NCBI GenBank assembly: GCA_964356705.1
Contig: CAYHIN010000001.1
Span: 3,066 to 67,065 of the forward strand
Reading direction: 5' to 3'
Length of the DNA: 64,000 bases
Source: an uncultured Gammaproteobacteria bacterium
GTDB lineage: Bacteria > Patescibacteriota > Microgenomatia > CAZETR01 > Amesbacteraceae
Part shown: positions 1-64,000 of the stretch, one piece after another
How positions within the stretch are numbered: position 1 is the stretch's first letter
Layout of the letters: every line of letters begins with the position of its first letter
Program-made: the position numbers and the translations under genes
Notes under the pieces: model-generated
What the model was told of the DNA's origin: nothing
The model's database searches: none
Seen by the model: the letters and a program-made list of their open reading frames with translations, nothing else

Positions 1-29
1 TCGTAGCGTAGCGAAGACGGCAATCTATT

Positions 30-272
30 ATGACTTATGTCTACCTTCTGCTTTGCTCAGACAAAAAATCTTATATCGGATGCACAGAGAACCTCAAAGA
101 AAGGATTGATCGACATCAAAAGGGTCATGTACCTGCCACTGCAGATCGATTACCAATTAAATTGGTAGCATATTTCAGTTTCGAAAATAAGTACACTGCT
201 TTCAACTTCGAAAAATACTTAAAATCTAGTTCGGGCAGGTCCTTTATAAAGAAACACAAATTCTTTGAATAA
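30..272 (+). CDS. GIY-YIG nuclease family protein (YhbQ/UPF0213-like)
   Basis: 80 aa. N-terminal YVYLLLCSDKKSYIGCT...RIDRHQKG matches the GIY-YIG motif. Confidence 0.7.
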   Translation: MTYVYLLLCSDKKSYIGCTENLKERIDRHQKGHVPATADRLPIKLVAYFSFENKYTAFNFEKYLKSSSGRSFIKKHKFFE

Positions 273-989
273 TCACCTCGCCAAGACCAGTCCCCAAACA
301 TTTTTAACTCCCGCTTTTTTCAGCACCCTTGCACATTCGCTCATAGTCGCCCCCGTCGTCCACACGTCATCCACCAACAACACATTTTGTCCCCTCTCCA
401 GAATTGTGGAGAGGGGCTGGGGTGAGGTGACAAAAGCGTTGACCATACTTTCCAAACGCTCCTCTCTCGTCCTTCCCACCTGCCTACCCGTATCCTTTGT
501 TCTTATTAATAAATTCCTCACTTCCAACTGATTCACAGATTCACTGATTAACTTAGCTATTATCTCCGCTTGATTAAACCCTCTTTCAGCCAGTCTTTTA
601 GGATGTAGTGGCACAGGCACAACCACGGGCCTCGCCTCGCCGAAGCTATAAGCGAAGGCGGTCTTATCATCCAAAATTCTCTTTATATATTCAAATTCGA
701 CCCTATCTTCAAAATCAGTGATTAGTTGTCCCAAATAGTCATACAGATGATAGTACTTAGCCTTAGAAATCAGTTTTTTAGTCAGCCCCTCATACGCCCA
801 CAAGCATGTCAGTCCATTCAGTGGCCCCTTACAATACGAGTGTCTCAGGCCATACCTACTATTTCGCCGGCATGAGGGACATATCTGCTCCTCTTCCCAC
901 ATTCCCACTTCACAAGTGCTACATACATATCTGCCCAGTTTCCCACACGACACACACTTTTTAGGAAAGATCAAATCTAACCAAGACAC
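273..989 (-). CDS. ComF-like / phosphoribosyltransferase family protein
   Basis: N-terminal Cys4 zinc finger (CVSCG...CSTC...CPSC). C-terminal PRTase motif VLLVDDVWTTGAT. Confidence 0.75.
   Translation of the reverse strand: MSWLDLIFPKKCVSCGKLGRYVCSTCEVGMWEEEQICPSCRRNSRYGLRHSYCKGPLNGLTCLWAYEGLTKKLISKAKYYHLYDYLGQLITDFEDRVEFEYIKRILDDKTAFAYSFGEARPVVVPVPLHPKRLAERGFNQAEIIAKLISESVNQLEVRNLLIRTKDTGRQVGRTREERLESMVNAFVTSPQPLSTILERGQNVLLVDDVWTTGATMSECARVLKKAGVKNVWGLVLAR
392..428. repeat. dispersed palindromic element family A (CCCTCTCC-N7-GGAGAGGG-N3-5-GGGTGAGGT), copy 1 of 4, inside comF-like CDS
   Basis: Other copies at 20709-20743, 20940-20974 and 22048-22084. Confidence 0.8.
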
Positions 990-1042
990 TCAGCAAGTAT
1001 AAGTAGTGTCTCCCTCTTAGAGTAAGAGGGAGATTAAGAGGG

Positions 1043-1458
1043 TGATATTTGTGGAGATGGAGGGAATTGAACCCTCGTCTGATTAAGGATTGAGTTTCAG
1101 TTGTTACAAGCTTGTCTGGCTTTTAAGAAAGCTAGCAAAAATGATTGACTTCTCTTGATCTAACCGCGATCAATCAATCTTAGTTAGAAGCATCTCGATT
1201 GGTTGTCACTTCAAACTACAGTCGAGAAAATAGTTTGAAATGCCAGTTAAGCTGCGTACGCGTAAACGCGAGCGGAGCGAGGCTGGGAGCTGACGGCGGA
1301 AGCCATGTCAGATCCGATTACTCGGAACCTAGAGGCCACGACGTTAGCCGTGTTGACGAAAGCGTCGACACTTAACTTTTGAACCTGTTTTACGAGTGTT
1401 GTTCAAACTCGGCTTGCTGAAATTTCAAAGGGCTTAGTCATCGATGCCTAGCATCCCC
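1043..1458 (-). ncRNA. ssrA: tmRNA (ssrA)
   Basis: On the minus strand the 5' GGGGATG pairs with the 3' CATCTCC(A), which is preceded by a T-arm GAGGG-TTCAATT-CCCTC. An internal reading frame ends ...YAYAA-TAA. It lies immediately downstream of smpB on the same strand. Confidence 0.7.
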
Positions 1459-1504
1459 AACTAGCCTCAGATTATAGCAAAGACAAGCCACTTTTTCAAG
1501 TTTA

Positions 1505-1951
1505 TTACTTCATCTCCCTCTCCATATCCCGCTCCACATCAGCCTGCTTGATACTCTCTCTTTTTTCATACTTTTTCTTCCCTCGAGCCAATCCCAGCTC
1601 CAGCTTCACTTTCCCATCTTTTGTATACATAGCCGTAGGCACGAGGAGTAGCCTGGACTGTTTCATTTTTGAAGCCAGTTGCACTATCTCCTTTTGATGC
1701 AAAAGCAGCTTGCGTTCATGCCCCGGGTCATAATTGGTGTTATCCGCGTGTTTATAAGGATAGATGTGGATATTGATACTAAATACCTCCATCGCTCCAA
1801 ATTTGGATGTCCTGATCTTGGCATACGCATTTCCTAGATCCACTCCTCCCGCCTTGGCCGATTTCACCTCAGGTCCTGTCAGGACTATCCCTGCCTCAAC
1901 CCTCTCCGCGATGTCGTAGTTAAATCTAGCTTTTTGATTAATGACCCTCAC
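1505..1951 (-). CDS. smpB: SsrA-binding protein SmpB
   Basis: 148 aa. MRVINQKARFNYDI...GIVLTGPEVKS is a canonical SmpB N-terminus. Confidence 0.9.
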   Translation of the reverse strand: MRVINQKARFNYDIAERVEAGIVLTGPEVKSAKAGGVDLGNAYAKIRTSKFGAMEVFSINIHIYPYKHADNTNYDPGHERKLLLHQKEIVQLASKMKQSRLLLVPTAMYTKDGKVKLELGLARGKKKYEKRESIKQADVERDMEREMK

Positions 1952-3434
1952 TGATATAGATTTTACTGCCTACTGCAACATATATCACTTCTTCCTCACT
2001 TACTACTAGATCCGTGGCCCCTTTTAGTAGTTCATTCTTCAGTTGTGATTCATATTTACCCGTCTTATCCAAGATCACGATTCTCTCTTTTTCTGGATCC
2101 AAGACATACAGCTTTTCCACTTCATCCGAAGTGTAGACCACACTATTTTGTCCCAGCTCGGTGTCTAGTCCACTTATACTAAAGCTGTCTTTTACTCCTC
2201 TGGTATATTTTAGGATTTCGGATTTCGAGTTTAGAGTTTTTACCATCCAAATACTGCCATCAATACTCATTCCTTTCGCACCTACAGCCTTCTCCTGATC
2301 TTCCCCTACCCATTTCATTTTGGTTCCATACCCAGCATCAGTCACGGGATATCGCCATATTTCACCGTCTGTTGCCACTCCATATATGTTTCCCGCAAAC
2401 ATTCCAATGTCCACTATTCCCTCACCCATCTGCTCAGCAGTAATCACCTGTTTACACTTCGCATTCCCCGTGTCACACTGCACTCCTCCTTTATCCCCGA
2501 ACACAACTACTCGCCCAGGATAAGTAGCGAGAGCCACCGGCTTTCCAACAGCGTCAGCTCCAGCCACCACACTACCACTTTTCTTTTTGATATCCACATT
2601 TACCAGTCTCGACTCGTTTGTATCTATCCCCCACAGTTTTCCCCCTATCAGGCTTATTTTCAATACCCTCATTCCCTCTCTTATCAGTCCCCAGTCAATA
2701 AGTTCGGAAAGCTCAGTTCGGTTTACTCCATAAGCTTTTTCTATCAGGCCCGGTATTTTCTCCCTGACAGTCTTCACCCTGTCCTCAAAATCTTTCCCAG
2801 AAAAGTTCTCCGCCCTAGTCTTCAGAGCTTCCAATTTTCCAGCATCAGTAGAGTTGGATCCAAACTCACTCCACATACTCTCTACCTCCTGAAAATCAGC
2901 GCTTTTTTTCAGATCAGTTTCCGCCCGTCTATACCCCCCGACCCCAAACAAGATTACTCCCAATACCAAAAATCCCAATCCTATATAGATAGTCTTTTTT
3001 ATCTTTTTTCCCCCATCCATATCGTGTCTATAAGCCAATCCCATCTTTATTCTTTCCACCCACTTCATCACATCCACTCGAGGCAAGCTCAAACCTCTTG
3101 GTTTTTTCACTTTAGGATTTAGGATTTCGTGCTTAGAGTTTATAAATTCAACTTCAGATTCATTCACAAAGATTTTCAGATCAGGTGATACTCTTCCCTC
3201 AAACACCCGCACCCGATCTTCCCCAGGCGTCAGCATCACTTTGTTCCCCATCTTCAATATTTCTACTTTTACATTTTTGGCTCCCACGTAAGCTCTTTCT
3301 CCCATTATTTCCACCACTCCCACTCGCCCAAACCGGCCCACGATCCATCCCAGCCTGTCTTTTATCCCCGCTGGCCCATCCTCCCCATCATACAAATTCT
3401 CAATCTCACTTTTCTTTACCCCATACACCCACAT
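1938..3434 (-). CDS. membrane-anchored hypothetical protein, possible extracellular beta-propeller
   Basis: 498 aa with a single TM (IYIGLGFLVLGVILFGVGGY) after a cytoplasmic N-domain. Contains two heptamer-repeat insertions (family B). Confidence 0.55.
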   Translation of the reverse strand: MWVYGVKKSEIENLYDGEDGPAGIKDRLGWIVGRFGRVGVVEIMGERAYVGAKNVKVEILKMGNKVMLTPGEDRVRVFEGRVSPDLKIFVNESEVEFINSKHEILNPKVKKPRGLSLPRVDVMKWVERIKMGLAYRHDMDGGKKIKKTIYIGLGFLVLGVILFGVGGYRRAETDLKKSADFQEVESMWSEFGSNSTDAGKLEALKTRAENFSGKDFEDRVKTVREKIPGLIEKAYGVNRTELSELIDWGLIREGMRVLKISLIGGKLWGIDTNESRLVNVDIKKKSGSVVAGADAVGKPVALATYPGRVVVFGDKGGVQCDTGNAKCKQVITAEQMGEGIVDIGMFAGNIYGVATDGEIWRYPVTDAGYGTKMKWVGEDQEKAVGAKGMSIDGSIWMVKTLNSKSEILKYTRGVKDSFSISGLDTELGQNSVVYTSDEVEKLYVLDPEKERIVILDKTGKYESQLKNELLKGATDLVVSEEEVIYVAVGSKIYISEGH

Positions 3435-3457
3435 ACAATTATATTAGCACTCAGCAC

Positions 3458-3706
3458 CTACAACCACAGAATAGCCACAATCAGAACTAGTACTGTGAGC
3501 AAAAAATGCACTCTGGACAAAAGTTTTACCGTCCCATTTATATCCTCCTCGATCGAATCGGTCATAATCGACACCTGCTTGATCACAACCAATGCAAAAA
3601 AACCATACATCACCACTCCCAACACAAAAAATATCTTGACCAAAAGCATCGGTCCAGTTGATACCAAACCTCGGATTGCATCTACTACTGCCGGATCGGT
3701 CATCAT
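3458..3706 (-). CDS. small membrane protein
   Basis: 82 aa with two hydrophobic helices. Tightly packed against its neighbour. Confidence 0.45.
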   Translation of the reverse strand: MMTDPAVVDAIRGLVSTGPMLLVKIFFVLGVVMYGFFALVVIKQVSIMTDSIEEDINGTVKLLSRVHFLLTVLVLIVAILWL

Positions 3707-3707
3707 G

Positions 3708-4391
3708 TTATTCTCCTCTCTCCCTTCTCTTTTCGAGCTCTTCAGATAACTCCGAGATTATTCTGATAGCCCGGTCCGGAAATGGTACCGCCAGCCCTTC
3801 TACCACCTGGTGTTCAGCCGCCGTTTCTACGTGTAGATCTCCAAAATCAAACATATGTCTAAAAAATCCTCCCGTGATCGCCGTTGGCTGCTCAATATGA
3901 TTTAAGTTGGCATACGATACATGCCGGTATAACAAGTTATGAAAATCGATATCTACTATTCGCTCATTAGTGATAACCAGTACCGAGTAATACCACTTCA
4001 AAAATCGCTCTAAGGTAATCCCCATAGTTACCAGGTACCACACCATCTTGCCTACCCACACATATTCAAACGGCACCGGAGCAAAAATCCCCGTCATGCT
4101 TAGTACTTCTGGCAAAACTAGCATCCCAAGGACCATGAGTATCCAAGTCAGGTTCGTAATCGGATGAGCGCGCAATAGCAGCACTATCTCTTCATCTCCT
4201 TGCTGGTTTACAAACTTTTTCCCCGGTCGCACACAATACGCCCCCATACATTCTCTTCCTCCCTTTTCTCCCACCCGCCCGAGCACCTCATCTACTACTG
4301 TCTTATGATGTTTTGCACCAGACTGAGACACAGGAGTAGAAACCACAGGAGGCACTACTTTTCCATCTTGAGCAACATACACCTCCGGCAT
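3708..4391 (-). CDS. membrane protein with bacterial PH (bPH_2/YdbT-like) domain
   Basis: TM helices followed by ...VLVITNERIVDIDFHNL..., which resembles DUF304/bPH. Confidence 0.45.
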   Translation of the reverse strand: MPEVYVAQDGKVVPPVVSTPVSQSGAKHHKTVVDEVLGRVGEKGGRECMGAYCVRPGKKFVNQQGDEEIVLLLRAHPITNLTWILMVLGMLVLPEVLSMTGIFAPVPFEYVWVGKMVWYLVTMGITLERFLKWYYSVLVITNERIVDIDFHNLLYRHVSYANLNHIEQPTAITGGFFRHMFDFGDLHVETAAEHQVVEGLAVPFPDRAIRIISELSEELEKRRERGE

Positions 4392-4537
4392 GACTATATT
4401 TTACACCCTCGTCATTCAAACTAATAAGTCGTGAGCAGATGGAGGTATCCCGTTTTTGCGCCCGCAGCGGTGCCGGCAGCGACCAGGCTGCGAGGACGCA
4501 TAAAAATGGGGTACCGAATCCGCGCAACGACAAAAGT

Positions 4538-6358
4538 TTACTTTTTTTCTATATTAAACAATCCACTCTTCACAGCCAGTGTCCCCGGCGCCCGCAAATT
4601 AAAGGCTTTCTTAAAGTTAACCCCCGATATCACCACTTCTCCTCTATTAGTCTGCAGTATCACCTGATCCGTATACCCGTTACTACTGTGTTTCACCGAC
4701 ACGCCCGAGACAGAAGTCACCCTTCCCCCATGTTTATCCGCCTCTTGTGCCATCCTGTCCTTAGACCACGGATTATCAGATCCTCCGTAGCAGGACCGCA
4801 CATCTTCCGGAAATACTCCGCTCATATCCCCGCCATTAGAAACCACAATCGCCGCATTTATCATGTCCGAAAATTCATCCATTTTGAGCCACGGATGAGA
4901 TCTCCCACACGTCTTTCCCGATCGGTCCTTGTACCAGCCTTTATAAAACCAGGGCGATCCTCCCACCTTTTCCCAAGCCCCCGATGCCCAGTTAGTCCAG
5001 TCAGAAGTGGTATCCCAAAACCCAGGTGTAGTATGTCCAATACTCGTGTAGCTGTCTTGATGTCCTCCCGAAGTCGATGCGTACCAAGTATTTACTATTT
5101 CTCCACTAGTCTTTGAGACCACGATCTCTCCTTCCGTTTGTGACACCGCGTCTCCCCATCTTCCCGGATTTCCAGATTTACTACTACTGTATACCTGGCA
5201 CGCCTCGGTCGTACATATCGATCCATTCGCGTTCTGATTACCTATTCTCCATCCTGTATAAGACAGCGCGTATGACCGGGCCGCAATCGCCTGGGCTTTC
5301 ATCGCCTCAAATCCCCCCTGATCCGCCCACGAGGTCGGCATCTCGGCAATCCCTCTCAGATATTTGCCTTCAAATGCCAGCGTCCCGGCACTAGTTTTGA
5401 TTACACCCGGCATACTCACTTTTCTGATTTCTACGTTTCCATAGTAGGCTTCCAATATTTGTTTGTAGTTTTGTCCCGACTTGGCCCGACCATATGCCCC
5501 GTATTGACTCATGCCTTTATAGTGCGGCGCCCCAAATGAAAACATCGCAAATGCCGGTGAGAATCCCGGATTATAGTCGGGTCTGGCAGCCGGATCATCA
5601 GCCAGTGGCACATCCCCTACCGACGTCGCATAAGTTCCAGTTTTAGAAGCCAGTAGTGACTGTTGCCTGGCGGTAAGTGACGCGATTTTTCCTCCTAGAT
5701 CCGACTGATATTTACTCGCTTTGTCCACTTCCACTTGCAAAAAAGCTGCTTGTTTATCCACTCTCGTCTTCAGCCCGTCCAGATTTGTTTTTTGAGTTTT
5801 GAGACTTGTGGCTTGGGCATTGAGATTTGTTATTTCTCCTCCCACCGACACGATCAGTTCCCGGTCTTGTCTAGCTAGTTTTTCTCGGTAAAACAGGTCC
5901 TTAAAAAATTCCGATGCACTCTTCGCCGAAAATAGCACCATCATCATCGACTGTTCCCTTCTTCTTATATAGTCTTGTTTTAGTTTAGCCGCCATCAGCT
6001 GCTCTTTTACTCCGACCTTCACTTCTCGCTCAAATATGTCTTTAGTCAGTTTATCTAGCCGTGTATCTAGTCCCGTTATTTGGGACTTGAGATTTGTGGT
6101 TTGGGATTTGAGCCCATTCAACTCTTTCACATTTGTTGAGTTGGCTTTGGATATCGCATCCAGTATTCCCGAGTATTTACTAATACACCCCGATATCACA
6201 CTAGAGTCCGACAGCTTGCTCGGATCATCGCACTCCTCCGCCCACACTCCTCCCACGCCCAGCATACAAAAGGCAAGGAAAAACAATACATAATACTTTA
6301 TACGTAATACGTGATACACAAGTCTCGGCATTGACTGTATTTTACATGTTAAACTCAA
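4538..6358 (-). CDS. SpoIID/LytB-domain protein with N-terminal coiled coil
   Basis: Signal/TM, long coiled coil, then the EAMKAQAIAARSYALSYTGW motif typical of SpoIID/LytB amidase enhancers. Contains family B and D repeat insertions. Confidence 0.6.
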   Translation of the reverse strand: MSLTCKIQSMPRLVYHVLRIKYYVLFFLAFCMLGVGGVWAEECDDPSKLSDSSVISGCISKYSGILDAISKANSTNVKELNGLKSQTTNLKSQITGLDTRLDKLTKDIFEREVKVGVKEQLMAAKLKQDYIRRREQSMMMVLFSAKSASEFFKDLFYREKLARQDRELIVSVGGEITNLNAQATSLKTQKTNLDGLKTRVDKQAAFLQVEVDKASKYQSDLGGKIASLTARQQSLLASKTGTYATSVGDVPLADDPAARPDYNPGFSPAFAMFSFGAPHYKGMSQYGAYGRAKSGQNYKQILEAYYGNVEIRKVSMPGVIKTSAGTLAFEGKYLRGIAEMPTSWADQGGFEAMKAQAIAARSYALSYTGWRIGNQNANGSICTTEACQVYSSSKSGNPGRWGDAVSQTEGEIVVSKTSGEIVNTWYASTSGGHQDSYTSIGHTTPGFWDTTSDWTNWASGAWEKVGGSPWFYKGWYKDRSGKTCGRSHPWLKMDEFSDMINAAIVVSNGGDMSGVFPEDVRSCYGGSDNPWSKDRMAQEADKHGGRVTSVSGVSVKHSSNGYTDQVILQTNRGEVVISGVNFKKAFNLRAPGTLAVKSGLFNIEKK

Positions 6359-7359
6359 ATCACATGCGCAGATTTTTTCTCCTTACGACTCTTTTTTTAT
6401 TTTTATCAGTCACCCAAACTCAAGCCCAACAGTTTAAATGCATAAAAACCCCAAATTGTGATCCGTGTACAAACTGGTCAACCGCAGCAAACTGTCTCAA
6501 CACTGCCACAAACACAAATCTTTGTAATACCGGGGTAAATCCTTGTACTGCTTTCTCAGCCAGCTGTCCAGACAACGGCTCCCAGCTGGATCAGTTCCAA
6601 GTCCAAACATGTTCCACTGTTCTTCCTGCTTGTTCTAGTCCAAACCTATGTCTCTCAGAAAGCGCCTGCTCAAATCCAGTCTCTGGATTTAGCTGCGGTG
6701 GAAATCTCATATGCTGTGCTCCACCAGGAGAGCCCACTTCTACTCCAGTTCCAACAACCGCTCCTACTGCTTGTGAGACATTTTCCGGACCGTACAACAA
6801 CCCCTTTGTCTGTATGTCTCCCGGCGGGGCAGTCTCGGGAAGTTACGATTGCAATCCAGGCGGATCATCTCCACTGTTTGACCCAACTGCTCCTCCAAAT
6901 AGTTATGACAATGCCTGCGGATGTGCCGCCGCTACAAAAAGTTCATGTTCTCTCATTTGTTGCCACAGTAACAGCACCGTCGGACCACCTGGCACTACGG
7001 GCGTCCCTCCATACCAACCCTCCTCATTATGCGTCCCTCCTAACGGATCTACTTATACAGGTGTAAAAACTCCCTTTGGCTGTCTTCCTTATACTGGAGC
7101 CGATGGTCCAGCAAAAACGACCGTGGTCGTCCTCTCAAACTGGGCCGTTGCCATTTCCTCCAGCATCGCCATCTTTATCATCCTCTTCGCAGCACTTCAG
7201 ATAGCCACAGGCAGTGGTGACCCCAAGCGCATCAAAGCCGGCCAAGAACTCCTTTTCTCCGGTCTCGCCGGCCTATTTTTGATAAGCCTGGCCATTGTTG
7301 TTCTCAACTTTTTGGGAGTAACCATCTTAGGTCTAGATCTTTTGGGCTTCTTCGTCTGA
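6331..7359 (+). CDS. T4SS pilin-like protein (VirB2/TrbC-type C-terminal domain) with N-terminal Cys-rich Pro/Thr-rich extracellular extension
   Basis: Signal peptide, then about 220 aa with more than 30 Cys. The C-terminal 110 aa are paralogous to the downstream pilin array (TM - SGDPKRIKAGQE - TM). Confidence 0.6.
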   Translation: MTVFYMLNSNHMRRFFLLTTLFLFLSVTQTQAQQFKCIKTPNCDPCTNWSTAANCLNTATNTNLCNTGVNPCTAFSASCPDNGSQLDQFQVQTCSTVLPACSSPNLCLSESACSNPVSGFSCGGNLICCAPPGEPTSTPVPTTAPTACETFSGPYNNPFVCMSPGGAVSGSYDCNPGGSSPLFDPTAPPNSYDNACGCAAATKSSCSLICCHSNSTVGPPGTTGVPPYQPSSLCVPPNGSTYTGVKTPFGCLPYTGADGPAKTTVVVLSNWAVAISSSIAIFIILFAALQIATGSGDPKRIKAGQELLFSGLAGLFLISLAIVVLNFLGVTILGLDLLGFFV

Positions 7360-7378
7360 TCGTGCTACACTTTAACTC

Positions 7379-7723
7379 ATGGCCAGTCCACTGTGTGTTC
7401 CATCAGGTGCAACCGGAAATCTAGGTGTCTCTACTCCTTTTGGCTGTCTACCCTTTGGTGGCAATGCAGGTCCTGCTACCCCGATGATCACTGTTTTAGT
7501 AAATTGGAGCGTGGGTCTAGCCGCAGGCGTAGCTCTCCTCACTCTTATTTATGCCTCTTTTCAGATCGTCACCGCCGCAGGTGACGCCAAGCGCGTCCAA
7601 GCCGGCCGCGAGTTAGTAACTGCCAGCATCGGCGGTCTGATCTTAGTCGTCATGGGTATAGTTATCCTTAATTTTTTAGGTGTCAGCGTCCTAGGATTGG
7701 ACGCTCTAGGCTTTAAGATATAA
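7379..7723 (+). CDS. VirB2/TrbC-like T4SS pilin paralog
   Basis: Two TM helices separated by the loop AAGDAKRVQAGRE. Near-duplicate of the C-terminus of the 6331 ORF. Confidence 0.6.
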   Translation: MASPLCVPSGATGNLGVSTPFGCLPFGGNAGPATPMITVLVNWSVGLAAGVALLTLIYASFQIVTAAGDAKRVQAGRELVTASIGGLILVVMGIVILNFLGVSVLGLDALGFKI

Positions 7724-7733
7724 TTGTAAGCAC

Positions 7734-8036
7734 ATGCGCACACTCGCCCAAATCAGCATTCCCCCTCCAACTGGTCTCAGATTTTCCAATTACAACGATC
7801 TTCCCGCCGATCTCTTTACCCGCATTTTATTATTCGCCATGGCAGCCAGTGGCCTTATATTTTTTGTTCAGCTCATCATGGCCGGTTTCAATCTCCTCAC
7901 TTCTTCCGGTGACCCAGCCAAGATCCAGTCAGCCACCAAAGCTCTCACCAATTCTCTCACCGGGCTTATCATTGTCATTAGTACTTATTTCATCGCCCAG
8001 ATTATCCAAGCCATTTTGGGCCTCCAGATAGTCTAG
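7734..8036 (+). CDS. VirB2/TrbC-like T4SS pilin paralog
   Basis: TM - SSGDPAKIQSATKALT - TM. Confidence 0.6.
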   Translation: MRTLAQISIPPPTGLRFSNYNDLPADLFTRILLFAMAASGLIFFVQLIMAGFNLLTSSGDPAKIQSATKALTNSLTGLIIVISTYFIAQIIQAILGLQIV

Positions 8037-8039
8037 CTT

Positions 8040-8363
8040 ATGGCCAGTACACCTATAAACAGTATTTTTACAAATCATCCCTCAGCAGGTATTGTGGCCG
8101 CCACTCCCGCCTCACTCATCTCATATCTACTCCCAAACATTATGGCCGCGGCTGGCATCATCTTCTTTCTCATGATTCTGGGCGGCGGCTTCATGATGGT
8201 CAAAAACGCCGGTGGCAGCCCAAGTGCCCAAGATACCGCAAAAGCCAGGTCAGCAATTACTATGGGCATCATTGGTTTCTTGCTTGTAGTATCCGCCTAC
8301 TTTATACTTCAGATAGTCCAAGCCCTAACCGGAGTCAACTTTATAATTACTCCCATTTTTTGA
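8040..8363 (+). CDS. VirB2/TrbC-like T4SS pilin paralog
   Basis: TM - AGGSPSAQDTAKARSAIT - TM. Confidence 0.6.
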   Translation: MASTPINSIFTNHPSAGIVAATPASLISYLLPNIMAAAGIIFFLMILGGGFMMVKNAGGSPSAQDTAKARSAITMGIIGFLLVVSAYFILQIVQALTGVNFIITPIF

Positions 8364-8366
8364 CAG

Positions 8367-8729
8367 ATGAAGCTACTCGCCCAACAATTCGGTACTGTTG
8401 AAAATCCCTTTCTACCCAAATATTACAATGTTCCCGGATATATAGGGTTTTCCCAGGGCCAAGGTCTTATCATTCTTCTCAATAATCTTGTCAAATTCAC
8501 CATCGTCCTTGCGGGCCTCTACACTTTTTGGAACATCATCGCCGCAGGCTTTATGTTCATGTCCGCGGGTGGCGAAGCAAAAAACATTACCAAAGCCTGG
8601 GACAAGATCTGGCAATCACTCATTGGTTTGTTATTAGTAGCCGCTTCCTTTATACTTGCGGCCGTATTCGGATATCTGATCTTTGGTGATACTAAAGCGT
8701 TATTACAACCTCGAATATTTACCCCATGA
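8367..8729 (+). CDS. VirB2/TrbC-like T4SS pilin paralog
   Basis: TM - SAGGEAKNITKAWDKI - TM. Confidence 0.55.
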   Translation: MKLLAQQFGTVENPFLPKYYNVPGYIGFSQGQGLIILLNNLVKFTIVLAGLYTFWNIIAAGFMFMSAGGEAKNITKAWDKIWQSLIGLLLVAASFILAAVFGYLIFGDTKALLQPRIFTP

Positions 8730-9100
8730 AAAACTTACTCGCCCAAGGTACTCCTATTGGCAATTTCGATGGCCTAGGACCTCTGGGAAACACCAGAAAT
8801 CTATATCTGGGTGGGGCAAATACAGGCGGTGCATTTGAAAAAGTCATCTCTTTGGTAATCGGTGTTCTTACTGTCTCTGCAGGGCTTTGGTTTCTTTTCC
8901 AAATCTTCACAGGAGCTATCTCCTGGATATCCAGTGGTGGGGACAAACAAGCCGTCCAAAACGCTCAAAAAAGAATGTCTCACGCCATAATTGGCTTGTT
9001 CGTCTTGGTCGCAGCTTACGGACTCATAGCTACGGTCGAGCTTGTCTTTGGACTTCAGATATTAGATTTTCAAGGTCAGTTTTTAAATCTTCGCCCATAG
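8726..9100 (+). CDS. VirB2/TrbC-like T4SS pilin paralog
   Basis: TM - SSGGDKQAVQNAQKRMSHAIIGL - TM. Confidence 0.6.
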   Translation: MKNLLAQGTPIGNFDGLGPLGNTRNLYLGGANTGGAFEKVISLVIGVLTVSAGLWFLFQIFTGAISWISSGGDKQAVQNAQKRMSHAIIGLFVLVAAYGLIATVELVFGLQILDFQGQFLNLRP

Positions 9101-9102
9101 AT

Positions 9103-9438
9103 ATGTTGCTTGCCAGAATCATCAACCCCGCTCTAAACAGTAAAGTCGGCAACACTACGATCCAGGGAGATGGTCCTGGTATTTTGCAGCTGTTTTTAAG
9201 AAACTTTATCGATATTGCCCTCGGCACCGCCGGCGTCATCTTTTTCTTCATGTTATTACGTGGAGGTTACGAATATCTCACCGCCGGCGGAGACAAAGAG
9301 GCCGTCCAAAAGGCAACGAAGAGACTCACCACTTCGTTCATTGGTATTGCAATCATCTTCTCTCTTTTTGCCCTCGTCTTTATTGTTGAGGCATTATTTG
9401 GCATCTCGCTGTTGCAGATAAACATTCCCACTATATGA
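9103..9438 (+). CDS. VirB2/TrbC-like T4SS pilin paralog
   Basis: Start taken at the internal ATG (MLLARIIN), because the upstream part of the 8887 ORF overlaps the previous gene. TM - AGGDKEAVQKATKRLT - TM. Confidence 0.55.
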   Translation: MLLARIINPALNSKVGNTTIQGDGPGILQLFLRNFIDIALGTAGVIFFFMLLRGGYEYLTAGGDKEAVQKATKRLTTSFIGIAIIFSLFALVFIVEALFGISLLQINIPTI

Positions 9439-9764
9439 ACCTTCTTGCCCAAGCCACCATCAATCTCACAAACCCCTTATCACCTTATAGAAACCTCTTC
9501 TCTCTTCGTCCCTCTAGTTTAGTTTCAGCCGCTATCAGTCTCCTCCTTGGGGCAGCAGGTGTCACGGCCTTCATTTATCTTCTCGTGGGCGGTATCCAGT
9601 GGATTACTAGCAGTGGCGACAAAGAAGGACTGGACAAAGCCAAGAAAAAAATTACCCACGCTCTCATCGGTTTGGCGATCGTCTTCTCAGCTTACGCTTT
9701 GATCTTCATCATCCAAGCATTGTTCAACATTAGTGTCATCGGTGTCAATATTTCTCCTATTTAA
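9435..9764 (+). CDS. VirB2/TrbC-like T4SS pilin paralog
   Basis: TM - SSGDKEGLDKAKKKITHALIGL - TM. The 3' 80 nt are nearly identical to the next paralog. Confidence 0.6.
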   Translation: MNLLAQATINLTNPLSPYRNLFSLRPSSLVSAAISLLLGAAGVTAFIYLLVGGIQWITSSGDKEGLDKAKKKITHALIGLAIVFSAYALIFIIQALFNISVIGVNISPI

Positions 9765-9821
9765 TTCCTTAGTACTTTGCACTTAGCTCTTAGCACTATA
9801 TAATAAACTTAATGAAGGGAG

Positions 9822-10256
9822 GTGAATAATCAAGTGAGCAAAATACAAAAAATAATTCAGTTTGGGACCGCTTTGGGTACAGTATTGGCAGTCAACCCTG
9901 CTTCCGTTCTGGCCCAAGGAGCTTTTGATCCCACAGACAATGTAAATATCGCTCCCGAAGCAGGCGTTTTCAGCAAACTACCTGGTCTTCGTCCGTCCGC
10001 TTTCATTAGTGGAGCCATCAGTTTCCTGCTCGGAGTAGCAGGTGTAGTCGCCTTTATCTTCCTACTTTGGGGAGGCCTACAGTGGATCCTCGCCGGTGGC
10101 GACAAAGAAGGTACCGAAAAGGCTCGCAAGAAGATCACCTCCGCTCTCATCGGTTTGGCGATCGTCTTCTCAGCTTACGCTTTGATCTTCATCATCCAAG
10201 CGTTGTTCAACATCAGTGTCCTTGAAGTGTCTCTGAAACCACTAGGTAATCTCTAA
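9822..10256 (+). CDS. VirB2/TrbC-like T4SS pilin paralog with clear signal peptide
   Basis: Signal ALGTVLAVNPASVLAQG, then TM - AGGDKEGTEKARKKITSALIGL - TM. Confidence 0.65.
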   Translation: MNNQVSKIQKIIQFGTALGTVLAVNPASVLAQGAFDPTDNVNIAPEAGVFSKLPGLRPSAFISGAISFLLGVAGVVAFIFLLWGGLQWILAGGDKEGTEKARKKITSALIGLAIVFSAYALIFIIQALFNISVLEVSLKPLGNL

Positions 10257-10335
10257 ATTACCTTATGGTAGATGAATCAATTCCGTCATTCCGGACGAAA
10301 GTCTAGTTAGACTTCCGGAATGACGGCACATATCT

Positions 10336-10626
10336 ATGCCAGCCAAACTTAGCAATTTACAAGATGTATTTTCCAACGTCTTGGTTTCTGTTCTCTCGCT
10401 CATAGGTCTTGTGACTTTTGGCATGCTTTTGTGGGGCGGAGTCCAATATCTTACGGCGGGCTCCGATAAGGAGGCCGCAGGCAGGGCCAGAAACACGATT
10501 ACCTACGCTCTCATTGGTCTCATCCTCGCCATTTCCTCCGTCATGATCATCAATCTTTTGGGCACCTTCTTAGGTCTGGATTTCAGCACGTTCAACATTT
10601 GTCTCCCCGGGACCACTTCCTGCTAA
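10336..10626 (+). CDS. VirB2/TrbC-like T4SS pilin paralog
   Basis: TM - AGSDKEAAGRARNTITYALIGL - TM. Preceded by a strong stem-loop. Confidence 0.6.
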   Translation: MPAKLSNLQDVFSNVLVSVLSLIGLVTFGMLLWGGVQYLTAGSDKEAAGRARNTITYALIGLILAISSVMIINLLGTFLGLDFSTFNICLPGTTSC

Positions 10627-10640
10627 TATATAATAGTTCC

Positions 10641-13600
10641 ATGCTCCGTAAATTTTTCTTTTTCCTCATCGTATTTCTTCTCACGATCCATATTTTCCAT
10701 CCCCCAAGCACCCAAGCAGATTACCCAAACGACTGTGCTCTCGATTATCCCATTTGTCACACCAGTATTCCTCCAGGGACACCCGTAGGCACTTGTCTCA
10801 ACCACAGTGTCATAGGCTGCAACACCTCTTCCGGAGTACCGGGAGTTTGGTGCTGCCCCTCCTCATTTATTTTCCCTTCACTCACACCGACCCCCCCATC
10901 TGTCCCCACTTGCATCGCCAATGGCAATTATTGCGTAGCCACAAATGTCGCTTGTGATCCCGGCCACACCAGAGGTCAAGGTGGCAATTGTGAAACTGGA
11001 AAAATCTGCTGTGCCATCACCCTTCCTACTGTGCCTCCTCCCGGCGGCCCTCCGGGTCCCATTCCCCTACCCACCTATCCGACAAATTTTAGCCCCCTAG
11101 AATATCCCTGCAACACGACCACCGACGAAGAGTTTCATCCCCTACGTCCCTATCCGGCTTCTCCCTGCGACCCCCTCATTCCCAAAAAACAGGAGCCCGA
11201 TTTTCTTTCCTTCGCCTGCGGCAAGAGCCTAAATACTCTGGGAGAGTATCCCGTCAGCCGCAGTTTTACCCAAGCTCAGTTAGACGCCATGTCCCCCATT
11301 TTTCAAAACTACGGCGAGCCTTACCGTTGCGGCGCCCAGGTCTGTATCCGCAAACGCTCCGTTTTTGATATTGCCCTCGATTTATCGAGTGCCAAGTTGC
11401 CAATTATCGGCAACACCCAAGATCCCCTCGACGACGCCACCAAAGTCAACAATTATCTATCTTGGTATCTGGCCGGCACCAATCCCACCTGGCTCGAGGA
11501 CCTAAATTTGGCCACCCCAGCCCAAAACGTCAACTCCCAGTGTATCGGCACCTCACTGGCCACCTTCATGAACACCGTTGTATCTGGGACCACAAATTTA
11601 CGCAACATCCGCCTCACTTCTCCAGCCTTCAATCTTACCAATCCCGCCGAGCAGGATATTTTTATCGCCATGAGCCAGGCCGGAGCCAACTTTGCAGATA
11701 TCGACGCATTTGCCGGCAACACCTACACTCTAAATGGCGTAGCCGCCTACGATTGGGTCATCAGTCCCTCATTTCGCGGAGCCGACGGCAAAACCTGGAA
11801 AGAAAAATTCACAAGTTTCAACAAAGGCATTATCTTTACCGAATTCGGGGATTTTGCCACTTTTGACAACCCTCCCGGATCTCCAAATCGCGCCTCGGTC
11901 ATAAGCGCCATGCGCCAAGAATTCACCAATACCGCAGGCGATGGTGTCGTCAAATCCATCAACTATTTCAACGCTTTTGGTGGCAATCCCCAATTTATAG
12001 GCCACCAATTGTCAATCTCAGAGCTCCAGGTTATTACCAGCTCAAATTATTCAAAAAGCGGGGTCAATTCCGCCCAGGGAGTCAATCGCGATTTTCCCCC
12101 CAGAGTGGGCAGTGCCGGTCTCAAGTGGAGCGTGGAGATCATCACCTCGCCCGGTGATGAGACAGGTGCTATCGAATCCATCAACGCCGCCCATCGCGCA
12201 GGTGTCATCCCCATTATTCGCCCTTGTTACGGCAATTCCTGTGGTTTTGCCGATCCAGTTGTATATGTAGATTTCATCAGTCGGGTATCCCAGCGTGTGA
12301 CCGATCAGTCCCGCGAGATTTGGTTCATAGCCGGCCCAAACGAGCCCGCCGGTGAGCATTGGGCCGCCCCTCTTTGTGGCACTGCCGGCCAGCCCGTAGC
12401 CAGTATCGATTCTTTCTTGACTTACGCCGGTCCTATTCGTAAGCTCCTACCCCAGTATTCTCTGGATACCATCCGCTACGTTCTGGCTACCAATCAAGGG
12501 CGCAATGTCCACAATTATTTACTCGATACTCAAGGCCGCCGTATTTCCCAAGTTCCATCCTTCATTCGTCTCTATTCTCCCACCGATATCTGGACCAAGC
12601 TCTTCCAAAGAGTTCCCCTCGCCACTATGGAAGACGTCGTGGGCGAGGTCACCGTGGGCCTCATTACCTCTCCTAGATCCGACGGCTCATCTCCCCAACC
12701 ACCCGACGTTTATGTTGTAGACCCCAGCCACCCCGATGCCATGCGCCTTACCATCAAAGACGGATCGGACTCCCGCCTCTATTTCCCTCATCTCAAGACC
12801 GTAAGTTCCTTAGTCGAAGTCCTAAATGCTATCTCGAGACCCAAGCTCTCCCAAAACTATCGCCCCGATGAGCGAAACGTCACCCAGTATATCAACGAAC
12901 ACCAAGGTATCGATGACTCCACTCCTATCCAAAGAAAATCCAACGAAGGCAATTACACCGGACTCACTCGCAACACCGAAATTAGAGAAGGCGAGCCCGC
13001 CCCTACAGCTCTCTTTGGCCAAAATGATCATTTTGAGTTTGACCAGCGCTGCGAGCTCACGACCACCCAGGACGCCGTAGGTGACAATCTTTTTGGCCAG
13101 ACTATCAATGGTCGCCTCGCCTATACACATGATCTAAAGTTTGACCCCGTCGTCCAACCCAATGCTTGTCTTCCAGATTTTGCCGTCTGTACACCTGGCG
13201 TCGACGTTTGTTGTGACAATGCCGTATGCAGCAACGTCACTCTTGGTGGTATTGATTACGGCGACCGTTGTCACGGCGGCAATCCCAATTCCAGTTCCAT
13301 TCCCACTGAAGCTCGTGTCGCAGTCTTTACCAAGACTCCTCTCATCGATCGCTTTTATGGCGATCTTATTTCCAACTCCAACTCTTTCTTTAGACGTTTC
13401 GTCAATTGGTACGACCGGTCCACCGGCGGCCCAGATACAACGATTAGGTCAGGTTCTCTTACTTTTCCCGCCAAGACCCAAGTCGGTTATACTGCTACAG
13501 CCCCCATTCCTCCACCCGTAAGCCCCGAGACAGCCCCAGGCAATCCCAAAGCCGGAGCCGGCAACAATACCGGCGGCGCCGAGATTTATTTCCCCAGGCT

Positions 13601-15128
13601 CGGAAGTCTGGCCGATTATTTCCTAGGTGGTCCCACCAACGAGAGATTAAATCTCCAAAAGATGTTCCGTCCCAAAAACTTTGGTAGTCTTATCGGCCCG
13701 GGTGGTGCCGGCATTTTGGCCGCCTGCCAGCCGTATCTCTCCAATTTCCCCGGATCCATTACCGTAAACATCCAAAATCCCAAAAACGTCTTCTCCAAAG
13801 TCGGCGACAGTATTACCGTTTCGCCTAATTTCCTAGATGCCTTTGCCGGAGCATACAACCTCGGTAGTCATACCGGCCTTCAATCGGTAATCAATTTCTT
13901 CACTCCCTTATCTTTCACGGAAAATACCCTTGCCGCAGGCATCGGGTGGAACACCCAGGACCTTATAAATAATAATTTTTCCGCTCTAGAGTCTGAATAC
14001 ACCCGTACCAAGCCTGCCGTGGCCATTATCATGATCGGCACCAACGATTCCGGTGGCTCCAACCAAGTTGTGGTCCCAGTCTACACCGATCGTTTAGAAC
14101 GCATCGTAAATTACACTGTTAGCAAGGGTATAATTCCCATCCTCAGTACTCTCCCCCATCTCACCAACGCCAATCCCCAGCACAATACCAATACCGAATT
14201 GCTAACCGGAGCCATCAAAGACGTTTCGACCAGACTGGGTGTTCCCCTCATGGACTACCGCCTCGCCACCGAGCAAATAAATACTGCTGCACGCAACTGG
14301 GGCATTAGTACTGACAACATCCATCCTTCCGTCGGCGGTGGCAATGCCGGCGATCTTTCCGATTTACCCATGAGTGAAGGCGGCTACAATGTCCGAAACT
14401 TCGTCTCCCTTTGCGCCCTAGATGCAGTTTGGAAGACCAGACTGGGAGGAGATAGCTCTAGTAGTGGAGACTGCTTCACGGCAGCCCAACCCGTTACCGC
14501 TTCCTGCTCGGCGCCCGGATCCACTCCCCTAAACTATGCTTGTCACACCAATCTTGAGCTCAAATCCATAATCCAAGAGTCAGCAAATAAGTTCGGGGTA
14601 AATCCCAGCGTCCTCTTAGGTATTCTTAGTGTCGAAACCAGGAATGGTATTTTTGGAATTACTTCAGGTGAAGTGAGACGCCACTCCACTTCCACCTCAC
14701 AAACCGGCTTTACTCCATATATTTGTCAACCAAATTCTTGTGGCGCCATGGGAGCCATGCAGCTTTTGACTGGCATTGGCGTCCAGCCCAGTTGTTCTCA
14801 AGCCTACGGTATCAACAATTGGGCTCTATATGGTTCGGCCGTCGTAGAAGCTTGCAAAGCCCCCTCTGGTTACGGACCAAATCCCGGTAATATCCGAGAC
14901 TCAATATACGCCGGAGCAAAAATGATCGGCAGCTTCGGCCAGAACTCAAATTCCGAAGCCGGAGTCAAAGAAATCGGTCGCAGATATTTTGGCAACGACA
15001 CTTCCCGTTTTGATCTCTTTGTAAACTTGGATTACATAAACGACTGTGTCCCAGGCTACACCACACCTTCCTCAGCTCGCAGCATGACCTATGGTGAATA
15101 TCTTTGGGAAGTAGCCCGAGTTAGATAA
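10641..15128 (+). CDS. giant secreted cell-wall hydrolase: Cys-rich N-domain, SGNH/GDSL esterase domain and C-terminal SLT/lysozyme-like domain
   Basis: Start taken at MLRKFFFF (signal peptide). GDSL blocks are VGDSIT, MIGTNDSGG and DNIHPS. SLT-like motifs are QESANKFGV...LSVET...AMGAMQLL. The ORF track starts at 10599, overlapping the previous gene. Confidence 0.65.
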   Translation: MLRKFFFFLIVFLLTIHIFHPPSTQADYPNDCALDYPICHTSIPPGTPVGTCLNHSVIGCNTSSGVPGVWCCPSSFIFPSLTPTPPSVPTCIANGNYCVATNVACDPGHTRGQGGNCETGKICCAITLPTVPPPGGPPGPIPLPTYPTNFSPLEYPCNTTTDEEFHPLRPYPASPCDPLIPKKQEPDFLSFACGKSLNTLGEYPVSRSFTQAQLDAMSPIFQNYGEPYRCGAQVCIRKRSVFDIALDLSSAKLPIIGNTQDPLDDATKVNNYLSWYLAGTNPTWLEDLNLATPAQNVNSQCIGTSLATFMNTVVSGTTNLRNIRLTSPAFNLTNPAEQDIFIAMSQAGANFADIDAFAGNTYTLNGVAAYDWVISPSFRGADGKTWKEKFTSFNKGIIFTEFGDFATFDNPPGSPNRASVISAMRQEFTNTAGDGVVKSINYFNAFGGNPQFIGHQLSISELQVITSSNYSKSGVNSAQGVNRDFPPRVGSAGLKWSVEIITSPGDETGAIESINAAHRAGVIPIIRPCYGNSCGFADPVVYVDFISRVSQRVTDQSREIWFIAGPNEPAGEHWAAPLCGTAGQPVASIDSFLTYAGPIRKLLPQYSLDTIRYVLATNQGRNVHNYLLDTQGRRISQVPSFIRLYSPTDIWTKLFQRVPLATMEDVVGEVTVGLITSPRSDGSSPQPPDVYVVDPSHPDAMRLTIKDGSDSRLYFPHLKTVSSLVEVLNAISRPKLSQNYRPDERNVTQYINEHQGIDDSTPIQRKSNEGNYTGLTRNTEIREGEPAPTALFGQNDHFEFDQRCELTTTQDAVGDNLFGQTINGRLAYTHDLKFDPVVQPNACLPDFAVCTPGVDVCCDNAVCSNVTLGGIDYGDRCHGGNPNSSSIPTEARVAVFTKTPLIDRFYGDLISNSNSFFRRFVNWYDRSTGGPDTTIRSGSLTFPAKTQVGYTATAPIPPPVSPETAPGNPKAGAGNNTGGAEIYFPRLGSLADYFLGGPTNERLNLQKMFRPKNFGSLIGPGGAGILAACQPYLSNFPGSITVNIQNPKNVFSKVGDSITVSPNFLDAFAGAYNLGSHTGLQSVINFFTPLSFTENTLAAGIGWNTQDLINNNFSALESEYTRTKPAVAIIMIGTNDSGGSNQVVVPVYTDRLERIVNYTVSKGIIPILSTLPHLTNANPQHNTNTELLTGAIKDVSTRLGVPLMDYRLATEQINTAARNWGISTDNIHPSVGGGNAGDLSDLPMSEGGYNVRNFVSLCALDAVWKTRLGGDSSSSGDCFTAAQPVTASCSAPGSTPLNYACHTNLELKSIIQESANKFGVNPSVLLGILSVETRNGIFGITSGEVRRHSTSTSQTGFTPYICQPNSCGAMGAMQLLTGIGVQPSCSQAYGINNWALYGSAVVEACKAPSGYGPNPGNIRDSIYAGAKMIGSFGQNSNSEAGVKEIGRRYFGNDTSRFDLFVNLDYINDCVPGYTTPSSARSMTYGEYLWEVARVR

Positions 15129-15302
15129 ACTCCTCCGCCCTTGACGCCACTCCCTGAATTCAGTATTAATTCCGGGACCACCCTCCCCAATTTCACTACA
15201 AAATCGTCCATAAGCTCTCCATTGCTTCGTTTCTTAGTTCTTAGTAGTTAGTCCTTTGCACTTCGTCCTTAGTGCTGATATTGTTAATGTATAATACAAG
15301 CC

Positions 15303-16847
15303 ATGCCCAAAATAAAGAATTTCCTATCTTCTCTCCTTCTCTGTCTTACGCTCTCCTCCTTCTTTCCCTACTTTGCATTAGCCGTGGATGGTCCTTGGTA
15401 TAACCAAAATCCCCAACAATTCGGCCAAAAAGTCTTTGGGGGCGATCAAAACGAAATCTTTGGCGAACGCTATACCTTTGCCCAAGTTAACTGGATAATA
15501 AACAGTTTAAATTTGATATTAAATCCAACCAACGGCCAAACCCCGGACGCCATAAAAGGTATCGTTTGTGCCATCATCCCTCTTATCTCTCCAGGCTCTC
15601 CCTGCCCCATTGCCTCTACGCCTGAAAATAAGTGGATTGCTTACTCACAACTAGGTATAAATGGGCTTCTTGTTGGGGGCATCACCGAAATTACCGCTTC
15701 CCCACCAGCATCCGGAATTTTAGAAATAGGCGAGACTCTTGCAAAATTTGACCCTGCAACTCCCGTCCAGGCCCAAGGAGGTTATGGATTTGAAAGCTTA
15801 AACGGACTCAGAGTCATTTGGGGCGCTTCGCGCAACATGGCTTATCTCATTATGGTGATTTTGCTTATCGCCACCGGCTTTATGATCATGTTTCGAGTCA
15901 AGATCAATCCCCAAACCGCAGTCTCACTTCAAATCATGATTCCAAAAGTTATTTTCACTCTACTCCTAGTTACCTTTTCCTATGCAATAGCTGGGCTCGT
16001 AATCGATCTTGTTTATGTTGTCCTCGCCTTCGTAATCTCTGGACTCACGCTGTCCCAAGCAATTACCCCTCTCAGTCTTCCTGGTTCAGTGGGCTGGTTC
16101 TTTACCCCAGACTTTGGCAAGATATTCGGCTACTATCTTTTGTCGTGGCTCGTACAGATAGCAATCGGCGGAATTGCCGGTCTAATTGGAGTGGGCCTTG
16201 CTACACTGATGCCACCCTTAGCTCCATTTGTTGGATTACTAGGAACAATCTTTGCTCTTATTGAAATTATTTTTGCATTTGTACTTCTCTGGCTTCTATT
16301 TAAAGTTTGGTGGATGATGGTCAAAACCTATTTAACACTCATGTTTTTGATAGTTATTGGTCCTTGGCAAATTATGTTGGGCTTACTTCCCGGACAACAA
16401 GGTTTTGGAGGGTGGTTCAGAAATATTATAGCCAATGCCTCCGTATTTCTAACTGTTCCTATTATGTTTTTACTCAACATGTTCTTCTGGCCGATGAGTC
16501 CTTTCAGTCCGTTAGGTCAAGTAAATGGTGGAGCATCAGATTTACCCAGTTTTCCTCTCTTCGCTACAAAAGGCGGAATTTTTGGATTCGCAGTAGGCTT
16601 TGCCATATTATCGATGATCCCCAAAATTGCTGATATTATTAGAGACGCTCTCAAGATCCCACCATTCAAATATGGCTCAGCTCTAGGCGAGGCTCTAAGT
16701 CCACTTAAGATGGTAACCTCTCCTGCGGGTGGAGCAATCTCAGCAGGTGGTAGCAACGAACTAAAGGGTGCTACCACTGGATTACAATATGCCTCTGGCG
16801 GCATACGTCAGGCTGCTGGAGACTGGTTGAAAGGATCTATCAGGTAA
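15303..16847 (+). CDS. VirB6/TrbL-like polytopic T4SS membrane protein
   Basis: Signal peptide, about 180-aa extracellular domain, then at least 6 TM helices. Position between the hydrolase and VirB4 matches ConG/VirB6 in Gram-positive T4SS. Confidence 0.5.
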   Translation: MPKIKNFLSSLLLCLTLSSFFPYFALAVDGPWYNQNPQQFGQKVFGGDQNEIFGERYTFAQVNWIINSLNLILNPTNGQTPDAIKGIVCAIIPLISPGSPCPIASTPENKWIAYSQLGINGLLVGGITEITASPPASGILEIGETLAKFDPATPVQAQGGYGFESLNGLRVIWGASRNMAYLIMVILLIATGFMIMFRVKINPQTAVSLQIMIPKVIFTLLLVTFSYAIAGLVIDLVYVVLAFVISGLTLSQAITPLSLPGSVGWFFTPDFGKIFGYYLLSWLVQIAIGGIAGLIGVGLATLMPPLAPFVGLLGTIFALIEIIFAFVLLWLLFKVWWMMVKTYLTLMFLIVIGPWQIMLGLLPGQQGFGGWFRNIIANASVFLTVPIMFLLNMFFWPMSPFSPLGQVNGGASDLPSFPLFATKGGIFGFAVGFAILSMIPKIADIIRDALKIPPFKYGSALGEALSPLKMVTSPAGGAISAGGSNELKGATTGLQYASGGIRQAAGDWLKGSIR

Positions 16848-16851
16848 AACT

Positions 16852-19629
16852 CTATCTTCTTTTTCCTCTCATCCATGCAAACATTCTCCCCAGACCTGTG
16901 TCGTTCCATGAGTCTTCAGACATGTCCCAAAACTCTCTTTGTCCTGTGCGTGTATTTCTTCCAGCCCCTAACCATACAGGCAAACCAAGCACTGCAGCCT
17001 TTGTGGATAGAGTAATTTTAGGAAGTGTACCACTTCTCAACGCCTTCAATAGCTCATCAATCCCTCCTTTTCCCGACTTTCTATTCATTTCATCAGCAGC
17101 ATCATCGTTACCATCACGCAAATTACCTATGTCATCCATCGTATCGTCAATTTTTGCATAACCAGCATAAACACCTTGTAATGGTTTCGCATTCACTATT
17201 GTCGCCTCGTCTGCTGTCGGGTCATAATCTTCTGCTTCCTCCAAAGTCGCAACTACTCCAAATAAATCCTCTACTCCCCGCTCAGATACAACCCTAGCCA
17301 AATACCCCACTCCGCCAACATCTCCATTCTTATCGCCATGTTTCATCTTTTCCAATGGAGACTTGCACGCTCCTTCCTTTGAAAATGGTATCCATTTATT
17401 CGGATCATATTTACCTAAAATTTCCGATTGTGCATTTTTGATAACATCTCTTGTCTTTTTTTCAGCCTCAATTTCCCGATTCAGTTTTTCCCTTTTTGCA
17501 GCACTCAAATCTTTATCTTCCAACTGTCGCTCGATCTTAAATATTTTTACTTCTTGAAGCAGCCTCTCTGTTTCCGATCTTCTCCAAATATCGGAGTCCT
17601 TCCTTACTTCTACTAAATCAGTAGGTAAACCTGACACTCCCTCATATACTCCTGGATTAATCACTGGGTTCCACAACGCCTGATGTGTGTTGATCATTTT
17701 TCTATATTCCACCATTTCCGGCCCAAGCGCCAAGAGCTTAGCAAGTTCTCTCATTGATCCCACTCTTACTTCATCCATACCATCAAATCTGGCCATCATA
17801 TCCTTCCCAATCTGGTTCATTCTTGCTTTAACGGCTGTATGCAGTAGCTTATTGTGACCCTTCCTCATCATATCCTGAAGTTCACCCTGATACTCAGCCA
17901 CAAAGCTTGCCTGTTCTGCCGACAAATCTCCAACCTCTTGGCCACACAGTGCCAACCACATTCTAAGAGAATCTTTAGCGATTTCATCATTTGAATAAGC
18001 CCTGAAAGTTTCTTTCAAATTAAACGATGTCTGATTCAACGCACCCTCCTGCACATCTCTATCTAGAGCCTTAGATCCACCACCCAAACTATTCCAAGTT
18101 CCTTGATCTTTTGCCCTTATCGTCATCAGCTTAAACACCCCACCAGTCAACAATTCATAAGCATTCATCGCTCTCTCAGTCACTCCTACTCGATCGACGC
18201 TTCTTCCCTCAGCTCCAGCCAAAGCTTTTTCTTCTTCCACTAGACCTCTTGTTATAGCTTCCAATCGAATCCCTGGCGCTTCTCCAATCTTAAAAGCTGT
18301 AGCAATTACTACTCTTGTGCTCTTCATGACCAACTCCATCCCCTCTGCACCAGTCTCTGTCACGAATAAAAACTTAGGTAATCCATGTGCCACCAAAAAT
18401 TCATCATTCACCAACTCTTGACTCACATCTGTTTCATCCTCTTTTGGACCATACCTACTAAAGGACTCTTGTCCTACACTACTTCTTGCTTGAGACCGAC
18501 CATTTAATATTCCATTTTGGGGTTTTATTGCTTTTCTTATAGTAACCCCAGGATCAACTGATTCGTCAGTCATACTCACCAACAAATTAGCTGTCGTCAG
18601 TTTTAAGTCACCAAGGTTGAGGTATTTTTGCCTATCTTTTTGCTGTTCAAGCTCTCTTGCATCATATGGCCTTTTGGCGCGCTTTAACGCCTCAAGCTGG
18701 GCCACCACCAGATTTGTCTGCACCCCTTCAAGCCATAAATCAACTACTGATTCATATTTGCCATCTTTCCACCCATTGACCTTTCTATATTCAGCCAATT
18801 CTCTACAATAGGCCGCTGCTTGTTCAACGGGAGGATCGCTACTCACTATCCCCAAGGCCATATCCCGATTCCATTCACGCATAATTTCAGTAAATCTTTG
18901 GCCAACGAGGGAGTTTATTTTCGCAAAGGCGTTATCAGCTTCAGCGGCAGCCACCAATTCCTTTCTCCTCCTAATAAGACCGTTATCACGTAAGATATTA
19001 GGGTCTTTTGAAAAATCGCTTCTCAGCTCGTCACTCAACGCATCCCATTCATAATAGGTTTTGATATCACTTTCATAAATGCTTTTATCCATTTTTGCGT
19101 CAAAATCTCTTAATATTGTTCCGCCTTTTCCAGCCCCCATTGCCACTTCCATCCGCCTCAGTTGATATTCTACCCACTCCAGATATACATCTTTATTTGC
19201 AATATGCTTCTCGTCCAGCTTTTTCTCACAAGCTTCCAATACTGACTTTATAATTTTCACCAGATCTTTAGCACCAAAACCCTTCACTTTTCCACTCTCA
19301 TTTACCCGTATCGCCTCTATCCAAGTTTTTCGAACTTTACTTTCAACAATCTCTCCCAACCCTTCTACTTGGGCTTCTTCACCCACCTGCATTAACCACT
19401 CAGTTGCTTTTGCACTCTCAGGTCCACCTTTTCGAGCCGTATCTCTTACTTGTTCGTACGAAGGAGAAGGTGCAGATTCTTTCACACCGGCGATTCCTCT
19501 ATATTCGGGAGCATGTATTCTTGTCACTTCTTCAGCAGTGGAAGGAGCCCGCTTTCGCGAACCTCCCAATCCCTCAATATCTGGCGCACTTAATCTTTCA
19601 GGTATCATAAATTCTCCAAAATCAGGCAT
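16852..19629 (-). CDS. large acidic hypothetical protein (925 aa), no TM, no recognizable motifs
   Basis: Single long ORF on the opposite strand, embedded within the T4SS-like cluster. Confidence 0.6.
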   Translation of the reverse strand: MPDFGEFMIPERLSAPDIEGLGGSRKRAPSTAEEVTRIHAPEYRGIAGVKESAPSPSYEQVRDTARKGGPESAKATEWLMQVGEEAQVEGLGEIVESKVRKTWIEAIRVNESGKVKGFGAKDLVKIIKSVLEACEKKLDEKHIANKDVYLEWVEYQLRRMEVAMGAGKGGTILRDFDAKMDKSIYESDIKTYYEWDALSDELRSDFSKDPNILRDNGLIRRRKELVAAAEADNAFAKINSLVGQRFTEIMREWNRDMALGIVSSDPPVEQAAAYCRELAEYRKVNGWKDGKYESVVDLWLEGVQTNLVVAQLEALKRAKRPYDARELEQQKDRQKYLNLGDLKLTTANLLVSMTDESVDPGVTIRKAIKPQNGILNGRSQARSSVGQESFSRYGPKEDETDVSQELVNDEFLVAHGLPKFLFVTETGAEGMELVMKSTRVVIATAFKIGEAPGIRLEAITRGLVEEEKALAGAEGRSVDRVGVTERAMNAYELLTGGVFKLMTIRAKDQGTWNSLGGGSKALDRDVQEGALNQTSFNLKETFRAYSNDEIAKDSLRMWLALCGQEVGDLSAEQASFVAEYQGELQDMMRKGHNKLLHTAVKARMNQIGKDMMARFDGMDEVRVGSMRELAKLLALGPEMVEYRKMINTHQALWNPVINPGVYEGVSGLPTDLVEVRKDSDIWRRSETERLLQEVKIFKIERQLEDKDLSAAKREKLNREIEAEKKTRDVIKNAQSEILGKYDPNKWIPFSKEGACKSPLEKMKHGDKNGDVGGVGYLARVVSERGVEDLFGVVATLEEAEDYDPTADEATIVNAKPLQGVYAGYAKIDDTMDDIGNLRDGNDDAADEMNRKSGKGGIDELLKALRSGTLPKITLSTKAAVLGLPVWLGAGRNTRTGQREFWDMSEDSWNDTGLGRMFAWMRGKRR

Positions 19630-19705
19630 TGTCCAATTATACCGTACCCAGGCTAATTTGGCCGCCGGCCATAAAACAACAAGCCGTGCCCCAAAACATC
19701 AGTTT

Positions 19706-19927
19706 CTAATTGCTTATAAGTCTTCCATCTTCAAACCAGCTTGCTTCAAAATACTCCTTAAAGTGTTCTTCTTCAGGTCTTTGTTGTGCATTGGCACAGT
19801 AGTCCTCAAATTTCTCGCTGCATGAAACATGCTGTACATGACTACCTATCTGTCGTTTTTTCACAAAACCAGCTCTTTTCAGAATTTTTAACATCTCTTT
19901 CGGTTTCATCGAGGGCAGATTTCCCAT
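19706..19927 (-). CDS. HicA-like mRNA interferase toxin (divergent C-terminus)
   Basis: KPKEMLKILKRAGFVKKRQIGSHVQH matches the HicA/YcfA N-terminal motif. Confidence 0.45.
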   Translation of the reverse strand: MGNLPSMKPKEMLKILKRAGFVKKRQIGSHVQHVSCSEKFEDYCANAQQRPEEEHFKEYFEASWFEDGRLISN

Positions 19928-20196
19928 ACACTACACTGCACTGCAAATCTTGGTCCAGTCACATTTACTGGAACCACAAAACTGTTCTCATCAGGCTCAG
20001 GAATCTCCTCACCATCCTCCTGCAATACTCGCAAGTATCCACCAATCGCATCTCTCGCCATCTCGATGGCCAACTCATAAGTATCACCTTCAGTCACAAG
20101 TCCTGGCAATTTAGGCACAGTCACAGTGAAACCACCCTCCTCACAAGGTTCAAAAACCGCATTATATTTCAGTACTTTTACTACACTTTTACTCAC
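19906..20196 (-). CDS. HicB-like antitoxin
   Basis: YNAVFEPCEEGGFTVTVPKLPGLVTEGDTYELAIEMARDAI matches the HicB/UPF0150 N-domain. Overlaps the HicA-like ORF by 22 nt. Confidence 0.55.
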   Translation of the reverse strand: MSKSVVKVLKYNAVFEPCEEGGFTVTVPKLPGLVTEGDTYELAIEMARDAIGGYLRVLQEDGEEIPEPDENSFVVPVNVTGPRFAVQCSVWEICPR

Positions 20197-20279
20197 ATCA
20201 TCATTTTAACATTTTAATACAATTAGATTAATCCCAATCAAAAAACAATAGTTAACATTTCGGATATAATCAAATCAAT

Positions 20280-21338
20280 ATGGAGCAACATGCAGTTCCT
20301 CAAAACATATCGTCGTACGAATTTCGCCTAGTAGGAGACATGACTCTCAAGCAGTTCTTTCAGCTGGCAGGCGGCATTGTTTTAGGGGTCGTCATTTTTC
20401 GCCTCCCCATTCCCGTTTTTATCAAATACCCTCTTGTTTTTATCTCAGTCATCGTGGGTGTTCTCATGGCCTTTGTTCCCATCAACGGTCGCCCTTTCAC
20501 CGCCTGGATCACTGCTTTTTTTAGAGCTATCTATGCTCCCACCGAATTTTTATGGGCTCCGGATACAGAGATTCCAGTTGCCAGCAACATTGCACCCATA
20601 ATTAGCGCCACCTCTCCTTTTCATTCCACCACCACAAATTCAAACACCCCGTCCACGCTTAGCGTGGACAAAGGAACGCTTAGCGTTCCAGCTCCAACTC
20701 AAAAAATTCCCTCTCCTGGATCAGGAGAGGGCAAGGGTGAGGTTTTGAAGGAAATACCCATGACTCCCGTAGTTTCCATGCCGAAACCTACAACCAAAGA
20801 AACTACTTTCAGTTCCTACACGCCACCACCTGCTACGCTTAGCGTAGCAAAAGGGACGCTTAGCGTTCCCAAACCAGTCATTGAACCAAAGTCAGTCATA
20901 GAACCCAAACCAATTTCTCCTATACAAGTTCCCTCTCCTGAATCAGGAGAGGGCCAGGGTGAGGTCGTCGGCCCCGTCACCCAACCTCTAAAAAAACCAG
21001 TCCCAGAGATCAATCTTCCCCAAGTTCCAGCAGCATCCAGCGCGACATCAGAGACCCAAAACGTTCCCACTCCCACTCAACCAAATGTCCTGGCCGGCAT
21101 GGTCACTGACCGTTCTGGAACAGCTATCGAATCTGCCATAGTCGAAATTATCGATAGTGTCACCCAGATTCCAGCCAGAGCCTTACGCACAAATCGCACC
21201 GGTCTCTTTCAGATTGTTACTCCTTTGAAGCCATCTAGTTACCAGGTCATAGTCGAAAAAGAAGGCCTTACATTTCCTCCAGTCAGCATCGTGGCAAATG
21301 GAAAAATTATCCAACCCATAATCATTAAAGCCACATGA
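20280..21338 (+). CDS. VirB3-like membrane protein with C-terminal extension (tandem 70-aa repeats plus CarboxypepD_reg-like beta-sandwich)
   Basis: N-terminal two TM helices as in VirB3/PrgI. Internal duplication TLSVxKGTLSVP...PSPxSGEGxGEV. C-terminal GMVTDRSGTAIESAIVEIID... Confidence 0.5.
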   Translation: MEQHAVPQNISSYEFRLVGDMTLKQFFQLAGGIVLGVVIFRLPIPVFIKYPLVFISVIVGVLMAFVPINGRPFTAWITAFFRAIYAPTEFLWAPDTEIPVASNIAPIISATSPFHSTTTNSNTPSTLSVDKGTLSVPAPTQKIPSPGSGEGKGEVLKEIPMTPVVSMPKPTTKETTFSSYTPPPATLSVAKGTLSVPKPVIEPKSVIEPKPISPIQVPSPESGEGQGEVVGPVTQPLKKPVPEINLPQVPAASSATSETQNVPTPTQPNVLAGMVTDRSGTAIESAIVEIIDSVTQIPARALRTNRTGLFQIVTPLKPSSYQVIVEKEGLTFPPVSIVANGKIIQPIIIKAT

Positions 21339-22003
21339 AACCCTCTACACAATCCCATTTAGATATCTACGACATCCAAAACGATCTACTGATCCTCAAG
21401 GACGGCTCAGTGTGTCTCCTCTTGGAGGTCTCCGCTATCAACTTCGGCCTCTTCTCCGAAAGAGAGCAAGAAGCCACCATTTATGCATATGCTCAGTTGC
21501 TCAATTCTCTCAATTTTACGATCCAAATAGTCATCACCAGCAAAAGAAAAGATATTACTGATTATCTAGACAAGCTCGAGGTCAGGCTATCATCTGCCCC
21601 TTCCCCAAAGATCAAAGACCAGCTTCTCAAATATCGCGATTTTATAAAGTCCATCGTCCGCCAGGGTAATGTCTTGGACAAGAAATTTTTCATTTCCATC
21701 CCCTTCTCGTCTCTGGAATTAGGTGTCAGCTCAGCTCTCAGTGCTTTTTCAAAAAAACCCACCAAGCCCCTCTCTCCTATCCCCACGATAGTCGAAAGAG
21801 CCACAAACAATCTCACTCCCAAACGAGATCATTTGATCAGATTGTTAGCCCGGATCGGCCTCAAATCTCGCCAGCTCGGAACCCTTGAGCTTCTCCAATT
21901 GTTCTATGACTCCTACAACGCCACAGATTTGGGTACCAAGGTGACACTTCCCATACAAGCAGGTGTCATCCTGAGCGAGCGTACACCTAAACCAACATCA
22001 TGA
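21335..22003 (+). CDS. probable N-terminal fragment of VirB4-family ATPase
   Basis: DIQNDLLILKDGSVCLLLEVSAINFGLFSEREQEATIYAYAQLLNSLNFTIQIV resembles the N-terminal region of Gram-positive VirB4 homologs. ATGA overlap with the following ATPase ORF. Confidence 0.45.
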   Translation: MKPSTQSHLDIYDIQNDLLILKDGSVCLLLEVSAINFGLFSEREQEATIYAYAQLLNSLNFTIQIVITSKRKDITDYLDKLEVRLSSAPSPKIKDQLLKYRDFIKSIVRQGNVLDKKFFISIPFSSLELGVSSALSAFSKKPTKPLSPIPTIVERATNNLTPKRDHLIRLLARIGLKSRQLGTLELLQLFYDSYNATDLGTKVTLPIQAGVILSERTPKPTS

Positions 22004-23880
22004 AATTCCCAACTCTCAAAATCCCAAACATAAAGAAAAGTCATCTACCCTCTCCTGGCGAAGGAGAGGGACCGAGGGTGAGGTTAACAGAGCCAGTCTC
22101 AAAAAAATCCCTCACCACCGCCAAAACTGTCCGCGACATCATCGCCCCTTCCTCTATCTCCATCGATTTCAACTATCTCAGACTTGGCGATCTCTACTAC
22201 CGCACCTACTTCACAAATATCAATCGCCGCTTTGTCGATGCCAACTGGCTCTCAGCTCTCATCAATTTCGACCATTCGCTCAACATCTCTATGTTTATTT
22301 ATCCCGTCGAAAGCAAAAGCACTCTCGATGATCTCAGAAGAAAAATCGCCGAAATGGAAGCCGAGATCAGTACCGATATGCAAAGAGGCCGTGTCGTCGA
22401 TCCCTCGACCCAAGCTAAGCTCGAGGACGCCCTTTCTCTCCAAGACCAGCTGGTCAAAGGCATTGAACGTTTCTTTCAGTTTTCCCTCTATGTTACGATT
22501 CCTGCCGAATCCTCATCAGAGTTGGACAATGTCGCAAAACAGGTCACGAGCACTCTTTCCTCACTCCAGCTCACAGCCACTCCCGCCCTTCTGGAGCAAG
22601 CCGAGGGTTTCAAGACCACTCTCCCCACTTGCGTCGACCATTTGGGCGTTCTCCGCAACATGGATACTACATCCCTTGCTACTACTTTTCCTTTTACCTC
22701 ATCTGAGCTTTCCAGCAACGATGGTGTGCTATATGGTCTCAATGAGCACAACGGCAGTCTCGTTCTCTTTGATCGCTTTAGTCTAGAAAATGCCAATACG
22801 GTAGTCTTTGCCAAGGCTGGGGCTGGAAAAAGCTTCCTGGTCAAGCTCGAGATTCTAAGGTCGACCATGTTCGGCACCGAGATTATCATTATTGATCCCG
22901 AAAACGAATACAAAACTCTTTGTGAGGCCGTGGGTGGTGAATACATTAACTTCTCTTTCAATTCCCAAAACCGCATCAATCCTTTTGACTTGTCGCTTCT
23001 GACCCAATATTCCGACGAAAACGAGCTCAATCTCAAGATTCAGTCTCTCCACTCCCTCTTCAAAGTCATCATGGGCAACCTCAATCCTACCGAAGACGCC
23101 CTTCTCGACCGTGCTCTTACCCAGACGTACAAAATGAAGGGTATTACTCCGGACCCTGAGACTCAAAAAAAGACTCCTCCTCTTATGGAGGATCTCTACA
23201 AAGCCTTTGTGGGCATGGAAGACCCCGAAGCCAAGTCTCTGGCCGACCGCATCGAAAAGTTTGTCAAGGGTTCTTTTGCCGGCATCATCGACCAGCCTAG
23301 TAATATCACTCTCAAAAATCCCTTTACCGTCTTCTCTGTCCGTGATCTGGAGGATTCTCTCAAGCCTATCGCCATTTTTATTATTCTCGACTTCATCTGG
23401 ACCAAGATGAGACGCGACCTCAAAAAGCGCATTCTCGTCGTAGACGAGGCTTGGTATCTCATGCGCTATCCCGATTCCGCCGCCTTCTTATATGGTATTG
23501 CCAAGCGCGCCCGCAAGTATTTCCTCGGCTTGACCACTATTACCCAAGACGTCGAAGATTTTCTGGCTTCTGATTATGGCAAACCCATTGTCACCAACTC
23601 TTCTATTCAGATTCTCATGAAGCAGTCTCCTGCGGCAATTGACAAAGTCGCCCAACTCTTTTACTTGTCAGAGGGAGAAAAGCATCTCCTACTCTCAGCC
23701 AACGTCGGAGAAGGTCTGTTCTTTGCGGGCAACAATCACGTCGCCATCCGATTTGTAGCCAGTCCTGACGAATATCAGTTGATTACCACCAAGCCAGGCG
23801 ATATTCTAGCCAAACAGAAGACCGATGCTGAAAACGCAGTTCGTCTAGTTACTCAAGAAGAACCCACCCAAAATGCCTGA
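22000..23880 (+). CDS. virB4: VirB4/TrbE/ConE-family T4SS ATPase (C-terminal two-thirds)
   Basis: Walker A VVFAKAGAGKSFLVK and Walker B ILVVDEAWYLM. 626 aa; together with the upstream fragment about 848 aa, a typical VirB4 size. Confidence 0.8.
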   Translation: MKFPTLKIPNIKKSHLPSPGEGEGPRVRLTEPVSKKSLTTAKTVRDIIAPSSISIDFNYLRLGDLYYRTYFTNINRRFVDANWLSALINFDHSLNISMFIYPVESKSTLDDLRRKIAEMEAEISTDMQRGRVVDPSTQAKLEDALSLQDQLVKGIERFFQFSLYVTIPAESSSELDNVAKQVTSTLSSLQLTATPALLEQAEGFKTTLPTCVDHLGVLRNMDTTSLATTFPFTSSELSSNDGVLYGLNEHNGSLVLFDRFSLENANTVVFAKAGAGKSFLVKLEILRSTMFGTEIIIIDPENEYKTLCEAVGGEYINFSFNSQNRINPFDLSLLTQYSDENELNLKIQSLHSLFKVIMGNLNPTEDALLDRALTQTYKMKGITPDPETQKKTPPLMEDLYKAFVGMEDPEAKSLADRIEKFVKGSFAGIIDQPSNITLKNPFTVFSVRDLEDSLKPIAIFIILDFIWTKMRRDLKKRILVVDEAWYLMRYPDSAAFLYGIAKRARKYFLGLTTITQDVEDFLASDYGKPIVTNSSIQILMKQSPAAIDKVAQLFYLSEGEKHLLLSANVGEGLFFAGNNHVAIRFVASPDEYQLITTKPGDILAKQKTDAENAVRLVTQEEPTQNA

Positions 23881-26800
23881 TTCCCCTCTCACTCAACTTG
23901 ATATCCAAAATCTAGAGTCAGCCATGCGCCTAGTCATCGAGGGCTATCAAAAAATCCGTTCAGAAAACCAAAGAGACATCTCCGAGTTTGACTTCTTTAG
24001 ATCAGAAATCCAACCTGTGTGGGATTGGGTCGGTCGGTATCTAACTCCATTTCAAATTCAAAAAATTCTGGGCGAAGCCTCTATTTCCTCCGAACACACC
24101 AAGGATGCCGAGAAAGAACGTGTTTTGGAAATCTGTGCAAATCTGCGAGCCAAGATTTTTAAAGAAATAAACAACTCCGATCTAGCTACCGTCCAAGAGC
24201 TTACTCAACAATGGGAAGAAGCAGAAAAAAATCTTTCCGCCCAACCCGACCCCGCCACTCAGTTTGTCACTCGCATCAAAAAAAGGTCTGCCATCTATGC
24301 CGCCAGGGCTTCTGTCGCCTCACTTCCTGAAAAAGAGATTCCGTCCACCCCGCCCCAGATTGATCCACGCATGGACGAAGTTATTGCTACCGCCTTCAAA
24401 GATATTCCTATACCAGACCAGGTCTCATTTCACAGAAAACTAGCTGATCTGGTCCAAAAAGCCAGCACCGCCTCTCCGGATGAATATCAAAGAATTACCC
24501 AGGAACTAGTCACTCACGTCGAAAAATCCACCGGCAGACCTCTCCCCCCGTCTCTACGAAAAGAGGTTCTTTCCTACATCCCACCCCTCGCCCGTCTTTC
24601 AGATTCAAAGATCACCCACGACCTTCAGTCGCTAGACACTCTAGAAGAAAAAGCTTTATATCTCCAAAACCACACGTCAGCCCATCTGACCCAAACCGAA
24701 GCCGTTGAGACAGCTCGTCAATATACCCAGCACGACACGGCTACCGTATCTCAAATAGTAGACACCATCCGGGATTTTTCCCACAACCAGGAGCTTACTT
24801 CCGCTCAGTCTACAAAACTAATTAATGAGATCTTGCCAGAGACTCTCCAAACCCACTCCAAAGAAACAGCGTCCAAACTGCTAACCCAAGTAAGATCTGT
24901 CCTCCCAAACCAAACTTCAGACCAAATCTCTAGCCTTACACAGGATCTCATCTTTTCCAAAGAATTCGCTTCTTCTGTCACTACCACATCTAAAGATGCC
25001 CCCAAGGAAACCTTCCTCGGCTCACTTCGCACTCTTATCCATCCCCATACCCTCCTTACCGATGCATCATCCATATCAGCCCAGTCGGGTGTTTCTTCAG
25101 AACTAATCACAAATCTTTTGATACAAACCCAATCTCAGGTTCTTACGCAAATTGCTACTCCAGAGTATGCCCAAAAATATATTGCTTACCTAGGCATTAC
25201 AGATTTTGATCCAGAAAGGACTCGCCAGATTGCAGATAGCGTACTCGAGGTCTTCACCAACCCAACTCTCTCTACCGCCACACCCCACATCACCACCTTT
25301 CTCACCACTCCCCCCAAACAAACACCCAAATATATCCAAAAAACGACTCTTGATTCAGTCGCCGAGGATTTTTCCAAAATTATTTCGGCAACCTTCCCCC
25401 AAAACTCTCCCGAGACCAAAATACTCACTGGTCTCATCCATCCTATTGCCAAAGGTCTGTCCATCTCACCAGAGTCAGCCCGAGACACACTTATTTCCAC
25501 AGTCAGATTAACCAACTATCTTTCCCCCTCAGCAAATACCAACCAGACTCTGGAAAAACTAGCTCCCATCATCGGTACTCTCCGCACAGTTCATCCAAAT
25601 ATCAAGCTCCTCACTTCATCTACCTCCTCAATTCTCCAAAGTCACACTACCCTCTCTAGTGCACAGCTCATTTCAGTGACAAATCAGTTTACTCTTAGGT
25701 ATCTTCTAAATCCCACCACAGATCCTCAGATATTTGCCAGCTATTTTGACAAAAGTATCCTTCCCCAGCTAGAAGCCCTCACTGGTCGTTCTATTTCACC
25801 TGAGAAGAGTCGCCAGATCTTTTCAGATCTTCACACTCATCTCCAGACCAATCCTCTTAGATTCACGGCAGACCAACAAGTCTTATCCTCACTCACCGCC
25901 CACTTCACCAAAGCCGGCCTCACCCCCGAGCAAGCCCGGGTTCTCGCTCCCAAACTACTCGATTCCGCCAAATTGAGTTTTTACTTCAGCGGATATACCC
26001 CTATAGGTAAAAATCTCGTTCACACCAAAGCCCTCCAGGCCCAATCTTTTAATAATATCTTCAAAGTCTCCTTAGAGAGTTTAATAGAAGCCAATCCAGC
26101 CCTCGCCAATCTCCGTTTTGGATATCTAAACTCCCGCAGAGTTTTTGAAGATCTCCACACTGTTTTAGGCAACCCTACTGCCTTAAGTCCCGAGTTTCTT
26201 ATCAAAATCCAGTCCCCAGTTATTTATTCTTTCACCAAATATTTAGAGGGCTACATTCCAGAACCCATCCGCCCAGTAGTGGCAGCTGCCGCCAAAACTC
26301 TACTTGGTAGTGCTTTTCTCACCTCAAAGTTTGCCGAACAGTCAGGATTAAGAAGTTTTGTTGCCGTCCTGGCCGCAGGTTCTACTAAACTTCGTCCCTT
26401 GGGTGTAGCCAGTGCCCTCAAGTTTTCCGGCAAAGGCGCCCTCCAATACAATCTCAGGTTTCTAAACAAATACACTGGCATGAAAGTAGCTGGGAATCCC
26501 GTAGCTCTGGCCTTCAGGAAAAATTTCCAAGCCCCAGTTTCAGCAGCCGTCAAGGGAGTTTGGACCAAATTTGCAGGTACAGCAGCCGGCAAAGCCATAA
26601 CTGCGGCAGGAGCAAAAATAGCTGCCAATGCCGCCCTTCAGCCCATTCTCCAGGCTATTGGCAGCGCCGCTCCCATCATTGGAAACCTCATTGCCCTTGC
26701 CGTCGGCTGGGTAGTAGGTGAGGTGCTCGTCAAGCTTATCGACCCGGCGATTCGATTTCTCAAAGAGCTAAAAGACAATATCATTCCCGGCGCCACGGCC

Positions 26801-35651: not shown

Positions 35652-36069
35652 CGACTCAATTTCAATATTTACCGATGGCGGCTCTCGTGGCAATCCAGGT
35701 CCAGCAGCCAGCGCCTTTATCATCTACGACTCATCAAACACTACTCTTCATCAACATGGTTTTTACCTAGGGATAGCGACAAACAACCAAGCCGAATACC
35801 AAGCCGTCATAGAGGCACTGAAGTATATACGTGATACTTTATACGAAATACATAATACAAACTTCTATCTCGATTCCGAGCTCGTCGTCAAGCAGCTCAG
35901 AGGCGAATACAAGATCAAAGATCCAAATCTTCAAACCAAATCTCAAGAGATCAAAAATATCATTTTCCTTCTTCCTTCTAATTCAGTTCGTTTTACTCAC
36001 GTACCTCGTGAACAAAATTCCGCCGCCGACGCACTTGTAAACAAAACCCTCGATAGCTTGTCATCCTGA
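35644..36069 (+). CDS. rnhA: ribonuclease HI
   Basis: IFTDGGSRGNPGPAA...NNQAEYQAVIEAL...SAADALV. The stop codon lies inside a family E repeat. Confidence 0.85.
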   Translation: MTNDSISIFTDGGSRGNPGPAASAFIIYDSSNTTLHQHGFYLGIATNNQAEYQAVIEALKYIRDTLYEIHNTNFYLDSELVVKQLRGEYKIKDPNLQTKSQEIKNIIFLLPSNSVRFTHVPREQNSAADALVNKTLDSLSS

Positions 36070-36289
36070 CACTGAGCGAAGTCGAAGTGGAAGGACCCAG
36101 TCCTCATTAAGAAAAAGACATCAAATTCCCCGCGTTTCTTAGCCAGCGGTAGTTTCACGTTTTATGTACTGACATAAATAGAATTGATGCAGGCATAAAT
36201 CATCGACAGTTACAAAGCTAAGAAATTCGTAATGACACAATATATGTAGATCTTCTACATTTACCGCTACTTGGTATACAATCAATAGG

Positions 36290-38524
36290 ATGCCCAAATT
36301 GTTTCTAATTCCCGAAATTGAGTCCCAAAATATTCAAGTTTTTCTCAATATCGAGCACCATCCTTTAGCCATCGAAATCACAAACCAGCTCTCAAATCTC
36401 AAGCATGTTCAGCTCATAAAAAAATCATCAGACGCCGACGTCACTATTTATCTTGTAGGTTTTGATTCCCCTTCTCTTTCCGAGACCTTGTCCCACACCT
36501 CAGATCTCTATGAACATCTCAAGCAGGTCAAGTCAGATCATCACAAGTTCATTTTGGTGGTAAAAAACCCCGCGTCTCATTTGTCTCGAACGGCAATTAC
36601 TCTTACCAATCAGTTTGCTCACAACTATGACCTAAATCATGAGGTGTTCGAGTATGATCACACCGTCTCCACATCTCAATTGGCCGAGACCATTATTCGC
36701 AAATTTATATATGGACATTCGACCCCTCACCAAGAACCTCGGTCAAGCTCAATAAAGACACCTACTGCAAAAGCCATTCCCCTCGTTTCCAAGCCTCAAT
36801 ACATGATACTTAATACGTTATACCTAATACTCGCTCTTGCCACTCCTTGGCTACTTTCGATTCTATTGTTAGTCTTTATGTATCCACTCACCTCATGTCT
36901 TCACAGATACTCTGTATGTACTAGCGTGACCGACGTTAGTCTTTCAGCCTTTCGATATACTTCCCGACTTAGCCCTGGTTCTTCCGAGCTCGCCACTCAG
37001 ATCGGCCTTCCGCTGTCGCAGTACAAAGATCTCATCATTACTTTAAAAAAACTAGATCGTCTGACCACCAAATCGGCCAAGAGATCCTCCGCGTTTCTAG
37101 CCAGCCTCTTCACAACGAGACCTGCTCCTCAGACAGCAGAAATCACAGCTTCTCTAGAAGAGACCGACCATTTGCTAAATCAGGTTCAAGCCGACCTTAG
37201 GTCAATATATCTTGCCACACCCAATCACATAAGATCCTTCGAGAGTCTAGCCGTAGGCGCAGGGGAATCTCGCCACACTCTCAGTCTTCTTATCCCAAAC
37301 ATTACAAGTACATTGAGAAATTTCACCAGTGGCAAAAAAACTTATCTAGTGGCTTTGCAAGACAACTGGGAGCTCAGAGGCAGCGGGGGACTGATAGAAG
37401 CTTTTCTCAAAGTCGATATCTCACATGGCCAGATCGATCAGTTTCAGCCTTTTTCAACTCGCGATACAGATAAGCTTCTCACAGGCACTGTCACCACCCC
37501 AGCCGATTTTCAGGATCTGACCGACCAGACTCAATGGTACCTGCGCGACGCCTCATGGGATCCCAATATCTCATCCACGCTGACCAAGATTGCTTGGTTT
37601 GCCCAAAAAGAGCTCAACCAACCCTTCGATGGAGTCATCCTAGTGGATCTAAACACTCTCAAAGAGTTGGTCAGGATAATTGGCTCCGTCCAGGTGGGGG
37701 AGTCTAAAGTTCCAGTCACCGCCCAAAACTTTTCCGCGATATATCAGTCCCAACTAAATTCATCCGATGATTACAACAAATATCTCACCACTCTTCTGAG
37801 TGCCATCTTTGCCCAATTTAGTAATATGGACGATCTTAAATATCAAAAAGTAATTCAGCTTTTTTATACCCAAGTAGTCACTGGCCAGGTCTTCATCACC
37901 GGTCTCGCAGAAGGGGAGAAGGGGCTTCCGGAGTGTCGCAGTTTTCTGATATGTTCCGTAGACTATGCCTACCCCGTATCATCAAACATCACCGGTTCCA
38001 AGACCAATCTTTATCTGACCAGATCTCATACCGCCTCTGTTAGTCTTTCAGATTCCCAAAACACTTCTCTTCACACTTTTTCATATCGTTATTCACCTGA
38101 GGCAAATTCTTGGGTAGGCCAAAACCACCAAGAATACCTGCGGCTATATTTACCAGACGACGTGCTCTCGGACTATCAAGTTTCCATTGACGGAGTAGCC
38201 ATTCCAAAAGACTCGATACATATCGGAGTCTCCCAAGGGTCAAAATATTTAGGAGTCAGTTTCACAGTAAATAAGTTGCAAGATGTCAAAGTCCAATTTA
38301 GCTATCACACTCCCATGCCCAAGGCCAGCCAGTTCCACTATCAGCTCGACATTCCCAGCCAGCCCGGCGTAGTAGGGGACCAGGTAAAAGTAGAATTAAA
38401 CTATCCTCCTACTTGGGCCGCCTTAGTAGACAAAGTCGCCTCAGTTGCTGATGCTGGCCGTCTCGAGTATAATTACGCCCATCCCGAGAAGTTCCAGCTC
38501 AATATTGATTTCACAAAACCTTAA
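36290..38524 (+). CDS. large hypothetical protein with internal TM (possibly DUF4012-like)
   Basis: 744 aa with a TM around aa 185-205. Contains a family D repeat insertion. Confidence 0.5.
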   Translation: MPKLFLIPEIESQNIQVFLNIEHHPLAIEITNQLSNLKHVQLIKKSSDADVTIYLVGFDSPSLSETLSHTSDLYEHLKQVKSDHHKFILVVKNPASHLSRTAITLTNQFAHNYDLNHEVFEYDHTVSTSQLAETIIRKFIYGHSTPHQEPRSSSIKTPTAKAIPLVSKPQYMILNTLYLILALATPWLLSILLLVFMYPLTSCLHRYSVCTSVTDVSLSAFRYTSRLSPGSSELATQIGLPLSQYKDLIITLKKLDRLTTKSAKRSSAFLASLFTTRPAPQTAEITASLEETDHLLNQVQADLRSIYLATPNHIRSFESLAVGAGESRHTLSLLIPNITSTLRNFTSGKKTYLVALQDNWELRGSGGLIEAFLKVDISHGQIDQFQPFSTRDTDKLLTGTVTTPADFQDLTDQTQWYLRDASWDPNISSTLTKIAWFAQKELNQPFDGVILVDLNTLKELVRIIGSVQVGESKVPVTAQNFSAIYQSQLNSSDDYNKYLTTLLSAIFAQFSNMDDLKYQKVIQLFYTQVVTGQVFITGLAEGEKGLPECRSFLICSVDYAYPVSSNITGSKTNLYLTRSHTASVSLSDSQNTSLHTFSYRYSPEANSWVGQNHQEYLRLYLPDDVLSDYQVSIDGVAIPKDSIHIGVSQGSKYLGVSFTVNKLQDVKVQFSYHTPMPKASQFHYQLDIPSQPGVVGDQVKVELNYPPTWAALVDKVASVADAGRLEYNYAHPEKFQLNIDFTKP

Positions 38525-38542
38525 ATCGAAACACAATCACAA

Positions 38543-39223
38543 ATGGACAAACACATTATCCCAGTTCAAGCTCGCACGATTACTGGTCGTGGTGTAAAAC
38601 AACTCCGTGCGGCAGGGTTAGTCCCAGCTCATATCTTTGGAAAAAACCTGGAATCTATTTCTATTCAGCTCAACTCCAAAGACTTCTCAAAGCTGTTCAA
38701 AAAAGTCGGAGAGTCAGCTCTTTTTTACCTTCAGCTTGAGGACAACAAGTCAGAGCTTCCAGTCCTAGTCAAAGAAGTCATGGTCCACCCCGTCTCCGGC
38801 CAATTACTCCACATCTCCTTTTACCAAGTAGATCTCAAGACAAAAGTTACCACCAAAGTCCCAGTCGAATTAGTAGGGGAGTCGGCAGCCCAAAAAGACG
38901 GCACCGGTGTCTTGGTCCAGCAGTTAGACGCCATCGAGATAGAAGCTCTCCCGACCGACATTCCCGAGAAGATTCAGCTCGACATAACCGGTCTCTCCGA
39001 GGTTGGTTCATCTCTCCATGTCAGTGACATCTCAGTCAACACTTCCAAAGTCACTATTCTGACCGAAGCCGATGCCCTTATCGTTCAGATCTCAGCTCTC
39101 GCCAAAGAAGAAGTAGCCGAACCAGTAGCTCCCGCCGAAGGGGCTGAAGGTGAAGCCGCAGCTCCAGCTGAAGGCGAAGCCGCAGCTACTGAAGAATCCA
39201 AGTCAGAAGAAAAATCTGAATAA
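38543..39223 (+). CDS. rplY: 50S ribosomal protein L25 / general stress protein Ctc
   Basis: MDKHIIPVQARTITGRGVKQLRAAGLVPAHIFG... with an acidic Ala/Glu-rich tail. Confidence 0.85.
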   Translation: MDKHIIPVQARTITGRGVKQLRAAGLVPAHIFGKNLESISIQLNSKDFSKLFKKVGESALFYLQLEDNKSELPVLVKEVMVHPVSGQLLHISFYQVDLKTKVTTKVPVELVGESAAQKDGTGVLVQQLDAIEIEALPTDIPEKIQLDITGLSEVGSSLHVSDISVNTSKVTILTEADALIVQISALAKEEVAEPVAPAEGAEGEAAAPAEGEAAATEESKSEEKSE

Positions 39224-39262
39224 CCACTTCTTGTCATCCTGAGGCGCACCGAAGGATCCAGT

Positions 39263-41410
39263 TTATTTACTTGGCCACTTACTCGTTATCAACATCTCTT
39301 TCTCTCCTAGTTCACTCCATATAGCTTCCGTCACAAACGGCATAAACGGATGAACCAATTTCAAAAATGTTTTCAGTCCTTTTGAGAGTGCAGCGGCCGA
39401 TACTTGTCCATCCCTTTGCAAATTAATCTGCTTATCACAAAACCAGTGCCAAAACTCTTCGTAGACCGTTTCTGCCGCTTGTCCGATTCGATATTTTTCT
39501 AGATCACTCGTTACTTTTTTGACCACTTCATTCACATAGTTTTCAAACTCCAGGTCCAATGGCGCATTTAGATTTTCCGTCTTCATCATCTCCACATATC
39601 TCGCTGAATTCCACATCTTGTTACTAAAGTTTCTATATCCTCTTATTCTCTCTTCCATTTGTTGCTTGGAGATAAGTAGATCATTCCCATTGTCTCTTCC
39701 AGCCGAGATTCCCATTCGCACGGCATCCGCGCCATATTTCTCTATTGCCTCATTTGGATTCACCCCATTACCCTTAGATTTGCTCATCTTTGCACCAGTA
39801 TTATCTCTCAAGACCCCATTGATCAGGGCGGTTTCAAATGGCACCTCTCCGGTCAGATATAGTCCAAACATAATCATGCGGGCCACCCACAAAAACAGGA
39901 TTTCATAAGCCGTGTTCATGACCGTCGTAGGGTAAAACTTTTCAAAGTCTCTCACACCTGAAGTTTTGAGGGTATTTATTGGCCATTGGCCAGAAGAAAA
40001 CCAAGTGTCAAAAGTATCTGGGTCCTGTATTACCTCGTCACCCTCCGGTTTTTCGATAGAAACAATAGGGGACTCTAGTGCGTCTGTTCGAGCCCTGGTA
40101 TCACCATTTTTCAGCTTTTCCCATTCTGAGAGTTGATCACCAGTCAGTTGGTCGCTTTTTCGATACCACACCGGCAGTTGGTGTCCCCACCAGATTTGTC
40201 TCGAGATGGGCCAGTCTCGGATGCTTCTCATCCAGTTAAAGTACATTTTTTCGTATTTTTCAGGAGTTATTTTTATTCTACCTTCTTCGACAGCTGCGAT
40301 TGCCGGCTCTGCCAGTTTCTTAGTCGAGATAAACCATTGTCTGGACACCAGTGGTTCGATCACGGTTCCGCACCTCTCACAGGTCGCCGCCGCATGCACA
40401 TAATTCTCATCTATCCTTTCGATCAAACCAAGGGTTGTCAGGTCGGACACAACCACCTCTCTGGCTTCTTTGGTCTTCATGCCAGCATATTTGCCAGCCT
40501 CTTTTGTCATCCGTCCGTCAAAGTCCACCGCTTGGTTGATAGGCAGTCCCAGTTTTTGCGCCACTTCAAAATCCGTCATGTCATGCGCTGGAGTCATCTT
40601 GACGACACCCGTACCAAATCCAGGTTCCACAAATTCTTCCCCGATTATTTCCATCTCTGCCCCAGTCAGGGGGTTCTTCACCGTCTTTCCAACCAGATGG
40701 TTATTCTTTTTATCTTTAGGATTTACAGCCAAGTGAGTATCCACCCAGATTGGTTCAGGTCTGGTTGTAGCCACCACCACACATCCCTCTTCCCAGGTTT
40801 TGGGATATCGTACATAGTACAGTTTTGTCGTCTGTTCATTGTGTTCTAGTTCTACGTCGGCCAGGGTGCTTCTACACCTAGGACACCAGTTGACGATTCT
40901 ATAGCCTCGGTATACTAGCCCATCTTTATGCATCTTTATAAAAGTTTCATAGACTAGGTCTGAGATCTGTGGGTCTAGAGTAAATTTTTCGCGAGACCAG
41001 TCACAAGAGGCTCCCAAGCCCTTCATCTGGTTCTCCATACTCACTTTGCAATCTATCGCAAACTCATAGCATCGTTTATAAAACTCGTCTCGTCCCAGAT
41101 CGTGTCGAGATTTTTTTTCATCTTTGAGCAACTTTTTCTCAAAAGTTACTTGGGTTTGAATACCAGCATGATCCACACCCGGCAGCCACAAAGTCGGGGA
41201 GCCGTTCATTCTTTTATAACGGATCAAGATATCAGATATCGCAATAAATGTGGCATGTCCCAAGTGCAGTTCTCCGTTCGCATTTGGTGGCGGCATGATA
41301 ATACTAAAAGGCTTTCCCTCGCCCTTAGGCTCAAAAGCCCCAGATTTCATCCACTTCTCGTAGATATCCTTTTCGTATTTCTGATGTTCGTATGCTTTAT
41401 CCATAATCAA
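39263..41410 (-). CDS. valS: valine--tRNA ligase (short form lacking C-terminal coiled coil)
   Basis: HIGH motif PPPNANGELHLGHA and KMSKS motif KMSKSKGN. Confidence 0.7.
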   Translation of the reverse strand: MIMDKAYEHQKYEKDIYEKWMKSGAFEPKGEGKPFSIIMPPPNANGELHLGHATFIAISDILIRYKRMNGSPTLWLPGVDHAGIQTQVTFEKKLLKDEKKSRHDLGRDEFYKRCYEFAIDCKVSMENQMKGLGASCDWSREKFTLDPQISDLVYETFIKMHKDGLVYRGYRIVNWCPRCRSTLADVELEHNEQTTKLYYVRYPKTWEEGCVVVATTRPEPIWVDTHLAVNPKDKKNNHLVGKTVKNPLTGAEMEIIGEEFVEPGFGTGVVKMTPAHDMTDFEVAQKLGLPINQAVDFDGRMTKEAGKYAGMKTKEAREVVVSDLTTLGLIERIDENYVHAAATCERCGTVIEPLVSRQWFISTKKLAEPAIAAVEEGRIKITPEKYEKMYFNWMRSIRDWPISRQIWWGHQLPVWYRKSDQLTGDQLSEWEKLKNGDTRARTDALESPIVSIEKPEGDEVIQDPDTFDTWFSSGQWPINTLKTSGVRDFEKFYPTTVMNTAYEILFLWVARMIMFGLYLTGEVPFETALINGVLRDNTGAKMSKSKGNGVNPNEAIEKYGADAVRMGISAGRDNGNDLLISKQQMEERIRGYRNFSNKMWNSARYVEMMKTENLNAPLDLEFENYVNEVVKKVTSDLEKYRIGQAAETVYEEFWHWFCDKQINLQRDGQVSAAALSKGLKTFLKLVHPFMPFVTEAIWSELGEKEMLITSKWPSK

Positions 41411-41533
41411 TTAAATTTGTTTCGCATGATTAACTTCTTTAAAAAGCGGGCAAATTTAATATACATCGTTTTGTGTGCAAAACGACAAGTATATGAGAAA
41501 TTGCACACTAATTTCTCATATCATAAAAAACAA

Positions 41534-41572
41534 AAAACCCCGTTAACTAACGGGGTTGCGGCTTCGCCTCGC
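41534..41572 (-). terminator. rho-independent terminator (minus strand)
   Basis: 7-bp GC-rich stem AACCCCG/CGGGGTT with an 8-nt loop, followed on the minus strand by TTTTTTGTTTTTT. Confidence 0.5.
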
Positions 41573-41729
41573 CGTAGCTTCATGCGTAGGCGGGACTAGA
41601 GATACCACCTCAACCAATACTTAATTTCGATTTGGCTCCTCGGTGACAAGTCGGATCGTAGCCTACTACACAAATTATACACCAAGGACTATTTACAATT
41701 TCCACTAGTCGGAGTAAAACAGATTAGAG

Positions 41730-42329
41730 ATGAATATCAAAGTCATAGTCGCAATTGCCATAGCCCTAGCTCTTCTGGGCGGCGGAGCCTTCTTTGTTCT
41801 CAGAAAGCCCGCGTCTACTGACAACCAACAACTTACAACTGACAACTCTCAGCCCAGCTCTCCTCAGTCACTCCGCGATTTGTTCGCCTCCGCAGTCGCC
41901 CAGACCTGTACTTTCTCAGATGCAGAGTCAAATTCAGCCGGCACAGTCTATGTCAGCGAAGGCTTGGTCAGAGGTGACTTCGAAGTAAAATCCGGCGAGA
42001 CCGTGACTACCAATCACATGATCATGTCAGACAACACTATCCACTTCTGGCAAAACGGCTCCACCGAAGGCTTCAAGATGGCCCTCGTTCTCCCTTCCGG
42101 CACGGAAGTAGATTCCACCACCACGGCCACAAATCAGGTAGATCTAGATAAAGAAGTAGATTACTCTTGCTCAGTTTGGGTTGCAGATCAGAGCAAATTC
42201 ACGCTACCGGCTGACGTGACCTTTACCGATCCCTCAGCCATGATGAAAGGCGTAGATTGTTCCGCCTGTGATTCAGTGCCAGAAGGTACAGCTCGCACCC
42301 AATGCCTCACCGCTCTCAAGTGTAACTAG
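41730..42329 (+). CDS. secreted/membrane-anchored hypothetical protein
   Basis: N-terminal TM/signal, 199 aa, 5 Cys. Confidence 0.45.
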   Translation: MNIKVIVAIAIALALLGGGAFFVLRKPASTDNQQLTTDNSQPSSPQSLRDLFASAVAQTCTFSDAESNSAGTVYVSEGLVRGDFEVKSGETVTTNHMIMSDNTIHFWQNGSTEGFKMALVLPSGTEVDSTTTATNQVDLDKEVDYSCSVWVADQSKFTLPADVTFTDPSAMMKGVDCSACDSVPEGTARTQCLTALKCN

Positions 42330-43386
42330 CATCCACTCTCCACCTTGGCATCCTGTCGATATCTTCAGACTTTGCATATTCGCCTCGTTCCGCTTTAAAT
42401 CCCGCCACGACCCCGATCATGGCTGCATTATCAGTGCACAGCATCATATTCTCTGGAAACCTTACACTTACACCTATCTCACTACCCATTTCACACAACT
42501 TATCCCTAAGCATCATATTGGCCGCCACTCCACCCCCGACCAACAGGTCATTTATCCTTAGCGCTTCGCGCTTAGCACTTAGCACTTTACTTGTAATCCT
42601 CACCACATGCTTAAACACCATCGCTTGAAATGATGCCGCCAAATCCTGTTTCTGTTCCTGAGTCAGTATAGTGTCATCCTGAGCTTGCGAAGGATCCAGA
42701 GATTTAACTAGTCTATAAAACGCGGCCTTAAGTCCCGAATAGCTAAATCTATTATCTTCTTTTCCAGCCATAGGCAAGGGGAGGGGATATTTTTTCGGAT
42801 TTCCAAGTAGCGCCAGTTTTTCAAAAGCTGCTCCCCCCGGGTAGGGCAGTCCCAGCATCCGCGCGGCTTTATCGAGTGCTTCGCCTATGTTGTCATCCAG
42901 GCTCTCAGCCAGTATTTTATATTTCCCAATTTCTTTGATTTCAATTACTTGTGTATGCCCACCCGATATCACCAGCGCCGCACACGGAAAGCTCACGTCA
43001 TCCTGAGGCGCACCGAAGGATCCAGTTTTAATCATCGCACTGAGGGCGTGCCCCTCGATGTGATTGACTGCAATCAGTGGTTTACTATATTTAGCCGCCA
43101 GCTCTTTGGCCTTTGCAATTCCCACACCCAGTGCAATTCCCAGTCCCGGTCCCTGGGTTACCGCTACGACATCAATATCATCCATTGTCATTTGTGCATC
43201 GTCCATTGCTTTTTCGATCACCCAATCAATATTTTTCTCATGATCCCGCTTGGCGAGAGAGGGGACCATCCCGCCCCACTGTCCATGAATTTCTTGTGTG
43301 ATTCGCACTGATGAGATAACGTTGAGTCCCTCAGTCACCGCAGCAGCCGTTTCATCTGCCGAGGTCTCCACTGCAAGTATTCTCAT
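42316..43386 (-). CDS. tsaD: tRNA N6-adenosine threonylcarbamoyltransferase TsaD
   Basis: MRILAVETSADETAAAV... Kae1/TsaD family. Carries three in-frame repeat insertions (families C and E). Confidence 0.9.
   Translation of the reverse strand: MRILAVETSADETAAAVTEGLNVISSVRITQEIHGQWGGMVPSLAKRDHEKNIDWVIEKAMDDAQMTMDDIDVVAVTQGPGLGIALGVGIAKAKELAAKYSKPLIAVNHIEGHALSAMIKTGSFGAPQDDVSFPCAALVISGGHTQVIEIKEIGKYKILAESLDDNIGEALDKAARMLGLPYPGGAAFEKLALLGNPKKYPLPLPMAGKEDNRFSYSGLKAAFYRLVKSLDPSQAQDDTILTQEQKQDLAASFQAMVFKHVVRITSKVLSAKREALRINDLLVGGGVAANMMLRDKLCEMGSEIGVSVRFPENMMLCTDNAAMIGVVAGFKAERGEYAKSEDIDRMPRWRVDASYT
42556..42590. repeat. heptamer-tandem element family C (CTTAGCG/CTTCGCG/CTTAGCA units) inside tsaD
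   Basis: Copies at 9767-9800 and 15226-15280 (intergenic), and 35494-35530 (coding). Confidence 0.7.
42997..43025. repeat. palindromic element family E (GTCATCCTGAG-N8-10-GAAGGATCCAG)
   Basis: Copies at 21965-21985 (partial), 34438-34465, 36060-36100, 39233-39261 and 42673-42699. The 39233 and 42997 copies are identical over 32 nt. Confidence 0.8.
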
Positions 43387-44012
43387 TTTTTAACCTCGCT
43401 GTCATAAGCATCTAAAAGAATTCTCGGAACGTATCTAAACACCGTTCTTCCGTCCTCCACTAAGTTGTCAATTTTTACCAACTCTATACCCCTAGAAATT
43501 ACCGGATGTTGCTGGTTATTTATCCAAAAGGTTTGATCATTAAACACAGCAGTTGCATCGGCCATCTGCTGTCCGTGCTTGGTAGCAAATTGCCTCATCT
43601 CTTCGCTATAACCTCTTTTCCGTTTGTGCCAATTGGGAATTAATACTCGAATTTCAGCAGGTTCACCAATTCCATCTCCTGTCTCGATTGTTGAAAATCC
43701 TTGTGTCGTATCCCTACCAATTTTTTTCTGCCCAATTCGATCTTCTTCCGTAATGCAAGACATTCCAGGGTAACCTGTCTCCACAGTCATTGACGGCTGG
43801 TTTAGCACATCTCTTCTAGCTCCTTGCCATTCGGCTCTCGCCAAATTTGTTCCATGATGCAAAACCGTCCACCCTTCCGGAACAGCCCACTGCCTTTTTT
43901 TATGAGTCTCCGTTTCATCACTTGGTCTAAAATTTCTGTGAAGAGCGTAGTCATTGCTCTTCGTAGCCAAGTCTGGGACTTCCTTTACTTCCGTTACCTC
44001 AGATACATCCAT
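43383..44012 (-). CDS. hypothetical protein
   Basis: 209-aa ORF, 4-nt overlap with tsaD. Confidence 0.45.
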   Translation of the reverse strand: MDVSEVTEVKEVPDLATKSNDYALHRNFRPSDETETHKKRQWAVPEGWTVLHHGTNLARAEWQGARRDVLNQPSMTVETGYPGMSCITEEDRIGQKKIGRDTTQGFSTIETGDGIGEPAEIRVLIPNWHKRKRGYSEEMRQFATKHGQQMADATAVFNDQTFWINNQQHPVISRGIELVKIDNLVEDGRTVFRYVPRILLDAYDSEVKK

Positions 44013-44050
44013 TTCTCAATTTTACCAGTCACTGAGGCTATAATCAGCTT

Positions 44051-44668
44051 ATGGCTAATTTTCAGGTCTCTCCCAAGTACATTACTGTCGACGGCCCAGA
44101 CGGCGTAGGCACAAGTACGGTAGGTGCAGCGCTCAAAGCAGAGCTGGAGGCTCAAGCAAAAAAGGTGTTTTTAATCGAAGTCCCACATGAGATCACGTCT
44201 CTTGAGCAGAGGGAGCTAGACAGGATTTCTGATCAATCAAGTCCAGAGGTAAACCTGGGTTATCTCACAGTCACTGCTCGTGTTTATACTGATCAGATAA
44301 TTCCAGCTTTAAGCAGTTACGATTTCGTCATTGCCGTGGGCTCTGAGCTAAAAAACCTATTCTGGGCCATCTTGGATGGTAACCAAACAACTGTCTTCGC
44401 AGAGATTCAGACAGGGGAGGCGACACACAATTTATTACCCTTCTTGCGCATCTTAGTCACCGCGCCATCAGAGACAATTTCAGAAAATCTTTCCAAGCGC
44501 AAAAATCTAAGTGCCGTCGATCCCAGGCCAGAGGAGTTACAAAAAATCCAATCTCGTATAGACGCCTCTATCCAGGCTGCAAATCTGTTAGCAGGTTTAC
44601 ACCCTAACTCTCGTCTCGAGATAGTTCACAATCACCCCCCCGTCCCACCCACCTTGCCAAGGGTCTGA
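44051..44668 (+). CDS. thymidylate kinase-like P-loop protein (P-loop Lys replaced: GPDGVGTST)
   Basis: ITVDGPDGVGTST resembles Tmk IxxEGxDGxGKST. Confidence 0.4.
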   Translation: MANFQVSPKYITVDGPDGVGTSTVGAALKAELEAQAKKVFLIEVPHEITSLEQRELDRISDQSSPEVNLGYLTVTARVYTDQIIPALSSYDFVIAVGSELKNLFWAILDGNQTTVFAEIQTGEATHNLLPFLRILVTAPSETISENLSKRKNLSAVDPRPEELQKIQSRIDASIQAANLLAGLHPNSRLEIVHNHPPVPPTLPRV

Positions 44669-44669
44669 T

Positions 44670-45317
44670 TCATTTCTTACTGCCATCCACGAGCCAATAG
44701 TTACACGAAAAAACATGAGGTTGTGTCACCTCAAGCACTTCTTCTTCCGGGACTACCCCTTTTACAAATTTCATATAATATCCTCGAAACGCTTCTTCGA
44801 TCTCCTTCTTTCCTGATTCCAAGGTATATCTGGGTTCCACTGGATTAAATCTCAGATCTCCGTTTGGCATGACTCGTCGAATGTCCGTTGCCAAATCAAT
44901 CAACAATCTTCCTCCTTGTTTAGTTACTCTGGTTATTTCTGAAGCTATCTTCCCCATCGTCTCTTTTGGAAAAAGATGCAAAGTTCCAGTACAAAATACT
45001 CCATCAAAAGTCTCATCTGAGAAGGGAAACTGTGAGTCAATGTCAAACACAGCTGGTTCAAGCATGACTCTTTGGTTCTCAGGAGTTAGCATTATAAGTT
45101 TATCCAGTGCCGTTCGATCTATGTCATTCACAACTATCCGATCGGCATTCCTGAGCAAAAAACCCATATATCTGCCATCACCGGCTGCCAGGTTTAGCCA
45201 TTTACCAGTCAGTTCAGTCTTCTCCAAATACTTGTTTGTATCTTCGTCTCCTGTACCCCAAATAGGATCATTACTAGTCTTCCCATAATCAATTTTTTCA
45301 CGAAAGTCGTAGCTCAT
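44670..45317 (-). CDS. class I SAM-dependent methyltransferase
   Basis: LNLAAGDGRYMGFL (motif I) ... IVVNDID. Confidence 0.65.
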   Translation of the reverse strand: MSYDFREKIDYGKTSNDPIWGTGDEDTNKYLEKTELTGKWLNLAAGDGRYMGFLLRNADRIVVNDIDRTALDKLIMLTPENQRVMLEPAVFDIDSQFPFSDETFDGVFCTGTLHLFPKETMGKIASEITRVTKQGGRLLIDLATDIRRVMPNGDLRFNPVEPRYTLESGKKEIEEAFRGYYMKFVKGVVPEEEVLEVTQPHVFSCNYWLVDGSKK

Positions 45318-45745
45318 TTAATCTCAATCTTCCTTTCTTCTCCATCATACTCAATTTTCACCCAAATCAGCTTTATATTCCCGAGTTCTTTAATCTCCTT
45401 CTCAAACTTATCCGCCCACTCAATAATAATCAGCGACTTGTCATCTATCATTTTTTGTAACCCTAATCTTTCCACTTCATCCCACGTCTCCAGTCGCCAG
45501 ACATCCAAATGATTTAAATCAATTGTCCATTGTCCATTGTCCATTTTCAATTTGTAAGGCACATGTAGCACATAAGTCGGCGATGTCACGTCTTCTGTAA
45601 TCCCCAGCTCAAGGGCAATCACCTTCGTCATGGCCGTCTTCCCAGCGCCCAACGGCCCAGACAACGCTAGGATAATTGCTTGTTTTCCAAGATCAGGCCT
45701 GATCATCTCGACAATCTTTTTCGCCGCTTCATGAGTATTTTCCAT
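45314..45745 (-). CDS. tsaE: tRNA threonylcarbamoyladenosine biosynthesis ATPase TsaE
   Basis: LSGPLGAGKTAMTKVIALELGI...SPTYVL. Confidence 0.8.
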   Translation of the reverse strand: MENTHEAAKKIVEMIRPDLGKQAIILALSGPLGAGKTAMTKVIALELGITEDVTSPTYVLHVPYKLKMDNGQWTIDLNHLDVWRLETWDEVERLGLQKMIDDKSLIIIEWADKFEKEIKELGNIKLIWVKIEYDGEERKIEIK

Positions 45746-45757
45746 CCTATAATTATA

Positions 45758-46378
45758 CTATTTCCCCCGCATTAGCTCAGCCAAAACATCTGAGCTCCAC
45801 GAAAAATTATTTCTCAGCTCGTTATGACCGCCAGGAGCATTGATTACCACTTTTCTCCCTGGTAGATTAATGTCACAAGCAATGCCAGCAAATTCGTCAT
45901 ATCGACCCTGTATACACACAATCTTGTCAACACGCTTCACTCTTTGAATACTTCTCAGTACAGAGCTGTTTGGAGCCAGATCTCTAAATGCACCATCACT
46001 CCAAGGCCAAGCCCTCAAGAAGGAAATTCCATTATACGGACTTGCCACAGTTAATACTGTCCGCACATTGTCAAACCCATACTTTTCTACATACCTGACT
46101 GCAATTAGGCCCCCCATACTAATTCCTACCAATATCGCTCCCGGATACTGTCCTACCGCTTCGTGTACTCGCTCTAGATAACTGTCGACTCTTTGTATTT
46201 GCAATCCGAGACCCAACAAGACTCCTCCCAGATTATTTTCCTTAGCGTATGAAATCAATCCTTCATCTAGCCAACCGGCCCATCCTCCCAGCCACCCGTT
46301 AATTCCCACAATTGGCCCATCGCTACCAGTTAGTTCAACCTCTTTTGGCCCTCGCCTCCAAAGAAAATCCATCGCCAT
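45758..46378 (-). CDS. alpha/beta hydrolase (lipase-like GxSxG)
   Basis: GISMGG nucleophile elbow. Confidence 0.55.
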   Translation of the reverse strand: MAMDFLWRRGPKEVELTGSDGPIVGINGWLGGWAGWLDEGLISYAKENNLGGVLLGLGLQIQRVDSYLERVHEAVGQYPGAILVGISMGGLIAVRYVEKYGFDNVRTVLTVASPYNGISFLRAWPWSDGAFRDLAPNSSVLRSIQRVKRVDKIVCIQGRYDEFAGIACDINLPGRKVVINAPGGHNELRNNFSWSSDVLAELMRGK

Positions 46379-46396
46379 AAGGTGTAAGATTACACC

Positions 46397-46975
46397 GTGA
46401 AGACCACTATTCCCACCTCCTGGGCTCTCTACGTCATCTTCATTGCGTCATTTATTGTCTTCATCCTTCCGTCTCCAAGCGAGTTCTTTGCTTCAAAAAA
46501 AGTCACAAATTATTCAGGGGAGTGTGAAGCCTGCTCTTCCCATCCGTTGTCAGCTTCTGAAAAAAAAGTGGTCTGCGCCCCAGGATTAGAATGTAGCAAT
46601 AAAGCTATAACCGGTGGGGCCACGGGCACTTTATGTGTCCAGCCGGGTGAGAGTATCGATTATTGTCTAGTCGTTGACGAGCCTCCCACTCCCAAGGGCT
46701 GTCACTATCTCCAGATCCAATGCATCACCGCTCCCTGCGATCCAGTCCTAGTTTGTCCATCATCTGAACCCCAAAAATGTCAGCCCGTTGTAAATCCCTG
46801 CAGTCCTCACAGTTGTGATTACGACCCGGCGAAGTGTGAGGAGTCTTATACCTGCCCCGATTCCGAATGGGTGGACTGCATGCCAGGTCCTAGCACACCC
46901 AAGCTTCGTTGCCAAAAAGATTATTTAGACTGGATGCGCGACAATTGTCCCAATTTCCAAGGCGCAGCCTATTAG
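46397..46975 (+). CDS. secreted Cys-rich hypothetical protein
   Basis: Hydrophobic N-terminus and about 24 Cys in 190 aa. Confidence 0.4.
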   Translation: MKTTIPTSWALYVIFIASFIVFILPSPSEFFASKKVTNYSGECEACSSHPLSASEKKVVCAPGLECSNKAITGGATGTLCVQPGESIDYCLVVDEPPTPKGCHYLQIQCITAPCDPVLVCPSSEPQKCQPVVNPCSPHSCDYDPAKCEESYTCPDSEWVDCMPGPSTPKLRCQKDYLDWMRDNCPNFQGAAY

Positions 46976-46989
46976 AGTATAGTTAATCA

Positions 46990-48417
46990 ATGGAAGACAA
47001 TTTGACTTCAGTCGAATCTACTCCCGCTCCCATTTCTGTTCCACCCCAACCCAAAATTTCTTCTCGCACAACCATAACCGTTCTTTCTCTCGCCCTCGTT
47101 GTTCTAGTAGGATTCGGTCTCTACGTGTCTACGTCACTACTCAAAGCTCCTCAATCTACGAATACCCAGTCTGAGCCACCGATTCCATCTCAAGAGGATT
47201 GGCAAACCTATACCAACTCTCAGTATGGTTTTTCTTTCCAACATCCTTCTGACGCCAAATTATATCAATCTCCCGAGGGTATAAATCCAAACACATTTAC
47301 AGTTTCACATACCGACGGTCAACCCGAGCAAGCAGATGCAGAACTCGCCCAGAGTGGCTATTTCTTTAATGTCACGGTCCGAGGATTGGCCACAGGCGTC
47401 ACCGTTGATCAAGTGTCCAAAGCTACACTCTCAGGCGCTAAGGAAAATTGCTACGCAGAATCCACCTTCACACCCATTGTTGATACAACCGTTGTCAGCC
47501 GTCCTGCAAAGTCCTATTCAGTAACCAATTGTCTCGGCGATTACACCGAGTATTTTGTTTCCAATGGGAGGTATGTATTTGCGATCACCCGTGTCCACGC
47601 GGGCGAACAGACGGACAAACTAGCTCACGAGGTCACTACCTCTCAGATCCTCTCCACTTTCAAATTTACATCCACGACTGACACTTCAAACTGGAAAACC
47701 TACACCCACTCAAGTGGTCTCTTTTCCTTTAATTATCCCAGTGACCTGGTCGAAGTTAAGTCTGACGACTCCATTACCATAGCTGACAAAAACCAAAACA
47801 CACCATATGTAGTCTTTTTCTATCCAAAAAGTCTCACAGCAGCAAGTGAGTTCAGGCAAGCCGCCCAAGCTGAAGCAGACAGTTCCACCCCCCAAGTGAG
47901 CGCGATCACATCACTAGATTTTGCTTATCCTGCCCTGGGTTTCACTGAAGATATGGGGTCCGATTCTTGGGAAAATGTTATCACTAGACCAAATTCAACT
48001 TCTGCCTTCTACATAAAAGCGAAATATCGCACTGGGCTCGAGTATCAAGCTCAGCAAATCCTCTCCACTTTCAAATTTCAAGATCCACTACAACCATACT
48101 CTGATTGGAAAAGTTACACCAGCGCCGAGCTTGGTTATTCTTTCAAGTACCCAGCGTCATGGAATGAAGTAATTGACCCAAGAACCGAAAAAGGTAACTT
48201 CACAATCCAATCACCTCAAAATGAGCTTATCCATGGTGTGATTTTTGAGAAAAATACAGCTTCCGGACCAGATGGTAATGGCAGAAAAACATTTTCCTTG
48301 GAGGACAAACAGCTACTCGTTACCTACGTAGAATGCGATGGGCCGGGTTGTGGATTTGGCAAGTTAGAACCGGAGACTTTTGACCAAATCCTCTCCACCT
48401 TCAAGTTTACTAATTAA
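46990..48417 (+). CDS. membrane-anchored protein with four internal repeats (W-x-TYT...GFSF-YP / ILSTFKF)
   Basis: N-terminal TM. The ~120-aa module ending QILSTFKF recurs 3 to 4 times. Confidence 0.5.
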   Translation: MEDNLTSVESTPAPISVPPQPKISSRTTITVLSLALVVLVGFGLYVSTSLLKAPQSTNTQSEPPIPSQEDWQTYTNSQYGFSFQHPSDAKLYQSPEGINPNTFTVSHTDGQPEQADAELAQSGYFFNVTVRGLATGVTVDQVSKATLSGAKENCYAESTFTPIVDTTVVSRPAKSYSVTNCLGDYTEYFVSNGRYVFAITRVHAGEQTDKLAHEVTTSQILSTFKFTSTTDTSNWKTYTHSSGLFSFNYPSDLVEVKSDDSITIADKNQNTPYVVFFYPKSLTAASEFRQAAQAEADSSTPQVSAITSLDFAYPALGFTEDMGSDSWENVITRPNSTSAFYIKAKYRTGLEYQAQQILSTFKFQDPLQPYSDWKSYTSAELGYSFKYPASWNEVIDPRTEKGNFTIQSPQNELIHGVIFEKNTASGPDGNGRKTFSLEDKQLLVTYVECDGPGCGFGKLEPETFDQILSTFKFTN

Positions 48418-50155
48418 CCCTCGTCCCTTTTAGGTACACCGCTTGCCATGGTCGATAGCTCGAGAAAAACGTTCTTTCTTGTAGCACTTCATCCCCTCGA
48501 GTGACTTTCCAGTCAAATGCCACTTTAGATCCATTGGCCGAATGCTCAGTCTGTACCAGTTTTCCTGCGATGAGTGTGGGGTCATCTTGGTAAAGCGGCG
48601 GAGGTGGTGGCACCACATCCCAGATCCGAGCTTTTGATACTGTTGCCACCCGGCCATCATTAGTGCCGTACAGCAAAAAAACCAAATGCTTGTTTTTCTC
48701 GTCAAACTCAGTCTGGATCAATATGTGTGCACCAGTGTCGTTGCGAAACTTAAAATCAGGACTAGGCTGAAATATCGTCGCATCAAATCCAGGTTGATAC
48801 CTCTCTTCGTAGTAGCTGACTCTAAATGCATGAGCGATCCTCTCGTCGATAGGTAGGCCTGCGTTCAAAATAGCCCGAAACAGAGTAGAAGACACCTGGC
48901 ACACTCCGCCGCCATCTCCCAGGACCGTTTTGCCACCTTGTATCACATAAGCTTGTTTGTACCCAGTCGCCCCCGATATCTCTCCCACCGTTTTGATAAA
49001 CGAAAAAGTCTCACCTGGCGGCACCAATACTCCATTTAGAGCCGCAGCCGCTTTTTGCAAATTAAAGATTCTGTTAGTAATCGACCCCGAAAACCACGAT
49101 TCTCCTTTTCCAATCAGCTCTTTGATACCAAGATCGTTTATATCTCCAGTCGAGATCGAGGGTTCCGTGGCTTTTGTCACTACCTCGAGTCGCGCATCAA
49201 CATGGCCGTTTTCCAAGGATAGGATTGCTTGATTCACCAGTTCAGCCGTCGCCTTAGCATCCAGGGCGTAACCCCTCTTCGCCGGTTTAAATTCTTCCAC
49301 TCGGCCATCGCCCACAAATTTAAAGCTCGCATTCTGAGCCTCTTTATTTACGGCAGCGGCTAACTGTCCCACAAAGCGGTCAATCTCAGAAGCCTTATAT
49401 TTCCCAGATACCGGATCGATCCAGGTAAATAGAGTTATATCCTGGGCCACCAATTCGACCTGGTCGGGAGAAAATGTCGCGATGACCTTTTTCTCGATCA
49501 GTTTTTCTGCTCTCATCTGGGCTTCACTTAGTTGTTTAGCCGTCAGTTTAGGCGAGATCACTCTCACATCCATCTCCACGCTCATTTTCCCCGTGCCCAC
49601 AGCATTTCGGATATCAAATATCAGATTCCTTTTATTTACCTCCTGTCCGTCTTCCCCATTTACTACATGCACACTTTTTTTGTCGGCTGATAGTTCAAAT
49701 TCGGGTTCCCGAGCCGGGATGTCTATTTGCGTCACCACCTCAGACACCATCTCGTTCAATTTATTTTCATCCCAAAAATATGCCACTGGCACTAAGACCT
49801 TTTTGGTGGAAAACAATTCTGTTTTGGCTTTCAGATTTCCTCCCAGGGTCTGGTTTCTGGCGTATTTCACAGCCGAGTCAGCCGTAGTTGCATAGTCATA
49901 TTCAAAATCTATTCTTTCAAAATCTATACCAAACTTACTCGTTCCCCACCGCAATTCGACCTGTTTACTCTCTCTCAGTTTTTGTGTGAGTAGATCCACG
50001 ATTTCCTTTCTGGTTTTCCCCCCTACACCTACTCCCGCCACTTCTACCCCAGGGTATGCTCGGTCCGCATATCTCATTTCAAATCCGATTCCCAAAAAAG
50101 CCGTCAACAGCACGAGTCCGCCTAAGATAGTTACCAGCTTCCCAAACCCTTTCAT
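48410..50155 (-). CDS. VanW-family protein
   Basis: N-terminal TM. C-terminal PPGETFSF...GGGVCQVSSTLFRAILNAGLPIDERIAH matches the VanW domain. Confidence 0.8.
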   Translation of the reverse strand: MKGFGKLVTILGGLVLLTAFLGIGFEMRYADRAYPGVEVAGVGVGGKTRKEIVDLLTQKLRESKQVELRWGTSKFGIDFERIDFEYDYATTADSAVKYARNQTLGGNLKAKTELFSTKKVLVPVAYFWDENKLNEMVSEVVTQIDIPAREPEFELSADKKSVHVVNGEDGQEVNKRNLIFDIRNAVGTGKMSVEMDVRVISPKLTAKQLSEAQMRAEKLIEKKVIATFSPDQVELVAQDITLFTWIDPVSGKYKASEIDRFVGQLAAAVNKEAQNASFKFVGDGRVEEFKPAKRGYALDAKATAELVNQAILSLENGHVDARLEVVTKATEPSISTGDINDLGIKELIGKGESWFSGSITNRIFNLQKAAAALNGVLVPPGETFSFIKTVGEISGATGYKQAYVIQGGKTVLGDGGGVCQVSSTLFRAILNAGLPIDERIAHAFRVSYYEERYQPGFDATIFQPSPDFKFRNDTGAHILIQTEFDEKNKHLVFLLYGTNDGRVATVSKARIWDVVPPPPPLYQDDPTLIAGKLVQTEHSANGSKVAFDWKVTRGDEVLQERTFFSSYRPWQAVYLKGTRVN

Positions 50156-50184
50156 AGTAAGGTATATTATATATACTCAAAGTT

Positions 50185-51669
50185 ATGGATGATACTAATC
50201 TGCCACCAGTTCCTCAAACCGTCCAACCAACTGCTTTCGATCAACCTTCGATCACAACCGAAGCCCCCCTCCCGCCTACTCCCGTAGTAGCTCCTGTCAC
50301 TCCTCCGTCGGCCTCAGGAGAGGTCGATGTCGTAAAAAAATCAGGTCGCAAGTTTAATTTACTCCCTATTTTATTGATTCTTATTCTTTTGACAGCCTTA
50401 GGAGTCGGCGGCTATTTCTTGCTGGGCACTCTTCAAAAATCTCAGATTACAAAGCTTACCTATTGGGGTTTGTGGGAGCCGGCTGTAGTCATGCAGCCCC
50501 TCATCGAGGAGTACCAGGCCGCAAATCCCAACGTTCAGATCACATATCAGATGGAATCGGTTCGCGAATATCGCGAACGCCTTCAGTCTGCTCTCAGCCA
50601 GAATCGCGGTCCCGACATCTTTCGCATCCACAATTCTTGGATTCCCATGTTCAAATCCGATCTTGCCCCGGTTCCGTCCACCGTTTTCTCCACTTCCCAA
50701 TACAGTTCTACCTTTTATCCTGTGGCCTCAGAATCTCTGACTCTCAATTCCCAACACCTTGCTCTCCCGCTACAATACGAAGGCTTGATCATGTATGTAA
50801 ACGACCAGCTTCTTTCCGAAAACGGTCTTCAGGTGCCGTCCAATTGGGACGAGCTCAGATCAGCAGCAATTACTATCAGCAGATGTGCCACCGAGACTGG
50901 AGCCTGTAAGCCCGGGGCCCGAGTCGAAGTGGCAGGCGCCGGTTTAGGTCTCACGGACAATGTCGATCATTGGCAAGACATTGTGGCTAGTCTGCTCTTG
51001 CAAAACAATGTCAATCTAAACTCTCCCTCAGGTCGGGCCGCCCAGGATGTCTTTGATTTTTACTCTAGTTTTTCTCGAAGTTTGGGTGTCTGGGAGTCCA
51101 CCCTCTCGCCGTCTACGGCTTTGTTTCAAAGCGGCAAGCTCGCCATCTACTTTGCCCCGTCCTGGCGCTATCACGAGATTCGTCAGGCCAATCCCGAGCT
51201 TTCTTTCTCAGTTCACCCCATTCCCCAAGCCCCTCTAGATCCAGAGCGGGGGGAGCGTCCAGTCACCTGGGCCACTTTTTGGGCCGAGGGTGTAAATGCC
51301 AAGAGCAAAAATGCCCAAGCAGCCTGGGATTTCCTCGCCTTCTTGAGCACCAAAGAGTCACTAGAAAAAATGTACACCGCCGAAGTCGCTCTAGGTCGTG
51401 AGTTTGGCGAGATCTACCCTCGAGTAGACATGCAGGATACAGCCCAGATCAATCCGGTAGTCTCCACCGTACTTTCGGGAGCTGCCAATAGCAGGTCTTG
51501 GTATCTGGCTTCTTACACCTTCGATGGCCCGACAGGCATCAATTCTCGTCTCAGCATCGCGTTTGCAAACGTATTGTCAGGGAAATTACAGCTAGACAAA
51601 CTCCCCGCAGAAATAAATGCTATCCTGGGCCAGTATGGCCTCGGCTCAGCCCCCCAAATCGCTCAGTAA
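50185..51669 (+). CDS. extracellular solute-binding protein-like (ABC SBP family 1-like), membrane anchored
   Basis: N-terminal TM, then LTYWGLWE...NPNVQITYQ...GPDIFRIHNSW, as in sugar SBPs. Confidence 0.45.
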   Translation: MDDTNLPPVPQTVQPTAFDQPSITTEAPLPPTPVVAPVTPPSASGEVDVVKKSGRKFNLLPILLILILLTALGVGGYFLLGTLQKSQITKLTYWGLWEPAVVMQPLIEEYQAANPNVQITYQMESVREYRERLQSALSQNRGPDIFRIHNSWIPMFKSDLAPVPSTVFSTSQYSSTFYPVASESLTLNSQHLALPLQYEGLIMYVNDQLLSENGLQVPSNWDELRSAAITISRCATETGACKPGARVEVAGAGLGLTDNVDHWQDIVASLLLQNNVNLNSPSGRAAQDVFDFYSSFSRSLGVWESTLSPSTALFQSGKLAIYFAPSWRYHEIRQANPELSFSVHPIPQAPLDPERGERPVTWATFWAEGVNAKSKNAQAAWDFLAFLSTKESLEKMYTAEVALGREFGEIYPRVDMQDTAQINPVVSTVLSGAANSRSWYLASYTFDGPTGINSRLSIAFANVLSGKLQLDKLPAEINAILGQYGLGSAPQIAQ

Positions 51670-52432
51670 CGCCCGTTCTTACTTCGCCCAGTTCAGCTAT
51701 CCTATTACCAAATCCGAAGCAATCTATTGGCAATCCCCATTCGCACCTTCACGTCATTCCCGATCTAATCGGGAATCCAGTCTCATTCGCAAACAACGCT
51801 TTGTTTTTTCAAAACCAAAATGGCAGATCGCCAAAAAAATAGGAGAGTCTCTTTCTCACATCCCAACAATCCAAGCTATTTTTGTCACCGGCGCCCTCTC
51901 CATGGACAATTGTCCCGAGGACGACGATATCGACATCATGCTTGTGACCCGCCCCCACACTCTTTGGCTTACCCGTGCCATAGTAGTAGTCTATCTCACT
52001 TTAAAAAATCTCCGTCGCCCTCCCTCGCTTCCCGAGCACTCGTCGCCTCGGGTAAAGGACAAAATCTGCGACAATCTCTACCTCGATGCAAATAGCTTAA
52101 GGCTAACGACTAATGACTTATACATCGCGCACGAAATTCTTCAGGCCAAATGCATCTTTGACCGCGGCGGCATCCATCACCAGTTCTTAGCTCAAAATTC
52201 ATGGGTAAAAAAATACCTCCCCGTAGCCTACAAACAAACTCTCTCTAGCCTTGTCATGCTGAGTCGCAACGAAGCATCCAGGCCCAATCTATTATTCAAA
52301 ATTCTCAATTCACTATTCTTTTTACTCCAGTATTCCTACATGAAGCCCAAGATTACTCAAGAAAAAATCACCCTCGGCTCCGCCTTCTTCCACCCCAGAT
52401 CTAGTATCTCCGCTTCTCAAGACGCTTTTTAA
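51617..52432 (+). CDS. nucleotidyltransferase-domain protein
   Basis: FVTGALSMDNCPEDDDIDIMLV matches the Pol-beta-like NTase motif (GS...DxD). Confidence 0.45.
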   Translation: MLSWASMASAQPPKSLSNARSYFAQFSYPITKSEAIYWQSPFAPSRHSRSNRESSLIRKQRFVFSKPKWQIAKKIGESLSHIPTIQAIFVTGALSMDNCPEDDDIDIMLVTRPHTLWLTRAIVVVYLTLKNLRRPPSLPEHSSPRVKDKICDNLYLDANSLRLTTNDLYIAHEILQAKCIFDRGGIHHQFLAQNSWVKKYLPVAYKQTLSSLVMLSRNEASRPNLLFKILNSLFFLLQYSYMKPKITQEKITLGSAFFHPRSSISASQDAF

Positions 52433-52940
52433 ATAGATTCTCTGTATATCCACCTTCGTTAATAAATTTATTCTCAAGGGATCTCGTCAGTTGATCCAGT
52501 AAATAGTTTTCTTTATAAAGTAGCACAACCATCAAGTTTGCAAACCCTTGTGCTTCTTCAAGATATTTCCCATACGGCGAATTTGCCCAATTGGCCGAAT
52601 TAGTCCAATTCGGACCTTCTCTAATAGACCTGAGTTCTCTTACTCGCTGGTCCTCTTTCTCCCACAGTTTCAAGCCATGCTGACGCAGGTAGTCCTTAAA
52701 ATCCTCGAGCAGTTCACCAAAAGATCCTCTAGATACTCCTGTCAACTTTATTTGGCTTTTTAGACTTTTCTCCAGGCTTCCCTCAGCTATGTTTTGCTTA
52801 CCCGATCTTGCCGCTTGCACCATTTGATCATGTGTTCGCGATCTTTTGTCTATGTATCTGTCACAAAAAATCACAGTCAAGTCATAAATCGTCGTCGCCA
52901 AGCGAAATACTATCAGATTTTCATACCCGCCATTTCCCAT
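52401..52940 (-). CDS. four-helix-bundle protein (TIGR02436-like)
   Basis: RSGKQNIAEGS motif. Carries a family F repeat insertion (NWTNSANWANS). Confidence 0.55.
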   Translation of the reverse strand: MGNGGYENLIVFRLATTIYDLTVIFCDRYIDKRSRTHDQMVQAARSGKQNIAEGSLEKSLKSQIKLTGVSRGSFGELLEDFKDYLRQHGLKLWEKEDQRVRELRSIREGPNWTNSANWANSPYGKYLEEAQGFANLMVVLLYKENYLLDQLTRSLENKFINEGGYTENLFKKRLEKRRY

Positions 52941-52944
52941 ACAA

Positions 52945-52980
52945 CCAAATTAGCCCAATTGGCCTAATTAGTCCAATTTA
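52945..52980. repeat. tandem 9-mer element family F (CCAATTNGNCC units)
   Basis: Second copy at 52587-52618, inside the four-helix-bundle CDS. Confidence 0.6.
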
Positions 52981-52993
52981 CGCCCCCTCCCTC

Positions 52994-53022
52994 TTGACGT
53001 GTTTTTGTCCATCTGGTATATA
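52994..53022 (+). promoter_or_regulatory. sigma70-type promoter for groES-groEL
   Basis: TTGACG, 17-nt spacer, then TATATA, about 15 nt upstream of groES. No CIRCE operator seen. Confidence 0.45.
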
Positions 53023-53037
53023 TGCACCTAGCAAACT

Positions 53038-54983
<1,946 letters not shown>

Positions 54984-55074
54984 CGAGGTGGTATAATAAA
55001 CACATAAAGTCGGGACATAGGTGGCCCCTCGCCGTAGACTCGGTGGGTGATGTTAACAATCCCGGCTTTTTTCA

Positions 55075-55527
55075 TTACAGAAATTTAACAATATCCTCAA
55101 AGGCAATTTTCTTATAACTTTCCGGCCGTCTCTTCATTCTATGTACACTCCAACACAACAAATGCGCTGGTGACACCTTCCCGATTCGTACAAATCTGAT
55201 ACTATCTTCCCATTGACCTTCAAATTTATTGTCCAACAATTTCTTTAACGATTTTCTGATCAATTCCTCATACCCAGAATACTCTTCATCGATCTCCAGC
55301 ACAGAGTACTTAGAAAGATTCCGTACAAGTAAATAAACACAAATGGCAAAAACAATCGGCACTAATTCTTTTGTAGGATACGCTTTTTTCTTAGAATACT
55401 GGATCAGCCTTCTCTTTACTGTGGTTTTAATTATCAGCAAACCATGTTGTCCATTTGCAAAAGCCAATACTGTGTCTGTATCCAACTGCTCCATTCTTCC
55501 ACTCTGATCAATCTCCACTCTCACCAA
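55075..55527 (-). CDS. hypothetical protein
   Basis: 150-aa ORF. Confidence 0.4.
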   Translation of the reverse strand: MVRVEIDQSGRMEQLDTDTVLAFANGQHGLLIIKTTVKRRLIQYSKKKAYPTKELVPIVFAICVYLLVRNLSKYSVLEIDEEYSGYEELIRKSLKKLLDNKFEGQWEDSIRFVRIGKVSPAHLLCWSVHRMKRRPESYKKIAFEDIVKFL

Positions 55528-55564
55528 GTAAGTATATTAAAAACAAAACCCGAAAGTCAATTCA

Positions 55565-55849
55565 TTATTTTCTCCTGTAATATCTACATTCTCCACAACT
55601 TTTTTCCAAAGCAGTTGTTACTTCCGGGTCAATAGGTCTTCCAGTACCAAACAGTCTCGCCACTACCTCTCCACCTGCCAATTTTACCCTATCATAATTG
55701 TTGCTACTCACAATTTCTGGCCTGTCACACCCATAATTTTCGTTATATCCCAATTCTCCCAAAGCATATCCATCTTCTCCTCCATAACCAAAGTCCAAAG
55801 CATTCTCACAACTAGCCCATTTTTGGACCACGCTGGGATCAGTATTCAT
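55565..55849 (-). CDS. hypothetical protein
   Basis: 94-aa ORF, overlaps the next gene. Confidence 0.35.
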   Translation of the reverse strand: MNTDPSVVQKWASCENALDFGYGGEDGYALGELGYNENYGCDRPEIVSSNNYDRVKLAGGEVVARLFGTGRPIDPEVTTALEKSCGECRYYRRK

Positions 55850-56531
55850 CTACTATCTCCTTTCTCTCTTCATAAACCAGCTCTTTCCCAAGTACAGCTC
55901 TTTCCATTACTTCAAAGCTGGCAAACACATGCGGCAGCTTGCGATAATCAGTCTCAGTCATCCAGATATTCTCTCCATCTTCCATTTTCTCAATCAGTTC
56001 ACCTTTCACATTATCTACTCGATATATCCAAAAGTATTTGTCTTCCAAAAATTTTTCCTCTTTATTAAACACATGATAATGAACGATCATTTTCAAGCTA
56101 AATTCTCCTGTCAGTCCAGTTTCTTCCATCAGTTCTCGTCTGGCACATTCCTCAGGCGTCTCGCCCCATCTTATTTTGCCACTCTGGCTGCCACACCAGC
56201 CAAAATATGGGTCCTTAGACCTCCTGTGGATCAAATATTCCAACTTGCCATCCACGACCCGCACCGGATGCAAAGCGATCAAGATTTTAGCCTGCTTCTC
56301 AATCTTCAAAGCATCTGTATCCAGCCGACTAGCAAATTCCTTCCCTTCGTCGGTCAAAAAATATTTATTGCCATCTTTTCGTACCAATCCTTCTTCCACC
56401 AGTCGGTTTATATGAAACGTAAAATGATCATTGGTCACATCGACTTTTTTCAAGTCGCGAAATCTGGCCCCAGGCTTAAACAGCAGTTCTCGCAGGATCG
56501 ATATCTGAAAGTCATGAATCTTGAGTTCCAT
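55839..56531 (-). CDS. NUDIX hydrolase with N-terminal winged-helix domain
   Basis: Nudix box GETPEECARRELMEETGL. Confidence 0.75.
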   Translation of the reverse strand: MELKIHDFQISILRELLFKPGARFRDLKKVDVTNDHFTFHINRLVEEGLVRKDGNKYFLTDEGKEFASRLDTDALKIEKQAKILIALHPVRVVDGKLEYLIHRRSKDPYFGWCGSQSGKIRWGETPEECARRELMEETGLTGEFSLKMIVHYHVFNKEEKFLEDKYFWIYRVDNVKGELIEKMEDGENIWMTETDYRKLPHVFASFEVMERAVLGKELVYEERKEIVDEY

Positions 56532-56625
56532 GTCCCTATTTTTACCATGTCAGTGATTCAAATCTAGTAAACCCAACTTCACCAAAAACACCCTTTACTA
56601 AATTGGTTATGATGTAATCCCGAAT

Positions 56626-56900
56626 ATGAAAACCAAAAAGTTTAAAACTATACCAAAATTCAAAAATGAAGATGATGAACGCGCCTTCTGGGATAGAGTA
56701 GACTCTTCAGATTATTTTGACTGGTCAAAAGGTCATCGTGTCAAGTTTCCCAATCTCAAGCTCTCCACCGAGACCAAAGTGTTACAATCCCAAAGTCATG
56801 GAAGTTCCCTCGTCATACGAAGCAGATGAACCAATCATTCCAGAGTTTGTTCGCAGGCCAAAGAGAGGAGACAGGGCTATTGTCGACCTGGGTTGGCGTC
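56626..56900 (+). pseudogene. possible frameshifted BrnA-like (CopG/RHH) antitoxin
   Basis: EDDERAFWDRVDSSDYFDWSKGHRVKFPNLKLSTET matches the BrnA N-terminus. The expected RHH continuation (..VTIPKSW..QSFQSLF) lies in the -1 frame. Confidence 0.3.
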
Positions 56901-57065
56901 ACAGTGACCTCTCTCCAGCCTTAGACACGTTCCCAATAACGGAAGCTAGGGATGGTCGAGTCGTTTTAGGCCTAGGCGTAGGCTGCACACTTACAGTTGG
57001 TGAAGAAGGAGTAGAGATCGTAATCAAGGCCGCAGGCGCTAAAAAATGAATGTTAAAATCTGCTC

Positions 57066-57401
57066 ATGCTGATCTTTCTGACTTCTCATGCTACCCCAGA
57101 TCAAATCTCCCAAGCCGCACTCGATTTAGACGGTTACGTAAAATTCGTTGTCGATCTCAATCGTGAGGTTATGACCATCGGAGGCACGCGCCATATGGAT
57201 GGGGAACAGCTCCTACTTCAGGACGGCAGCCACCAGTCAGATCTTTGGGGCGGGGGAGTAGATCTTGAGACAAAACAGATTGATTTTGAATCCATGATCA
57301 ATATTCGTCCCACTCAAAATAATCCCAGCCGTGAAGTTTTGGATACCGGACTTCGCTCTCAAATTCAAGAAGTTATTTCTCAATTGTTCATCAAGCTGTG
57401 A
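57066..57401 (+). CDS. hypothetical protein
   Basis: 111-aa ORF. Confidence 0.4.
   Translation: MLIFLTSHATPDQISQAALDLDGYVKFVVDLNREVMTIGGTRHMDGEQLLLQDGSHQSDLWGGGVDLETKQIDFESMINIRPTQNNPSREVLDTGLRSQIQEVISQLFIKL

Positions 57402-64000: not shown

What the first reader, a model, noticed from the sequence alone, without database searches (positions are those of the whole stretch)
392..22084. Family A palindromic mini-element inserted in-frame into comF-like, virB3-like and virB4 genes
A roughly 36-nt element with an 8-bp perfect inverted repeat and a conserved 3' tail occurs 4 times (392-428, 20709-20743, 20940-20974, 22048-22084); the sequence is CCCTCTCC-loop-GGAGAGGG-GGGTGAGGT. Three copies lie on the plus strand in T4SS genes, where they encode PSPGSGEGKGEV-like peptides. 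The fourth lies on the opposite strand, in a different frame, inside the comF-like gene, where it encodes SPQPLSTILERG. The nucleotide sequence is conserved while the encoded peptide is not, so the element is a DNA-level mobile or recombinogenic unit that tolerates translation. This is analogous to Rickettsia palindromic elements, and I am not aware of it being described for this kind of genome.
Basis: seen in the sequence. Interest (0 to 1): 0.8.

Follow-up and report, generated by a model that had tools for sequence, protein, structure and literature searches.

The report
Known triplex-motif repeat inside CPR genes
The repeat is real, but it is the long-known pan-bacterial BoxC/PIT/"TM" intrastrand-triplex DNA motif; what is unusual is that in this tiny Microgenomates (CPR) genome it lies in-frame inside variable loops of conserved genes instead of between genes.

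Summary
Four exact copies of CCCTCTCC-loop-GGAGAGGG-spacer-GGGTGAGGT are present (0.01 expected). The third is at 20931-20965, not 20940-20974. A fifth copy with different sequence but the same architecture lies at 1009-1045.

The "conserved 3' tail" is the mirror-image third strand of a purine-motif intrastrand triplex, with nine valid triads per copy. This is the BoxC/PIT/TM motif (Holder et al. 2015, PMC4666352). An exact-pattern scan found it in more than 120 loci from most bacterial phyla and in viral contigs, so it is not a new or lineage-specific element.

Four of five copies lie in-frame in ComF, PrgI (VirB3-like) and VirB4, and are read in three different registers. The unit is therefore a DNA-level one. 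All host sites are hypervariable segments.

The closest relatives lack the copies. More distant Microgenomates carry the motif at exactly the same ComF nucleotide position. Its arms are 100% conserved against near-saturated synonymous sites. One close relative has a different, triple-covarying variant at that site.

Mobility is unproven: I found no TSD, TIR or transposase.

Verdict: a new member of a known kind, in an atypical coding context. Moderate interest.

The parts
391..428 (+). TM copy 1. Pyrimidine arm CCCCTCTCC 391-399, loop 400-407, purine arm GGAGAGGGG 408-416, spacer CT, third strand GGGGTGAGG 419-427, followed by T. It lies antisense inside ComF and encodes aa 188-200, TSPQPLSTILERG.
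1009..1045 (+). Arms are TCTCCCTCT 1009-1017, AGAGGGAGA 1025-1033 and AGAGGGTGA 1037-1045. It is intergenic, between the ComF start (989) and the tmRNA 3' end (1049).
20709..20743 (+). TM copy 2. Arms are CCCTCTCCT 20709-20717, AGGAGAGGG 20723-20731, spacer CAA, and GGGTGAGGT 20735-20743. It is in sense orientation in the PrgI linker and encodes aa 144-155, PSPGSGEGKGEV.
20931..20965 (+). TM copy 3. It is 93% identical to copy 2 including the loop, and lies 222 nt downstream in the same PrgI linker. It encodes aa 218-229, PSPESGEGQGEV.
22048..22084 (+). TM copy 4. Arms are CCCTCTCCT / AGGAGAGGG / spacer ACCGA / GGGTGAGGT. It lies in the variable N-terminal extension of VirB4 and encodes aa 17-29, PSPGEGEGPRVRL. 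The 5-nt spacer shifts the register of the third arm.
273..989 (-). ComF-like gene (double zinc ribbon plus phosphoribosyltransferase). It hosts copy 1 in the hypervariable loop between the conserved 'AF' motif and the PRPP motif VLLVDDVWTTGAT.
20280..21338 (+). PrgI (VirB3-like) gene. It has an N-terminal PrgI domain (aa 6-84), a Pro/Ser/Thr-rich linker that hosts copies 2 and 3, and a C-terminal CarboxypepD_reg domain (aa 271-330).
22000..23880 (+). VirB4-like ATPase gene. Its start overlaps the upstream TraC-like ORF by ATGA. It hosts copy 4, 48 nt into the CDS, ahead of the conserved AKTVRDIIAP block.

Best explanation
The elements are copies of the pan-bacterial G/C-rich purine-motif intrastrand-triplex repeat, known as BoxC, PIT element or TM/TMECO-class motif. 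Each copy has a pyrimidine arm, a loop, the complementary purine arm, a 2-5 nt spacer, and a G/T/A third segment that is the mirror image of the purine arm. The single strand can therefore fold into a hairpin with the third segment laid into its major groove through G.G-C, A.A-T and T.A-T triads.

The unit is a DNA-level one. Its three arms are kept intact, while the loops, the spacers and the encoded peptides are free to vary.

In this compact Microgenomates/Amesbacteria-like CPR genome, copies survive both in short intergenic spacers and in-frame in the few protein segments that tolerate any sequence. Those segments are the ComF loop before the PRPP motif, the disordered PrgI linker and the VirB4 N-terminal extension. 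There they are simply translated as 12-13 residue loop filler.

Shown here:
- motif identity and triplex geometry;
- translation in different registers;
- absence of the copies in the nearest relatives;
- presence at the identical ComF nucleotide position in more distant relatives, with arms 100% conserved;
- replacement by a triple-covarying variant in one close relative.

Inferred:
- Copies are propagated and renewed by intragenomic copying, gene conversion or local duplication, or by structure-provoked repair, rather than by a transposase.
- They have no protein-level function.
- Selection, or biased repair, acts on the structure-forming arms.
For: 1. All five copies have 9 of 9 permitted triads, and 30 shuffles gave 0 such motifs. 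The conserved final T of GGGTGAGGT pairs with the A that extends the purine arm (AGGAGAGGG).
2. The same arms are listed as the 23 TMECO/BoxC copies of E. coli K-12. They were shown to form a stable triplex in vitro by CD and NMR (PMC4666352).
Flanks are not conserved and loops vary. More than 120 viral contigs also carry the motif.
4. The host ORFs are intact, with conserved domains in frame on both sides of each copy. The peptides differ: PSPGSGEGKGEV, PSPGEGEGPRVRL and, antisense, TSPQPLSTILERG.
5. All host sites are hypervariable in orthologs. This holds for the ComF loop, the VirB4 N-termini and the PrgI linker. In the AF2 model of ComF (mean pLDDT 73.4) the element lies between strands 186-188 and 203-207.
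6. The syntenic relatives L122, L123 and L124 (75-85% nt identity) lack all four coding copies.
7. ComF orthologs L207, L209 and L210 (57-61% aa identity) carry ACCTCACCC..CCCTCTCC..GGAGAGGG starting exactly 3 nt after the Phe codon. Their spacers differ in length, which changes the frame. The arms are 100% identical, whereas 4-fold-site identity elsewhere in the gene is 0.30-0.53 and overall nt identity is 0.63-0.68.
8. L127 is 83% nt identical to L209 and has near-identical flanks. At that site it carries CCCCCTCTT / AAGAGGGGG / GGGGGTGAT, so all three arms change together. Copy 5 of the window is a third covarying variant.
9. Loops look more alike within a genome than between orthologous copies. 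L207 has TAAATTA twice and TTAAATAA once. The window has TGGATCA and TGAATCA in copies 2 and 3, which are 222 nt apart and 93% identical.
Against: - Triplex formation in vivo has never been demonstrated. In vivo DMS footprinting in E. coli was negative (PMC4666352). The structure actually selected could be the hairpin alone or a G-quadruplex.
- No copying mechanism is known for this family, and I found none.
- Comparisons with relatives do not give clean empty sites, so insertion, in-situ origin and replacement cannot be told apart.
- In E. coli, and in low-GC genomes of other phyla, the motif avoids ORFs. It lies in an ORF of at least 150 aa in 2 of 17 cases, against 78% of random positions (PMC5100583). 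The coding location here therefore departs from the family's usual behaviour.
- The patchy distribution rests on a low-resolution NJ tree and on peptide signatures.
- Only 64 kb of the genome was available.
Confidence: 0.75

Rival explanations
1. The repeat is a lineage-specific miniature mobile element, comparable to a MITE or a Rickettsia palindromic element, that transposes into genes of this kind of genome.
For: The element is multi-copy and is conserved at the nucleotide level but not at the peptide level. It is absent at the orthologous sites of the closest relatives. Copies 2 and 3 are near-identical.
Against: Identical arms occur across most bacterial phyla and in viral contigs. The element is only 36 nt. 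It has no target-site duplication and no conserved flanks. No transposase or RAYT was found in the ORFs scanned. Holder et al. found no association with transposons, phages or plasmids in E. coli. Relatives do not show clean empty sites.
Confidence: 0.08
2. The relevant structure is an RNA or DNA hairpin, or the G-quadruplex/hairpin switch of Kaplan et al. On this view the element acts in cis on expression, for example through transcriptional pausing, antisense termination, mRNA processing or stability, or ribosome pausing at SD-like GGAG/GAGGT. The mirror third strand would be incidental.
For: The hairpins are strong. Copy 2 resembles an intrinsic terminator on the antisense strand. Copy 5 and the copies in L129, L136, L137 and L207 lie just downstream of tmRNA or just upstream of ComF. 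CD evidence supports a hairpin/G4 equilibrium for the E. coli copies (PMC5100583). Purine-motif triplexes cannot form in RNA, so any RNA-level role would have to come from the hairpin.
Against: The third arm covaries with the hairpin arms in three different sequence variants. Copy 5 (AGAGGGAGA..AGAGGGTGA) has only two G3 runs, so it is a poor G4 candidate, yet it keeps perfect mirror symmetry. The elements occur in both orientations relative to transcription. Only 1 of 5 looks like a terminator, and that one is antisense. PIT elements showed no promoter or terminator activity in E. coli.
Confidence: 0.12
3. The repeat encodes a functional peptide module, for example a flexible Gly/Glu/Pro-rich linker, that is selected at the protein level in T4SS and competence proteins.
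For: Copies 2 and 3, and the PrgI orthologs P0271, P0280, P0320 and P0350, share a PSPxxGEGxxxGEV-type peptide in the same linker.
Against: The same nucleotides give unrelated peptides in VirB4 (GPRVRL) and in ComF (TSPQPLSTILERG versus TSPSVPLLNSGEG in orthologs). An intergenic copy exists. The motif is overwhelmingly intergenic in other phyla.
Confidence: 0.02
4. The repeat is a chance, compositional or assembly artefact.
For: The + strand of the window has extreme C over G skew and is low-complexity in places.
Against: Four matches were found against 0.01 expected, and 30 shuffles gave 0 triplex motifs. An independent ENA assembly (L121) is identical across copies 2-4; its only 4 differences lie at the contig end. 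The motif is also present in finished genomes.
Confidence: 0.01

Closest known systems
BoxC / PIT element / TMECO, the G/C-rich class II intrastrand triplex motif (Bergler 1992; Hoyne & Maher 2000, 2002; Holder et al. 2015, PMC4666352)
   Same: The architecture is the same, and the arms are almost the same: E. coli has CCCTCTCCC-loop-GGGAGAGGG-loop-GGGTGAGGG. Shared features are the mirror-repeat third strand, variable loops with invariant arms, multi-copy dispersal, patchy presence among close relatives, association with locally variable DNA, and the absence of any known transposase.
   Different: The arms here are shifted by one position (CCCTCTCCT / AGGAGAGGG / GGGTGAGGT). This is the 'GGGTGAGGT' subtype also seen in cyanobacteria, Chloroflexi and Bacteroidota, so the strict TMECO regular expression is not matched. 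Four of five copies are inside conserved protein-coding genes, whereas the E. coli copies are always intergenic. The host is a CPR bacterium, a group not covered in those studies.
Rickettsia palindromic elements (RPE; Ogata et al. 2000, cited from my own knowledge and not read here)
   Same: Both are palindromic repeats found in-frame inside conserved genes. Both are translated, and both are tolerated because they fall in surface or variable segments.
   Different: RPEs are about 100-150 bp, are restricted to Rickettsia, and have no sequence relation to this motif and no mirror third strand. The present motif is 36 nt and pan-bacterial.
REP/REPIN elements mobilised by RAYT transposases (GTAG/CGTC-tagged palindromes, Di Nocera et al. 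2013, PMC3733652)
   Same: Both are short G/C-rich extragenic palindromes, often in inverted pairs. Symmetric TM doublets are seen in L044, L058, L068, L120 and L137.
   Different: There is no GTAG or CGTC tetranucleotide head, and no RAYT was found. The third mirror arm is not a REP feature.
G-quadruplex-hairpin-duplex switch motifs HPG1/HPG2 of E. coli (Kaplan et al. 2016, PMC5100583)
   Same: These are the same E. coli loci and sequence, interpreted as a G4/hairpin equilibrium. All of them lie outside ORFs.
   Different: This is a different structural reading. Copy 5 and the ComF-site variant of L127 keep mirror symmetry without four good G-runs, which favours the triplex description.

Membership tests
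BoxC/PIT/TM intrastrand triplex motif (broad G/C-rich class II) | A pyrimidine arm and a purine arm form a perfect inverted repeat of at least 8 nt around a short loop. | tested here: met
   All 5 copies have 9-11 bp stems. DNA folding energy is -10.1 to -10.8 kcal/mol.
BoxC/PIT/TM intrastrand triplex motif (broad G/C-rich class II) | A third segment lies 1-6 nt downstream and is the mirror image of the purine arm (G.G-C, A.A-T, T.A-T triads). | tested here: met
   All 5 copies have 9 of 9 permitted triads, and 30 shuffles gave 0 hits. The third arm covaries in the variants at 1009-1045 and in L127.
BoxC/PIT/TM intrastrand triplex motif (broad G/C-rich class II) | Dispersed multi-copy repeat with conserved arms, variable loops and unrelated flanks. 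| tested here: met
   There are 5 copies in 64 kb. Loops and spacers differ, and flanks are unrelated.
TMECO subtype (E. coli consensus CCCTCNCCC N3-6 GGGNGAGGG N3 GGGNGAGGG) | Exact match to the published 9-nt arm pattern. | tested here: not met
   The arms are register-shifted (CCCTCTCCT / AGGAGAGGG / GGGTGAGGT) and share 8 of 9 positions with the consensus. Spacers are 2-5 nt.
BoxC/PIT/TM intrastrand triplex motif | Intergenic location. In E. coli, all copies lie outside ORFs. | tested here: not met
   Four of five copies lie inside ComF, PrgI and VirB4. In other phyla, 2 of 17 low-GC copies lie in long ORFs.
BoxC/PIT/TM intrastrand triplex motif | The isolated strand folds into a triplex (CD, NMR, melting). 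| not testable with these tools
   This has been shown only for E. coli sequences (PMC4666352). ViennaRNA does not model triplexes.
Rickettsia palindromic elements | Palindromic unit of about 100-150 bp, restricted to Rickettsia, with family-specific sequence. | tested here: not met
   The element is 36 nt and is found in more than 120 loci of many phyla. The RPE definition comes from my own knowledge.
Rickettsia palindromic elements | In-frame presence inside conserved ORFs. | tested here: met
REP/REPIN-RAYT | A GTAG or CGTC tetranucleotide at one end of the palindrome. | tested here: not met
   The sequences read have none. The criterion is taken from the title and abstract of PMC3733652.
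REP/REPIN-RAYT | A cognate RAYT (Y1 transposase) gene in the genome. | tested here: inconclusive
   None was found among about 30 ORFs scanned against Pfam, but only 64 kb of the genome was available.
MITE | Terminal inverted repeats flanked by a target-site duplication. | tested here: not met
   No direct repeats flank any copy.

The most novel reading that the evidence does not exclude
In Microgenomates, triplex-motif repeats may behave as exchangeable cassettes at fixed, permissive positions of competence and T4SS proteins (the ComF loop, the PrgI linker and the VirB4 N-terminus). On this reading, structure-provoked repair or gene conversion repeatedly overwrites the site with whichever TM variant dominates that genome. 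This would keep all three arms perfect while the host gene diverges, and would continuously reshuffle surface-exposed loops. The orthologous, triple-covarying copies inside genes would then be the first comparative evidence that triplex potential itself, not just a hairpin, is maintained in vivo.
Probability: 0.12. Interest if true: 0.7.

Novelty: new member of a known kind. Interest (0 to 1): 0.42.

Why it matters
After thirty years, the BoxC/PIT/TM motif is still a repeat without a known function or mode of spread, and triplex formation in vivo has not been shown. Copies embedded in conserved genes offer something intergenic copies cannot: a precisely alignable orthologous site with a neutral yardstick, namely the synonymous sites of the host gene.

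At the ComF site the three arms are invariant while 4-fold sites are near saturation. A close relative carries a variant in which all three arms change together. A systematic version of this comparison across the thousands of CPR ComF, PrgI and VirB4 genes could test two things. The first is whether the third strand is under constraint. The second is whether copies are inherited, converted or re-inserted.

In practical terms, annotators should know that the short odd peptides in CPR proteins (PSPxxGEGxGEV, TSPxPLSxxERG, KTGSFGAPQDDV) are translated DNA repeats, not protein motifs.

Tried and rejected
- Rfam at gathering thresholds found only the tmRNA and tRNA-Cys, with nothing at the elements.
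- The terminator scan flagged only copy 2, and on the antisense strand. Copies 1, 3, 4 and 5 were not flagged, so a terminator role was dropped as a general explanation.
- I looked for target-site duplications and conserved flanks and found none.
- I looked for a transposase or RAYT and found none in about 30 ORFs. The only mobile-type gene is a free-standing LAGLIDADG ORF at 60559-61329.
- I tried to obtain clean empty sites from the syntenic relatives L122, L123 and L124. The elements are absent there, but the surrounding variable segments have also diverged. Net length differences are about +9 nt in ComF, and about +12 and +19 nt at the two PrgI copies in the MAFFT alignments. The VirB4 alignment is too unreliable upstream of the element to give a figure. 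Insertion could not be separated from replacement.
- I considered a 222-nt tandem duplication in PrgI as the origin of copies 2 and 3. The flanking ACGCTTAGCGT hairpin pairs are present at both positions in L123 without the TMs. The TMs therefore arrived, or were lost, independently of that older duplication.
- Literature searches of the open-access library for CPR or in-frame reports of this motif found nothing. This is absence of evidence only.

Full report
**1. The observation**

Reading the sequence at the stated coordinates shows four elements of the form CCCTCTCC, a 7-8 nt loop, GGAGAGGG, a 2-5 nt spacer, and GGGTGAGGT. A pattern search for the inverted-repeat part finds exactly four matches, at 392, 20709, 20931 and 22048, against 0.01 expected from dinucleotide-preserving shuffles.

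Pfam identifies the host ORFs:
- 273-989(-) has a phosphoribosyltransferase domain plus a double zinc ribbon, so it is ComF-like.
- 20280-21338(+) has a PrgI (VirB3-like) domain plus a C-terminal CarboxypepD_reg domain.
- 22000-23880(+) is a VirB4/TraG P-loop ATPase.

Conserved domains lie in frame on both sides of every copy. In ComF the essential VLLVDDVWTTGAT motif lies just downstream. The VirB4 start overlaps the preceding ORF by ATGA, and no alternative start follows the element before the conserved AKTVRDIIAP block. The copies must therefore be translated.

The peptides are PSPGSGEGKGEV, PSPESGEGQGEV, PSPGEGEGPRVRL (a 5-nt spacer shifts the register) and, on the other strand, TSPQPLSTILERG.

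**2. What the element is**

These hold 158 copies. The hosts include Pseudomonas, Xanthomonas, Enterobacter, Acinetobacter, Bradyrhizobium, Bifidobacterium, Nostoc, Oscillatoria, Chloroflexi, Planctomycetes, Verrucomicrobia and many others. With 24 specified bases, well under one chance hit is expected. Flanks are unrelated and loops vary, but the arms are invariant. The element is therefore not specific to this kind of genome.

A full-text search for the two G-rich arms led to Holder et al. 2015 (PMC4666352). This is the BoxC repeat of E. coli, rediscovered as the "potential intrastrand triplex" (PIT) element by Hoyne and Maher and renamed TM/TMECO. The 23 E. coli K-12 copies read CCCTCTCCC-loop-GGGAGAGGG-loop-GGGTGAGGG.

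Read antiparallel to the purine arm, it gives G.G-C, A.A-T and T.A-T triads.

I wrote a generic finder for this geometry: a pyrimidine arm, a complementary purine arm, and a mirror third arm in which G pairs with G and A pairs with A or T. It recovers the four copies, each with nine permitted triads. This explains the conserved final T of GGGTGAGGT, which pairs with the A that extends the purine arm to AGGAGAGGG.

The finder also reveals a fifth element at 1009-1045. Its arms differ in sequence (TCTCCCTCT / AGAGGGAGA / AGAGGGTGA) but the architecture is identical. It lies between the ComF start and the tmRNA 3' end. Thirty shuffles of the window gave no hits. As single-stranded DNA, the hairpins fold at -10.1 to -10.8 kcal/mol.

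According to the literature:
- The isolated strand forms a stable triplex in vitro.
- In vivo DMS footprinting was negative.
- No promoter or terminator activity was found.
- No link to transposons, phages or plasmids was found in E. coli.
- Copies are always intergenic.
- TM loci are unusually variable among E. coli strains.

Kaplan et al. 2016 (PMC5100583) describe the same loci as a G-quadruplex/hairpin switch, and again report none inside ORFs.

**3. Genomic and evolutionary context**

The window is from a Microgenomates/Amesbacteria-like CPR bacterium from Hainich groundwater. ComF and VirB4 homologues carry those names. An independent ENA contig, L121, is identical over 9.2 kb apart from four end bases.

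Two syntenic relatives were retrieved:
- L122, whose VirB4 is 94% identical at the protein level.
- L123 and L124, from GCA_964543035.1, at 75-85% nt identity.

Neither relative has a triplex motif at any of the four coding sites. They are not clean empty sites, however, because the surrounding variable segment has also changed. The net length difference is about +9 nt in ComF, and about +12 and +19 nt at the two PrgI copies in the MAFFT alignments; the VirB4 alignment is too unreliable upstream of the element to give a figure.

All host sites are hypervariable among orthologs:
- ComF: the 10-22 residue loop between 'AF' and VLLVDDV.
- VirB4: an N-terminal extension of very variable length and Pro-rich composition.
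- PrgI: a Pro/Ser/Thr-rich linker.

An AlphaFold2 model of ComF (mean pLDDT 73.4) places the element-encoded residues 188-200 between strands 186-188 and 203-207. They form a loop with one helical turn.

**4. The ComF site in other lineages**

DNA from more distant Microgenomates ComF genes (57-61% aa identity) shows the same element in the same orientation. These are L207 (Gr01-1014_16), L209 and L210. In each, the element starts exactly 3 nt after the Phe codon of the AF motif. The spacers are 3 or 5 nt, so the hairpin is read in different frames: TSPLPLSLFKERE, TSPSVPLLNSGEG and TSPSIPLLNLGEG.

The three arms are 100% identical among the four genes. Elsewhere in the gene, 4-fold degenerate sites are 30-53% identical and overall nt identity is 63-68%. 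Neutral descent cannot explain this. Either the arms are constrained, or the site is repeatedly rewritten.

L127 supports an active process. It is 83% nt identical to L209 and has nearly identical flanks. At that site it carries a different triplex motif, CCCCCTCTT / AAGAGGGGG / GGGGGTGAT. All three arms have changed in concert and mirror symmetry is preserved.

On an NJ tree of 120 ComF orthologs with the loop masked, the three loop states (TM-type, variant-TM and TM-free) are interleaved. This tree has low resolution, and the loop classes are inferred from peptides.

Other ComF loops contain each genome's own heptamer tandem repeats or other hairpins. The site evidently accepts whatever short repeats the genome produces.

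Similar recurrences are seen in the other host genes:
- PrgI linkers of other Amesbacteria carry PSPKLGEGNSRGEV. This is confirmed as a TM at the DNA level in L331.
- The VirB4 N-terminus of L208 carries a TM with an extended second loop and a duplicated third strand.

Within genomes, loops tend to resemble one another. L207 has TAAATTA twice. In the window, copies 2 and 3 are 93% identical and 222 nt apart. This hints at intragenomic copying.

**5. How unusual is the coding location?**

I used the heuristic "lies in an ORF of at least 150 aa".
- In low-GC loci of other phyla, 2 of 17 copies qualify, against 78% of random positions.
- In low-GC viral contigs, 20% of copies qualify, against 80% of random positions.
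- In this window, 4 of 5 copies are in bona fide conserved genes.
- In the other Microgenomates loci retrieved, roughly half of the copies are in genes. Examples are ComF in L127, L207, L209 and L210, and a Dus gene in L209. The rest lie in short spacers next to ComF, tmRNA or smpB.

So the motif is normally excluded from genes. The CPR genomes examined are an exception. A plausible reason is that they have little intergenic space and many proteins with tolerant linkers.

**6. Mechanism**

Best-supported account, confidence about 0.75: this is a structure-forming DNA repeat of the BoxC/PIT/TM class. Its three arms are maintained at the nucleotide level. It is tolerated, and translated as filler, in permissive protein segments. 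It turns over through local duplication, gene conversion or re-insertion rather than through a transposase.

The steps shown and the steps inferred are listed in the Best explanation section.

Rivals:
- A lineage-specific MITE- or RPE-like transposon. The evidence against is the pan-bacterial distribution and the absence of TSD, TIR and transposase.
- A cis-regulatory hairpin or G-quadruplex. This is not excluded. However, the third arm covaries even in variants that lack four G-runs. The orientation relative to transcription varies. Only one copy looks like a terminator, and that one is antisense.
- A functional peptide. This is excluded by the frame differences.
- An artefact. This is excluded.

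**7. Verdict**

The element is a member of a family described three decades ago and is not peculiar to this lineage. "Mobile" remains unproven.

Three things appear to be new, within the limits of an open-access literature search:
- in-frame residence of the motif in conserved CPR genes;
- persistence at an identical nucleotide position across divergent lineages, with invariant arms;
- a concerted three-arm variant swap between close relatives.

This gives a handle on the old question of whether triplex potential is maintained in vivo. Interest is moderate, at 0.42. Novelty: a new member of a known kind, in an atypical context.

Noticed in passing
window 39233-39264 and 42997-43028 (also degenerate at 52253-52284, 36057-36081, 34440-34472): This is a second palindromic mini-repeat family, GTCATCCTGAGGCGCACCGAAGGATCCAG. 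Two copies are 32/32 identical. One is intergenic, between rplY (L25) and leuS. The other lies in-frame on the antisense strand inside TsaD (42316-43386, minus strand). There it encodes KTGSFGAPQDDV, just before the conserved ALVISGGHT motif. So in-frame translated DNA repeats are a general feature of this genome and are not limited to the triplex motif.
   Followed up: partly
window 20651-20689 and 20832-20870; L123 about 8410-8450 and 8600-8640: Pairs of ACGCTTAGCGT-type hairpins lie in the PrgI linker and encode (S/A)TLSV(D/A)KGTLSV. They include GTCCACGC-TTA-GCGTGGAC, GGAACGC-TTA-GCGTTCC, GCTACGC-TTA-GCGTAGC and GGGACGC-TTA-GCGTTCC. The relative L123 has hairpins at the same positions with compensatory stem changes, for example CTACGC/GCGTAG versus CCCCGC/GCGGGG. 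L123 has no triplex motifs next to them.
   Followed up: partly
window 6285-6320, 28164-28207, 29504-29539, 33092-33149, 35826-35861, 36790-36833 (ATACNTN heptamers); 5792-5837, 6080-6111, 28760-28791, 30630-30661 (TTGNGAT heptamers); 2209-2242, 3111-3144, 34758-34805: Several families of 7-nt-period tandem repeats are scattered through the window. At least one cluster, at 6080-6111 and 6285-6320, falls inside listed ORFs, and I did not check whether the others are intergenic. The same kind of heptamer repeat (AATTCAA, GATACNN, AATTCGC and others) fills the ComF variable loop in other CPR genomes (L128, L130, L131, L139, L141, L146, L166). This shows that the loop absorbs each genome's own short repeats.
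   Followed up: partly
window 1-64000: GC skew is strongly negative in every 2-kb bin, from -0.07 to -0.42, whichever strand the genes are on. It does not change sign at dnaN and dnaA (28209-30914, minus strand) or at the adjacent spacer, which is about 700 nt in the relative, where an origin would be expected. All five triplex motifs have their G-rich strand on the C-rich + strand.
   Followed up: no
viral contigs L211-L330, e.g. L215 (5 copies in 7.3 kb, all on one strand), L265, L261: The GGGTGAGGT subtype of the triplex motif is common in IMG/VR viral contigs. Several copies lie in long ORFs (L215, L225, L267). This differs from the statement for E. coli that the motif is not associated with phages, and it suggests a possible route of horizontal spread.
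   Followed up: partly
L129 801-836, L136 4950-4986, L137 4937-4989, L207 9068-9102 and 9947-9981; window 1009-1045: In several Microgenomates lineages, triplex motifs recur in the short spacer immediately upstream of ComF. In the window that spacer is the tmRNA-ComF spacer. In L207 one copy also lies in the spacer before smpB. L137 has a symmetric double element.
   Followed up: partly
window 19706-20196 (-): A HicA/HicB toxin-antitoxin pair lies directly upstream of the PrgI-TraC-VirB4 cluster, according to the gene calls for L121.
   Followed up: no
window 60559-61329 (+), next to tRNA-Cys 60469-60540 (-): A free-standing LAGLIDADG-type homing-endonuclease-like ORF. In the related locus L331, the VirB4 gene itself carries an intein with a LAGLIDADG domain.
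   Followed up: no
L123 8040-10000: In the relative GCA_964543035.1, the PrgI ortholog and the first 90 or so codons of VirB4 were not called as genes, although the DNA aligns. Short antisense ORFs were called instead. This may reflect frameshifts or assembly errors in that MAG.
   Followed up: no

Follow-up and report, generated by a model that had tools for sequence, protein, structure and literature searches.

A candidate head-displaying T4SS pilin with a cysteine-rich ectodomain at the start of a Microgenomates pilin array

The first gene of a conserved pilin array in the 64-kb stretch of an ultrasmall Patescibacteria genome analysed here (the window), designated gene A, probably encodes a modular VirB2-like T4SS pilin that displays a host-binding head; we infer this function and give the reading a probability of roughly 0.55. 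Its product combines a Sec-type signal peptide, three Cys modules with 8, 6 and 8 Cys that are interspersed with two Pro/Thr linkers, and a C-terminal pilin domain (Table 1). An earlier note had named gene A a candidate tip adhesin or minor pilin. This stands as the best-supported reading, given that the ectodomain behaves as a hypervariable cassette, that only the pilin at position 1 varies in this way and that one relative carries a VWA domain, although the role as an adhesin is itself putative.

Architecture of gene A

Gene A lies in a single uninterrupted ORF on the + strand (6331..7359), the longest version of which opens at TTG 6331. The NCBI/ENA protein for the locus begins at ATG 6364 (MRRFF..., 331 aa, P0001), which is likely the start codon; the gene previously placed at 6331-7359 was therefore kept as one ORF and its start was shifted. 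Since a long ORF might result from an assembly or annotation artefact joining two genes, the reading frame was checked for a separate N-terminal gene. No stop and no frameshift was found, and the layout recurs in a syntenic genome (L001) and in most of the best 150 homologues, with more than 100 homologues sharing the architecture. Furthermore, a protein identical to the gene A product is present in a second database record, and a metagenome scan returned an identical 1.4-kb fragment on an independent contig and one 50% relative, and nothing more. Conservation of the architecture refutes a fusion artefact, in favour of which nothing was found, and its probability is negligible.

The gene A product contains 24 Cys, fewer than the more than 30 that had been claimed. 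The claimed low-complexity linkers were recovered as two Pro/Thr/Ser-rich segments, and the Cys-rich part does precede the pilin domain's hydrophobic helices, as every Cys lies ahead of them. Within the 198-aa mature ectodomain 22 Cys were counted, which corresponds to 11.1% against a background of 0.65% in 24 further genes from the window (binomial P ~2e-20), and the ectodomain is anionic (net charge -6). AF2 predicted a helix at residues 2-18 in the signal peptide region. Structure prediction of the Cys-rich part, which had been proposed as a check, gave a mixed outcome: module A1b was modelled confidently (pLDDT 75-81 alone and 77.5 with the module alignment, the latter model containing three beta strands), whereas A1a and A2 were of low confidence and A1b is thus the sole confidently modelled part of the ectodomain. 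A search for relatives of A1a found none, and no binding domain was recognisable in the ectodomain, for which AF2 confidence was mostly low. An NCBIfam search with the gene A product gave nothing, and neither gene A nor the adjoining hydrolase matched a Pfam CBM family.

Table 1. Gene A, its parts and the related features of the window.
Feature	Position	Strand	Basis
Gene A, candidate modular head pilin precursor, 331 aa (P0001)	6364..7359	+	ORF list; identical NCBI/ENA protein starting MRRFF; conserved in L001
Sec-type signal peptide MRRFFLLTTLFLFLSVTQTQA, likely cleaved before QQ	6364..6426	+	Read from sequence: RR n-region, hydrophobic core, TQA
Cys module A1a, aa 24-89, 8 Cys (C26, 32, 35, 44, 54, 61, 68, 83)	6433..6630	+	Cys positions
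Cys module A1b, aa 90-118, six Cys, C-x5-C-x5-C-x8-C-x5-CC	6631..6717	+	Cys positions, AF2
Pro/Thr linker 1 (APPGEPTSTPVPTTAPTA)	6718..6771	+	Sequence
Cys module A2, aa 137-200, 8 Cys, CC at end; AF2 confidence low	6772..6963	+	Cys positions
Pro/Thr/Ser/Gly linker 2 (HSNSTVGPPGTTGVPPYQPSS)	6964..7026	+	Sequence
VirB2/TrbC-like T4SS pilin domain, aa 222-331: Cys loop C223-C240 (GVKTPFGC junction), helix 1, charged loop GSGDPKRIKAGQE, helix 2	7027..7356	+	Pfam, AF2
pil2, short head-subfamily paralogue, 114 aa, no extension, no signal peptide	7379..7723	+	133.9 bits vs subfamily HMM
pil3-pil10, eight more T4SS_pilin paralogues	7734..10626	+	Pfam PF18895, HMM matches
Giant secreted hydrolase, GDSL domain; six-Cys modules B1 (10734-10856) and B2 (10911-11012), Pro/Thr linker after each	10641..15128	+	Pfam GDSL, Cys spacing
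Polytopic membrane protein, putatively VirB6-like	15303..16847	+	No Pfam match; follows array
T4SS core: PrgI/VirB3-like (20280-21338), ORF without assignment (21335-22003), VirB4-type ATPase (22000-23880)	20280..23880	+	Pfam PrgI, TraG P-loop, AAA_10
Protein C, membrane-anchored or secreted, 18 Cys	46397..46975	+	No Pfam match

Pilin family and T4SS neighbourhood

The C-terminus had been described as a bona fide pilin domain. It matches the Pfam family T4SS_pilin (PF18895) and is best read as a VirB2/TrbC-like pilin of a T4SS rather than one of type IV pili. The score of gene A itself (21.4 bits, E 2.6e-4) is below the curated cut-off of 26.6 bits; all 25 aligned subfamily members match PF18895 at E<=0.01 (best E 8.9e-11), the relative P0019 clears the cut-off (39.5 bits) and the array member pil9 also touches TrbC (PF04956). 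In the AF2 model the pilin domain forms a helical hairpin (H250-283 and H287-317, pLDDT 68-83) with the short charged loop between the helices. A type IV pilus pilin was rejected, as gene A has no class III signal peptide, its hydrophobic helices form the C-terminal hairpin and its sole pilin match in Pfam is to a T4SS family. With about 310 aa, the mature product is much larger than usual VirB2/TrbC-like pilins (roughly 70-130 aa).

Other searches added little. PDB sequence searches with gene A and with a profile of the pilin domain gave nothing meaningful and matched no solved pilin, Foldseek on the full-length model brought up only unspecific membrane hairpins, HtrII among them (E>1), and a word-indexed protein search that used just the pilin domain had no returns. 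In NCBIfam, the array pilins weakly matched a Mycoplasma ICE pilin-like family and no other.

As the earlier note had stated, gene A is first in its array, which comprises 10 pilin genes according to the ORF list, Pfam and HMM matches. The array adjoins VirB6-like, PrgI and VirB4 genes as well as dnaA, placing gene A in a T4SS cluster with a VirB4 ATPase. The second gene, pil2, is 48% identical to the pilin domain of gene A and is kept in L001. A polytopic membrane gene follows the array in 37 of 45 loci with at least three pilin genes, and topology together with this position suggests that its product in the window is VirB6-like. Tandem arrays of the same pilin family are known from Patescibacteria (PF18895; Quinonero-Coronel et al. 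2025, PMC12102498; Wang et al. 2023, PMC10633639), where 2-11 divergent paralogues are found in a T4SS cluster near dnaA, commonly in Microgenomatia (PMC12102498, PMC10633639). The pilins described in that literature are small, and gene A differs by the long, Cys-rich, hypervariable N-terminal ectodomain at position 1. No mention of such a position-1 pilin was found in the papers on Patescibacteria T4SS pilins that were searched, and a literature search combining Patescibacteria, pilin and cysteine-rich found no paper.

Variation of the N-terminal region

L001 encodes an orthologue (P0002) with the same layout and fusion as gene A. The pilin domains of the two proteins are 76% identical, and the product of the neighbouring SpoIID gene is 89% identical to its L001 counterpart. 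At the DNA level, the loci are 80% identical up to nt 6381, do not align at 6382-7134 and are 70% identical from 7135 on. In this comparison no other segment of the locus is as poorly conserved as the ectodomain, which, on the alignment, appears as a hypervariable cassette flanked by conserved sequence. A target of a diversity-generating retroelement was considered and rejected, since such a target pairs a variable repeat with a nearby template repeat and nothing from 6364-7135 occurs a second time within the window; the ORFs that were scanned did not include a recognisable reverse transcriptase. Relaxed constraint, and not selection for host specificity, could also give rise to the hypervariability of the ectodomain.

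An exhaustive homologue search gave 2535 matches. Among the best 150 of these, 117 are at least 160 aa long, and in 108 the pilin domain is preceded by 6 or more Cys. The number of Cys in the mature part is even in 111 of 116 Cys-rich members (P ~4e-27), which argues for fully disulfide-bonded extracellular domains. Of 45 related Microgenomates loci, 44 have a member of the head subfamily as the opening gene of the array. Across Microgenomates position-1 pilins the extension ahead of the junction can be as short as 10 aa or as long as 338 aa, and within the array such variation is limited to position 1; the pilin domain and the neighbouring genes stay conserved while the extensions vary in length and sequence. 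About a third of the head pilins have almost no extension, indicating that many lineages can do without the head. Discrete modules also reappear in the head pilins of different species. At a further locus (L038), an orphan gene outside any array encodes a head-subfamily pilin in which the same N-terminal place is taken by a VWA adhesion domain (E 1.8e-18), containing a DGSGS motif, together with a Pro/Ser/Thr linker, and Ig-like grafts are also present in relatives.

These family data bear on the idea that the ectodomain acts only passively, as a spacer or shield that withstands proteases, has no specific ligand and drifts freely in sequence. The lack of detectable ectodomain conservation, even between orthologues, and the highly variable length of an extension that is absent in many lineages would be expected for a spacer. 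The strictly kept even Cys parity and the modules recurring across species imply, however, selection for folded domains, and bona fide binding domains occupy the same place in some lineages, which makes a mere spacer very improbable.

In the preferred reading of a pilin with a host-binding head, the Sec signal peptide would export the N-terminal region, the two C-terminal helices would enter the membrane as a hairpin whose Lys/Arg-rich loop faces the cytoplasm, and the 24 Cys would form 12 disulfides outside the cell. The T4SS would then extract the gene A pilin and add it to a pilus built of the shorter paralogues, its N-terminus facing outward, an orientation known from solved conjugative pili. 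Given its bulky head, the product would probably be located at the pilus tip or sparsely on the shaft, where the head could bind a surface structure of a bacterial host and set host specificity. A pilus of the Patescibacteria T4SS is called a possibility in reviews and is only proposed even for cultivated Saccharibacteria.

The same bulk, which would presumably be hard to pack into a helical filament, is also compatible with a role as an assembly primer or as a surface protein anchored in the membrane. The hairpin would then serve as anchor or as first basal subunit and the Cys-rich domain would remain at the surface of the cell, where it might, for instance, touch the wall or S-layer of that same cell and so keep the apparatus in place or steer it. 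The adjoining headless paralogue could be the polymerising form, the first gene position suits priming, and the combination of a Cys module and a Pro/Thr linker is typical of the modules by which secreted enzymes bind walls or polysaccharides, an arrangement that the adjoining hydrolase shares. Yet a module that binds the cell's own envelope would be expected to be conserved in close relatives, while conservation within the locus is lowest in the ectodomain, and many genomes have the long form alone, without a short paralogue. An anchor or primer is accordingly unlikely.

Pilins of the VirB2/TrbC family are processed from longer precursors, so that the N-terminal region might be a pro-domain. 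Cleavage at the conserved junction would then yield two products, a secreted disulfide-rich factor that acts as toxin, inhibitor or signal, and a small pilin of the usual kind. The junction C-x(8-12)-G-[IV]-x-T-x-x-G-C is indeed conserved in nearly all sequences inspected and was located in 63 of 66 head-pilin genes, the short forms start just ahead of it, and related modules look like defensin or toxin scaffolds. On the other hand, the ectodomain is anionic and not cationic, the Pro/Thr linkers suggest tethering, the VWA and Ig-like grafts of relatives point to tethered adhesion modules and not to free peptides, and no protease gene was recognised beside the array. Release of a pro-domain is therefore improbable.

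Relation to other Cys-rich proteins and adhesive pilins

Apart from gene A, only two real genes of the window, those for the hydrolase and protein C, contain stretches dense in Cys. Cys-rich N-terminal modules had been proposed for both; both are Cys-dense, but in protein C the conserved module, the only part that its homologues have in common, is C-terminal. A single fold common to gene A, the hydrolase and protein C was not borne out by pairwise shuffles, by HMM searches with Cys-fixed shuffles or by hhalign. Homology between the gene A ectodomain and the hydrolase or protein C was rejected, since the three Cys-rich regions are no closer to one another than composition-matched shuffled sequences, with Smith-Waterman scores inside the shuffle range (156, 130 and 268 of 500 shuffles at least as high). 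A BLAST match (E 2.4e-4 without composition correction) covered the signal peptide and Pro/Thr linkers and was gone under composition-based statistics. Protein C and the modules of gene A are unrelated by hhalign (probability 0.3%), and structure searches with the model of A1b, the sole confident module, gave no matches.

The search for the module in other secreted proteins had no success for A1a and A1b of gene A and succeeded for module B2 of the hydrolase. B2 fits a family of beta-defensin-like six-Cys modules that, by sequence, also decorate head pilins of other species: only 1 of 300 Cys-fixed shuffles scored as high against the module profile, and hhalign gave E 4.6e-5. A1b reached 8.8 bits against the same profile, below the shuffle mean (230 of 300 Cys-fixed shuffles at least as high), with an hhalign probability of 0.1%. 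The beta-defensin-like Cys framework is C-x(4-8)-C-x(3-6)-C-x(8-13)-C-x(4-7)-CC, which both A1b and B2 (C-x6-C-x6-C-x11-C-x5-CC) follow. The six-Cys profile from head pilins of other species matched the PDB entries of crotamine (E 6.5e-6), avian beta-defensin 11, bovine BNBD-12 and a tick carboxypeptidase inhibitor. A1b follows this Cys framework, is predicted to contain three strands and shows no similarity beyond Cys spacing. Beta-defensins are free cationic peptides, whereas the modules described here are anionic or neutral and tethered; for gene A an antimicrobial defensin-like peptide was rejected on the net charge of its ectodomain. Cys-rich carbohydrate-binding modules on Pro/Thr linkers are known from secreted enzymes, e.g. 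fungal CBM1. Gene A and the hydrolase resemble fungal CBM1 enzymes in the order of small disulfide module, Pro/Thr linker and functional domain, without a CBM match in Pfam.

Display of an adhesive module grafted onto a pilin is the principle of the modular type IV pilins of Streptococcus sanguinis (PilB with vWA, PilC with lectin; PMC8179133, PMC9934059), and a VWA module occurs both in PilB and in one head-pilin relative of gene A. PilB and PilC belong to type IV pili, an unrelated filament system, and have a C-terminal module and a class III signal peptide, whereas gene A belongs to a T4SS and has an N-terminal module, a Sec-type signal and a helical-hairpin pilin. The proposed role as a minor, tip-located adhesive part of a T4SS pilus resembles that of VirB5/TraC, the pilus-tip proteins of Gram-negative T4SS (PMC12857230). 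VirB5 is, however, a separate soluble protein and gene A a pilin fusion, and no sequence relationship between them was detected. The system of gene A lacks VirB5-type or PrgB-type adhesins; pilin arrays are known and essential in S. epibionticum, and a PrgB-like adhesin was not found in Patescibacteria (PMC12102498, PMC12857230, PMC10633639).

More tentatively, position-1 pilins might be exchangeable host-recognition heads, in which a disulfide-rich, Ig-like or VWA graft, differing per lineage, on a VirB2-like stem would decide to which bacterium an epibiont can attach or on which it can feed. It is possible, if doubtful, that the recurrent graft, also present on the T4SS-linked hydrolase, is the first beta-defensin-type (trans-defensin) fold in bacteria. 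Such a fold would have a three-stranded antiparallel sheet with disulfides C1-C5, C2-C4 and C3-C6. In PMC11561630 it is listed for animals only. If structures bear out the beta-defensin-like modules, they would bear on the origin of that fold.

The T4SS and pilin array of Patescibacteria are essential for epibiotic growth in the sole species tested, their function has been called completely unknown and no adhesin was found (PMC11665869, PMC12102498). Gene A is a good, though unproven, candidate for a part in host-cell recognition, and pilins of its type, first in the array in dozens of Microgenomates, offer a concrete candidate for the host-contact part. The ectodomain could be expressed and structurally solved, and it may be used as bait for the hosts of uncultivated lineages. 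Such a pilin would also extend the modular-pilin principle from type IV pili to T4SS pilins.

The headed pilin and its secretion-system surroundings

The open reading frame of gene A, which encodes the headed pilin, is unbroken, and the public protein for this locus (P0001, annotated in the database as 'hypothetical protein, Patescibacteria group bacterium') starts at an internal ATG, from which we read a probable classic Sec-type N-terminus, MRRFFLLTTLFLFLSVTQTQA/QQ. A search of 5.8 billion proteins gave a single close homologue, the 316-aa P0002, which resides in a syntenic locus of a sister genome (L001) that shares the order divergent SpoIID, headed pilin, short paralogue, array, giant hydrolase and VirB6-like gene. 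As P0002 carries the same fusion, the single-gene fusion put forward in the earlier note passed the frameshift check, and the chance of an artefact is negligible.

Cys makes up 11.1% of the 198-aa ectodomain ahead of the pilin domain, compared with 0.65% across 24 other window genes (P ~2e-20). Chance does not account for such an enrichment, and the Cys-rich, Thr/Pro-rich N-terminal module is real; the more than 30 Cys attributed to it were, however, too many, as gene A has 24 in total. Its Cys modules are set apart by two Pro/Thr/Ser linkers.

Features of the headed pilin locus and of comparative loci (window positions unless a locus is named)
Feature	Position	Description
Gene A, open reading frame	6331..7359 (+)	
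Gene A, P0001	6364..7359 (+)	ATG start, 331 aa
Module A1a	P0001 residues 24-89	8 Cys
Module A1b	P0001 residues 90-118	6 Cys
Module A2	P0001 residues 137-200	8 Cys
Remaining Cys pair	P0001 residues 223 and 240	directly N-terminal of hydrophobic helices
Nine further pilin paralogues	7379-10626	in tandem after gene A
Hydrolase	10641-15128	1495 aa, secreted, GDSL domain
Module B2	10911-11012	second N-terminal Cys module of hydrolase, CIANGNYCVATNVACDPGHTRGQGGNCETGKICC
VirB6-like gene	15303-16847	polytopic membrane protein (our reading; without Pfam match)
PrgI/VirB3 gene		
VirB4-type ATPase gene		
dnaN and dnaA	28209-30914	immediately past T4SS cluster
Protein C	46397-46975	18 Cys
L001 array pilin	12315-12737	Cys/Pro-rich C-terminal tail
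L001 VirB6-like gene	18714-20546	
L038 pilin	9002-10282	
L004 tandem head pilins	6363-10300	
L046 tandem head pilins	8119-10291	

The C-terminal 110 aa of gene A match the Pfam family 'Type IV secretion system pilin' (PF18895) at E 2.6e-4, which falls short of the curated cut-off, and all 25 aligned members of the gene A subfamily match this family (best E 8.9e-11). A helical hairpin flanking the charged loop GSGDPKRIKAGQE was predicted by AF2. A location of dnaN and dnaA beside the T4SS cluster has been reported for some Patescibacteria. Type IV secretion systems (T4SS) with a VirB2-like pilin array have already been described in Patescibacteria (PMC12102498, PMC10633639); the gene A cluster is such a system, and neither the array nor the pilin family is new. 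'Pilin' therefore means T4SS pilin in this context: the 'bona fide pilin domain' of the earlier note holds in that sense, based on PF18895 and the T4SS genes, but not in that of a type IV pilus pilin.

Two array pilins (7379-7723 and 9822-10256) weakly matched, below cut-off, the NCBIfam family of the Mbov_0395 pilin-like conjugal transfer protein of Mycoplasma ICEs (E 6e-5 and 3e-4), a hint that further monoderm conjugation systems may also possess pilin-like proteins. Several short array pilins (window starts 7734, 8367, 8726 and 9435; also in L001) have the N-terminus M-x-LLAQ, and the signal peptides close with VLAQ in the array paralogue pil9 and with TQAQ in gene A. Motifs of the M-x-LLAQ type were found in 37 of 313 non-head pilins versus 2 of 1178 control ORFs and may represent a short leader or a processing site leaving an N-terminal Gln. 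In the window as a whole, GC skew is strongly negative throughout the 64 kb (-0.07 to -0.42 in 2-kb windows), with its sign unchanged at dnaA and irrespective of gene orientation; at 1049-1951 and 60470-61329, tmRNA adjoins SmpB and a LAGLIDADG-domain ORF immediately adjoins a tRNA gene.

Variation of the head among related pilins

The window and L001 share 76% identity in the pilin domain and 89% in the neighbouring SpoIID, and no alignment was obtained between the ectodomains of gene A and P0002. DNA identity amounts to 80% up to nt 6381 and 70% from nt 7135 on, while nothing is alignable in 6382-7134. The ectodomain thus forms a hypervariable cassette with conserved flanks. No DGR-type template repeat for it was found within the window.

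An exhaustive HMMER search with the full gene A protein yielded 2535 matches. Apart from the query and P0002, most cover chiefly the pilin domain, and some alignments extend further into the query's N-terminal region (e.g. P0035, P0133, P0097). Among the best 150 of the 2535 matches, lengths reach 160 aa or more in 117 and 250 aa or more in 36, and 108 carry at least 6 and 57 at least 10 Cys ahead of the pilin domain. Where the mature part has 6 Cys or more (116 homologues), the Cys number is even in 111 cases (P ~4e-27), the pattern expected of fully disulfide-bonded extracellular domains.

Scanning one genome per species gave 58 loci, and nearly all of those informatively labelled belong to Microgenomates (Amesbacteria, Woesebacteria, Beckwithbacteria). 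Three or more pilin genes are present in 45 loci, and in 44 of them the gene A subfamily takes the first array position(s). The usual gene order is SpoIID, a head pilin, about 7 further pilins and a VirB6-like gene; a giant GDSL-type hydrolase, identifiable in 15 of the 45, may stand ahead of the VirB6-like gene. Extensions ahead of the conserved T-x-x-G-C junction range from 10 to 338 aa (median 99), which are upper estimates because each ORF was started at its first start codon; non-head array members measure about 90-170 aa. In L038, an orphan gene with no array alongside encodes a head-subfamily pilin whose N-terminal part is a VWA domain (Pfam E 1.8e-18; metal-site motif DGSGS); a long Pro/Ser/Thr linker and then a small Cys knot connect this domain to the pilin hairpin. 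The head of another relative, P0060, has a weak Ig-like match.

Cysteine-rich modules outside gene A

Similar modules had been proposed for gene A, the hydrolase and protein C. Local alignments of their Cys-rich regions scored no higher than 500 composition-preserving shuffles: gene A and hydrolase 65 (shuffles 60 ± 10 SD; 156/500 at least as high), gene A and protein C 51 (46 ± 8; 130/500), hydrolase and protein C 39 (40 ± 8; 268/500). Composition-corrected BLAST among the three gave a best E of 0.39, and the proposed similarity finds no support at the sequence level. Nor is the module of protein C N-terminal as suggested, since its homologues P0152 and P0153 share only the C-terminal module YTCPDSEWVDCMPGP...NC..F.GAA and have unrelated N-termini; no known family was found for this module. 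What gene A and the hydrolase have in common is a layout of signal peptide, small Cys modules ending in CC, Pro/Thr linker and functional domain. In addition, the VirB6-like protein of L001 has an N-terminal six-Cys module with a Pro/Thr linker that the window copy lacks. Cys-rich add-ons thus appear to turn over among several extracellular components of the T4SS and, judged from sequence, are not one detectable family.

A six-Cys module with the pattern C-x6-C-x6-C-x~11-C-x5-CC recurs in the heads of other species and frequently includes GG-x-C. When nine of these head-pilin modules, none from the window, were combined into a profile, it matched crotamine (E 6.5e-6), bovine beta-defensin 12 and avian beta-defensin 11 (both 0.047) and tick carboxypeptidase inhibitor (0.95) in the PDB, all four with the beta-defensin fold; the remaining match, to a phosphatase, was weak and spurious. 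Hydrolase module B2 fits the profile (1/300 Cys-fixed shuffles as high; isolated-module E 6e-5; hhalign probability 68%, E 4.6e-5). Module A1b shares nothing with it beyond Cys spacing (230/300 shuffles at least as high; hhalign probability 0.1%), and protein C does not fit. B2 and the head-pilin modules of other species may thus represent a beta-defensin-like fold in a bacterium; trans-defensins are listed for animals only (PMC11561630). This lead concerns the hydrolase and other species' head pilins and is separate from gene A.

A putative host-binding role

In VirB2/TraA-type pilins the membrane-inserted hairpin has its loop in the cytoplasm and both termini outside, and the gene A hairpin would insert likewise with its Lys/Arg loop cytoplasmic. 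The termini in the conjugative pili solved by Costa et al. in 2016 reportedly lie on the filament exterior, so that an N-terminal graft would be displayed. Sec export would be required for a long N-terminal domain, which fits the full signal peptides on gene A and pil9, whereas short-tailed array pilins have none. Packing is improbable if each subunit bore a head of ~20 kDa, so the head would more plausibly sit at the filament tip or sparsely. A membrane-anchored primer or self-envelope binder is an unlikely alternative to such display, and a cleaved pro-domain released as a secreted factor is less likely again.

The confinement of hypervariability to the head, its strictly maintained folded disulfide modules, the VWA domain of a relative and the fact that Patescibacteria T4SS lack VirB5- or PrgB-type adhesins (PMC12102498) all point to a head that would bind the host and determine specificity; an unspecific spacer is regarded as improbable, slightly more so than the pro-domain. 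We thus favour, at a probability of roughly 0.55, that gene A encodes a T4SS pilin whose putative host-binding, specificity-determining head occupies tip or sparse positions. In function, PilB of Streptococcus sanguinis, a modular type IV pilin with a vWA module (PMC8179133), comes closest; it differs in belonging to an unrelated filament system and in carrying the module at the opposite pilin end. The papers searched contain no account of VirB2-like pilins bearing grafted ectodomains. In some genomes, L004 and L046 among them, the array is preceded by a tandem of two or three long Cys-rich head pilins (in an Amesbacteria MAG, of 208, 320 and 313 aa), and their differing module sets suggest several alternative heads per cell.

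Follow-up and report, generated by a model that had tools for sequence, protein, structure and literature searches.

Short, co-oriented heptanucleotide tandem arrays with conserved cores in the dnaA region of Candidatus Amesbacteria

The stretch of DNA analysed here, a window of 64 kb from a CPR bacterium of the Candidatus Amesbacteria clade, carries about 24 arrays with a period of 7 nt, and we are highly confident that these elements are short heptanucleotide tandem arrays of the STRR or 'long simple sequence repeat' kind. Each array consists of 3.5-6 imperfect head-to-tail units that combine an invariant core of 3-4 nt with about three variable bases, and the families in the window are ATAC+N3, ATTC+N3, YTTG+N3, TCAC+N3 and CTTNGCN. 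In the explanation that we favour, at a probability of roughly 0.4, the arrays would be strand-specific cis-acting elements that arose by slippage of 7 nt and are maintained by selection at the DNA level; in the mechanism itself our confidence is moderate to low.

A lag-7 scan of the window revealed 33 positive stretches, which merged into 23 arrays, versus 0.6 in Markov shuffles. The excess was specific to period 7, the neighbouring periods being near background (period 6, 4 observed versus 0.7 in shuffles; period 8, 1 versus 0.1; period 9, 3 versus 0). Masking of the arrays, which make up 4% of the sequence, abolished the lag-7 autocorrelation excess, and the arrays are thus discrete. TRF reported period 7 (or 14) for five of the six ATAC arrays described below and for about 15 others; the remaining ATAC array (c5) was missed by both the lag-7 scan and TRF and was recovered by pattern search. 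ORFs were overlapped by 17 of the 23 scanned arrays, and c5 is coding too. The genes concerned include dnaA, dnaN, rnpA, rnhA, tsaD and tsaE, and the arrays are located in hypervariable loops. Spacing along the chromosome was irregular, with gaps of 8-13 kb, members of a family were not spatially clustered (permutation p = 0.24), and no association was found between gene function and array presence. A preliminary description of this DNA had proposed a genome-wide propensity for 7-nt periodic elements; such a propensity was found in the window and in every related locus fetched, and its genome-wide part is an extrapolation from these 64 kb and the relatives' syntenic loci.

The six ATAC arrays (ATAC plus three variable bases, 28-37 nt), which the same description had listed, are real and all lie on the + strand. 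With at most one mismatch, ATACNNNATACNNNATAC matched 17 times, always within these six loci, versus 0.10 matches expected. The first copy (c1, 6286..6317) has the units ATACATA, ATACTTT, ATACGTA and ATACGTG followed by a last ATAC, and lies between or within the 5' ends of a divergent SpoIID-like ORF (-) and a pilin-like ORF (6331-7359, +). It had been placed at the N-terminus of the SpoIID-like protein; the longest version of the SpoIID-like ORF does include it at its 5' end, and it is coding only if TTG 6358 or ATG 6331 is the true start. The copy c2 (28180..28207) is indeed near the stop codon of dnaN, but outside the gene and not upstream of its stop as had been stated: it fills the 41-nt convergent spacer from the stop of ORF 27724-28167 to the dnaN stop codon. 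The other four were found where they had been placed, namely in the dnaA-dnaN spacer (c3, 29505..29539, beginning 12 nt past the dnaA stop), in the yidD-yidC spacer (c4, 33115..33148), in frame in rnhA (c5, 35827..35858) and in frame in a DUF4012 ORF (c6, 36799..36830). Of these, c4 occupies the whole spacer between yidD (32908-33114, Pfam YidD) and yidC (ATG 33151) and ends 2 nt before the ATG; c5 encodes IRDTLYEIHNT, residues 62-72, in an indel-prone loop after helix A; and c6 encodes QYMILNTLYLIL, where a hydrophobic segment begins. Three copies, c2, c3 and c4, begin 0-12 nt past stop codons.

A 21-mer put forward earlier as a shared consensus occurs exactly at 28187 and 33115, and two further matches with at most three mismatches lie in 29505-29539 (0 expected). 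The copies c2 and c4 have the exact 21-mer in common together with an identical cyclic order of four spacers. Among all ATAC copies, the sharing of spacer order, and with it any higher order beyond ATAC+N3, was marginal in a shuffle test (p = 0.06).

DNA folding of the six ATAC copies revealed neither hairpins nor terminal inverted repeats (z-scores -0.9 to +0.8), and their 40-nt flanks had nothing in common, with no conserved ends and no target duplications; MITE- or REP-like repeats were rejected on these grounds. A search of the window with the Rfam 15 covariance models returned one tRNA and a tmRNA, neither of which overlapped an array, and no array matched a family at the gathering score. 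No promoter or terminator signal was found at the arrays, no transposase-like gene was seen close to them, and no candidate array-binding protein was identified. DnaA-box-like 9-mers flank c3 at 29483 and 29542. Three DnaA boxes with one mismatch lie within 110 bp, two of them bracketing c3; the window-wide number of 20 versus 17 by chance is not above chance. A role of c3 as an oriC unwinding element was considered; the GC skew, expected to change sign at an origin, was negative on both sides of dnaA (-0.2 to -0.4), likewise in all related loci.

The other arrays, all given on the + strand, are distributed over the same genes and spacers. ORF 1938-3434 (-) contains a TTTG/TTTAGG-family array (2204..2240) and a TTTAGGA array (3104..3134), and the SpoIID-like ORF (-) contains a TTTTGAG array (5784..5815) and a TTTGGGA-type array (6080..6110). 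Two pilin-like genes have a CTTAGCA array (9768..9798) in the spacer that separates them, and a TTCTTAG array (15229..15256) lies in an intergenic spacer. In dnaN (-), residues 181-192 of a hypervariable loop are encoded by a TTTGRGA array (28759..28792), and in dnaA (-), residues 83-97 of the domain II linker by a TTTGGGA array (30625..30666) with four runs of at least three G. A variable loop of rnpA carries a CACTACT array (32847..32877), and wzy (+) carries an AGAGTTT/TTTAGAG array in loop 1 (34763..34804) and a CTTAGC/CTTCGC array in its C-terminal loop (35498..35530). Further downstream, an ACTGACA/ACAACT array (41817..41853) lies near the N-terminus of ORF 41730-42329 (+), CTTAGC (42556..42591) and ATTGTCC (45516..45557) arrays lie within tsaD (-) and tsaE (-), respectively, and an ATTC+N3 array (52294..52318) lies in ORF 51617-52432 (+).

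Arrays of the same family were co-oriented. Pairs of similar arrays had the same versus opposite orientation at 21:2 in the window, 6:0 in the related locus L002 and 7:0 in L083, whereas heptamer-rich loci of other organisms showed no such bias (L026, 11:13; L153, 21:26; L137, 10:17; cyanobacterial L070, about 1:1). In the window and in L083, one family kept one DNA orientation in genes of either direction, without flipping; c3 in the dnaA-dnaN operon, the 34763 array in wzy, the 42556 array in tsaD, the dnaN-loop array of one relative (B, see below) and the arrays of L083 thus cover both transcription senses in a single DNA orientation. The GC3 skew of the window, about 0.4 in magnitude, tracks the DNA strand. 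With arrays excluded, the + strand has 9 copies of TTGGGA and 59 of its complement, but all seven TTTGGGA-type arrays are on the + strand, against this local k-mer skew, and skew therefore does not account for their orientation. All loci compared represent one syntenic region within one skew domain, in which orientation per se and orientation relative to replication are not separable.

The period-7 excess recurred in 6-7 related Amesbacteria loci (L002, L083, L084, L085, L327, L329; 5-13 arrays per 13-21 kb), and the same dnaA locus of most other bacteria or CPR lineages showed no such enrichment. Unit families are lineage-specific, e.g. CATTGRA in L083, CGCTATT in L084, CCACTAT in L085 and TAGTAAA in L002, and in some relatives the spacers are homogeneous within an array (CACCGAA x4 in L083, CTAT+CCA in L085). 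The window was compared with two relatives, B and C, the three being species of about 70% identity. ATAC, ATTC, YTTG, CTTAGC and TCAC families are common to all three and recur at non-orthologous sites. At seven orthologous slots the family differed between species, so no particular sequence is required at a given place. The c2 slot holds an ATAC array in B and an ATTC array in C, and the c5 slot a TCAC/ACTCAC array in both; the c6 site is without an array in both. The c3 slot of B holds a hybrid of an ATAC remnant and TTTAGAG units, i.e. a partial replacement, and in C the 35-nt ATAC stretch of c3 differs at two positions. The dnaN-loop slot has the same TTTGRGA family with invariant TTG cores in C and an ACTGACA-type array in B; the rnpA-loop slot has an ATTAAAC array in B and a CTTAGC array in C, and a period-7 array in several Amesbacteria. 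Loop 1 of Wzy carries a period-7 array in all six Amesbacteria compared, of the ATAC family in B and C, and the C-terminal loop of wzy carries ATTC arrays in these two.

Where an array was retained at orthologous positions in the three species, 1 of 112 core sites was variable versus 25 of 78 spacer sites (Fisher p = 3e-10), a comparison with some ascertainment bias, as only arrays recognisable in both species entered it. Core invariance extended to arrays in coding loops, where cores occupy all three codon positions. Retained arrays were 86% identical versus 75% for their 40-nt flanks. Two substitutions were present in 3 of 12 changed spacer triplets, about the expectation for independent change of spacer sites. 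The lengths of c3 and c4 were constant over about 30% species divergence, and c4, equal in length in the window, B and C, had all 20 core bases invariant. Two pairs of near-identical strains were compared, the window with L001 (12 SNPs over 15.6 kb) and L085 with L086 (9 SNPs over 20.8 kb); in neither pair did an array contain a SNP or an indel.

The most economical reading of these data is that the arrays may serve as a strand-specific cis-acting platform. Slippage or duplication by 7 nt would create arrays where a gene-dense genome tolerates them, that is in short spacers and hypervariable protein loops, and those retained would be kept by selection on DNA rather than on protein or RNA. The selected feature would be a core every 7 nt in a fixed orientation along the chromosome; it might be read where the replication fork exposes ssDNA, or else by a DNA motor that moves directionally. 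As putative reader one may picture a protein or oligomer touching about four bases per 7-nt step, like OB-fold, cold-shock or KH-type modules; since at least five unrelated cores coexist, several readers would be needed, or one that recognises repetition itself. Against the platform reading, the arrays simply sit where proteins tolerate them, their spacing is irregular, and the seven orthologous slots with differing families show that the sequence at a given place is exchangeable.

The main rival, which we regard as a tentative but serious candidate, sees in the arrays a replication by-product that is neutral or nearly so: the clade's replicase would slip or switch template by 7 nt, and arrays without a function of their own would accumulate where protein selection permits, expanding one way because instability depends on which strand serves as lagging-strand template. 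Heptanucleotides are the most over-represented class of long simple sequence repeats in many bacteria, which has been explained by how long a stretch of DNA the polymerase holds (Mrazek 2007, cited after PMC4679880 and PMC4692102), and confinement to spacers and hypervariable loops, the exchange of families at orthologous slots and the missing tie to gene function all suit this explanation. So does a GC3 skew of the magnitude seen, which points to strongly asymmetric replication, and the homogeneous spacers of L083 and L085 indicate concerted evolution through slippage. However, slippage homogenises whole units and does not predict the contrast between core and spacer, and the spacer changes look like independent point substitutions; unit number at c3 and c4 was unchanged between species, near-identical strains showed no length polymorphism, and the arrays lack the secondary structure that would make instability orientation-dependent. 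An origin as small mobile cassettes appears unlikely. In this scheme every family would be a selfish element. A dedicated enzyme, working on ssDNA at the fork, would insert copies of it at permissive sites or within pre-existing arrays, either by IS200/IS605-type peel-and-paste with tetranucleotide targets or by ectopic template switching. The recurrence of a few families at non-orthologous sites in three species, the slots that switch family, the hybrid array of B and the 21-mer and spacer order shared by c2 and c4 would fit such copying, and the strict single orientation recalls the lagging-strand bias of ssDNA transposition. Terminal hairpins and inverted repeats are absent, though (fold z-scores about 0), as are conserved flanks, target duplications and a nearby transposase-like gene; family members are unclustered, their spacer order is marginal, and re-copying would overwrite spacers, which instead diverge by point changes.

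Selection on RNA seems more doubtful still. Unstructured G-poor mRNA tracts bound by S1, cold-shock, KH or Rho-type proteins might tune initiation or termination of translation, a role also suggested for the TAACTGA repeats of Beggiatoaceae; c4 stands in place of any Shine-Dalgarno sequence directly before yidC, an SD-like 4-mer is present at only 9 of 60 ORF starts, c2, c3 and c4 closely follow stop codons, and most arrays, read in the direction of the local gene, are poor in G and rich in C/A/U. Yet every major family occurs in both transcription senses with a single DNA orientation, the majority of arrays lie deep in ORFs, and neither an Rfam family nor structure was detected. Phase variation, in which changes in unit number would toggle genes, is contradicted by the present data and very improbable, even though a 7-nt unit shifts the reading frame and envelope genes (wzy, SpoIID-like, pilin-like spacers) are among the array sites. 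The units are imperfect, the near-identical strains differ by no array indel, and c3 and c4 have conserved lengths between species. Contingency repeats are expected at dispensable genes for surface or virulence functions, in the promoter or the 5' coding part, whereas the arrays lie in essential single-copy dnaA, dnaN, rnpA, tsaD and tsaE, and also in rnhA.

Among known systems, cyanobacterial STRR sequences (Calothrix, Nostoc, Anabaena) are alike in having 7-nt tandem units at many dispersed loci and several lineage-specific families per genome, and STRR-like arrays were also present in L070, a cyanobacterial locus, and in two heptamer-rich contigs from metagenomes (L153, L137). STRR arrays are longer, nearly perfect and, as first described, mostly intergenic, and to our knowledge they have no known function. 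The Amesbacteria arrays differ in being short, composed of core plus variable spacer and mostly intra-ORF, including essential genes, in a CPR host; they are also co-oriented (see the ratios above), whereas STRR arrays are expected in both orientations, often as inverted pairs. Chi and KOPS/SRS are single 5-8-mers of one or two kinds per genome, read by RecBCD/AddAB and FtsK/SpoIIIE. The resemblance to them is in behaviour only: short species-specific motifs, strand-oriented whatever the genes, in coding and non-coding DNA and, for the heptads putatively, under DNA-level selection, but the heptads are tandem, of several families and with only a putative reader. Borg intra-ORF repeats are reportedly perfect, recently formed and frame-keeping, unlike the Amesbacteria units, which are 7 nt long, old and apparently constrained at the DNA level. 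Both yield variable, probably loop-forming or disordered peptide segments, and the Borg repeats are described as creating disordered protein regions (PMC9879509).

The statistical excess of perfect repeats found by Mrazek et al. (2007), in which coding-region units tend to be multiples of three according to the summary in PMC4679880, likewise has period 7 over-represented versus neighbouring periods, and slippage is a plausible origin; in Amesbacteria, many 7-nt arrays instead lie in coding DNA, with cores conserved from one species to the next. The G-quadruplex-forming heptamers of Xanthomonas and Nostoc (GGGAATC, GGGGAYT) are G-rich and intergenic, with some inverted pairs on the two strands (PMC4692102). 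Like the arrays described here, these heptamers are found between the same pairs of genes across related species and vary in length and sequence (PMC4692102), and the TTTGGGA family shares their G-runs (four at e.g. 30631-30660), whereas the ATAC, ATTC, CTTAGC and TCAC families cannot form quadruplexes. In marine Beggiatoaceae, a single unit, TAACTGA, dominates; it is mostly found directly before start codons and follows the downstream gene in orientation, and the readers proposed for it are S1, Csp or CsrA-type proteins, whose footprint is about 7 nt (PMC4679880). TAACTGA has 2-6 heptamer copies, as here, and c4 is at its typical position 2 nt before a start codon; the Amesbacteria arrays, by contrast, comprise many families, are mostly intragenic or after stops and strand-oriented, and only c4, possibly also c1, is start-proximal. 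A function of heptanucleotide repeats is proven in no organism (PMC4692102, PMC4679880).

Altogether, co-orientation, intragenic siting, core conservation and the replacement of families at orthologous slots are unusual for heptad repeats. In this groundwater bacterium with a tiny genome and in its relatives, we consider the heptad arrays with high confidence to be a clade-wide trait of Candidatus Amesbacteria, and they look more like constrained signals than junk.

Exact copies of the 21-mer ATACATAATACTTAATACAAG were found in the window at 28187 and 33115, and two further matches with 2-3 mismatches lie within 29505-29539, where chance would give none. With a looser pattern, defined as ATAC three times at 7-nt spacing with at most one mismatch, 17 overlapping matches were obtained in the window against an expectation of 0.10; they merge into six loci, all on the + strand, so that the six copies claimed in the preliminary description were recovered. 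Each of these arrays (c1 to c6) is built of four to five units, in which ATAC is followed by three variable bases, mostly A, T or G. Their placement was also essentially as described: c3 (29505-29539) lies in the dnaA-dnaN spacer, c2 (28180-28207) occupies a 41-nt convergent spacer adjoining the dnaN stop, and c4 (33115-33148) makes up the entire spacer from yidD (Pfam YidD, E = 1e-23) to the ATG of yidC. In frame are c5 (35827-35858), which encodes IRDTLYEIHNT in rnhA, and c6 (36799-36830), which encodes QYMILNTLYLIL in a DUF4012 ORF; c1 (6286-6317) falls within the 5' end of the longest SpoIID-like ORF, the true start of which is uncertain. A comparison of the flanks revealed nothing in common among the six copies, and no array exceeded shuffled sequence in folding (z between -0.9 and +0.8). 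As to the surroundings of c3, three one-mismatch DnaA-box 9-mers (29438, 29483 and 29542) occur within 110 bp of the spacer (29438-29550) and two of them flank the array directly; the window-wide count of such 9-mers is not above chance.

Using TRF, about 20 period-7 arrays were detected in the window and other periods were nearly absent. Likewise, a lag-identity scan gave 33 positive stretches at period 7 (23 merged arrays) versus 0.6 expected from Markov-1 random sequences, and 4, 1 and 3 stretches at periods 6, 8 and 9, respectively, which bears out, for the window, the suggested propensity for 7-nt elements relative to randomised sequence. Masking the arrays, which cover 4% of the sequence, abolished the excess lag-7 identity. 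The signal thus comes from discrete elements and not from a diffuse bias, and a pervasive 7-nt periodicity was rejected. Besides the six ATAC+N3 arrays, the window contains a YTTG/TTTAGG+N3 family with seven arrays (2204, 3104, 5784, 6080, 28759, 30625 and 34763), a CTTNGCN family (9768, 35498 and 42556), a CACTACT/TCAC+N3 family (32847), an ATTC+N3 family (52294) and several further arrays that are singletons. Family members were no closer to each other than under random labelling (p = 0.24), and local copying between neighbouring arrays was therefore rejected; support for a 21-nt higher-order element was marginal (p = 0.06). The TTTGGGA array at 30631-30660, located in the linker of DnaA domain II, includes four tracts of at least three G on the + strand and could form a G-quadruplex, a potential in which it resembles the GGGAATC heptamer repeats of Xanthomonas.

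By class, the Amesbacteria arrays are clearly heptanucleotide tandem repeats of the STRR (short tandemly repeated repetitive sequences) or LSSR (long simple sequence repeats) kind. Such bacterial repeats have been known for 35 years and, to our knowledge, have no accepted function; polymerase slippage is the default view. Cyanobacteria, Xanthomonas, Beggiatoaceae and some Bacteroidetes are known to have them; polymerase slippage has been held responsible for their excess, and no function is established (PMC4692102, PMC4679880). A literature search for heptamer repeats in CPR or Amesbacteria found no report. Contingency loci were excluded on account of the imperfect units, the location of arrays in essential genes and the lack of length variation, and hairpin-type mobile elements because no hairpin or other structure was found in c1-c6. 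Described RNA families were excluded as well, since no Rfam match overlaps an array in the window (the only matches are a tmRNA at 1049-1458 and a single tRNA at 60470-60540, both on the - strand). No predicted promoter or terminator coincides with c2, c3 or c4, which excludes such a role for them; one promoter-like match overlaps the rnpA array. The pattern used for scanning metagenomes and viral sequences, ATACNWDATACNWDATACNWDATAC, was too loose; the matches listed included heptamer-rich contigs of other organisms with mixed orientation and no metagenome locus similar to the window. In five unrelated environmental contigs (L153, L137, L162, L131 and L147), heptamer arrays are very densely packed, with as many as 14 in 5 kb, and inverted pairs are frequent within families. 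Such an arrangement is typical of classic STRR, and the Amesbacteria arrays differ from it by their single orientation.

Judged by DnaA, DnaN and YidC sequences, the window is assigned to the Candidatus Amesbacteria clade of the CPR (Microgenomates). Among the species representatives of the genome collection, the closest is an Amesbacteria MAG (DnaA identity 60%), those YidC homologues that bear a source name are labelled Amesbacteria, and a Hainich groundwater contig in ENA is separated from the window by 12 SNPs over 15.6 kb. All Amesbacteria loci analysed share the gene order T4SS-like cluster, dnaN, dnaA, rnpA, yidD, yidC, jag, wzy, rnhA, DUF4012, L25 and leuS. The T4SS-like cluster (6331-28167), syntenic in all of them and directly beside dnaN, comprises several pilin-like genes, a PrgI-like gene, a VirB4/TraG-like ATPase and two very large ORFs of 1509 aa (with a GDSL lipase domain only) and 1279 aa (without Pfam match). 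Among 80 dnaA loci, each from a different species, dense period-7 arrays were found in only three: L002 of Amesbacteria, L026 of another member of the Patescibacteria and L070 of a cyanobacterium with classic STRR. The other Amesbacteria loci contain 5-13 arrays per 13-21 kb each, and few arrays with periods of 6, 8 or 9. By contrast, L003 and L005, loci of related Microgenomates that share the skew or the synteny, lack arrays. Distant Amesbacteria carry units of their own (CATTGRA, CGCTATT, CCACTAT, TAGTAAA). The families of the window are common to two congeners, B (L327) and C (L329), with DnaN identities of 74% and 75%, respectively, and about 70% nucleotide identity to the window each; the loci L082 and L328 are 100% identical to L327 and hence add no independent evidence on B.

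Within Amesbacteria loci, arrays that resemble each other in their units nearly always point the same way, the ratio of same to opposite orientation being 21:2 in the window, 6:0 in L002 and 7:0 in the related locus L083, whereas it is close to 1:1 in heptamer-rich loci of other organisms (L026 11:13, L153 21:26, L137 10:17, L147 6:6). The check for strand or orientation bias proposed in the preliminary description was thus positive, within the single skew domain formed by the 64-kb window and the syntenic region of its relatives. Array orientation tracks the DNA strand and not transcription: ATAC arrays occur in + genes as well as in the dnaA-dnaN operon on the minus strand, YTTG arrays in wzy (+) and six genes of the minus strand, CTTAGC arrays in tsaD (-) and in + genes, and in L083 genes of either direction hold CATTGRA arrays. 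The strand asymmetry of the window is extreme: its GC skew lies between -0.2 and -0.4 over the whole length, and GC3 skew is -0.43 for + genes but +0.40 for - genes. The orientation cannot be put down to composition, because outside arrays the + strand has 9 occurrences of TTGGGA and 59 of its complement, whereas the seven arrays of the TTTGGGA family are all on the + strand; base or k-mer skew was rejected as the cause for this family, which runs against it. Read from the minus strand, TCCCAAA gives Pro/Lys/Ser/Gln linkers, as in DnaA domain II and the DnaN loop, and the opposite reading, found in the membrane protein Wzy only, gives hydrophobic peptides. We infer that the choice of family by gene direction can be explained by the encoded peptides. 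An origin of replication is normally expected at the divergent dnaA / rnpA-yidD-yidC junction. In the window, and likewise in L002, L083-L085, L327 and L329, the GC skew is extreme and keeps its sign across this junction, so that either an origin distant from dnaA or an unusual mode of replication is implied.

Without exception, the coding arrays examined fall in indel-prone, hypervariable stretches bounded by conserved blocks (DnaN 181-192, DnaA 83-97, RnpA 64-74, RNase H 62-72 and two Wzy loops). Wzy loop 1 holds a period-7 array in all six Amesbacteria compared and the RnpA loop in most of them, and TsaD is repeatedly array-bearing. Through the arrays, conserved proteins such as DnaA, DnaN, RnpA and RNase H acquire peptide segments specific to the lineage, and the arrays also mark hypervariable sites useful for strain typing. 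A 25-nt repeat distinct from the heptad arrays, GTCATCCTGAGCGCAGCGAAGGATC, is present at 34438-34462 (+) and 35059-35083 (-), the latter copy within a stretch of about 30 nt that is inserted in wzy and missing from B and C; spacers of the relatives contain similar copies, and L082 has the repeat at 1-27 and about 1345-1375. In addition, an element of about 50 nt with an internal 9-nt periodicity (AATTRGYCC four times, preceded by TTCCCATAC) forms two direct copies (52566-52615 and 52932-52985) flanking about 320 bp at the 5' part of the ORF 52401-52940 (-).

No array changes were seen between near-identical strains, neither between the window and L001 (12 SNPs in 15.6 kb) nor between the related loci L085 and L086 (9 SNPs in 20.8 kb, no indels). 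The arrays of the window's species (W), B and C fall into retained and replaced ones. Those retained have an unchanged length and are 86% identical, versus 75% in the 40-nt flanks. In six slots and three species, counting arrays recognisable in both partners, 1 of 112 core sites was variable compared with 25 of 78 spacer sites (Fisher p = 3e-10). Near-invariant cores were also found in coding arrays, where they rotate through all three codon positions. When an array is replaced, the same slot contains, at about the same length, another family of the shared repertoire. Thus the rnpA loop has CACTACT in W, ATTAAAC in B and CTTAGC in C; B and C agree against W in Wzy loop 1 (TTTAGAG in W, ATAC in both), the rnhA loop (ATAC, then TCAC) and the Wzy C-terminal loop (CTTAGC, then ATTC). 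The dnaN loop has YTTG in W and C and ACTGACA in B, the c2 spacer ATAC in W and B and ATTC in C, and the c3 spacer ATAC in W and C and an ATAC remnant plus TTTAGAG in B.

We favour a DNA-level, strand-specific constraint on the arrays, to which we assign a probability of about 0.4. The arrays would arise by slippage and act in cis as heptad platforms read on one strand, the putative reader consisting of modules that contact 4 nt and advance in steps of 7 nt, and protein tolerance would set where they persist. Neutral slippage alone is a tenable, if doubtful, account: it explains period 7 and the homogeneous spacers of some relatives, but fails on cores that stay invariant while the adjoining spacers diverge freely and length is constant, and on an orientation that runs against k-mer skew, which is why the strand-specific constraint is preferred. 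The main weakness of such a constraint is that several unrelated cores coexist and interchange at a slot.

A cassette-copying model appears improbable. Still less likely is an RNA-level function as the general explanation, although it may hold for c4, which lies right against the start codon of yidC; Shine-Dalgarno sequences are few in this genome. A Shine-Dalgarno-like 4-mer was present 4-22 nt upstream of 9 of 60 putative starts (the 60 longest ORFs, whose starts may be wrong), which suggests that initiation is largely Shine-Dalgarno-independent.

More speculatively, and rather unlikely as it stands, the heptad arrays might represent an unrecognised class of replication-strand-specific chromosomal signals in CPR, made of tandem 4-nt cores at 7-nt spacing. 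A single strand would be read, and the arrays might serve, for instance, to guide a DNA translocase or as platforms for loading or priming on the lagging-strand template; selection would keep them even within essential genes, and families would be interchangeable. The extreme GC skew without reversal at the dnaA locus hints at an unusual replication geometry. With short, strictly oriented arrays and alignable orthologous slots, the clade offers a compact and clean test case, in which the sharp contrast between core and spacer can be measured across many metagenome-assembled genomes. If this contrast and the orientation rule were true genome-wide, they would be direct evidence of selected DNA-level signals and would point to a strand-specific reader in these as-yet-unculturable organisms.

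What the first reader, a model, noticed from the sequence alone, without database searches (positions are those of the whole stretch)
7379..10626. Tandem array of about ten VirB2/TrbC-like two-TM pilin paralogs
Ten consecutive 96-144 aa ORFs share a hydrophobic helix, a conserved G-(G/S)-D-(K/P)-x-A-x-x-K-A-x-K loop and a second helix. The N-termini are divergent; several begin M-x-LLAQ, and one carries a clear signal peptide. This degree of paralog expansion suggests antigenic or functional diversification of the secreted filament subunit, or heteropolymeric pili.
Basis: seen in the sequence. Interest (0 to 1): 0.7.

Follow-up and report, generated by a model that had tools for sequence, protein, structure and literature searches.

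The report
Ten-gene T4SS pilin array, Patescibacteria
This is a real block of ten back-to-back genes for small VirB2-like "pilin" membrane proteins beside a type IV secretion system in a groundwater Patescibacteria (Candidatus Amesbacteria-like) genome; such arrays are already published, but this one turns out to be an old, fixed set of specialised subunits and not a fast-changing repertoire.

Summary
Nine small genes (7379-10626) plus the C-terminal domain of the upstream gene (6364-7359) all carry one helix / charged loop / helix domain, and all match Pfam PF18895 T4SS_pilin. No other copy is in the window. The array lies in a conserved locus: SpoIID, pilin array, large secreted hydrolase, PrgI-like, TraC-like, VirB4-like, dnaN/dnaA. 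The nearest genomes are Candidatus Amesbacteria (Microgenomates).

This kind of array is already published. Wang 2023 showed an essential pilin array in Southlakia. Quinonero-Coronel 2025 counted 441 arrays of 2-11 genes, mostly in Microgenomatia and Saccharimonadia.

New here:
- The array is collinear across relatives. Each gene best matches the gene of the same rank (50-67% identity, against 33% between paralogs), and all ten are under purifying selection. This argues against antigenic variation.
- The rank of gene p8 is the most conserved, has a signal peptide, and alone keeps a Shine-Dalgarno site in a genome that mostly lacks them. It is the candidate major subunit. Gene p0 carries a 24-cysteine ectodomain.
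- The M-x-LLAQ heads match signal-peptidase sites (A-x-A|Q). The same motif sits at the junctions of fused multi-hairpin homologues, one of them at the same locus.

No pilus has been demonstrated.

The parts
6364..7359 (+). p0: rank-0 pilin-domain protein of 331 aa (an alternative TTG start at 6331 gives 342 aa). It has a signal peptide ending TQA|QQ, an ectodomain of about 225 aa rich in Cys (24 Cys) and Pro, and a C-terminal pilin hairpin.
   Evidence: PF18895 E 2.6e-4 over residues 268-328. Own profile E 3.5e-25. The 331-aa form equals database protein P0121. Cys count. Only 4 homologues were found, and the ectodomain diverges fast.
7379..7723 (+). p1: 114-aa pilin. It is a partial duplicate of the last ~114 aa of p0, including the LCVP...TPFGCLP Cys pair. 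It has no signal peptide.
   Evidence: 47% identity to the p0 C-terminus. PF18895 22.1 bits. Both p0 and p1 map to rank 0 of the relatives' arrays. The duplication is shared only with L006.
7734..8036 (+). p2: 100-aa pilin with head MRTLAQ. A TATAAT box lies 11-16 nt before the ATG.
   Evidence: PF18895 28.8 bits. Orthologues at rank 1-2 keep M-x-LAQ(I/L). Upstream sequence.
8040..8363 (+). p3: 107-aa pilin with a longer loop (GGSPSAQDTAKAR) and an LLPN motif.
   Evidence: PF18895 29.2 bits. Rank-specific signature in orthologues.
8367..8729 (+). p4: 120-aa pilin with head MKLLAQ and a rank-specific C-terminus (I/L)SPRIFTP.
   Evidence: PF18895 only 12.7 bits, but own profile E 9e-35. Orthologue alignment.
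8726..9100 (+). p5: 124-aa pilin with head MKNLLAQ and an LGN(I/F)xG(I/L)GPLG N-tail motif. Its start overlaps the p4 stop (ATGA). It is one of the two fastest-evolving copies.
   Evidence: PF18895 25.9 bits. 53% identity to the L006 orthologue. Alignment.
9103..9438 (+). p6: 111-aa pilin with head MLLAR, an I-NPAxN N-tail and a C-terminus NIPTI.
   Evidence: PF18895 32.5 bits. The true start was inferred from the alignment, since ORF listing gives the longer 8887 start that overlaps p5.
9435..9764 (+). p7: 109-aa pilin with head MNLLAQ. Orthologues in six other Amesbacteria-type arrays have a full signal peptide, so the signal peptide was lost in this lineage. Bases 9659-9718 are identical to p8.
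   Evidence: PF18895 30.9 bits. Orthologue alignment. 60-nt perfect tract.
9834..10256 (+). p8: 140-aa pilin and candidate major subunit (the first in-frame start, GTG 9822, would give 144 aa). The signal peptide is MSKIQKIIQFGTALGTVLAVNPASVLA|QG. The loop GGDKEGTEKARKKIT is almost invariant.
   Evidence: PF18895 35.1 bits and PF04956 21.4 bits. 388 homologues, with the 140-aa form P0001 at 99% identity. Invariant columns. It is the most conserved rank at 66.9%. AF2 places helices at 4-24, 60-90 and 95-129.
9776..9821 (+). Expression signals of p8: a promoter-like TTTGCA-17-TATAAT (9776-9804) and the Shine-Dalgarno-like AAGGGAGG (9814-9821).
   Evidence: Promoter scan (the number of sites in the region is not above shuffles). 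Sequence. An SD-like motif is kept at this rank in 9 of 11 relatives, against 0-1 of 11 at most other ranks. Only 3 of 31 other genes in the window have one.
10336..10626 (+). p9: 96-aa pilin with no signal peptide in this genome. It has a rank-specific C-terminal Cys pair F-x-I-C-x(5-7)-C.
   Evidence: Best Pfam match of the ten, PF18895 45 bits, E 1.2e-11. The Cys pair is conserved in orthologues, several of which have a signal peptide.
10142..10201 (+). Gene-conversion tract: 60 nt identical to 9659-9718 in p7, covering helix 2.
   Evidence: The perfect tract sits inside a 235-nt repeat that is 67% identical outside it. The L006 p7 orthologue differs here, while its p8 orthologue matches.
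4538..6358 (-). SpoIID-domain protein, transcribed divergently from the array. It is the conserved left neighbour.
   Evidence: PF08486 E 8e-14. It lies next to a pilin array in most of the 80 Microgenomates loci.
10641..15128 (+). Large secreted Cys-rich protein (38 Cys in the 1509-aa ORF from TTG 10599; the ATG-10641 form is 1495 aa) with a GDSL hydrolase domain. It is the conserved right neighbour and a possible cell-wall or host-envelope enzyme.
   Evidence: PF13472 E 1.3e-10. Signal-anchor and Cys count. Faint SLT_2 hint, E 0.049. Synteny.
15303..16847 (+). 514-aa protein with a signal peptide and about five hydrophobic segments. It is a candidate VirB6-like polytopic component (inference only).
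   Evidence: Hydropathy. No Pfam family.
20280..21338 (+). PrgI-like (VirB3-type) T4SS membrane protein.
   Evidence: PF12666 E 2.2e-7.
21335..22003 (+). TraC-like / TrsD-type protein (N-terminal VirB4-like).
   Evidence: PF26593 is precomputed for the identical gene in L001.
22000..23880 (+). VirB4-like T4SS ATPase.
   Evidence: PF19044 E 4.6e-32, plus PF12846 and PF01935.

Best explanation
The ten genes are the VirB2-like pilin set of the chromosomal, Gram-positive-type (MPF-FATA-like) type IV secretion system that is typical of Patescibacteria.

What is shown:
- Each product is a helical hairpin.
- The Lys/Arg-rich loop G-G-D-K-x-x-x-Q-K-A-x-K lies between the two hydrophobic helices.
- The genes are packed with gaps of -4 to +19 nt from p0 to p7.
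- The array is ancient and collinear.

What is inferred:
- The charged loop stays on the cytoplasmic side, and the N- and C-tails face outward.
- The genes are co-transcribed and translationally coupled.
- The VirB4-driven machine extracts the subunits from the membrane and assembles them into one surface structure, a pilus or short conduit towards a host cell.
- That structure is made of one abundant subunit and several specialised minor ones.
- p8 is the candidate major subunit.
- p0 is the candidate adhesin or tip subunit, because it carries a 24-Cys ectodomain on a pilin anchor.
- p9 (C-terminal Cys loop) and p2-p7 are rank-specific minor subunits.

Export (inferred): p0 and p8 use Sec signal peptides that are cut at A-x-A|Q. 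The short-tailed copies insert without one. Their M-x-LLAQ heads are the retained C-region of that cleavage site.
For: Family:
- All ten match PF18895.
- 41 of 41 p8 orthologues match PF18895, and 20 of 41 also match TrbC/VirB2 at E<0.01.
- Nine of ten give weak hits to the mycoplasma ICE pilin-like family NF045849.

Hairpin shape and topology:
- Hydropathy shows two segments in each copy.
- The loop holds 2-5 K/R, and the N-tails of p1-p7 and p9 are short, 7-35 aa.
- The AF2 model of p8 has helices 60-90 and 95-129 at pLDDT 75-90.

T4SS linkage:
- PrgI-like, TraC-like and VirB4-like genes lie 10-12 kb downstream.
- The same order SmpB...SpoIID(-), array, large secreted protein, PrgI/TraC-like is found in relatives.

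Fixed specialised set:
- 8-12 pilin-domain ORFs sit next to SpoIID in many of the 80 Microgenomates loci wherever enough flank is present.
- Each window gene best-hits the same-rank gene in Amesbacteria-type arrays, and largely so in other orders.
- Same-rank identity between genomes is 50-67%, against 33% between paralogues within a genome.
- Orthologues keep rank-specific motifs.
- pN is 0.12-0.39 against pS 0.62-0.83 for all ten genes compared with L006.

Major-subunit candidate:
- The p8 rank is the most conserved.
- It is the only rank with a conserved SD-like motif, in 9 of 11 relatives, in a genome where 3 of 31 genes have one.
- It has its own promoter-like site.

Co-assembly (Rosetta-stone argument):
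- All of the top 150 hits of an exhaustive profile search are proteins with 2-11 or more pilin hairpins fused in one ORF.
- One of them, P0128, replaces the first genes of the array at the same locus.

Cleavage motif:
- 58 of 101 full-length p8 homologues end their signal peptide in (V/I/A)(F/L)A-Q.
- 25 of 328 fusion junctions carry [AVS][YHQAL]AQ, against 2.0 +/- 1.4 in shuffles.
- Mature A. tumefaciens VirB2 also starts with Gln (QSAG) after signal-peptidase cleavage (PMC9905601).

Published support: pilin arrays are reported in Patescibacteria, and the one in Southlakia epibionticum is essential (PMC10633639, PMC12102498, PMC12857230).
Against: - No filament or any assembled structure has been shown for any Patescibacteria T4SS.
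- Gram-positive-type T4SSs normally lack pili (PMC12102498, PMC12857230).
- The match to classical VirB2/TrbC stays below Pfam's threshold (21.4 bits against 27.9).
- A profile of p8 orthologues finds no solved pilin by sequence.
- Foldseek gives no significant hit (best E 0.68). Generic hairpins such as ATP-synthase subunit c score as well as anything.
- The major/minor assignment rests on conservation and translation signals, not on abundance data.
- The SD test used regions of unequal length, and the promoter-like sites are not more numerous than in shuffles.
- dS is saturated against the nearest genome, so dN/dS is only a bound.
- A 4-6 residue M-x-LLA head cannot act as a Sec signal peptide, so why it is conserved is unexplained.
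- Homologues with 6-17 fused hairpins are hard to reconcile with extraction of single subunits into a helical filament.
Confidence: 0.6

Rival explanations
1. Diversification for host range or immune and phage evasion. The copies are alternative versions of one surface subunit, and they vary so that the cell can engage different hosts or escape recognition. This is what has been proposed for the VirB2 paralogues of Bartonella and Anaplasma, and it was suggested for Patescibacteria arrays.
For: - Paralogues are very divergent, with mean identity 32%.
- The outward-facing N-tails differ most.
- p0 and p5 evolve fastest, at 46% and 53% identity to the nearest orthologue.
- Copy number changes at ranks 0/1 and 7/8, and arrays range from 8 to 12 genes.
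- A 60-nt conversion tract between p7 and p8 shows that recombination between copies does occur.
- The authors of PMC12102498 suggest adaptation to different host strains.
Against: - Every rank has a 1:1 same-position orthologue across Amesbacteria and largely across other Microgenomates orders.
- Same-rank identity is well above paralogue identity.
- Rank-specific motifs are kept.
- All copies are intact, tightly coupled ORFs and not silent cassettes.
- pN is far below pS in all ten.
- Only one short conversion tract was found in the array.
Confidence: 0.12
2. Not an extended pilus. The hairpins form a fixed-stoichiometry hetero-oligomeric ring or tube in the membrane and cell wall. This would be a channel or stalk of the T4SS that stands in for the VirB6, which is hard to find in Microgenomatia, and it would resemble the way hairpin subunits build rotor c-rings.
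For: - A constant number of about 9 distinct ranks is kept over long evolutionary time.
- Homologues exist with 2-17 hairpins in one polypeptide. This suits a closed assembly better than a filament of extractable monomers.
- Recognisable VirB6 is scarce in Microgenomatia (PMC12102498).
- VirB6 and CedA N-termini are reported to be homologous to VirB2/CedA1 (PMC9905601).
- The fold search returns hairpin proteins such as F1Fo subunit c at the same weak level as everything else.
Against: - The window has a separate polytopic candidate for VirB6 at 15303-16847.
- The family is named and modelled on pilins, and half of the p8 orthologues touch the TrbC/VirB2 profile.
- A signal-peptide-bearing, SD-driven, highly conserved p8 looks like a bulk structural subunit.
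- In the locus-equivalent fusion P0128 and many two-hairpin fusions, the junctions carry A-x-A|Q sites. That suggests they are cut into monomers.
Confidence: 0.2
3. Small two-TM membrane proteins with a role unrelated to the T4SS, for example envelope stress, holin-like pores or transporter accessory subunits. On this view they merely lie near T4SS genes.
For: - Some database records name homologues 'TRAP-type C4-dicarboxylate transport system permease small subunit' or 'cytochrome bd subunit 2'.
- There are weak Pfam hits to other membrane families.
- The array is about 10 kb from VirB4, and an opposite-strand gene and a HicAB pair lie in between.
Against: - Those names come from automatic annotation, and the other Pfam hits are far weaker than PF18895.
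- Linkage to PrgI, TraC-like and VirB4 genes is conserved in relatives.
- In Southlakia the pilin series lies inside the T4SS cluster and is essential together with it (PMC10633639).
Confidence: 0.03

Closest known systems
Patescibacteria T4SS pilin arrays (Southlakia epibionticum SEML1_0006-0019 cluster, Wang et al. 2023, PMC10633639; survey by Quinonero-Coronel et al. 2025, PMC12102498)
   Same: - Tandem, sequence-divergent VirB2-like (PF18895/PF04956) genes lie near virB4, prgI and a TrsD/TraC-like gene in a Patescibacteria chromosome close to dnaA/dnaN.
- No relaxase or coupling protein was detected nearby.
- Array size falls within the reported 2-11 genes.
- Such arrays are reported as most frequent in Microgenomatia.
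   Different: - With ten copies, this array is at the top of the reported range.
- Its pairwise identity is higher than the published values: mean 32% against 25%, and maximum 65% against 54%. The maximum is inflated by a conversion tract.
- The published work does not describe positional orthology, a candidate major subunit, the ectodomain-bearing first gene, or fused multi-hairpin forms.
- Essentiality is known only for the six-gene Saccharibacteria array.
VirB2/TrbC/TraA conjugative pilins of Gram-negative T4SSs (Pfam PF04956; T-pilus and F-pilus)
   Same: - Small helix-loop-helix membrane proteins with a basic loop.
- A Sec signal peptide cut at A|Q. Mature VirB2 starts QSAG (PMC9905601).
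- Genetic linkage to VirB3, VirB4 and VirB6-type genes.
   Different: - Only sub-threshold profile similarity.
- There is normally one pilin gene per system, not ten.
- The host here is a monoderm with a Gram-positive-type T4SS.
- Most copies lack a signal peptide.
- No filament has been shown.
Archaeal Ced/Ted DNA-import pili (CedA1, TedC; PMC9905601)
   Same: - VirB2-like pilins work with VirB4- and VirB6-like proteins in an envelope without an outer membrane, and not for conjugation.
- Both processed (TedC) and unprocessed (CedA1) subunits exist. This parallels the mix seen here of copies with and without a signal peptide.
   Different: - No sequence similarity was tested or expected.
- Those systems have single pilin genes, not a ten-gene array.
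VirB2 paralogue expansions in Bartonella and Anaplasma phagocytophilum (cited in PMC12102498)
   Same: Tandem amplification of T4SS pilin genes in a host-dependent bacterium.
   Different: Those expansions are interpreted as antigenic or host-interaction variation. Here the copies are old, position-specific orthologues under purifying selection.
Mycoplasma ICE 'Mbov_0395 family pilin-like conjugal transfer protein' (NCBIfam NF045849)
   Same: - A small pilin-like two-TM protein of an MPF-FATA-type conjugative element in a wall-less monoderm.
- Nine of the ten copies give hits to it (E 1e-5 to 0.05).
   Different: - All scores (13-25 bits) are below the family cut-off of 40.
- It is a single gene in ICEs.
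- The relationship is a lead for the origin of the Patescibacteria pilins, not a membership.

Membership tests
Pfam PF18895 T4SS_pilin | Profile match at or above the gathering score (26.6 bits) | tested here: met
   p2 28.8, p3 29.2, p6 32.5, p7 30.9, p8 35.1 and p9 45.0 bits pass. p0 21.4, p1 22.1, p5 25.9 and p4 12.7 bits are below, but a profile of the array joins them to the others at E 1e-25 to 1e-35.
Pfam PF18895 T4SS_pilin | Two hydrophobic helices joined by a short charged loop | tested here: met
   Kyte-Doolittle segments. Loop with 2-5 K/R. AF2 hairpin in p8 at 60-90 and 95-129.
VirB2/TrbC conjugative pilin (Pfam PF04956) | Profile match at or above the gathering score (27.9 bits) | tested here: not met
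   Only p8 hits, at 21.4 bits, E 2.9e-4. 20 of 41 p8 orthologues hit at E<0.01, with best E 9.3e-6. This indicates remote homology, not membership.
VirB2/TrbC conjugative pilin (Pfam PF04956) | Fold like solved TraA/VirB2 pilins | tested here: inconclusive
   The model is a helical hairpin. Foldseek against PDB gives no hit with E<0.68 and no pilin among the top 50 listed matches. A sequence profile against PDB finds none.
VirB2/TrbC conjugative pilin (Pfam PF04956) | N-terminal leader removed by signal peptidase | not testable with these tools
   p0 and p8 have n-, h- and c-regions that end in A-x-A|Q by inspection. Eight copies have no signal peptide. Cleavage itself needs protein data.
VirB2/TrbC conjugative pilin (Pfam PF04956) | Polymerises into an extracellular, lipid-containing pilus | not testable with these tools
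   No structural or proteomic data are available. The literature states that this is still speculative for Patescibacteria (PMC12857230).
Patescibacteria T4SS pilin array (PMC12102498 definition) | Two or more PF18895/PF04956 genes in tandem or separated by one gene | tested here: met
   Ten consecutive genes with gaps of -4 to 79 nt.
Patescibacteria T4SS pilin array (PMC12102498 definition) | Located in a Patescibacteria genome near virB4 (within 20 CDS) | tested here: met
   The nearest genomes are Candidatus Amesbacteria / Microgenomates. The VirB4-like gene at 22000-23880 is about 8 genes downstream of p9.
Patescibacteria T4SS pilin array (PMC12102498 definition) | No relaxase or coupling protein in the cluster | tested here: met
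   No relaxase or T4CP Pfam family was found in any ORF of at least 150 aa in the window. The rest of the genome was not seen.
Antigenic-variation cassette systems (pilE/pilS type, or VirB2 paralogues of Bartonella/Anaplasma) | Silent or partial cassettes, or rapid turnover without 1:1 orthologues | tested here: not met
   All copies are complete ORFs. There is rank-by-rank orthology. pN is well below pS. Only one 60-nt conversion tract was found.
NCBIfam NF045849 Mbov_0395 pilin-like conjugal transfer protein | Profile match at or above the cut-off (40 bits) | tested here: not met
   Nine of ten copies hit at 13-25 bits.

The most novel reading that the evidence does not exclude
The array may encode an ordered heteromeric T4SS surface structure whose subunits can be made in either of two ways: from separate genes, or from covalently fused multi-hairpin precursors.

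In the fused form, the preceding second helix would act as an internal export signal, and signal peptidase I would cut at the extracytoplasmic junctions P-x-(A/V)-(Y/H)-A|Q. Every mature subunit would then begin with Gln. This would be a polyprotein route of pilin maturation that is not known for any T4SS.

The conserved M-x-LLAQ heads and x-(S/T)-P-I tails of the window's genes would be the two halves of such a junction. The fixed gene order would reflect the order or stoichiometry of assembly.
Probability: 0.2. Interest if true: 0.65.

Novelty: new member of a known kind. Interest (0 to 1): 0.35.

Why it matters
Patescibacteria are a large, mostly uncultured branch of bacteria that live on other microbes. 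Their T4SS, with its unexpected pilin array, is the only T4SS known to be essential for its owner's growth, and what it builds or transports is unknown.

This locus adds no new kind of system. Comparing it with relatives does sharpen the open question:
- The array behaves as a fixed kit of about nine distinct subunits.
- It has one likely bulk subunit (the p8 rank).
- It has one subunit that carries a variable cysteine-rich ectodomain (rank 0).
- Natural fusions exist whose junctions look like signal-peptidase sites.

These are concrete predictions that can be tested by proteomics, structure determination and genetics.

Tried and rejected
- **Fold search.** Foldseek of the p8 model against PDB gave only generic helical hairpins (best E 0.68). 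It cannot test pilin membership.
- **Sequence profile against PDB.** A profile of 41 p8 orthologues against PDB sequences returned only efflux-pump TM segments at E>=0.12.
- **p0 structure.** The AF2 model of p0, built from a 4-sequence alignment, had mean pLDDT 41.5. It is unusable, so I ran no fold search on the ectodomain.
- **Shared domain between p0 and its neighbour.** I asked whether the p0 ectodomain shares a domain with the neighbouring 1509-aa Cys-rich protein. BLASTP shows nothing (best E 1.6).
- **dN/dS.** Against the nearest genome (L006), pS is 0.62-0.83, so dS is saturated or undefined. I report only that pN is well below pS.
- **Promoter and terminator scan.** Counts are not above shuffles: 9 against 6.6 +/- 3.1, and 6 against 4.3 +/- 1.9. 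Only the site in front of p8 is mentioned, and only as a hint.
- **Lytic-transglycosylase or M23 domains in the large neighbours.** There are only faint hits: SLT_2 E 0.049 and M23 E 0.084.
- **Stop-codon read-through or an alternative genetic code.** This would join the genes into one protein. I rejected it because all three stop codons are used and adjacent genes are mostly in different frames.
- **Other copies in the window.** A scan for more pilin copies found none.

Full report

Yes. Between 7379 and 10626 there are nine + strand genes of 96-144 aa. The gene just upstream, p0 (6331/6364-7359), ends in the same domain, which makes ten copies.

- The alignment shows a hydrophobic helix, a loop of the form (A/S)-G-(G/S)-D-(K/P)-x-x-x-Q-K-A-x-K, and a second hydrophobic helix in every copy.
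- A hydropathy scan finds two segments in each copy.
- The loop carries 2-5 Lys/Arg in each copy.
- Five copies start with M-x-LLAQ or a close variant.
- p8 and p0 have full signal peptides.
- All ten independently match Pfam PF18895 'T4SS_pilin', and six are above the curated threshold.
- A profile made from the ten finds these ten and nothing else in a six-frame scan of the 64-kb window.
- Mean pairwise identity is 32%, and the highest is 65% for p7/p8.

- The stated interval holds nine genes, not ten. The tenth is a domain of a larger protein outside the interval.
- Two copies have signal peptides, not one.
- p6 starts at 9103, not at the 8887 reported by the ORF lister.

**2. Where does it sit?**

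The window is chromosomal and comes from a Patescibacteria (CPR) genome.
- It carries tmRNA, dnaN, dnaA, YidC, L25 and LeuRS, GroEL and other housekeeping genes.
- An identical VirB4-like protein occurs on a contig from a Hainich groundwater metagenome.
- p0 equals an NCBI 'Patescibacteria group bacterium' protein on a 72-kb contig.
- The closest genomes found with the neighbouring SpoIID-like protein are Candidatus Amesbacteria, followed by other Microgenomates.

Downstream of the array lie, in order:
- a 1509-aa secreted Cys-rich GDSL-domain protein;
- a 514-aa polytopic membrane protein;
- a 925-aa protein on the other strand;
- a HicAB pair;
- PrgI-like (VirB3-type), TraC-like and VirB4-like genes;
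- a 1279-aa membrane protein, then dnaN and dnaA.

No relaxase or coupling-protein family was found in any ORF of at least 150 aa.

**3. Is it known?**

Yes.
- Wang et al. [quoted passage not shown]
- Quinonero-Coronel et al. 2025 (PMC12102498) searched 3,035 Patescibacteria genomes with PF18895 and PF04956. [quoted passage not shown] They also reported that the T4SS genes are often near dnaA/dnaN.
- A 2025 review (PMC12857230) highlights these arrays and states that a pilus is still only a possibility.

The window is therefore one more member of this class, at the upper end of its size range.

**4. What the comparison with relatives adds**

*(a) Conserved locus.* In the 80 Microgenomates loci fetched around the SpoIID-like gene, arrays of 8-12 pilin-domain ORFs lie next to it wherever enough flank is present. 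The gene order from SmpB through SpoIID, the array and the large secreted protein to PrgI/TraC-like is kept.

*(b) Positional orthology.*
- Each window gene p2-p9 best-matches the gene of the same rank in Amesbacteria-type arrays, and mostly in other orders too.
- Core identity between same-rank genes of different genomes is 50-67%. Between paralogues of one genome it is 33%.
- Each rank keeps its own motifs. Examples are the ISPRIFTP end of p4, the LGNIxGIGPLG tail of p5, and the C-terminal F-x-I-C...C of p9.
- p0 and p1 both map to rank 0. p1 is a partial duplicate of the last ~114 aa of p0, and only the closest genome shares it.
- p7 and p8 are separate ranks within Amesbacteria but collapse onto one rank in more distant orders.

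*(c) Selection.* Against the closest genome, all ten genes have pN 0.12-0.39 against pS 0.62-0.83. Synonymous sites are saturated, so this shows purifying selection only qualitatively. p0 and p5 change fastest.

*(d) One recent exchange.* p7 and p8 share a perfect 60-nt tract (9659-9718 and 10142-10201) inside a repeat that is 67% identical elsewhere. The closest relative's p7 differs there. This points to a conversion of p7 by p8.

Together these results argue against a rapidly varying repertoire. They favour a fixed kit of specialised subunits.

**5. A candidate major subunit**

- The p8 rank is the most conserved, with 28 invariant columns in 41 orthologues.
- It has a signal peptide.
- It is preceded by a 69-nt gap that holds a promoter-like site and AAGGGAGG.
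- This genome rarely uses Shine-Dalgarno sites: 3 of 31 genes have one, and many genes have a TATAAT box a few bases before the ATG.
- Even so, an SD-like motif is present at the p8 rank in 9 of 11 relatives. At most other ranks the count is 0-1 of 11, and at the p6 rank it is 4 of 11.
- The test is crude, because the regions compared differ in length.

The inference is that p8 is made in the largest amount and is the bulk subunit. p0, with 24 Cys in a fast-diverging ectodomain on a pilin anchor, is a candidate adhesin or tip subunit.

**6. The M-x-LLAQ heads**

- In p8 and p0 the signal peptide ends in V-L-A|Q and T-Q-A|Q, which are typical signal-peptidase I sites.
- 58 of 101 full-length p8 homologues have (V/I/A)(F/L)A-Q at that place.
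- Signal peptides come and go among orthologues. p7 orthologues in six other arrays have a full one, while the window and its closest relative have only M(N/R)LLAQ. One p8 orthologue is cut down to MMRLLAQ. Short p8 homologues start MxxLLA.
- The heads are therefore the retained C-region of the cleavage site.
- The short outward N-tails of 7-35 aa may be translocated without a signal peptide. Precedents exist for both modes in VirB2-like pilins: CedA1 is unprocessed, whereas TedC and VirB2 are cut, and mature VirB2 starts QSAG (PMC9905601).
- Why a 4-6 residue head stays conserved is not explained.

**7. Fused homologues**

- An exhaustive profile search of 1.84 billion representatives found 85,759 proteins at E<=1e-3. 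Of these, 18,965 had E<=1e-10.
- All of the 150 best hits contain 2 to 11 or more pilin hairpins in one polypeptide. HMMER reported 17 matched stretches in P0144. The list is ranked by summed score, so it favours such proteins.
- One cluster includes a Candidatus Andersenbacteria protein.
- P0128 has three hairpins, the first being a rank-0-type ectodomain pilin. It occupies the first positions of the array at the same SpoIID-linked locus and is followed by five single pilin genes.
- 25 of 328 junctions between hairpins carry [AVS][YHQAL]AQ, against 2.0 +/- 1.4 in shuffles. They are concentrated in two-hairpin proteins (17 of 59). The consensus is P-x-(A/V)-(Y/H)-A-Q.
- That consensus is a signal-peptidase-type site. 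It lies where the chain would be outside the membrane, directly after a helix that runs from inside to outside.

I draw two inferences.
- Neighbouring paralogues work side by side in one assembly (a Rosetta-stone argument).
- Some fusions may be cut into monomers that begin with Gln.

Long fusions of 6-17 hairpins lack the motif. They fit a closed membrane assembly better than a filament, and this keeps a ring or channel alternative alive.

**8. Membership and limits**

- The ten genes are members of PF18895, and the locus fits the published definition of a Patescibacteria pilin array.
- They are not members of PF04956 by its threshold, but half of the p8 orthologues touch it.
- Nine copies weakly touch a mycoplasma ICE pilin-like family. 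This is a lead suggesting that pilin-like proteins exist in monoderm MPF-FATA systems.
- The AF2 model of p8 is a hairpin, but fold and sequence searches against solved structures cannot tell it from other hairpins.
- Nothing here shows that a filament is made.

**9. Verdict**

- The antigenic-variation reading is disfavoured, and the specialised heteromeric reading is favoured.
- Novelty is low, because this is a known kind of array.
- The rank-wise orthology, the p8 candidate and the junction motif give specific, testable predictions about a system whose function is an open question.

Noticed in passing
window 1-64000: The strand composition bias is extreme. GC skew of the + strand is -0.22 overall. 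At third codon positions it is about -0.43 on the + strand whichever strand the gene is on (-0.45 for + genes; +0.41 on the coding strand for - genes). Related Microgenomates loci show 0.2-0.33. The skew does not change sign at dnaA/dnaN (28209-30914) or in the ORF-poor gap 31519-33151. By skew, therefore, the replication origin is not next to dnaA in this window. This bears on the published idea that the T4SS lies at the origin.
   Followed up: partly
window, gene starts throughout (e.g. 15303, 19629(-), 20280, 10641, 7734): Only 3 of 31 genes have a Shine-Dalgarno-like motif. About half have a TATAAT-like box 6-12 nt before the ATG. This looks like widespread leaderless mRNAs. p8 is a conspicuous exception.
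   Followed up: partly
database proteins P0125-P0274; locus L086 8001-9464: Tens of thousands of homologues of the pilin domain exist (85,759 cluster representatives). Many proteins carry 2-17 pilin hairpins fused in one ORF, and part of them have signal-peptidase-like A-x-A|Q junctions. I did not find this described in the papers I read.
   Followed up: partly
window 9659-9718 and 10142-10201: A perfect 60-nt identity between p7 and p8 inside otherwise 67%-identical sequence, consistent with a recent gene-conversion tract.
   Followed up: yes
window about 19700-20200 (- strand): A HicA/HicB toxin-antitoxin pair lies between the 925-aa gene and the PrgI-like gene, inside the T4SS neighbourhood (L001 3626-4116).
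   Followed up: no
window 10641-15128 and 23873-27712: Two very large T4SS-linked proteins have almost no recognisable domains. The first is a 1509-aa secreted protein with 38 Cys, a GDSL hydrolase domain and a faint SLT hint. The second is a 1279-aa protein with three TM segments near residue 1000 and a faint M23 peptidase hint. They are candidates for cell-wall or host-envelope enzymes.
   Followed up: partly
window 16852-19629 (- strand): A 925-aa soluble protein with no Pfam match. A protein of similar size and position is conserved next to the T4SS genes in relatives (925-1092 aa).
   Followed up: no
window 60469-61329: A LAGLIDADG-domain protein gene (60559-61329) lies directly beside tRNA-Cys (60469-60540, - strand).
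   Followed up: no
window 52401-52940 (- strand): An ORF with a '23S rRNA intervening sequence protein' domain (sub-threshold, 31.2 bits against 33.8), with no rRNA gene in the window. A similar gene sits inside the T4SS neighbourhood of relative L005.
   Followed up: no

Follow-up and report, generated by a model that had tools for sequence, protein, structure and literature searches.

A secreted modular protein with candidate wall-active enzyme domains encoded beside the pilin array of a Microgenomatia T4SS-like locus

The functional equivalents of VirB1 in Gram-positive T4SSs are multidomain proteins: PrgK of pCF10 carries LytM, SLT and CHAP domains, and TraG of pIP501 carries SLT and CHAP domains (PMC12102498, PMC11323569). 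In PrgK, the domain predicted as SLT is a muramidase (PMC11323569), and an SLT fold is thus no guarantee of lytic-transglycosylase chemistry. In Patescibacteria outside Paceibacteria, VirB1 homologues usually do not accompany virB4, and other glycosidases have been suggested as possible stand-ins for VirB1 (PMC12102498). O-acetylation blocks lytic transglycosylases and lysozymes alike, and Neisseria Ape1 works with LtgA (PMC6174289, PMC1199599, PMC7083599); de-O-acetylation by Ape1, an SGNH protein, is the prerequisite for strand cleavage by its partner (PMC7083599, PMC1199599).

The gene analysed here occupies 10641..15128 (+ strand, ATG start, from the ORF list) of a 64-kb window, the whole 64,000-nt stretch of DNA that was analysed. 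With moderate confidence, we favour its product as the envelope-breaching subunit of a chromosomal T4SS/pilus locus in an ultra-small Microgenomatia (CPR) bacterium, bearing three catalytic modules on a conserved core. An array of VirB2-like T4SS pilin paralogues (6331..10626, +; PF18895 on the ORFs tested) ends 14 nt ahead of the gene, and such an array lies directly upstream in the related loci L001–L003 and in 26 of 33 species-level genome loci. Divergent from the array is a SpoIID-domain protein (4538..6358, −; PF08486, E = 7.9e-14), a candidate second wall-cleaving enzyme of the locus, whose gene holds the equivalent position in L001, L002 and L003. Downstream lies a 514-aa hydrophobic, apparently polytopic protein (15303..16847, +) that has no Pfam match and, by position only, may fill the VirB6 position; in L001 and L002, ORFs of 539 and 582 aa come after the gene. 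A PrgI/VirB3-like gene (20280-21338, +; PrgI, E = 2.2e-7) and a VirB4-type ATPase (22000-23880, +; P-loop_TraG, E = 4.6e-32; AAA_10, E = 1.3e-13) are separated by a 222-aa ORF from the ORF list (within 20280..23880, +). The order SpoIID, pilin array, the gene, an ORF of ~540-580 aa, a large minus-strand ORF, PrgI and VirB4 is shared by the window and L001–L003. The T4SS-like context proposed in an earlier note on this DNA is thus real and kept in relatives, and the gene is probably the source of the wall-opening enzyme reported in surveys as mostly missing near these CPR T4SSs.

As that note had held, the gene is a single giant secreted ORF, encoding one 1495-aa modular protein with a signal peptide. 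ORF inspection gives an alternative TTG start at 10599, which adds 14 aa and runs into the upstream pilin gene, and a protein identical to the 1495-aa product is present in the sequence collection (source NCBI) as an entry without a name. Examined by eye, MLRKFFFFLIVFLLTIHIFHPPSTQA/D at the N-terminus looks like a signal peptide (aa 1-26; 10641..10718, +), with a basic n-region, a hydrophobic run and STQA/D. Cys positions and sequence define two repeats (aa 27-130; 10719..11030, +), followed by a Pro-rich linker; the repeats hold 12 Cys, with CC closing each, and gave zero matches in a family search. The remaining modules were mapped against a set of 39 homologues, using blastp and iterated HMMs. 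The ~1000 aa ahead of the esterase had been taken for Cys-rich domains of unknown function; instead they include a TIM barrel of GH-A-like type and an orphan core that is conserved, and of the 38 Cys in the protein only the 12 in aa 30-125 and the 6 in aa 843-877 form genuinely Cys-rich stretches.

Modules A (aa 145-284; 11073..11492, +) and C (aa 590-1018; 12408..13694, +), each present in 38 of the 39 collected full-length proteins, make up this core of ~570 aa. Module A carries the motif EFHPLRPYPASPCDP...LPIIGNT...YLSWYL, with residues nearly invariant in family alignments; its structure model consists of long beta hairpins (pLDDT 82-95), and it gave zero matches to Pfam and PDB sequences. 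The model of module C is of mixed confidence, and the family profile of the module found zero matches in the PDB. It contains a 6-Cys knottin-like insert (aa 842-877; 13164-13271, +), and Toxin_12 and huwentoxin matches in the module C region fall below threshold. We infer that the core anchors or positions the protein at the secretion or pilus apparatus. The A–C core is the part that is truly conserved in the family, and the protein could be primarily structural or adhesive.

Between the two core modules lies module B (aa 290-585; 11508..12395, +), a (beta/alpha)8 barrel whose motifs resemble those of clan GH-A, according to AlphaFold, Foldseek and alignments. The AlphaFold model has eight beta/alpha units at pLDDT >90, and Foldseek returned TIM barrels only. 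Glu401, Asn567-Glu568-Pro569, Asn360 and Tyr362 are invariant in the alignments. Module B shares with clan GH-A glycosidases the eight-stranded barrel, NEP as the acid/base motif, T-E-x-G around the nucleophile Glu and, one strand earlier, N-x-Y; Glu401 (TEFG) is the candidate nucleophile and Glu568 (NEP) the candidate acid/base. The module differs from those enzymes in that its chain starts at the beta5 equivalent and runs beta5–beta8, then beta1–beta4, so that the nucleophile falls on strand three and NEP on the final one. Against P0125, P0176, P0149 and P0155, native module B gives two swapped HSPs each, whereas the artificially permuted module gives one colinear HSP each (with P0125, 284 columns at E = 5e-31). 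As judged from these alignments, module B is proven to be circularly permuted relative to canonical-order relatives, a rearrangement for which GH70 relative to GH13 is a precedent among glycosidase barrels. Among the best 150 library matches to the barrel, 26 have the canonical order and nine have two further cut points; the family comprises at least four permutation variants in many architectures, and short standalone relatives (360-600 aa) exist. The nearest Pfam family, PF11790 (Glyco_hydro_cc), is matched above cut-off by module B of two relatives, while module B of our protein has zero Pfam matches and profile searches for solved relatives found zero.

The C-terminal lysozyme-like (GH23/SLT-like) domain (aa 1295-1495; 14523..15125, +) carries SVETRNG at aa 1330, with the candidate catalytic Glu1332 (14634-14636), AMGAMQLL at aa 1369 (GAMQ at 1371-1374), PxxNIxD with an invariant Asp1420, and a Y-x-G motif. 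In alignments with MltE and MltC, its family-invariant Glu falls on their catalytic Glu, and UniRef names a close homologue cluster 'Transglycosylase SLT domain-containing protein'. SLT_2 scores 13.7 bits (E = 0.036) against a cut-off of 24.3, and Foldseek matches have weak E-values (0.1-4). As such, the SLT-like domain of the earlier note stands as an SLT/GH23-like fold with an aligned Glu, but falls short of the Pfam SLT_2 threshold. Two details given with it need correction: the candidate catalytic Glu precedes Thr (ET) rather than Ser (ES), and the SGNH blocks are not ~200 aa upstream, with Ser1057 lying 275 aa and the last block 107 aa ahead of Glu1332. Compared with GH23 proteins (the family 1 lytic transglycosylases MltF, Slt70, MltC and MltE; goose-type lysozymes), the domain is only 12-16% identical and under Pfam SLT cut-offs, and its family has Thr or Gly rather than Ser after the Glu, and adds the invariant Asp1420 and several disulfide-type Cys.

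The SGNH/GDSL esterase domain (aa 1054-1233; 13800..14339, +) ends ~60 aa ahead of the lysozyme-like domain. It matches Lipase_GDSL_2 (PF13472) at E = 1.3e-10, its 42.5 bits clearing the cut-off of 32.9, and PF00657 at E = 2.6e-7, above its cut-off. The motifs GDSIT, GTNDSGG and DNIHP start at aa 1055, 1133 and 1225, and the catalytic residues are Ser1057 (block I), Gly1100/1102 (block II), Asn1135 (block III), and Asp1225 and His1228 (block V); all four blocks are intact and are kept in P0002–P0004 and P0009, in agreement with the domain as first proposed. Its proposed specificity for O-acetyl-peptidoglycan found no support: in sequence the domain is closest to SGNH proteins of generic type and to PAF-acetylhydrolase-type proteins, and among solved sequences it is again closest to generic SGNH proteins. 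The phage family phrog_18023, which has a tail-fibre annotation, is matched weakly at E = 5e-4, and specific likeness to Ape1, PatB or OatA was absent in searches to E = 10. The larger ORFs scanned in the window include no peptidoglycan O-acetylation genes. Lytic transglycosylases need a free C6-OH, and Ape1 and LtgA cooperate (PMC1199599, PMC7083599); with intact catalytic residues in both neighbouring domains, the esterase might be Ape-like and solely de-O-acetylate MurNAc, the adjacent domain being a true lytic transglycosylase that forms 1,6-anhydroMurNAc ends. We consider this doubtful given the missing Ape1-type match, the muramidase activity of the predicted SLT domain in PrgK (PMC11323569), the tail-fibre match, which points toward surface-polysaccharide deacetylases, and the placement of GDSL in relatives. 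There the module is a sporadic accessory at the N-terminus, where its neighbour is a GH5-like or barrel module and not the lysozyme-like domain, from which it is distant in P0010 and P0025; in P0009 it occurs with an M23 peptidase, and no lysozyme-like domain was detected. The glycosidase barrel is therefore as likely a partner of the esterase as the SLT-like domain; an esterase that helps a transglycosylase is a plausible proposal.

The MAGs that supplied the relatives are all of Amesbacteria, Woesebacteria or Patescibacteria. The lysozyme-like domain is the most recurrent enzyme-type domain of the family and was detected in 21 of the 39 collected full-length proteins; in an HMM search over 33 genome loci it was detected in nine and the GDSL subtype of our protein in one, so the three-enzyme set is lineage-specific and not required by the system. 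The GDSL, GH5, barrel and M23 modules act as accessories that are shuffled within the family, and M23 and GH5 replace others at equivalent positions, as expected for a wall-processing scaffold. The same shuffling around a constant core, the permutation variants and many architectures of the barrel, the tail-fibre likeness of the GDSL region and the tandem paralogue pairs of some genomes would also suit a host-directed weapon or entry tool on the pilus/T4SS of an epibiotic CPR cell, with swappable modules fitted to the host envelope in the manner of phage tail depolymerases. Saccharimonadia cannot grow as epibionts without their T4SS genes, and T4SS loci of Patescibacteria have so far yielded no adhesin (PMC12102498). 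Yet the self-directed hydrolases PrgK and TraG are likewise multidomain and variable (PMC12102498, PMC11323569), and no immunity gene adjoining the gene is evident at L001–L003; we hold this explanation as possible and tentative. Far less credible is a nutritional glycan degrader that scavenges environmental glycans or necromass and lies at the T4SS by accident. GH5/GH-A-like and SGNH modules are common in glycan-degrading enzymes and the barrel has standalone relatives, but the gene directly follows the pilins in most species-level loci and in three metagenome loci, the core is conserved where the enzymes are not, and the most recurrent domain has a peptidoglycan-type lysozyme fold.

Under the favoured reading as an envelope-breaching subunit, the signal peptide would direct export, and the A–C core would hold the protein at the secretion or pilus apparatus, carrying the three catalytic modules. 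The GH23/SLT-like domain would use Glu1332 as general acid to cleave the peptidoglycan backbone of MurNAc and GlcNAc, the esterase (Ser1057, Asp1225, His1228) would free a wall glycan of O-acyl groups, with O-acetyl the likeliest, and the permuted barrel (Glu568 acid/base, Glu401 nucleophile) would cleave a second, non-peptidoglycan wall or surface polysaccharide. Whatever their order of action, the three modules would jointly breach, at one spot, a wall that is acetylated and decorated with polysaccharide, so that the pilus or channel could cross the cell's own wall or enter that of an attached cell.

Among known systems, phage tail fibres and tailspikes share an SGNH module on a large extracellular, envelope-targeting protein; the weak phrog_18023 match is limited to the esterase, and outside that domain the protein matches no phage family. 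As in Ape1–LtgA, an SGNH esterase is accompanied by a GH23-type domain for cutting glycan strands, and their coupling would be similar; our protein differs in fusing both in one polypeptide, with no specific sequence link to Ape1 and no O-acetylation genes among the window ORFs scanned around it. Compared with PrgK and TraG, it carries an SGNH esterase and a GH-A-like barrel in place of CHAP and LytM, has a conserved ~570-aa orphan core and an SLT-like domain too divergent for the Pfam thresholds tested, and is encoded after a pilin array that is missing in Gram-positive MPF-FATA conjugative systems (PMC12102498). Like them, it is exported, is encoded within a monoderm-type T4SS locus (PMC12102498, PMC11323569) and joins an SLT-like lysozyme-fold domain to further wall-active domains.

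The gene at 10641-15128 (+) is a single open reading frame with an ATG start that encodes 1495 aa, and the identical protein is already present, nameless, in the NCBI-sourced collection. Its N-terminus reads as a signal peptide from the sequence, and pairwise and HMM mapping against homologues places behind it two Cys-rich repeats, module A (aa 145-284), module B (aa 290-585), module C (aa 590-1018), a GDSL domain and a C-terminal lysozyme-like domain, E. The region ahead of the esterase, described in the earlier note as about 1000 Cys-rich residues of unknown function, is truly Cys-rich in two short stretches only, aa 30-125 and aa 843-877, and holds modules A and C together with B, a permuted GH-A-like barrel. 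The motifs named in that note are all present (GDSIT 1055, GTNDSGG 1133, DNIHP 1225, SVETRNG 1330 and AMGAMQLL 1369); the residue after the Glu of the SLT-like region is Thr and not the Ser of the reported 'ES', and the esterase Ser precedes this Glu by 275 aa rather than about 200.

A run of T4SS pilin (PF18895) paralogues at 6331-10626 stops 14 nt short of the gene's start, and behind the gene come a 514-aa protein that looks polytopic, an ORF of 925 aa on the minus strand, PrgI/VirB3 and a VirB4-type ATPase, an arrangement that bears out the T4SS-like position first proposed for it. The gene order is kept around homologues in three metagenomic loci (L001-L003), and a scan of species-representative genomes returned 33 loci, all in Amesbacteria, Woesebacteria or 'Patescibacteria group' MAGs, with pilins directly upstream in 26. 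As with the VirB1/PrgK/TraG class, the gene thus lies inside a T4SS cluster of conserved synteny. A purely nutritional enzyme is very unlikely because of this synteny. The locus is chromosomal, since the same window carries dnaA, dnaN, yidC, leuS, groEL and tmRNA, and a setting near dnaA and dnaN is what has been described for T4SS loci of Microgenomatia (PMC12102498). The tmRNA gene is at 1049-1458 (-), no rRNA gene was found within the 64-kb window, and a free-standing LAGLIDADG_3-domain ORF (60559-61329, +) adjoins tRNA-Cys (60469-60540, -). Plus-strand GC skew in 2-kb windows is -0.07 to -0.42 over the entire stretch (1-64000) regardless of gene orientation, its sign unchanged at dnaA/dnaN (28209-30914). 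Among public MAGs with this Microgenomatia-type locus, many bear the title 'uncultured Gammaproteobacteria bacterium' (L004, L006, L007, L012, L014, L018, L020, L022, L028, L031, L033 and L035), one of them a complete 0.81-Mb chromosome; as taxonomic labels, these titles are probably wrong or placeholders.

Divergent from the start of the pilin array there is always a SpoIID-domain protein of about 550-600 aa (window 4538-6358 (-); L001 1828-3489; L002 1-244; L003 648-2393), and the locus may therefore have a second glycan-strand-cleaving enzyme. At L002, the locus of the homologue P0037, which is without the GDSL domain, an Acyl_transf_3 (AT3) O-acyltransferase gene (8547-9602, -) lies just upstream of the giant gene, separated from it by a single pilin gene (9634-9987) and with a PAP2 gene nearby; the AT3 gene hints at a link of such loci to glycan O-acylation. 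Within the pilin arrays of L001 (3581-4122 and 4197-7937) and L002 (5164-5722 and 7195-8445) are toxin-antitoxin pairs (PhdYeFM/ParE, BrnT/CopG) and AAA_14/DUF4143 ATPase genes. Two large ORFs of the T4SS locus, the 925-aa one (16852-19629, -), which is rich in charged residues, and one of 1279 aa (23873-27712, +), are without a Pfam or PHROG match; counterparts of the former, of 853 and 1046 aa, occupy the equivalent position in L001 and L002.

Pfam does not recover the SLT call for domain E. Its highest score on the window protein, for SLT_2, is 13.7 bits against a cut-off of 24.3, so that the SLT profile suggested in the earlier note does not reach its curated threshold, and across the family SLT_3 and SLT_2 are matched by one member each, both weakly. 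Single-sequence PDB searches with the whole protein and with the C-terminal domain gave generic SGNH matches or none, and when the C-terminal domain by itself was the query of a word-indexed homologue search, a single new protein came back. Homologues were therefore collected and a local HMM iterated, which detects domain E in the fragment P0040 and in 21 of the 39 collected proteins of full length; among the genome loci, domain E is detected by HMM in 9 of 33. Glu1332 and Asp1420 are the sole invariant residues of the 21-sequence alignment, and GAMQ at aa 1371-1374 is the counterpart of the G-L-M-Q-type motif of GH23/SLT enzymes, whose catalytic Glu closes the first long helix. Run against PDB sequences, the profile of this alignment retrieves MltC, MltE/EmtA, MltB and EtgA at marginal E values (0.07-2), and each lytic-transglycosylase match puts Glu1332 on the catalytic Glu of the 'IES' motif (IES/AIES in MltC and MltE). 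Domain E is therefore a divergent GH23/SLT-like domain of the alpha-helical lysozyme fold with Glu1332 as its plausible catalytic residue. The fold is compatible with a lytic transglycosylase or a muramidase and cannot decide between them; in the T4SS protein PrgK, the domain predicted to be SLT proved to be a muramidase (PMC11323569).

The SGNH/GDSL assignment is solid at the level of profiles and motifs. PF13472 (Lipase_GDSL_2) scores 42.5 bits (cut-off 32.9, E = 1.3e-10), as the earlier note had anticipated, and PF00657 scores 31.4 bits (cut-off 23.6, E = 2.6e-7). The catalytic blocks GDSIT (1055, Ser), AAGIGW (about 1098-1103, Gly), GTND (1133, Asn) and DNIHP (1225, Asp/His) are in place, and blocks I, II, III and V are likewise found in the close homologues P0002-P0004 and P0009. 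Conservation of the catalytic residues, on which the proposed pairing of the two domains depended, is thus borne out for both the SGNH blocks and Glu1332. NCBIfam gave zero matches for the whole protein, and the GDSL domain weakly resembles a phage tail-fibre family. The predicted esterase is a recurrent yet movable accessory, because its place and partners vary among relatives and the GDSL subtype of the window protein is detected by HMM in 1 of 33 genome loci. The earlier note had this esterase, of the Ape type that acts on O-acetylated peptidoglycan, enable the adjacent transglycosylase. While the chemistry of such enabling is sound (PMC1199599, PMC6174289, PMC7083599), it is only one among several possible pairings here, the GDSL domain adjoining the glycosidase barrel as often as the lysozyme-like domain, and a PDB sequence search to E = 10 returned generic SGNH and PAF-acetylhydrolase chains with nothing specific to Ape1, PatB or OatA; we regard this mechanism as rather unlikely.

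In module B, an invariant T-E-F-G (Glu401) lies about 165 residues ahead of an invariant N-E-P (Glu568), and N-x-Y at 360-362 is invariant as well. By their sequence these are the hallmark motifs of clan GH-A in reversed order. In an AlphaFold model of aa 140-1020, module B has pLDDT > 90 and eight alternating strand-helix units, with strand 3 ending in TEFG and NEP coming after strand 8. With this 881-residue A-B-C model as query, Foldseek gave generic TIM barrels and nothing else, in keeping with a (beta/alpha)8 fold for B but with no lead on the A-C core or on a specific GH family. The native chain departs from the GH-A rule, which places NEP at strand 4 and the nucleophile at strand 7, and canonical spacing appears only once the permutation is undone. 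Aligned by BLAST with the canonical-order relatives P0125, P0176, P0149 and P0155, native B gives two HSPs in swapped order, while an artificially re-permuted B gives a single colinear HSP with each (for P0125, 284 columns, E = 5e-31, crossing the junction). Because of these swapped and colinear HSPs, the barrel model and the motif order, module B is a circular permutant of a GH-A-like barrel family, running through the equivalents of beta5-beta8 and then beta1-beta4. The single barrel model and the colinear alignment after permutation exclude both a chance reversal of NEP and TEFG and a pair of degenerate tandem domains in place of module B.

An exhaustive profile search with the native-order alignment of module B gave 391 cluster representatives at E ≤ 1e-3, the best 150 of which were re-scored locally. 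Among these best 150 of 391, the order seen in the window is common to most (126 proteins of the re-scored set), the halves are swapped into the canonical order NEP, NxY, TExG in 26, and two further cut points account together for 9. At least four circular-permutation variants of the barrel family thus exist (the window's module B and the relatives P0089, P0096, P0106, P0123, P0141, P0145, P0153, P0165, P0177, P0125 and others), each half matching at E = 1e-20 to 1e-40: chains that start at the beta5 equivalent, as at window 11508-12395; at beta1, the canonical form; just after beta7 (3 of the re-scored proteins); and just after beta2 (6 of them). PF11790 (Glyco_hydro_cc) matches module B in two relatives, with 25.1 and 26.4 bits (cut-off 21), over the beta5-beta7 half only, C-terminal in the profile, and canonical-order relatives reach about 18 bits, one of them colinear from the NEP region on. 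A Pfam scan of the window protein gave no GH-A family match, and PDB-sequence profile searches found no relative of the permuted barrel or of the canonical-order relatives. This series of permuted barrels had not been expected and came as a by-product.

What is retained among relatives is the core. Of the 39 collected proteins of full length, 38 carry module A and 38 carry module C, with B placed between the two, as in the window protein, or ahead of A, and neither A nor C has a relative in Pfam, NCBIfam or PDB sequences, a family-profile PDB search included. Module C holds a 6-Cys insert (aa 842-877, window 13164-13271) with the inhibitor-cystine-knot spacing C-x6-C-x6-CC-x4-C-x13-C and sub-threshold matches to the spider-toxin families Toxin_12 and huwentoxin-I; at this position, homologues have Cys-rich inserts that differ in length. 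As judged from domain composition, the enzyme set is variable and not fixed: P0009 reads GDSL-A-C-M23, P0010 GDSL-GH5-like-A-C-E, and P0025 GDSL-like-B-A-C, and in P0020 a canonical GH5 fills the place between A and C. Some genomes (L014, L022, L023, L025) have two tandem giant-protein paralogues with differing module sets, for example C-E and then B-A-C.

We consider it probable, if by no wide measure, that the giant protein is a T4SS/pilus-associated envelope-breaching protein. Its orphan scaffold would bear the enzyme modules that breach the envelope at the T4SS/pilus, with the lysozyme-like domain cleaving the peptidoglycan backbone, the SGNH esterase de-O-acylating glycan and barrel B acting as a second glycosidase. 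CPR/Patescibacteria are dependent on other cells. The wall in question could be the producer's own, as for VirB1, or that of a host, with modules matched to the target, and the module shuffling leans slightly toward such a host-directed role, which we hold to be a genuine possibility but short of even. More speculative, and in our judgement improbable, is that the Patescibacteria T4SS pilus has its missing adhesin or tip-like part in the A-C core and that the whole protein is a 'drill' for host envelopes, a scaffold borne by the pilus or channel on which interchangeable, even circularly permuted cartridges (esterase, barrel, lysozyme-like, M23) would set which host walls an epibiotic CPR cell opens. 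The T4SS-like locus of Saccharimonadia is essential for epibiotic growth (PMC12102498), and the 2025 survey of Patescibacteria T4SS found no adhesins, reported that outside Paceibacteria wall hydrolases of the VirB1 type are for the most part not linked to virB4, and proposed that VirB1 is perhaps dispensable for pilus biogenesis and that other glycosidases may stand in (PMC12102498). In Microgenomatia, as this family shows, a divergent lysozyme-like domain is concealed at the end of a giant protein whose gene lies directly behind the pilin array. Glu1332, Ser1057, Glu401 and Glu568 are now available as candidate catalytic residues for mutation. If the esterase and a cleaving domain cooperate, the protein would represent a naturally fused pair of the Ape1-with-LtgA type. 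Separately, module B belongs to a single (beta/alpha)8 enzyme family in which four or more circular permutants occur naturally, a series of use in studies of protein evolution and design.

No described SGNH-SLT fusion or circularly permuted clan GH-A barrel surfaced in a literature of incomplete coverage, which speaks only weakly for their absence. PrgK, TraG and VirB1 are known examples of multidomain T4SS wall hydrolases. The window protein differs from these in its predicted enzyme set, which combines an SGNH esterase, a GH-A-like barrel and a divergent GH23 domain, in its large conserved orphan core, in the position of its gene directly behind the pilin array, and in belonging to a lineage from which VirB1 had been considered largely missing.
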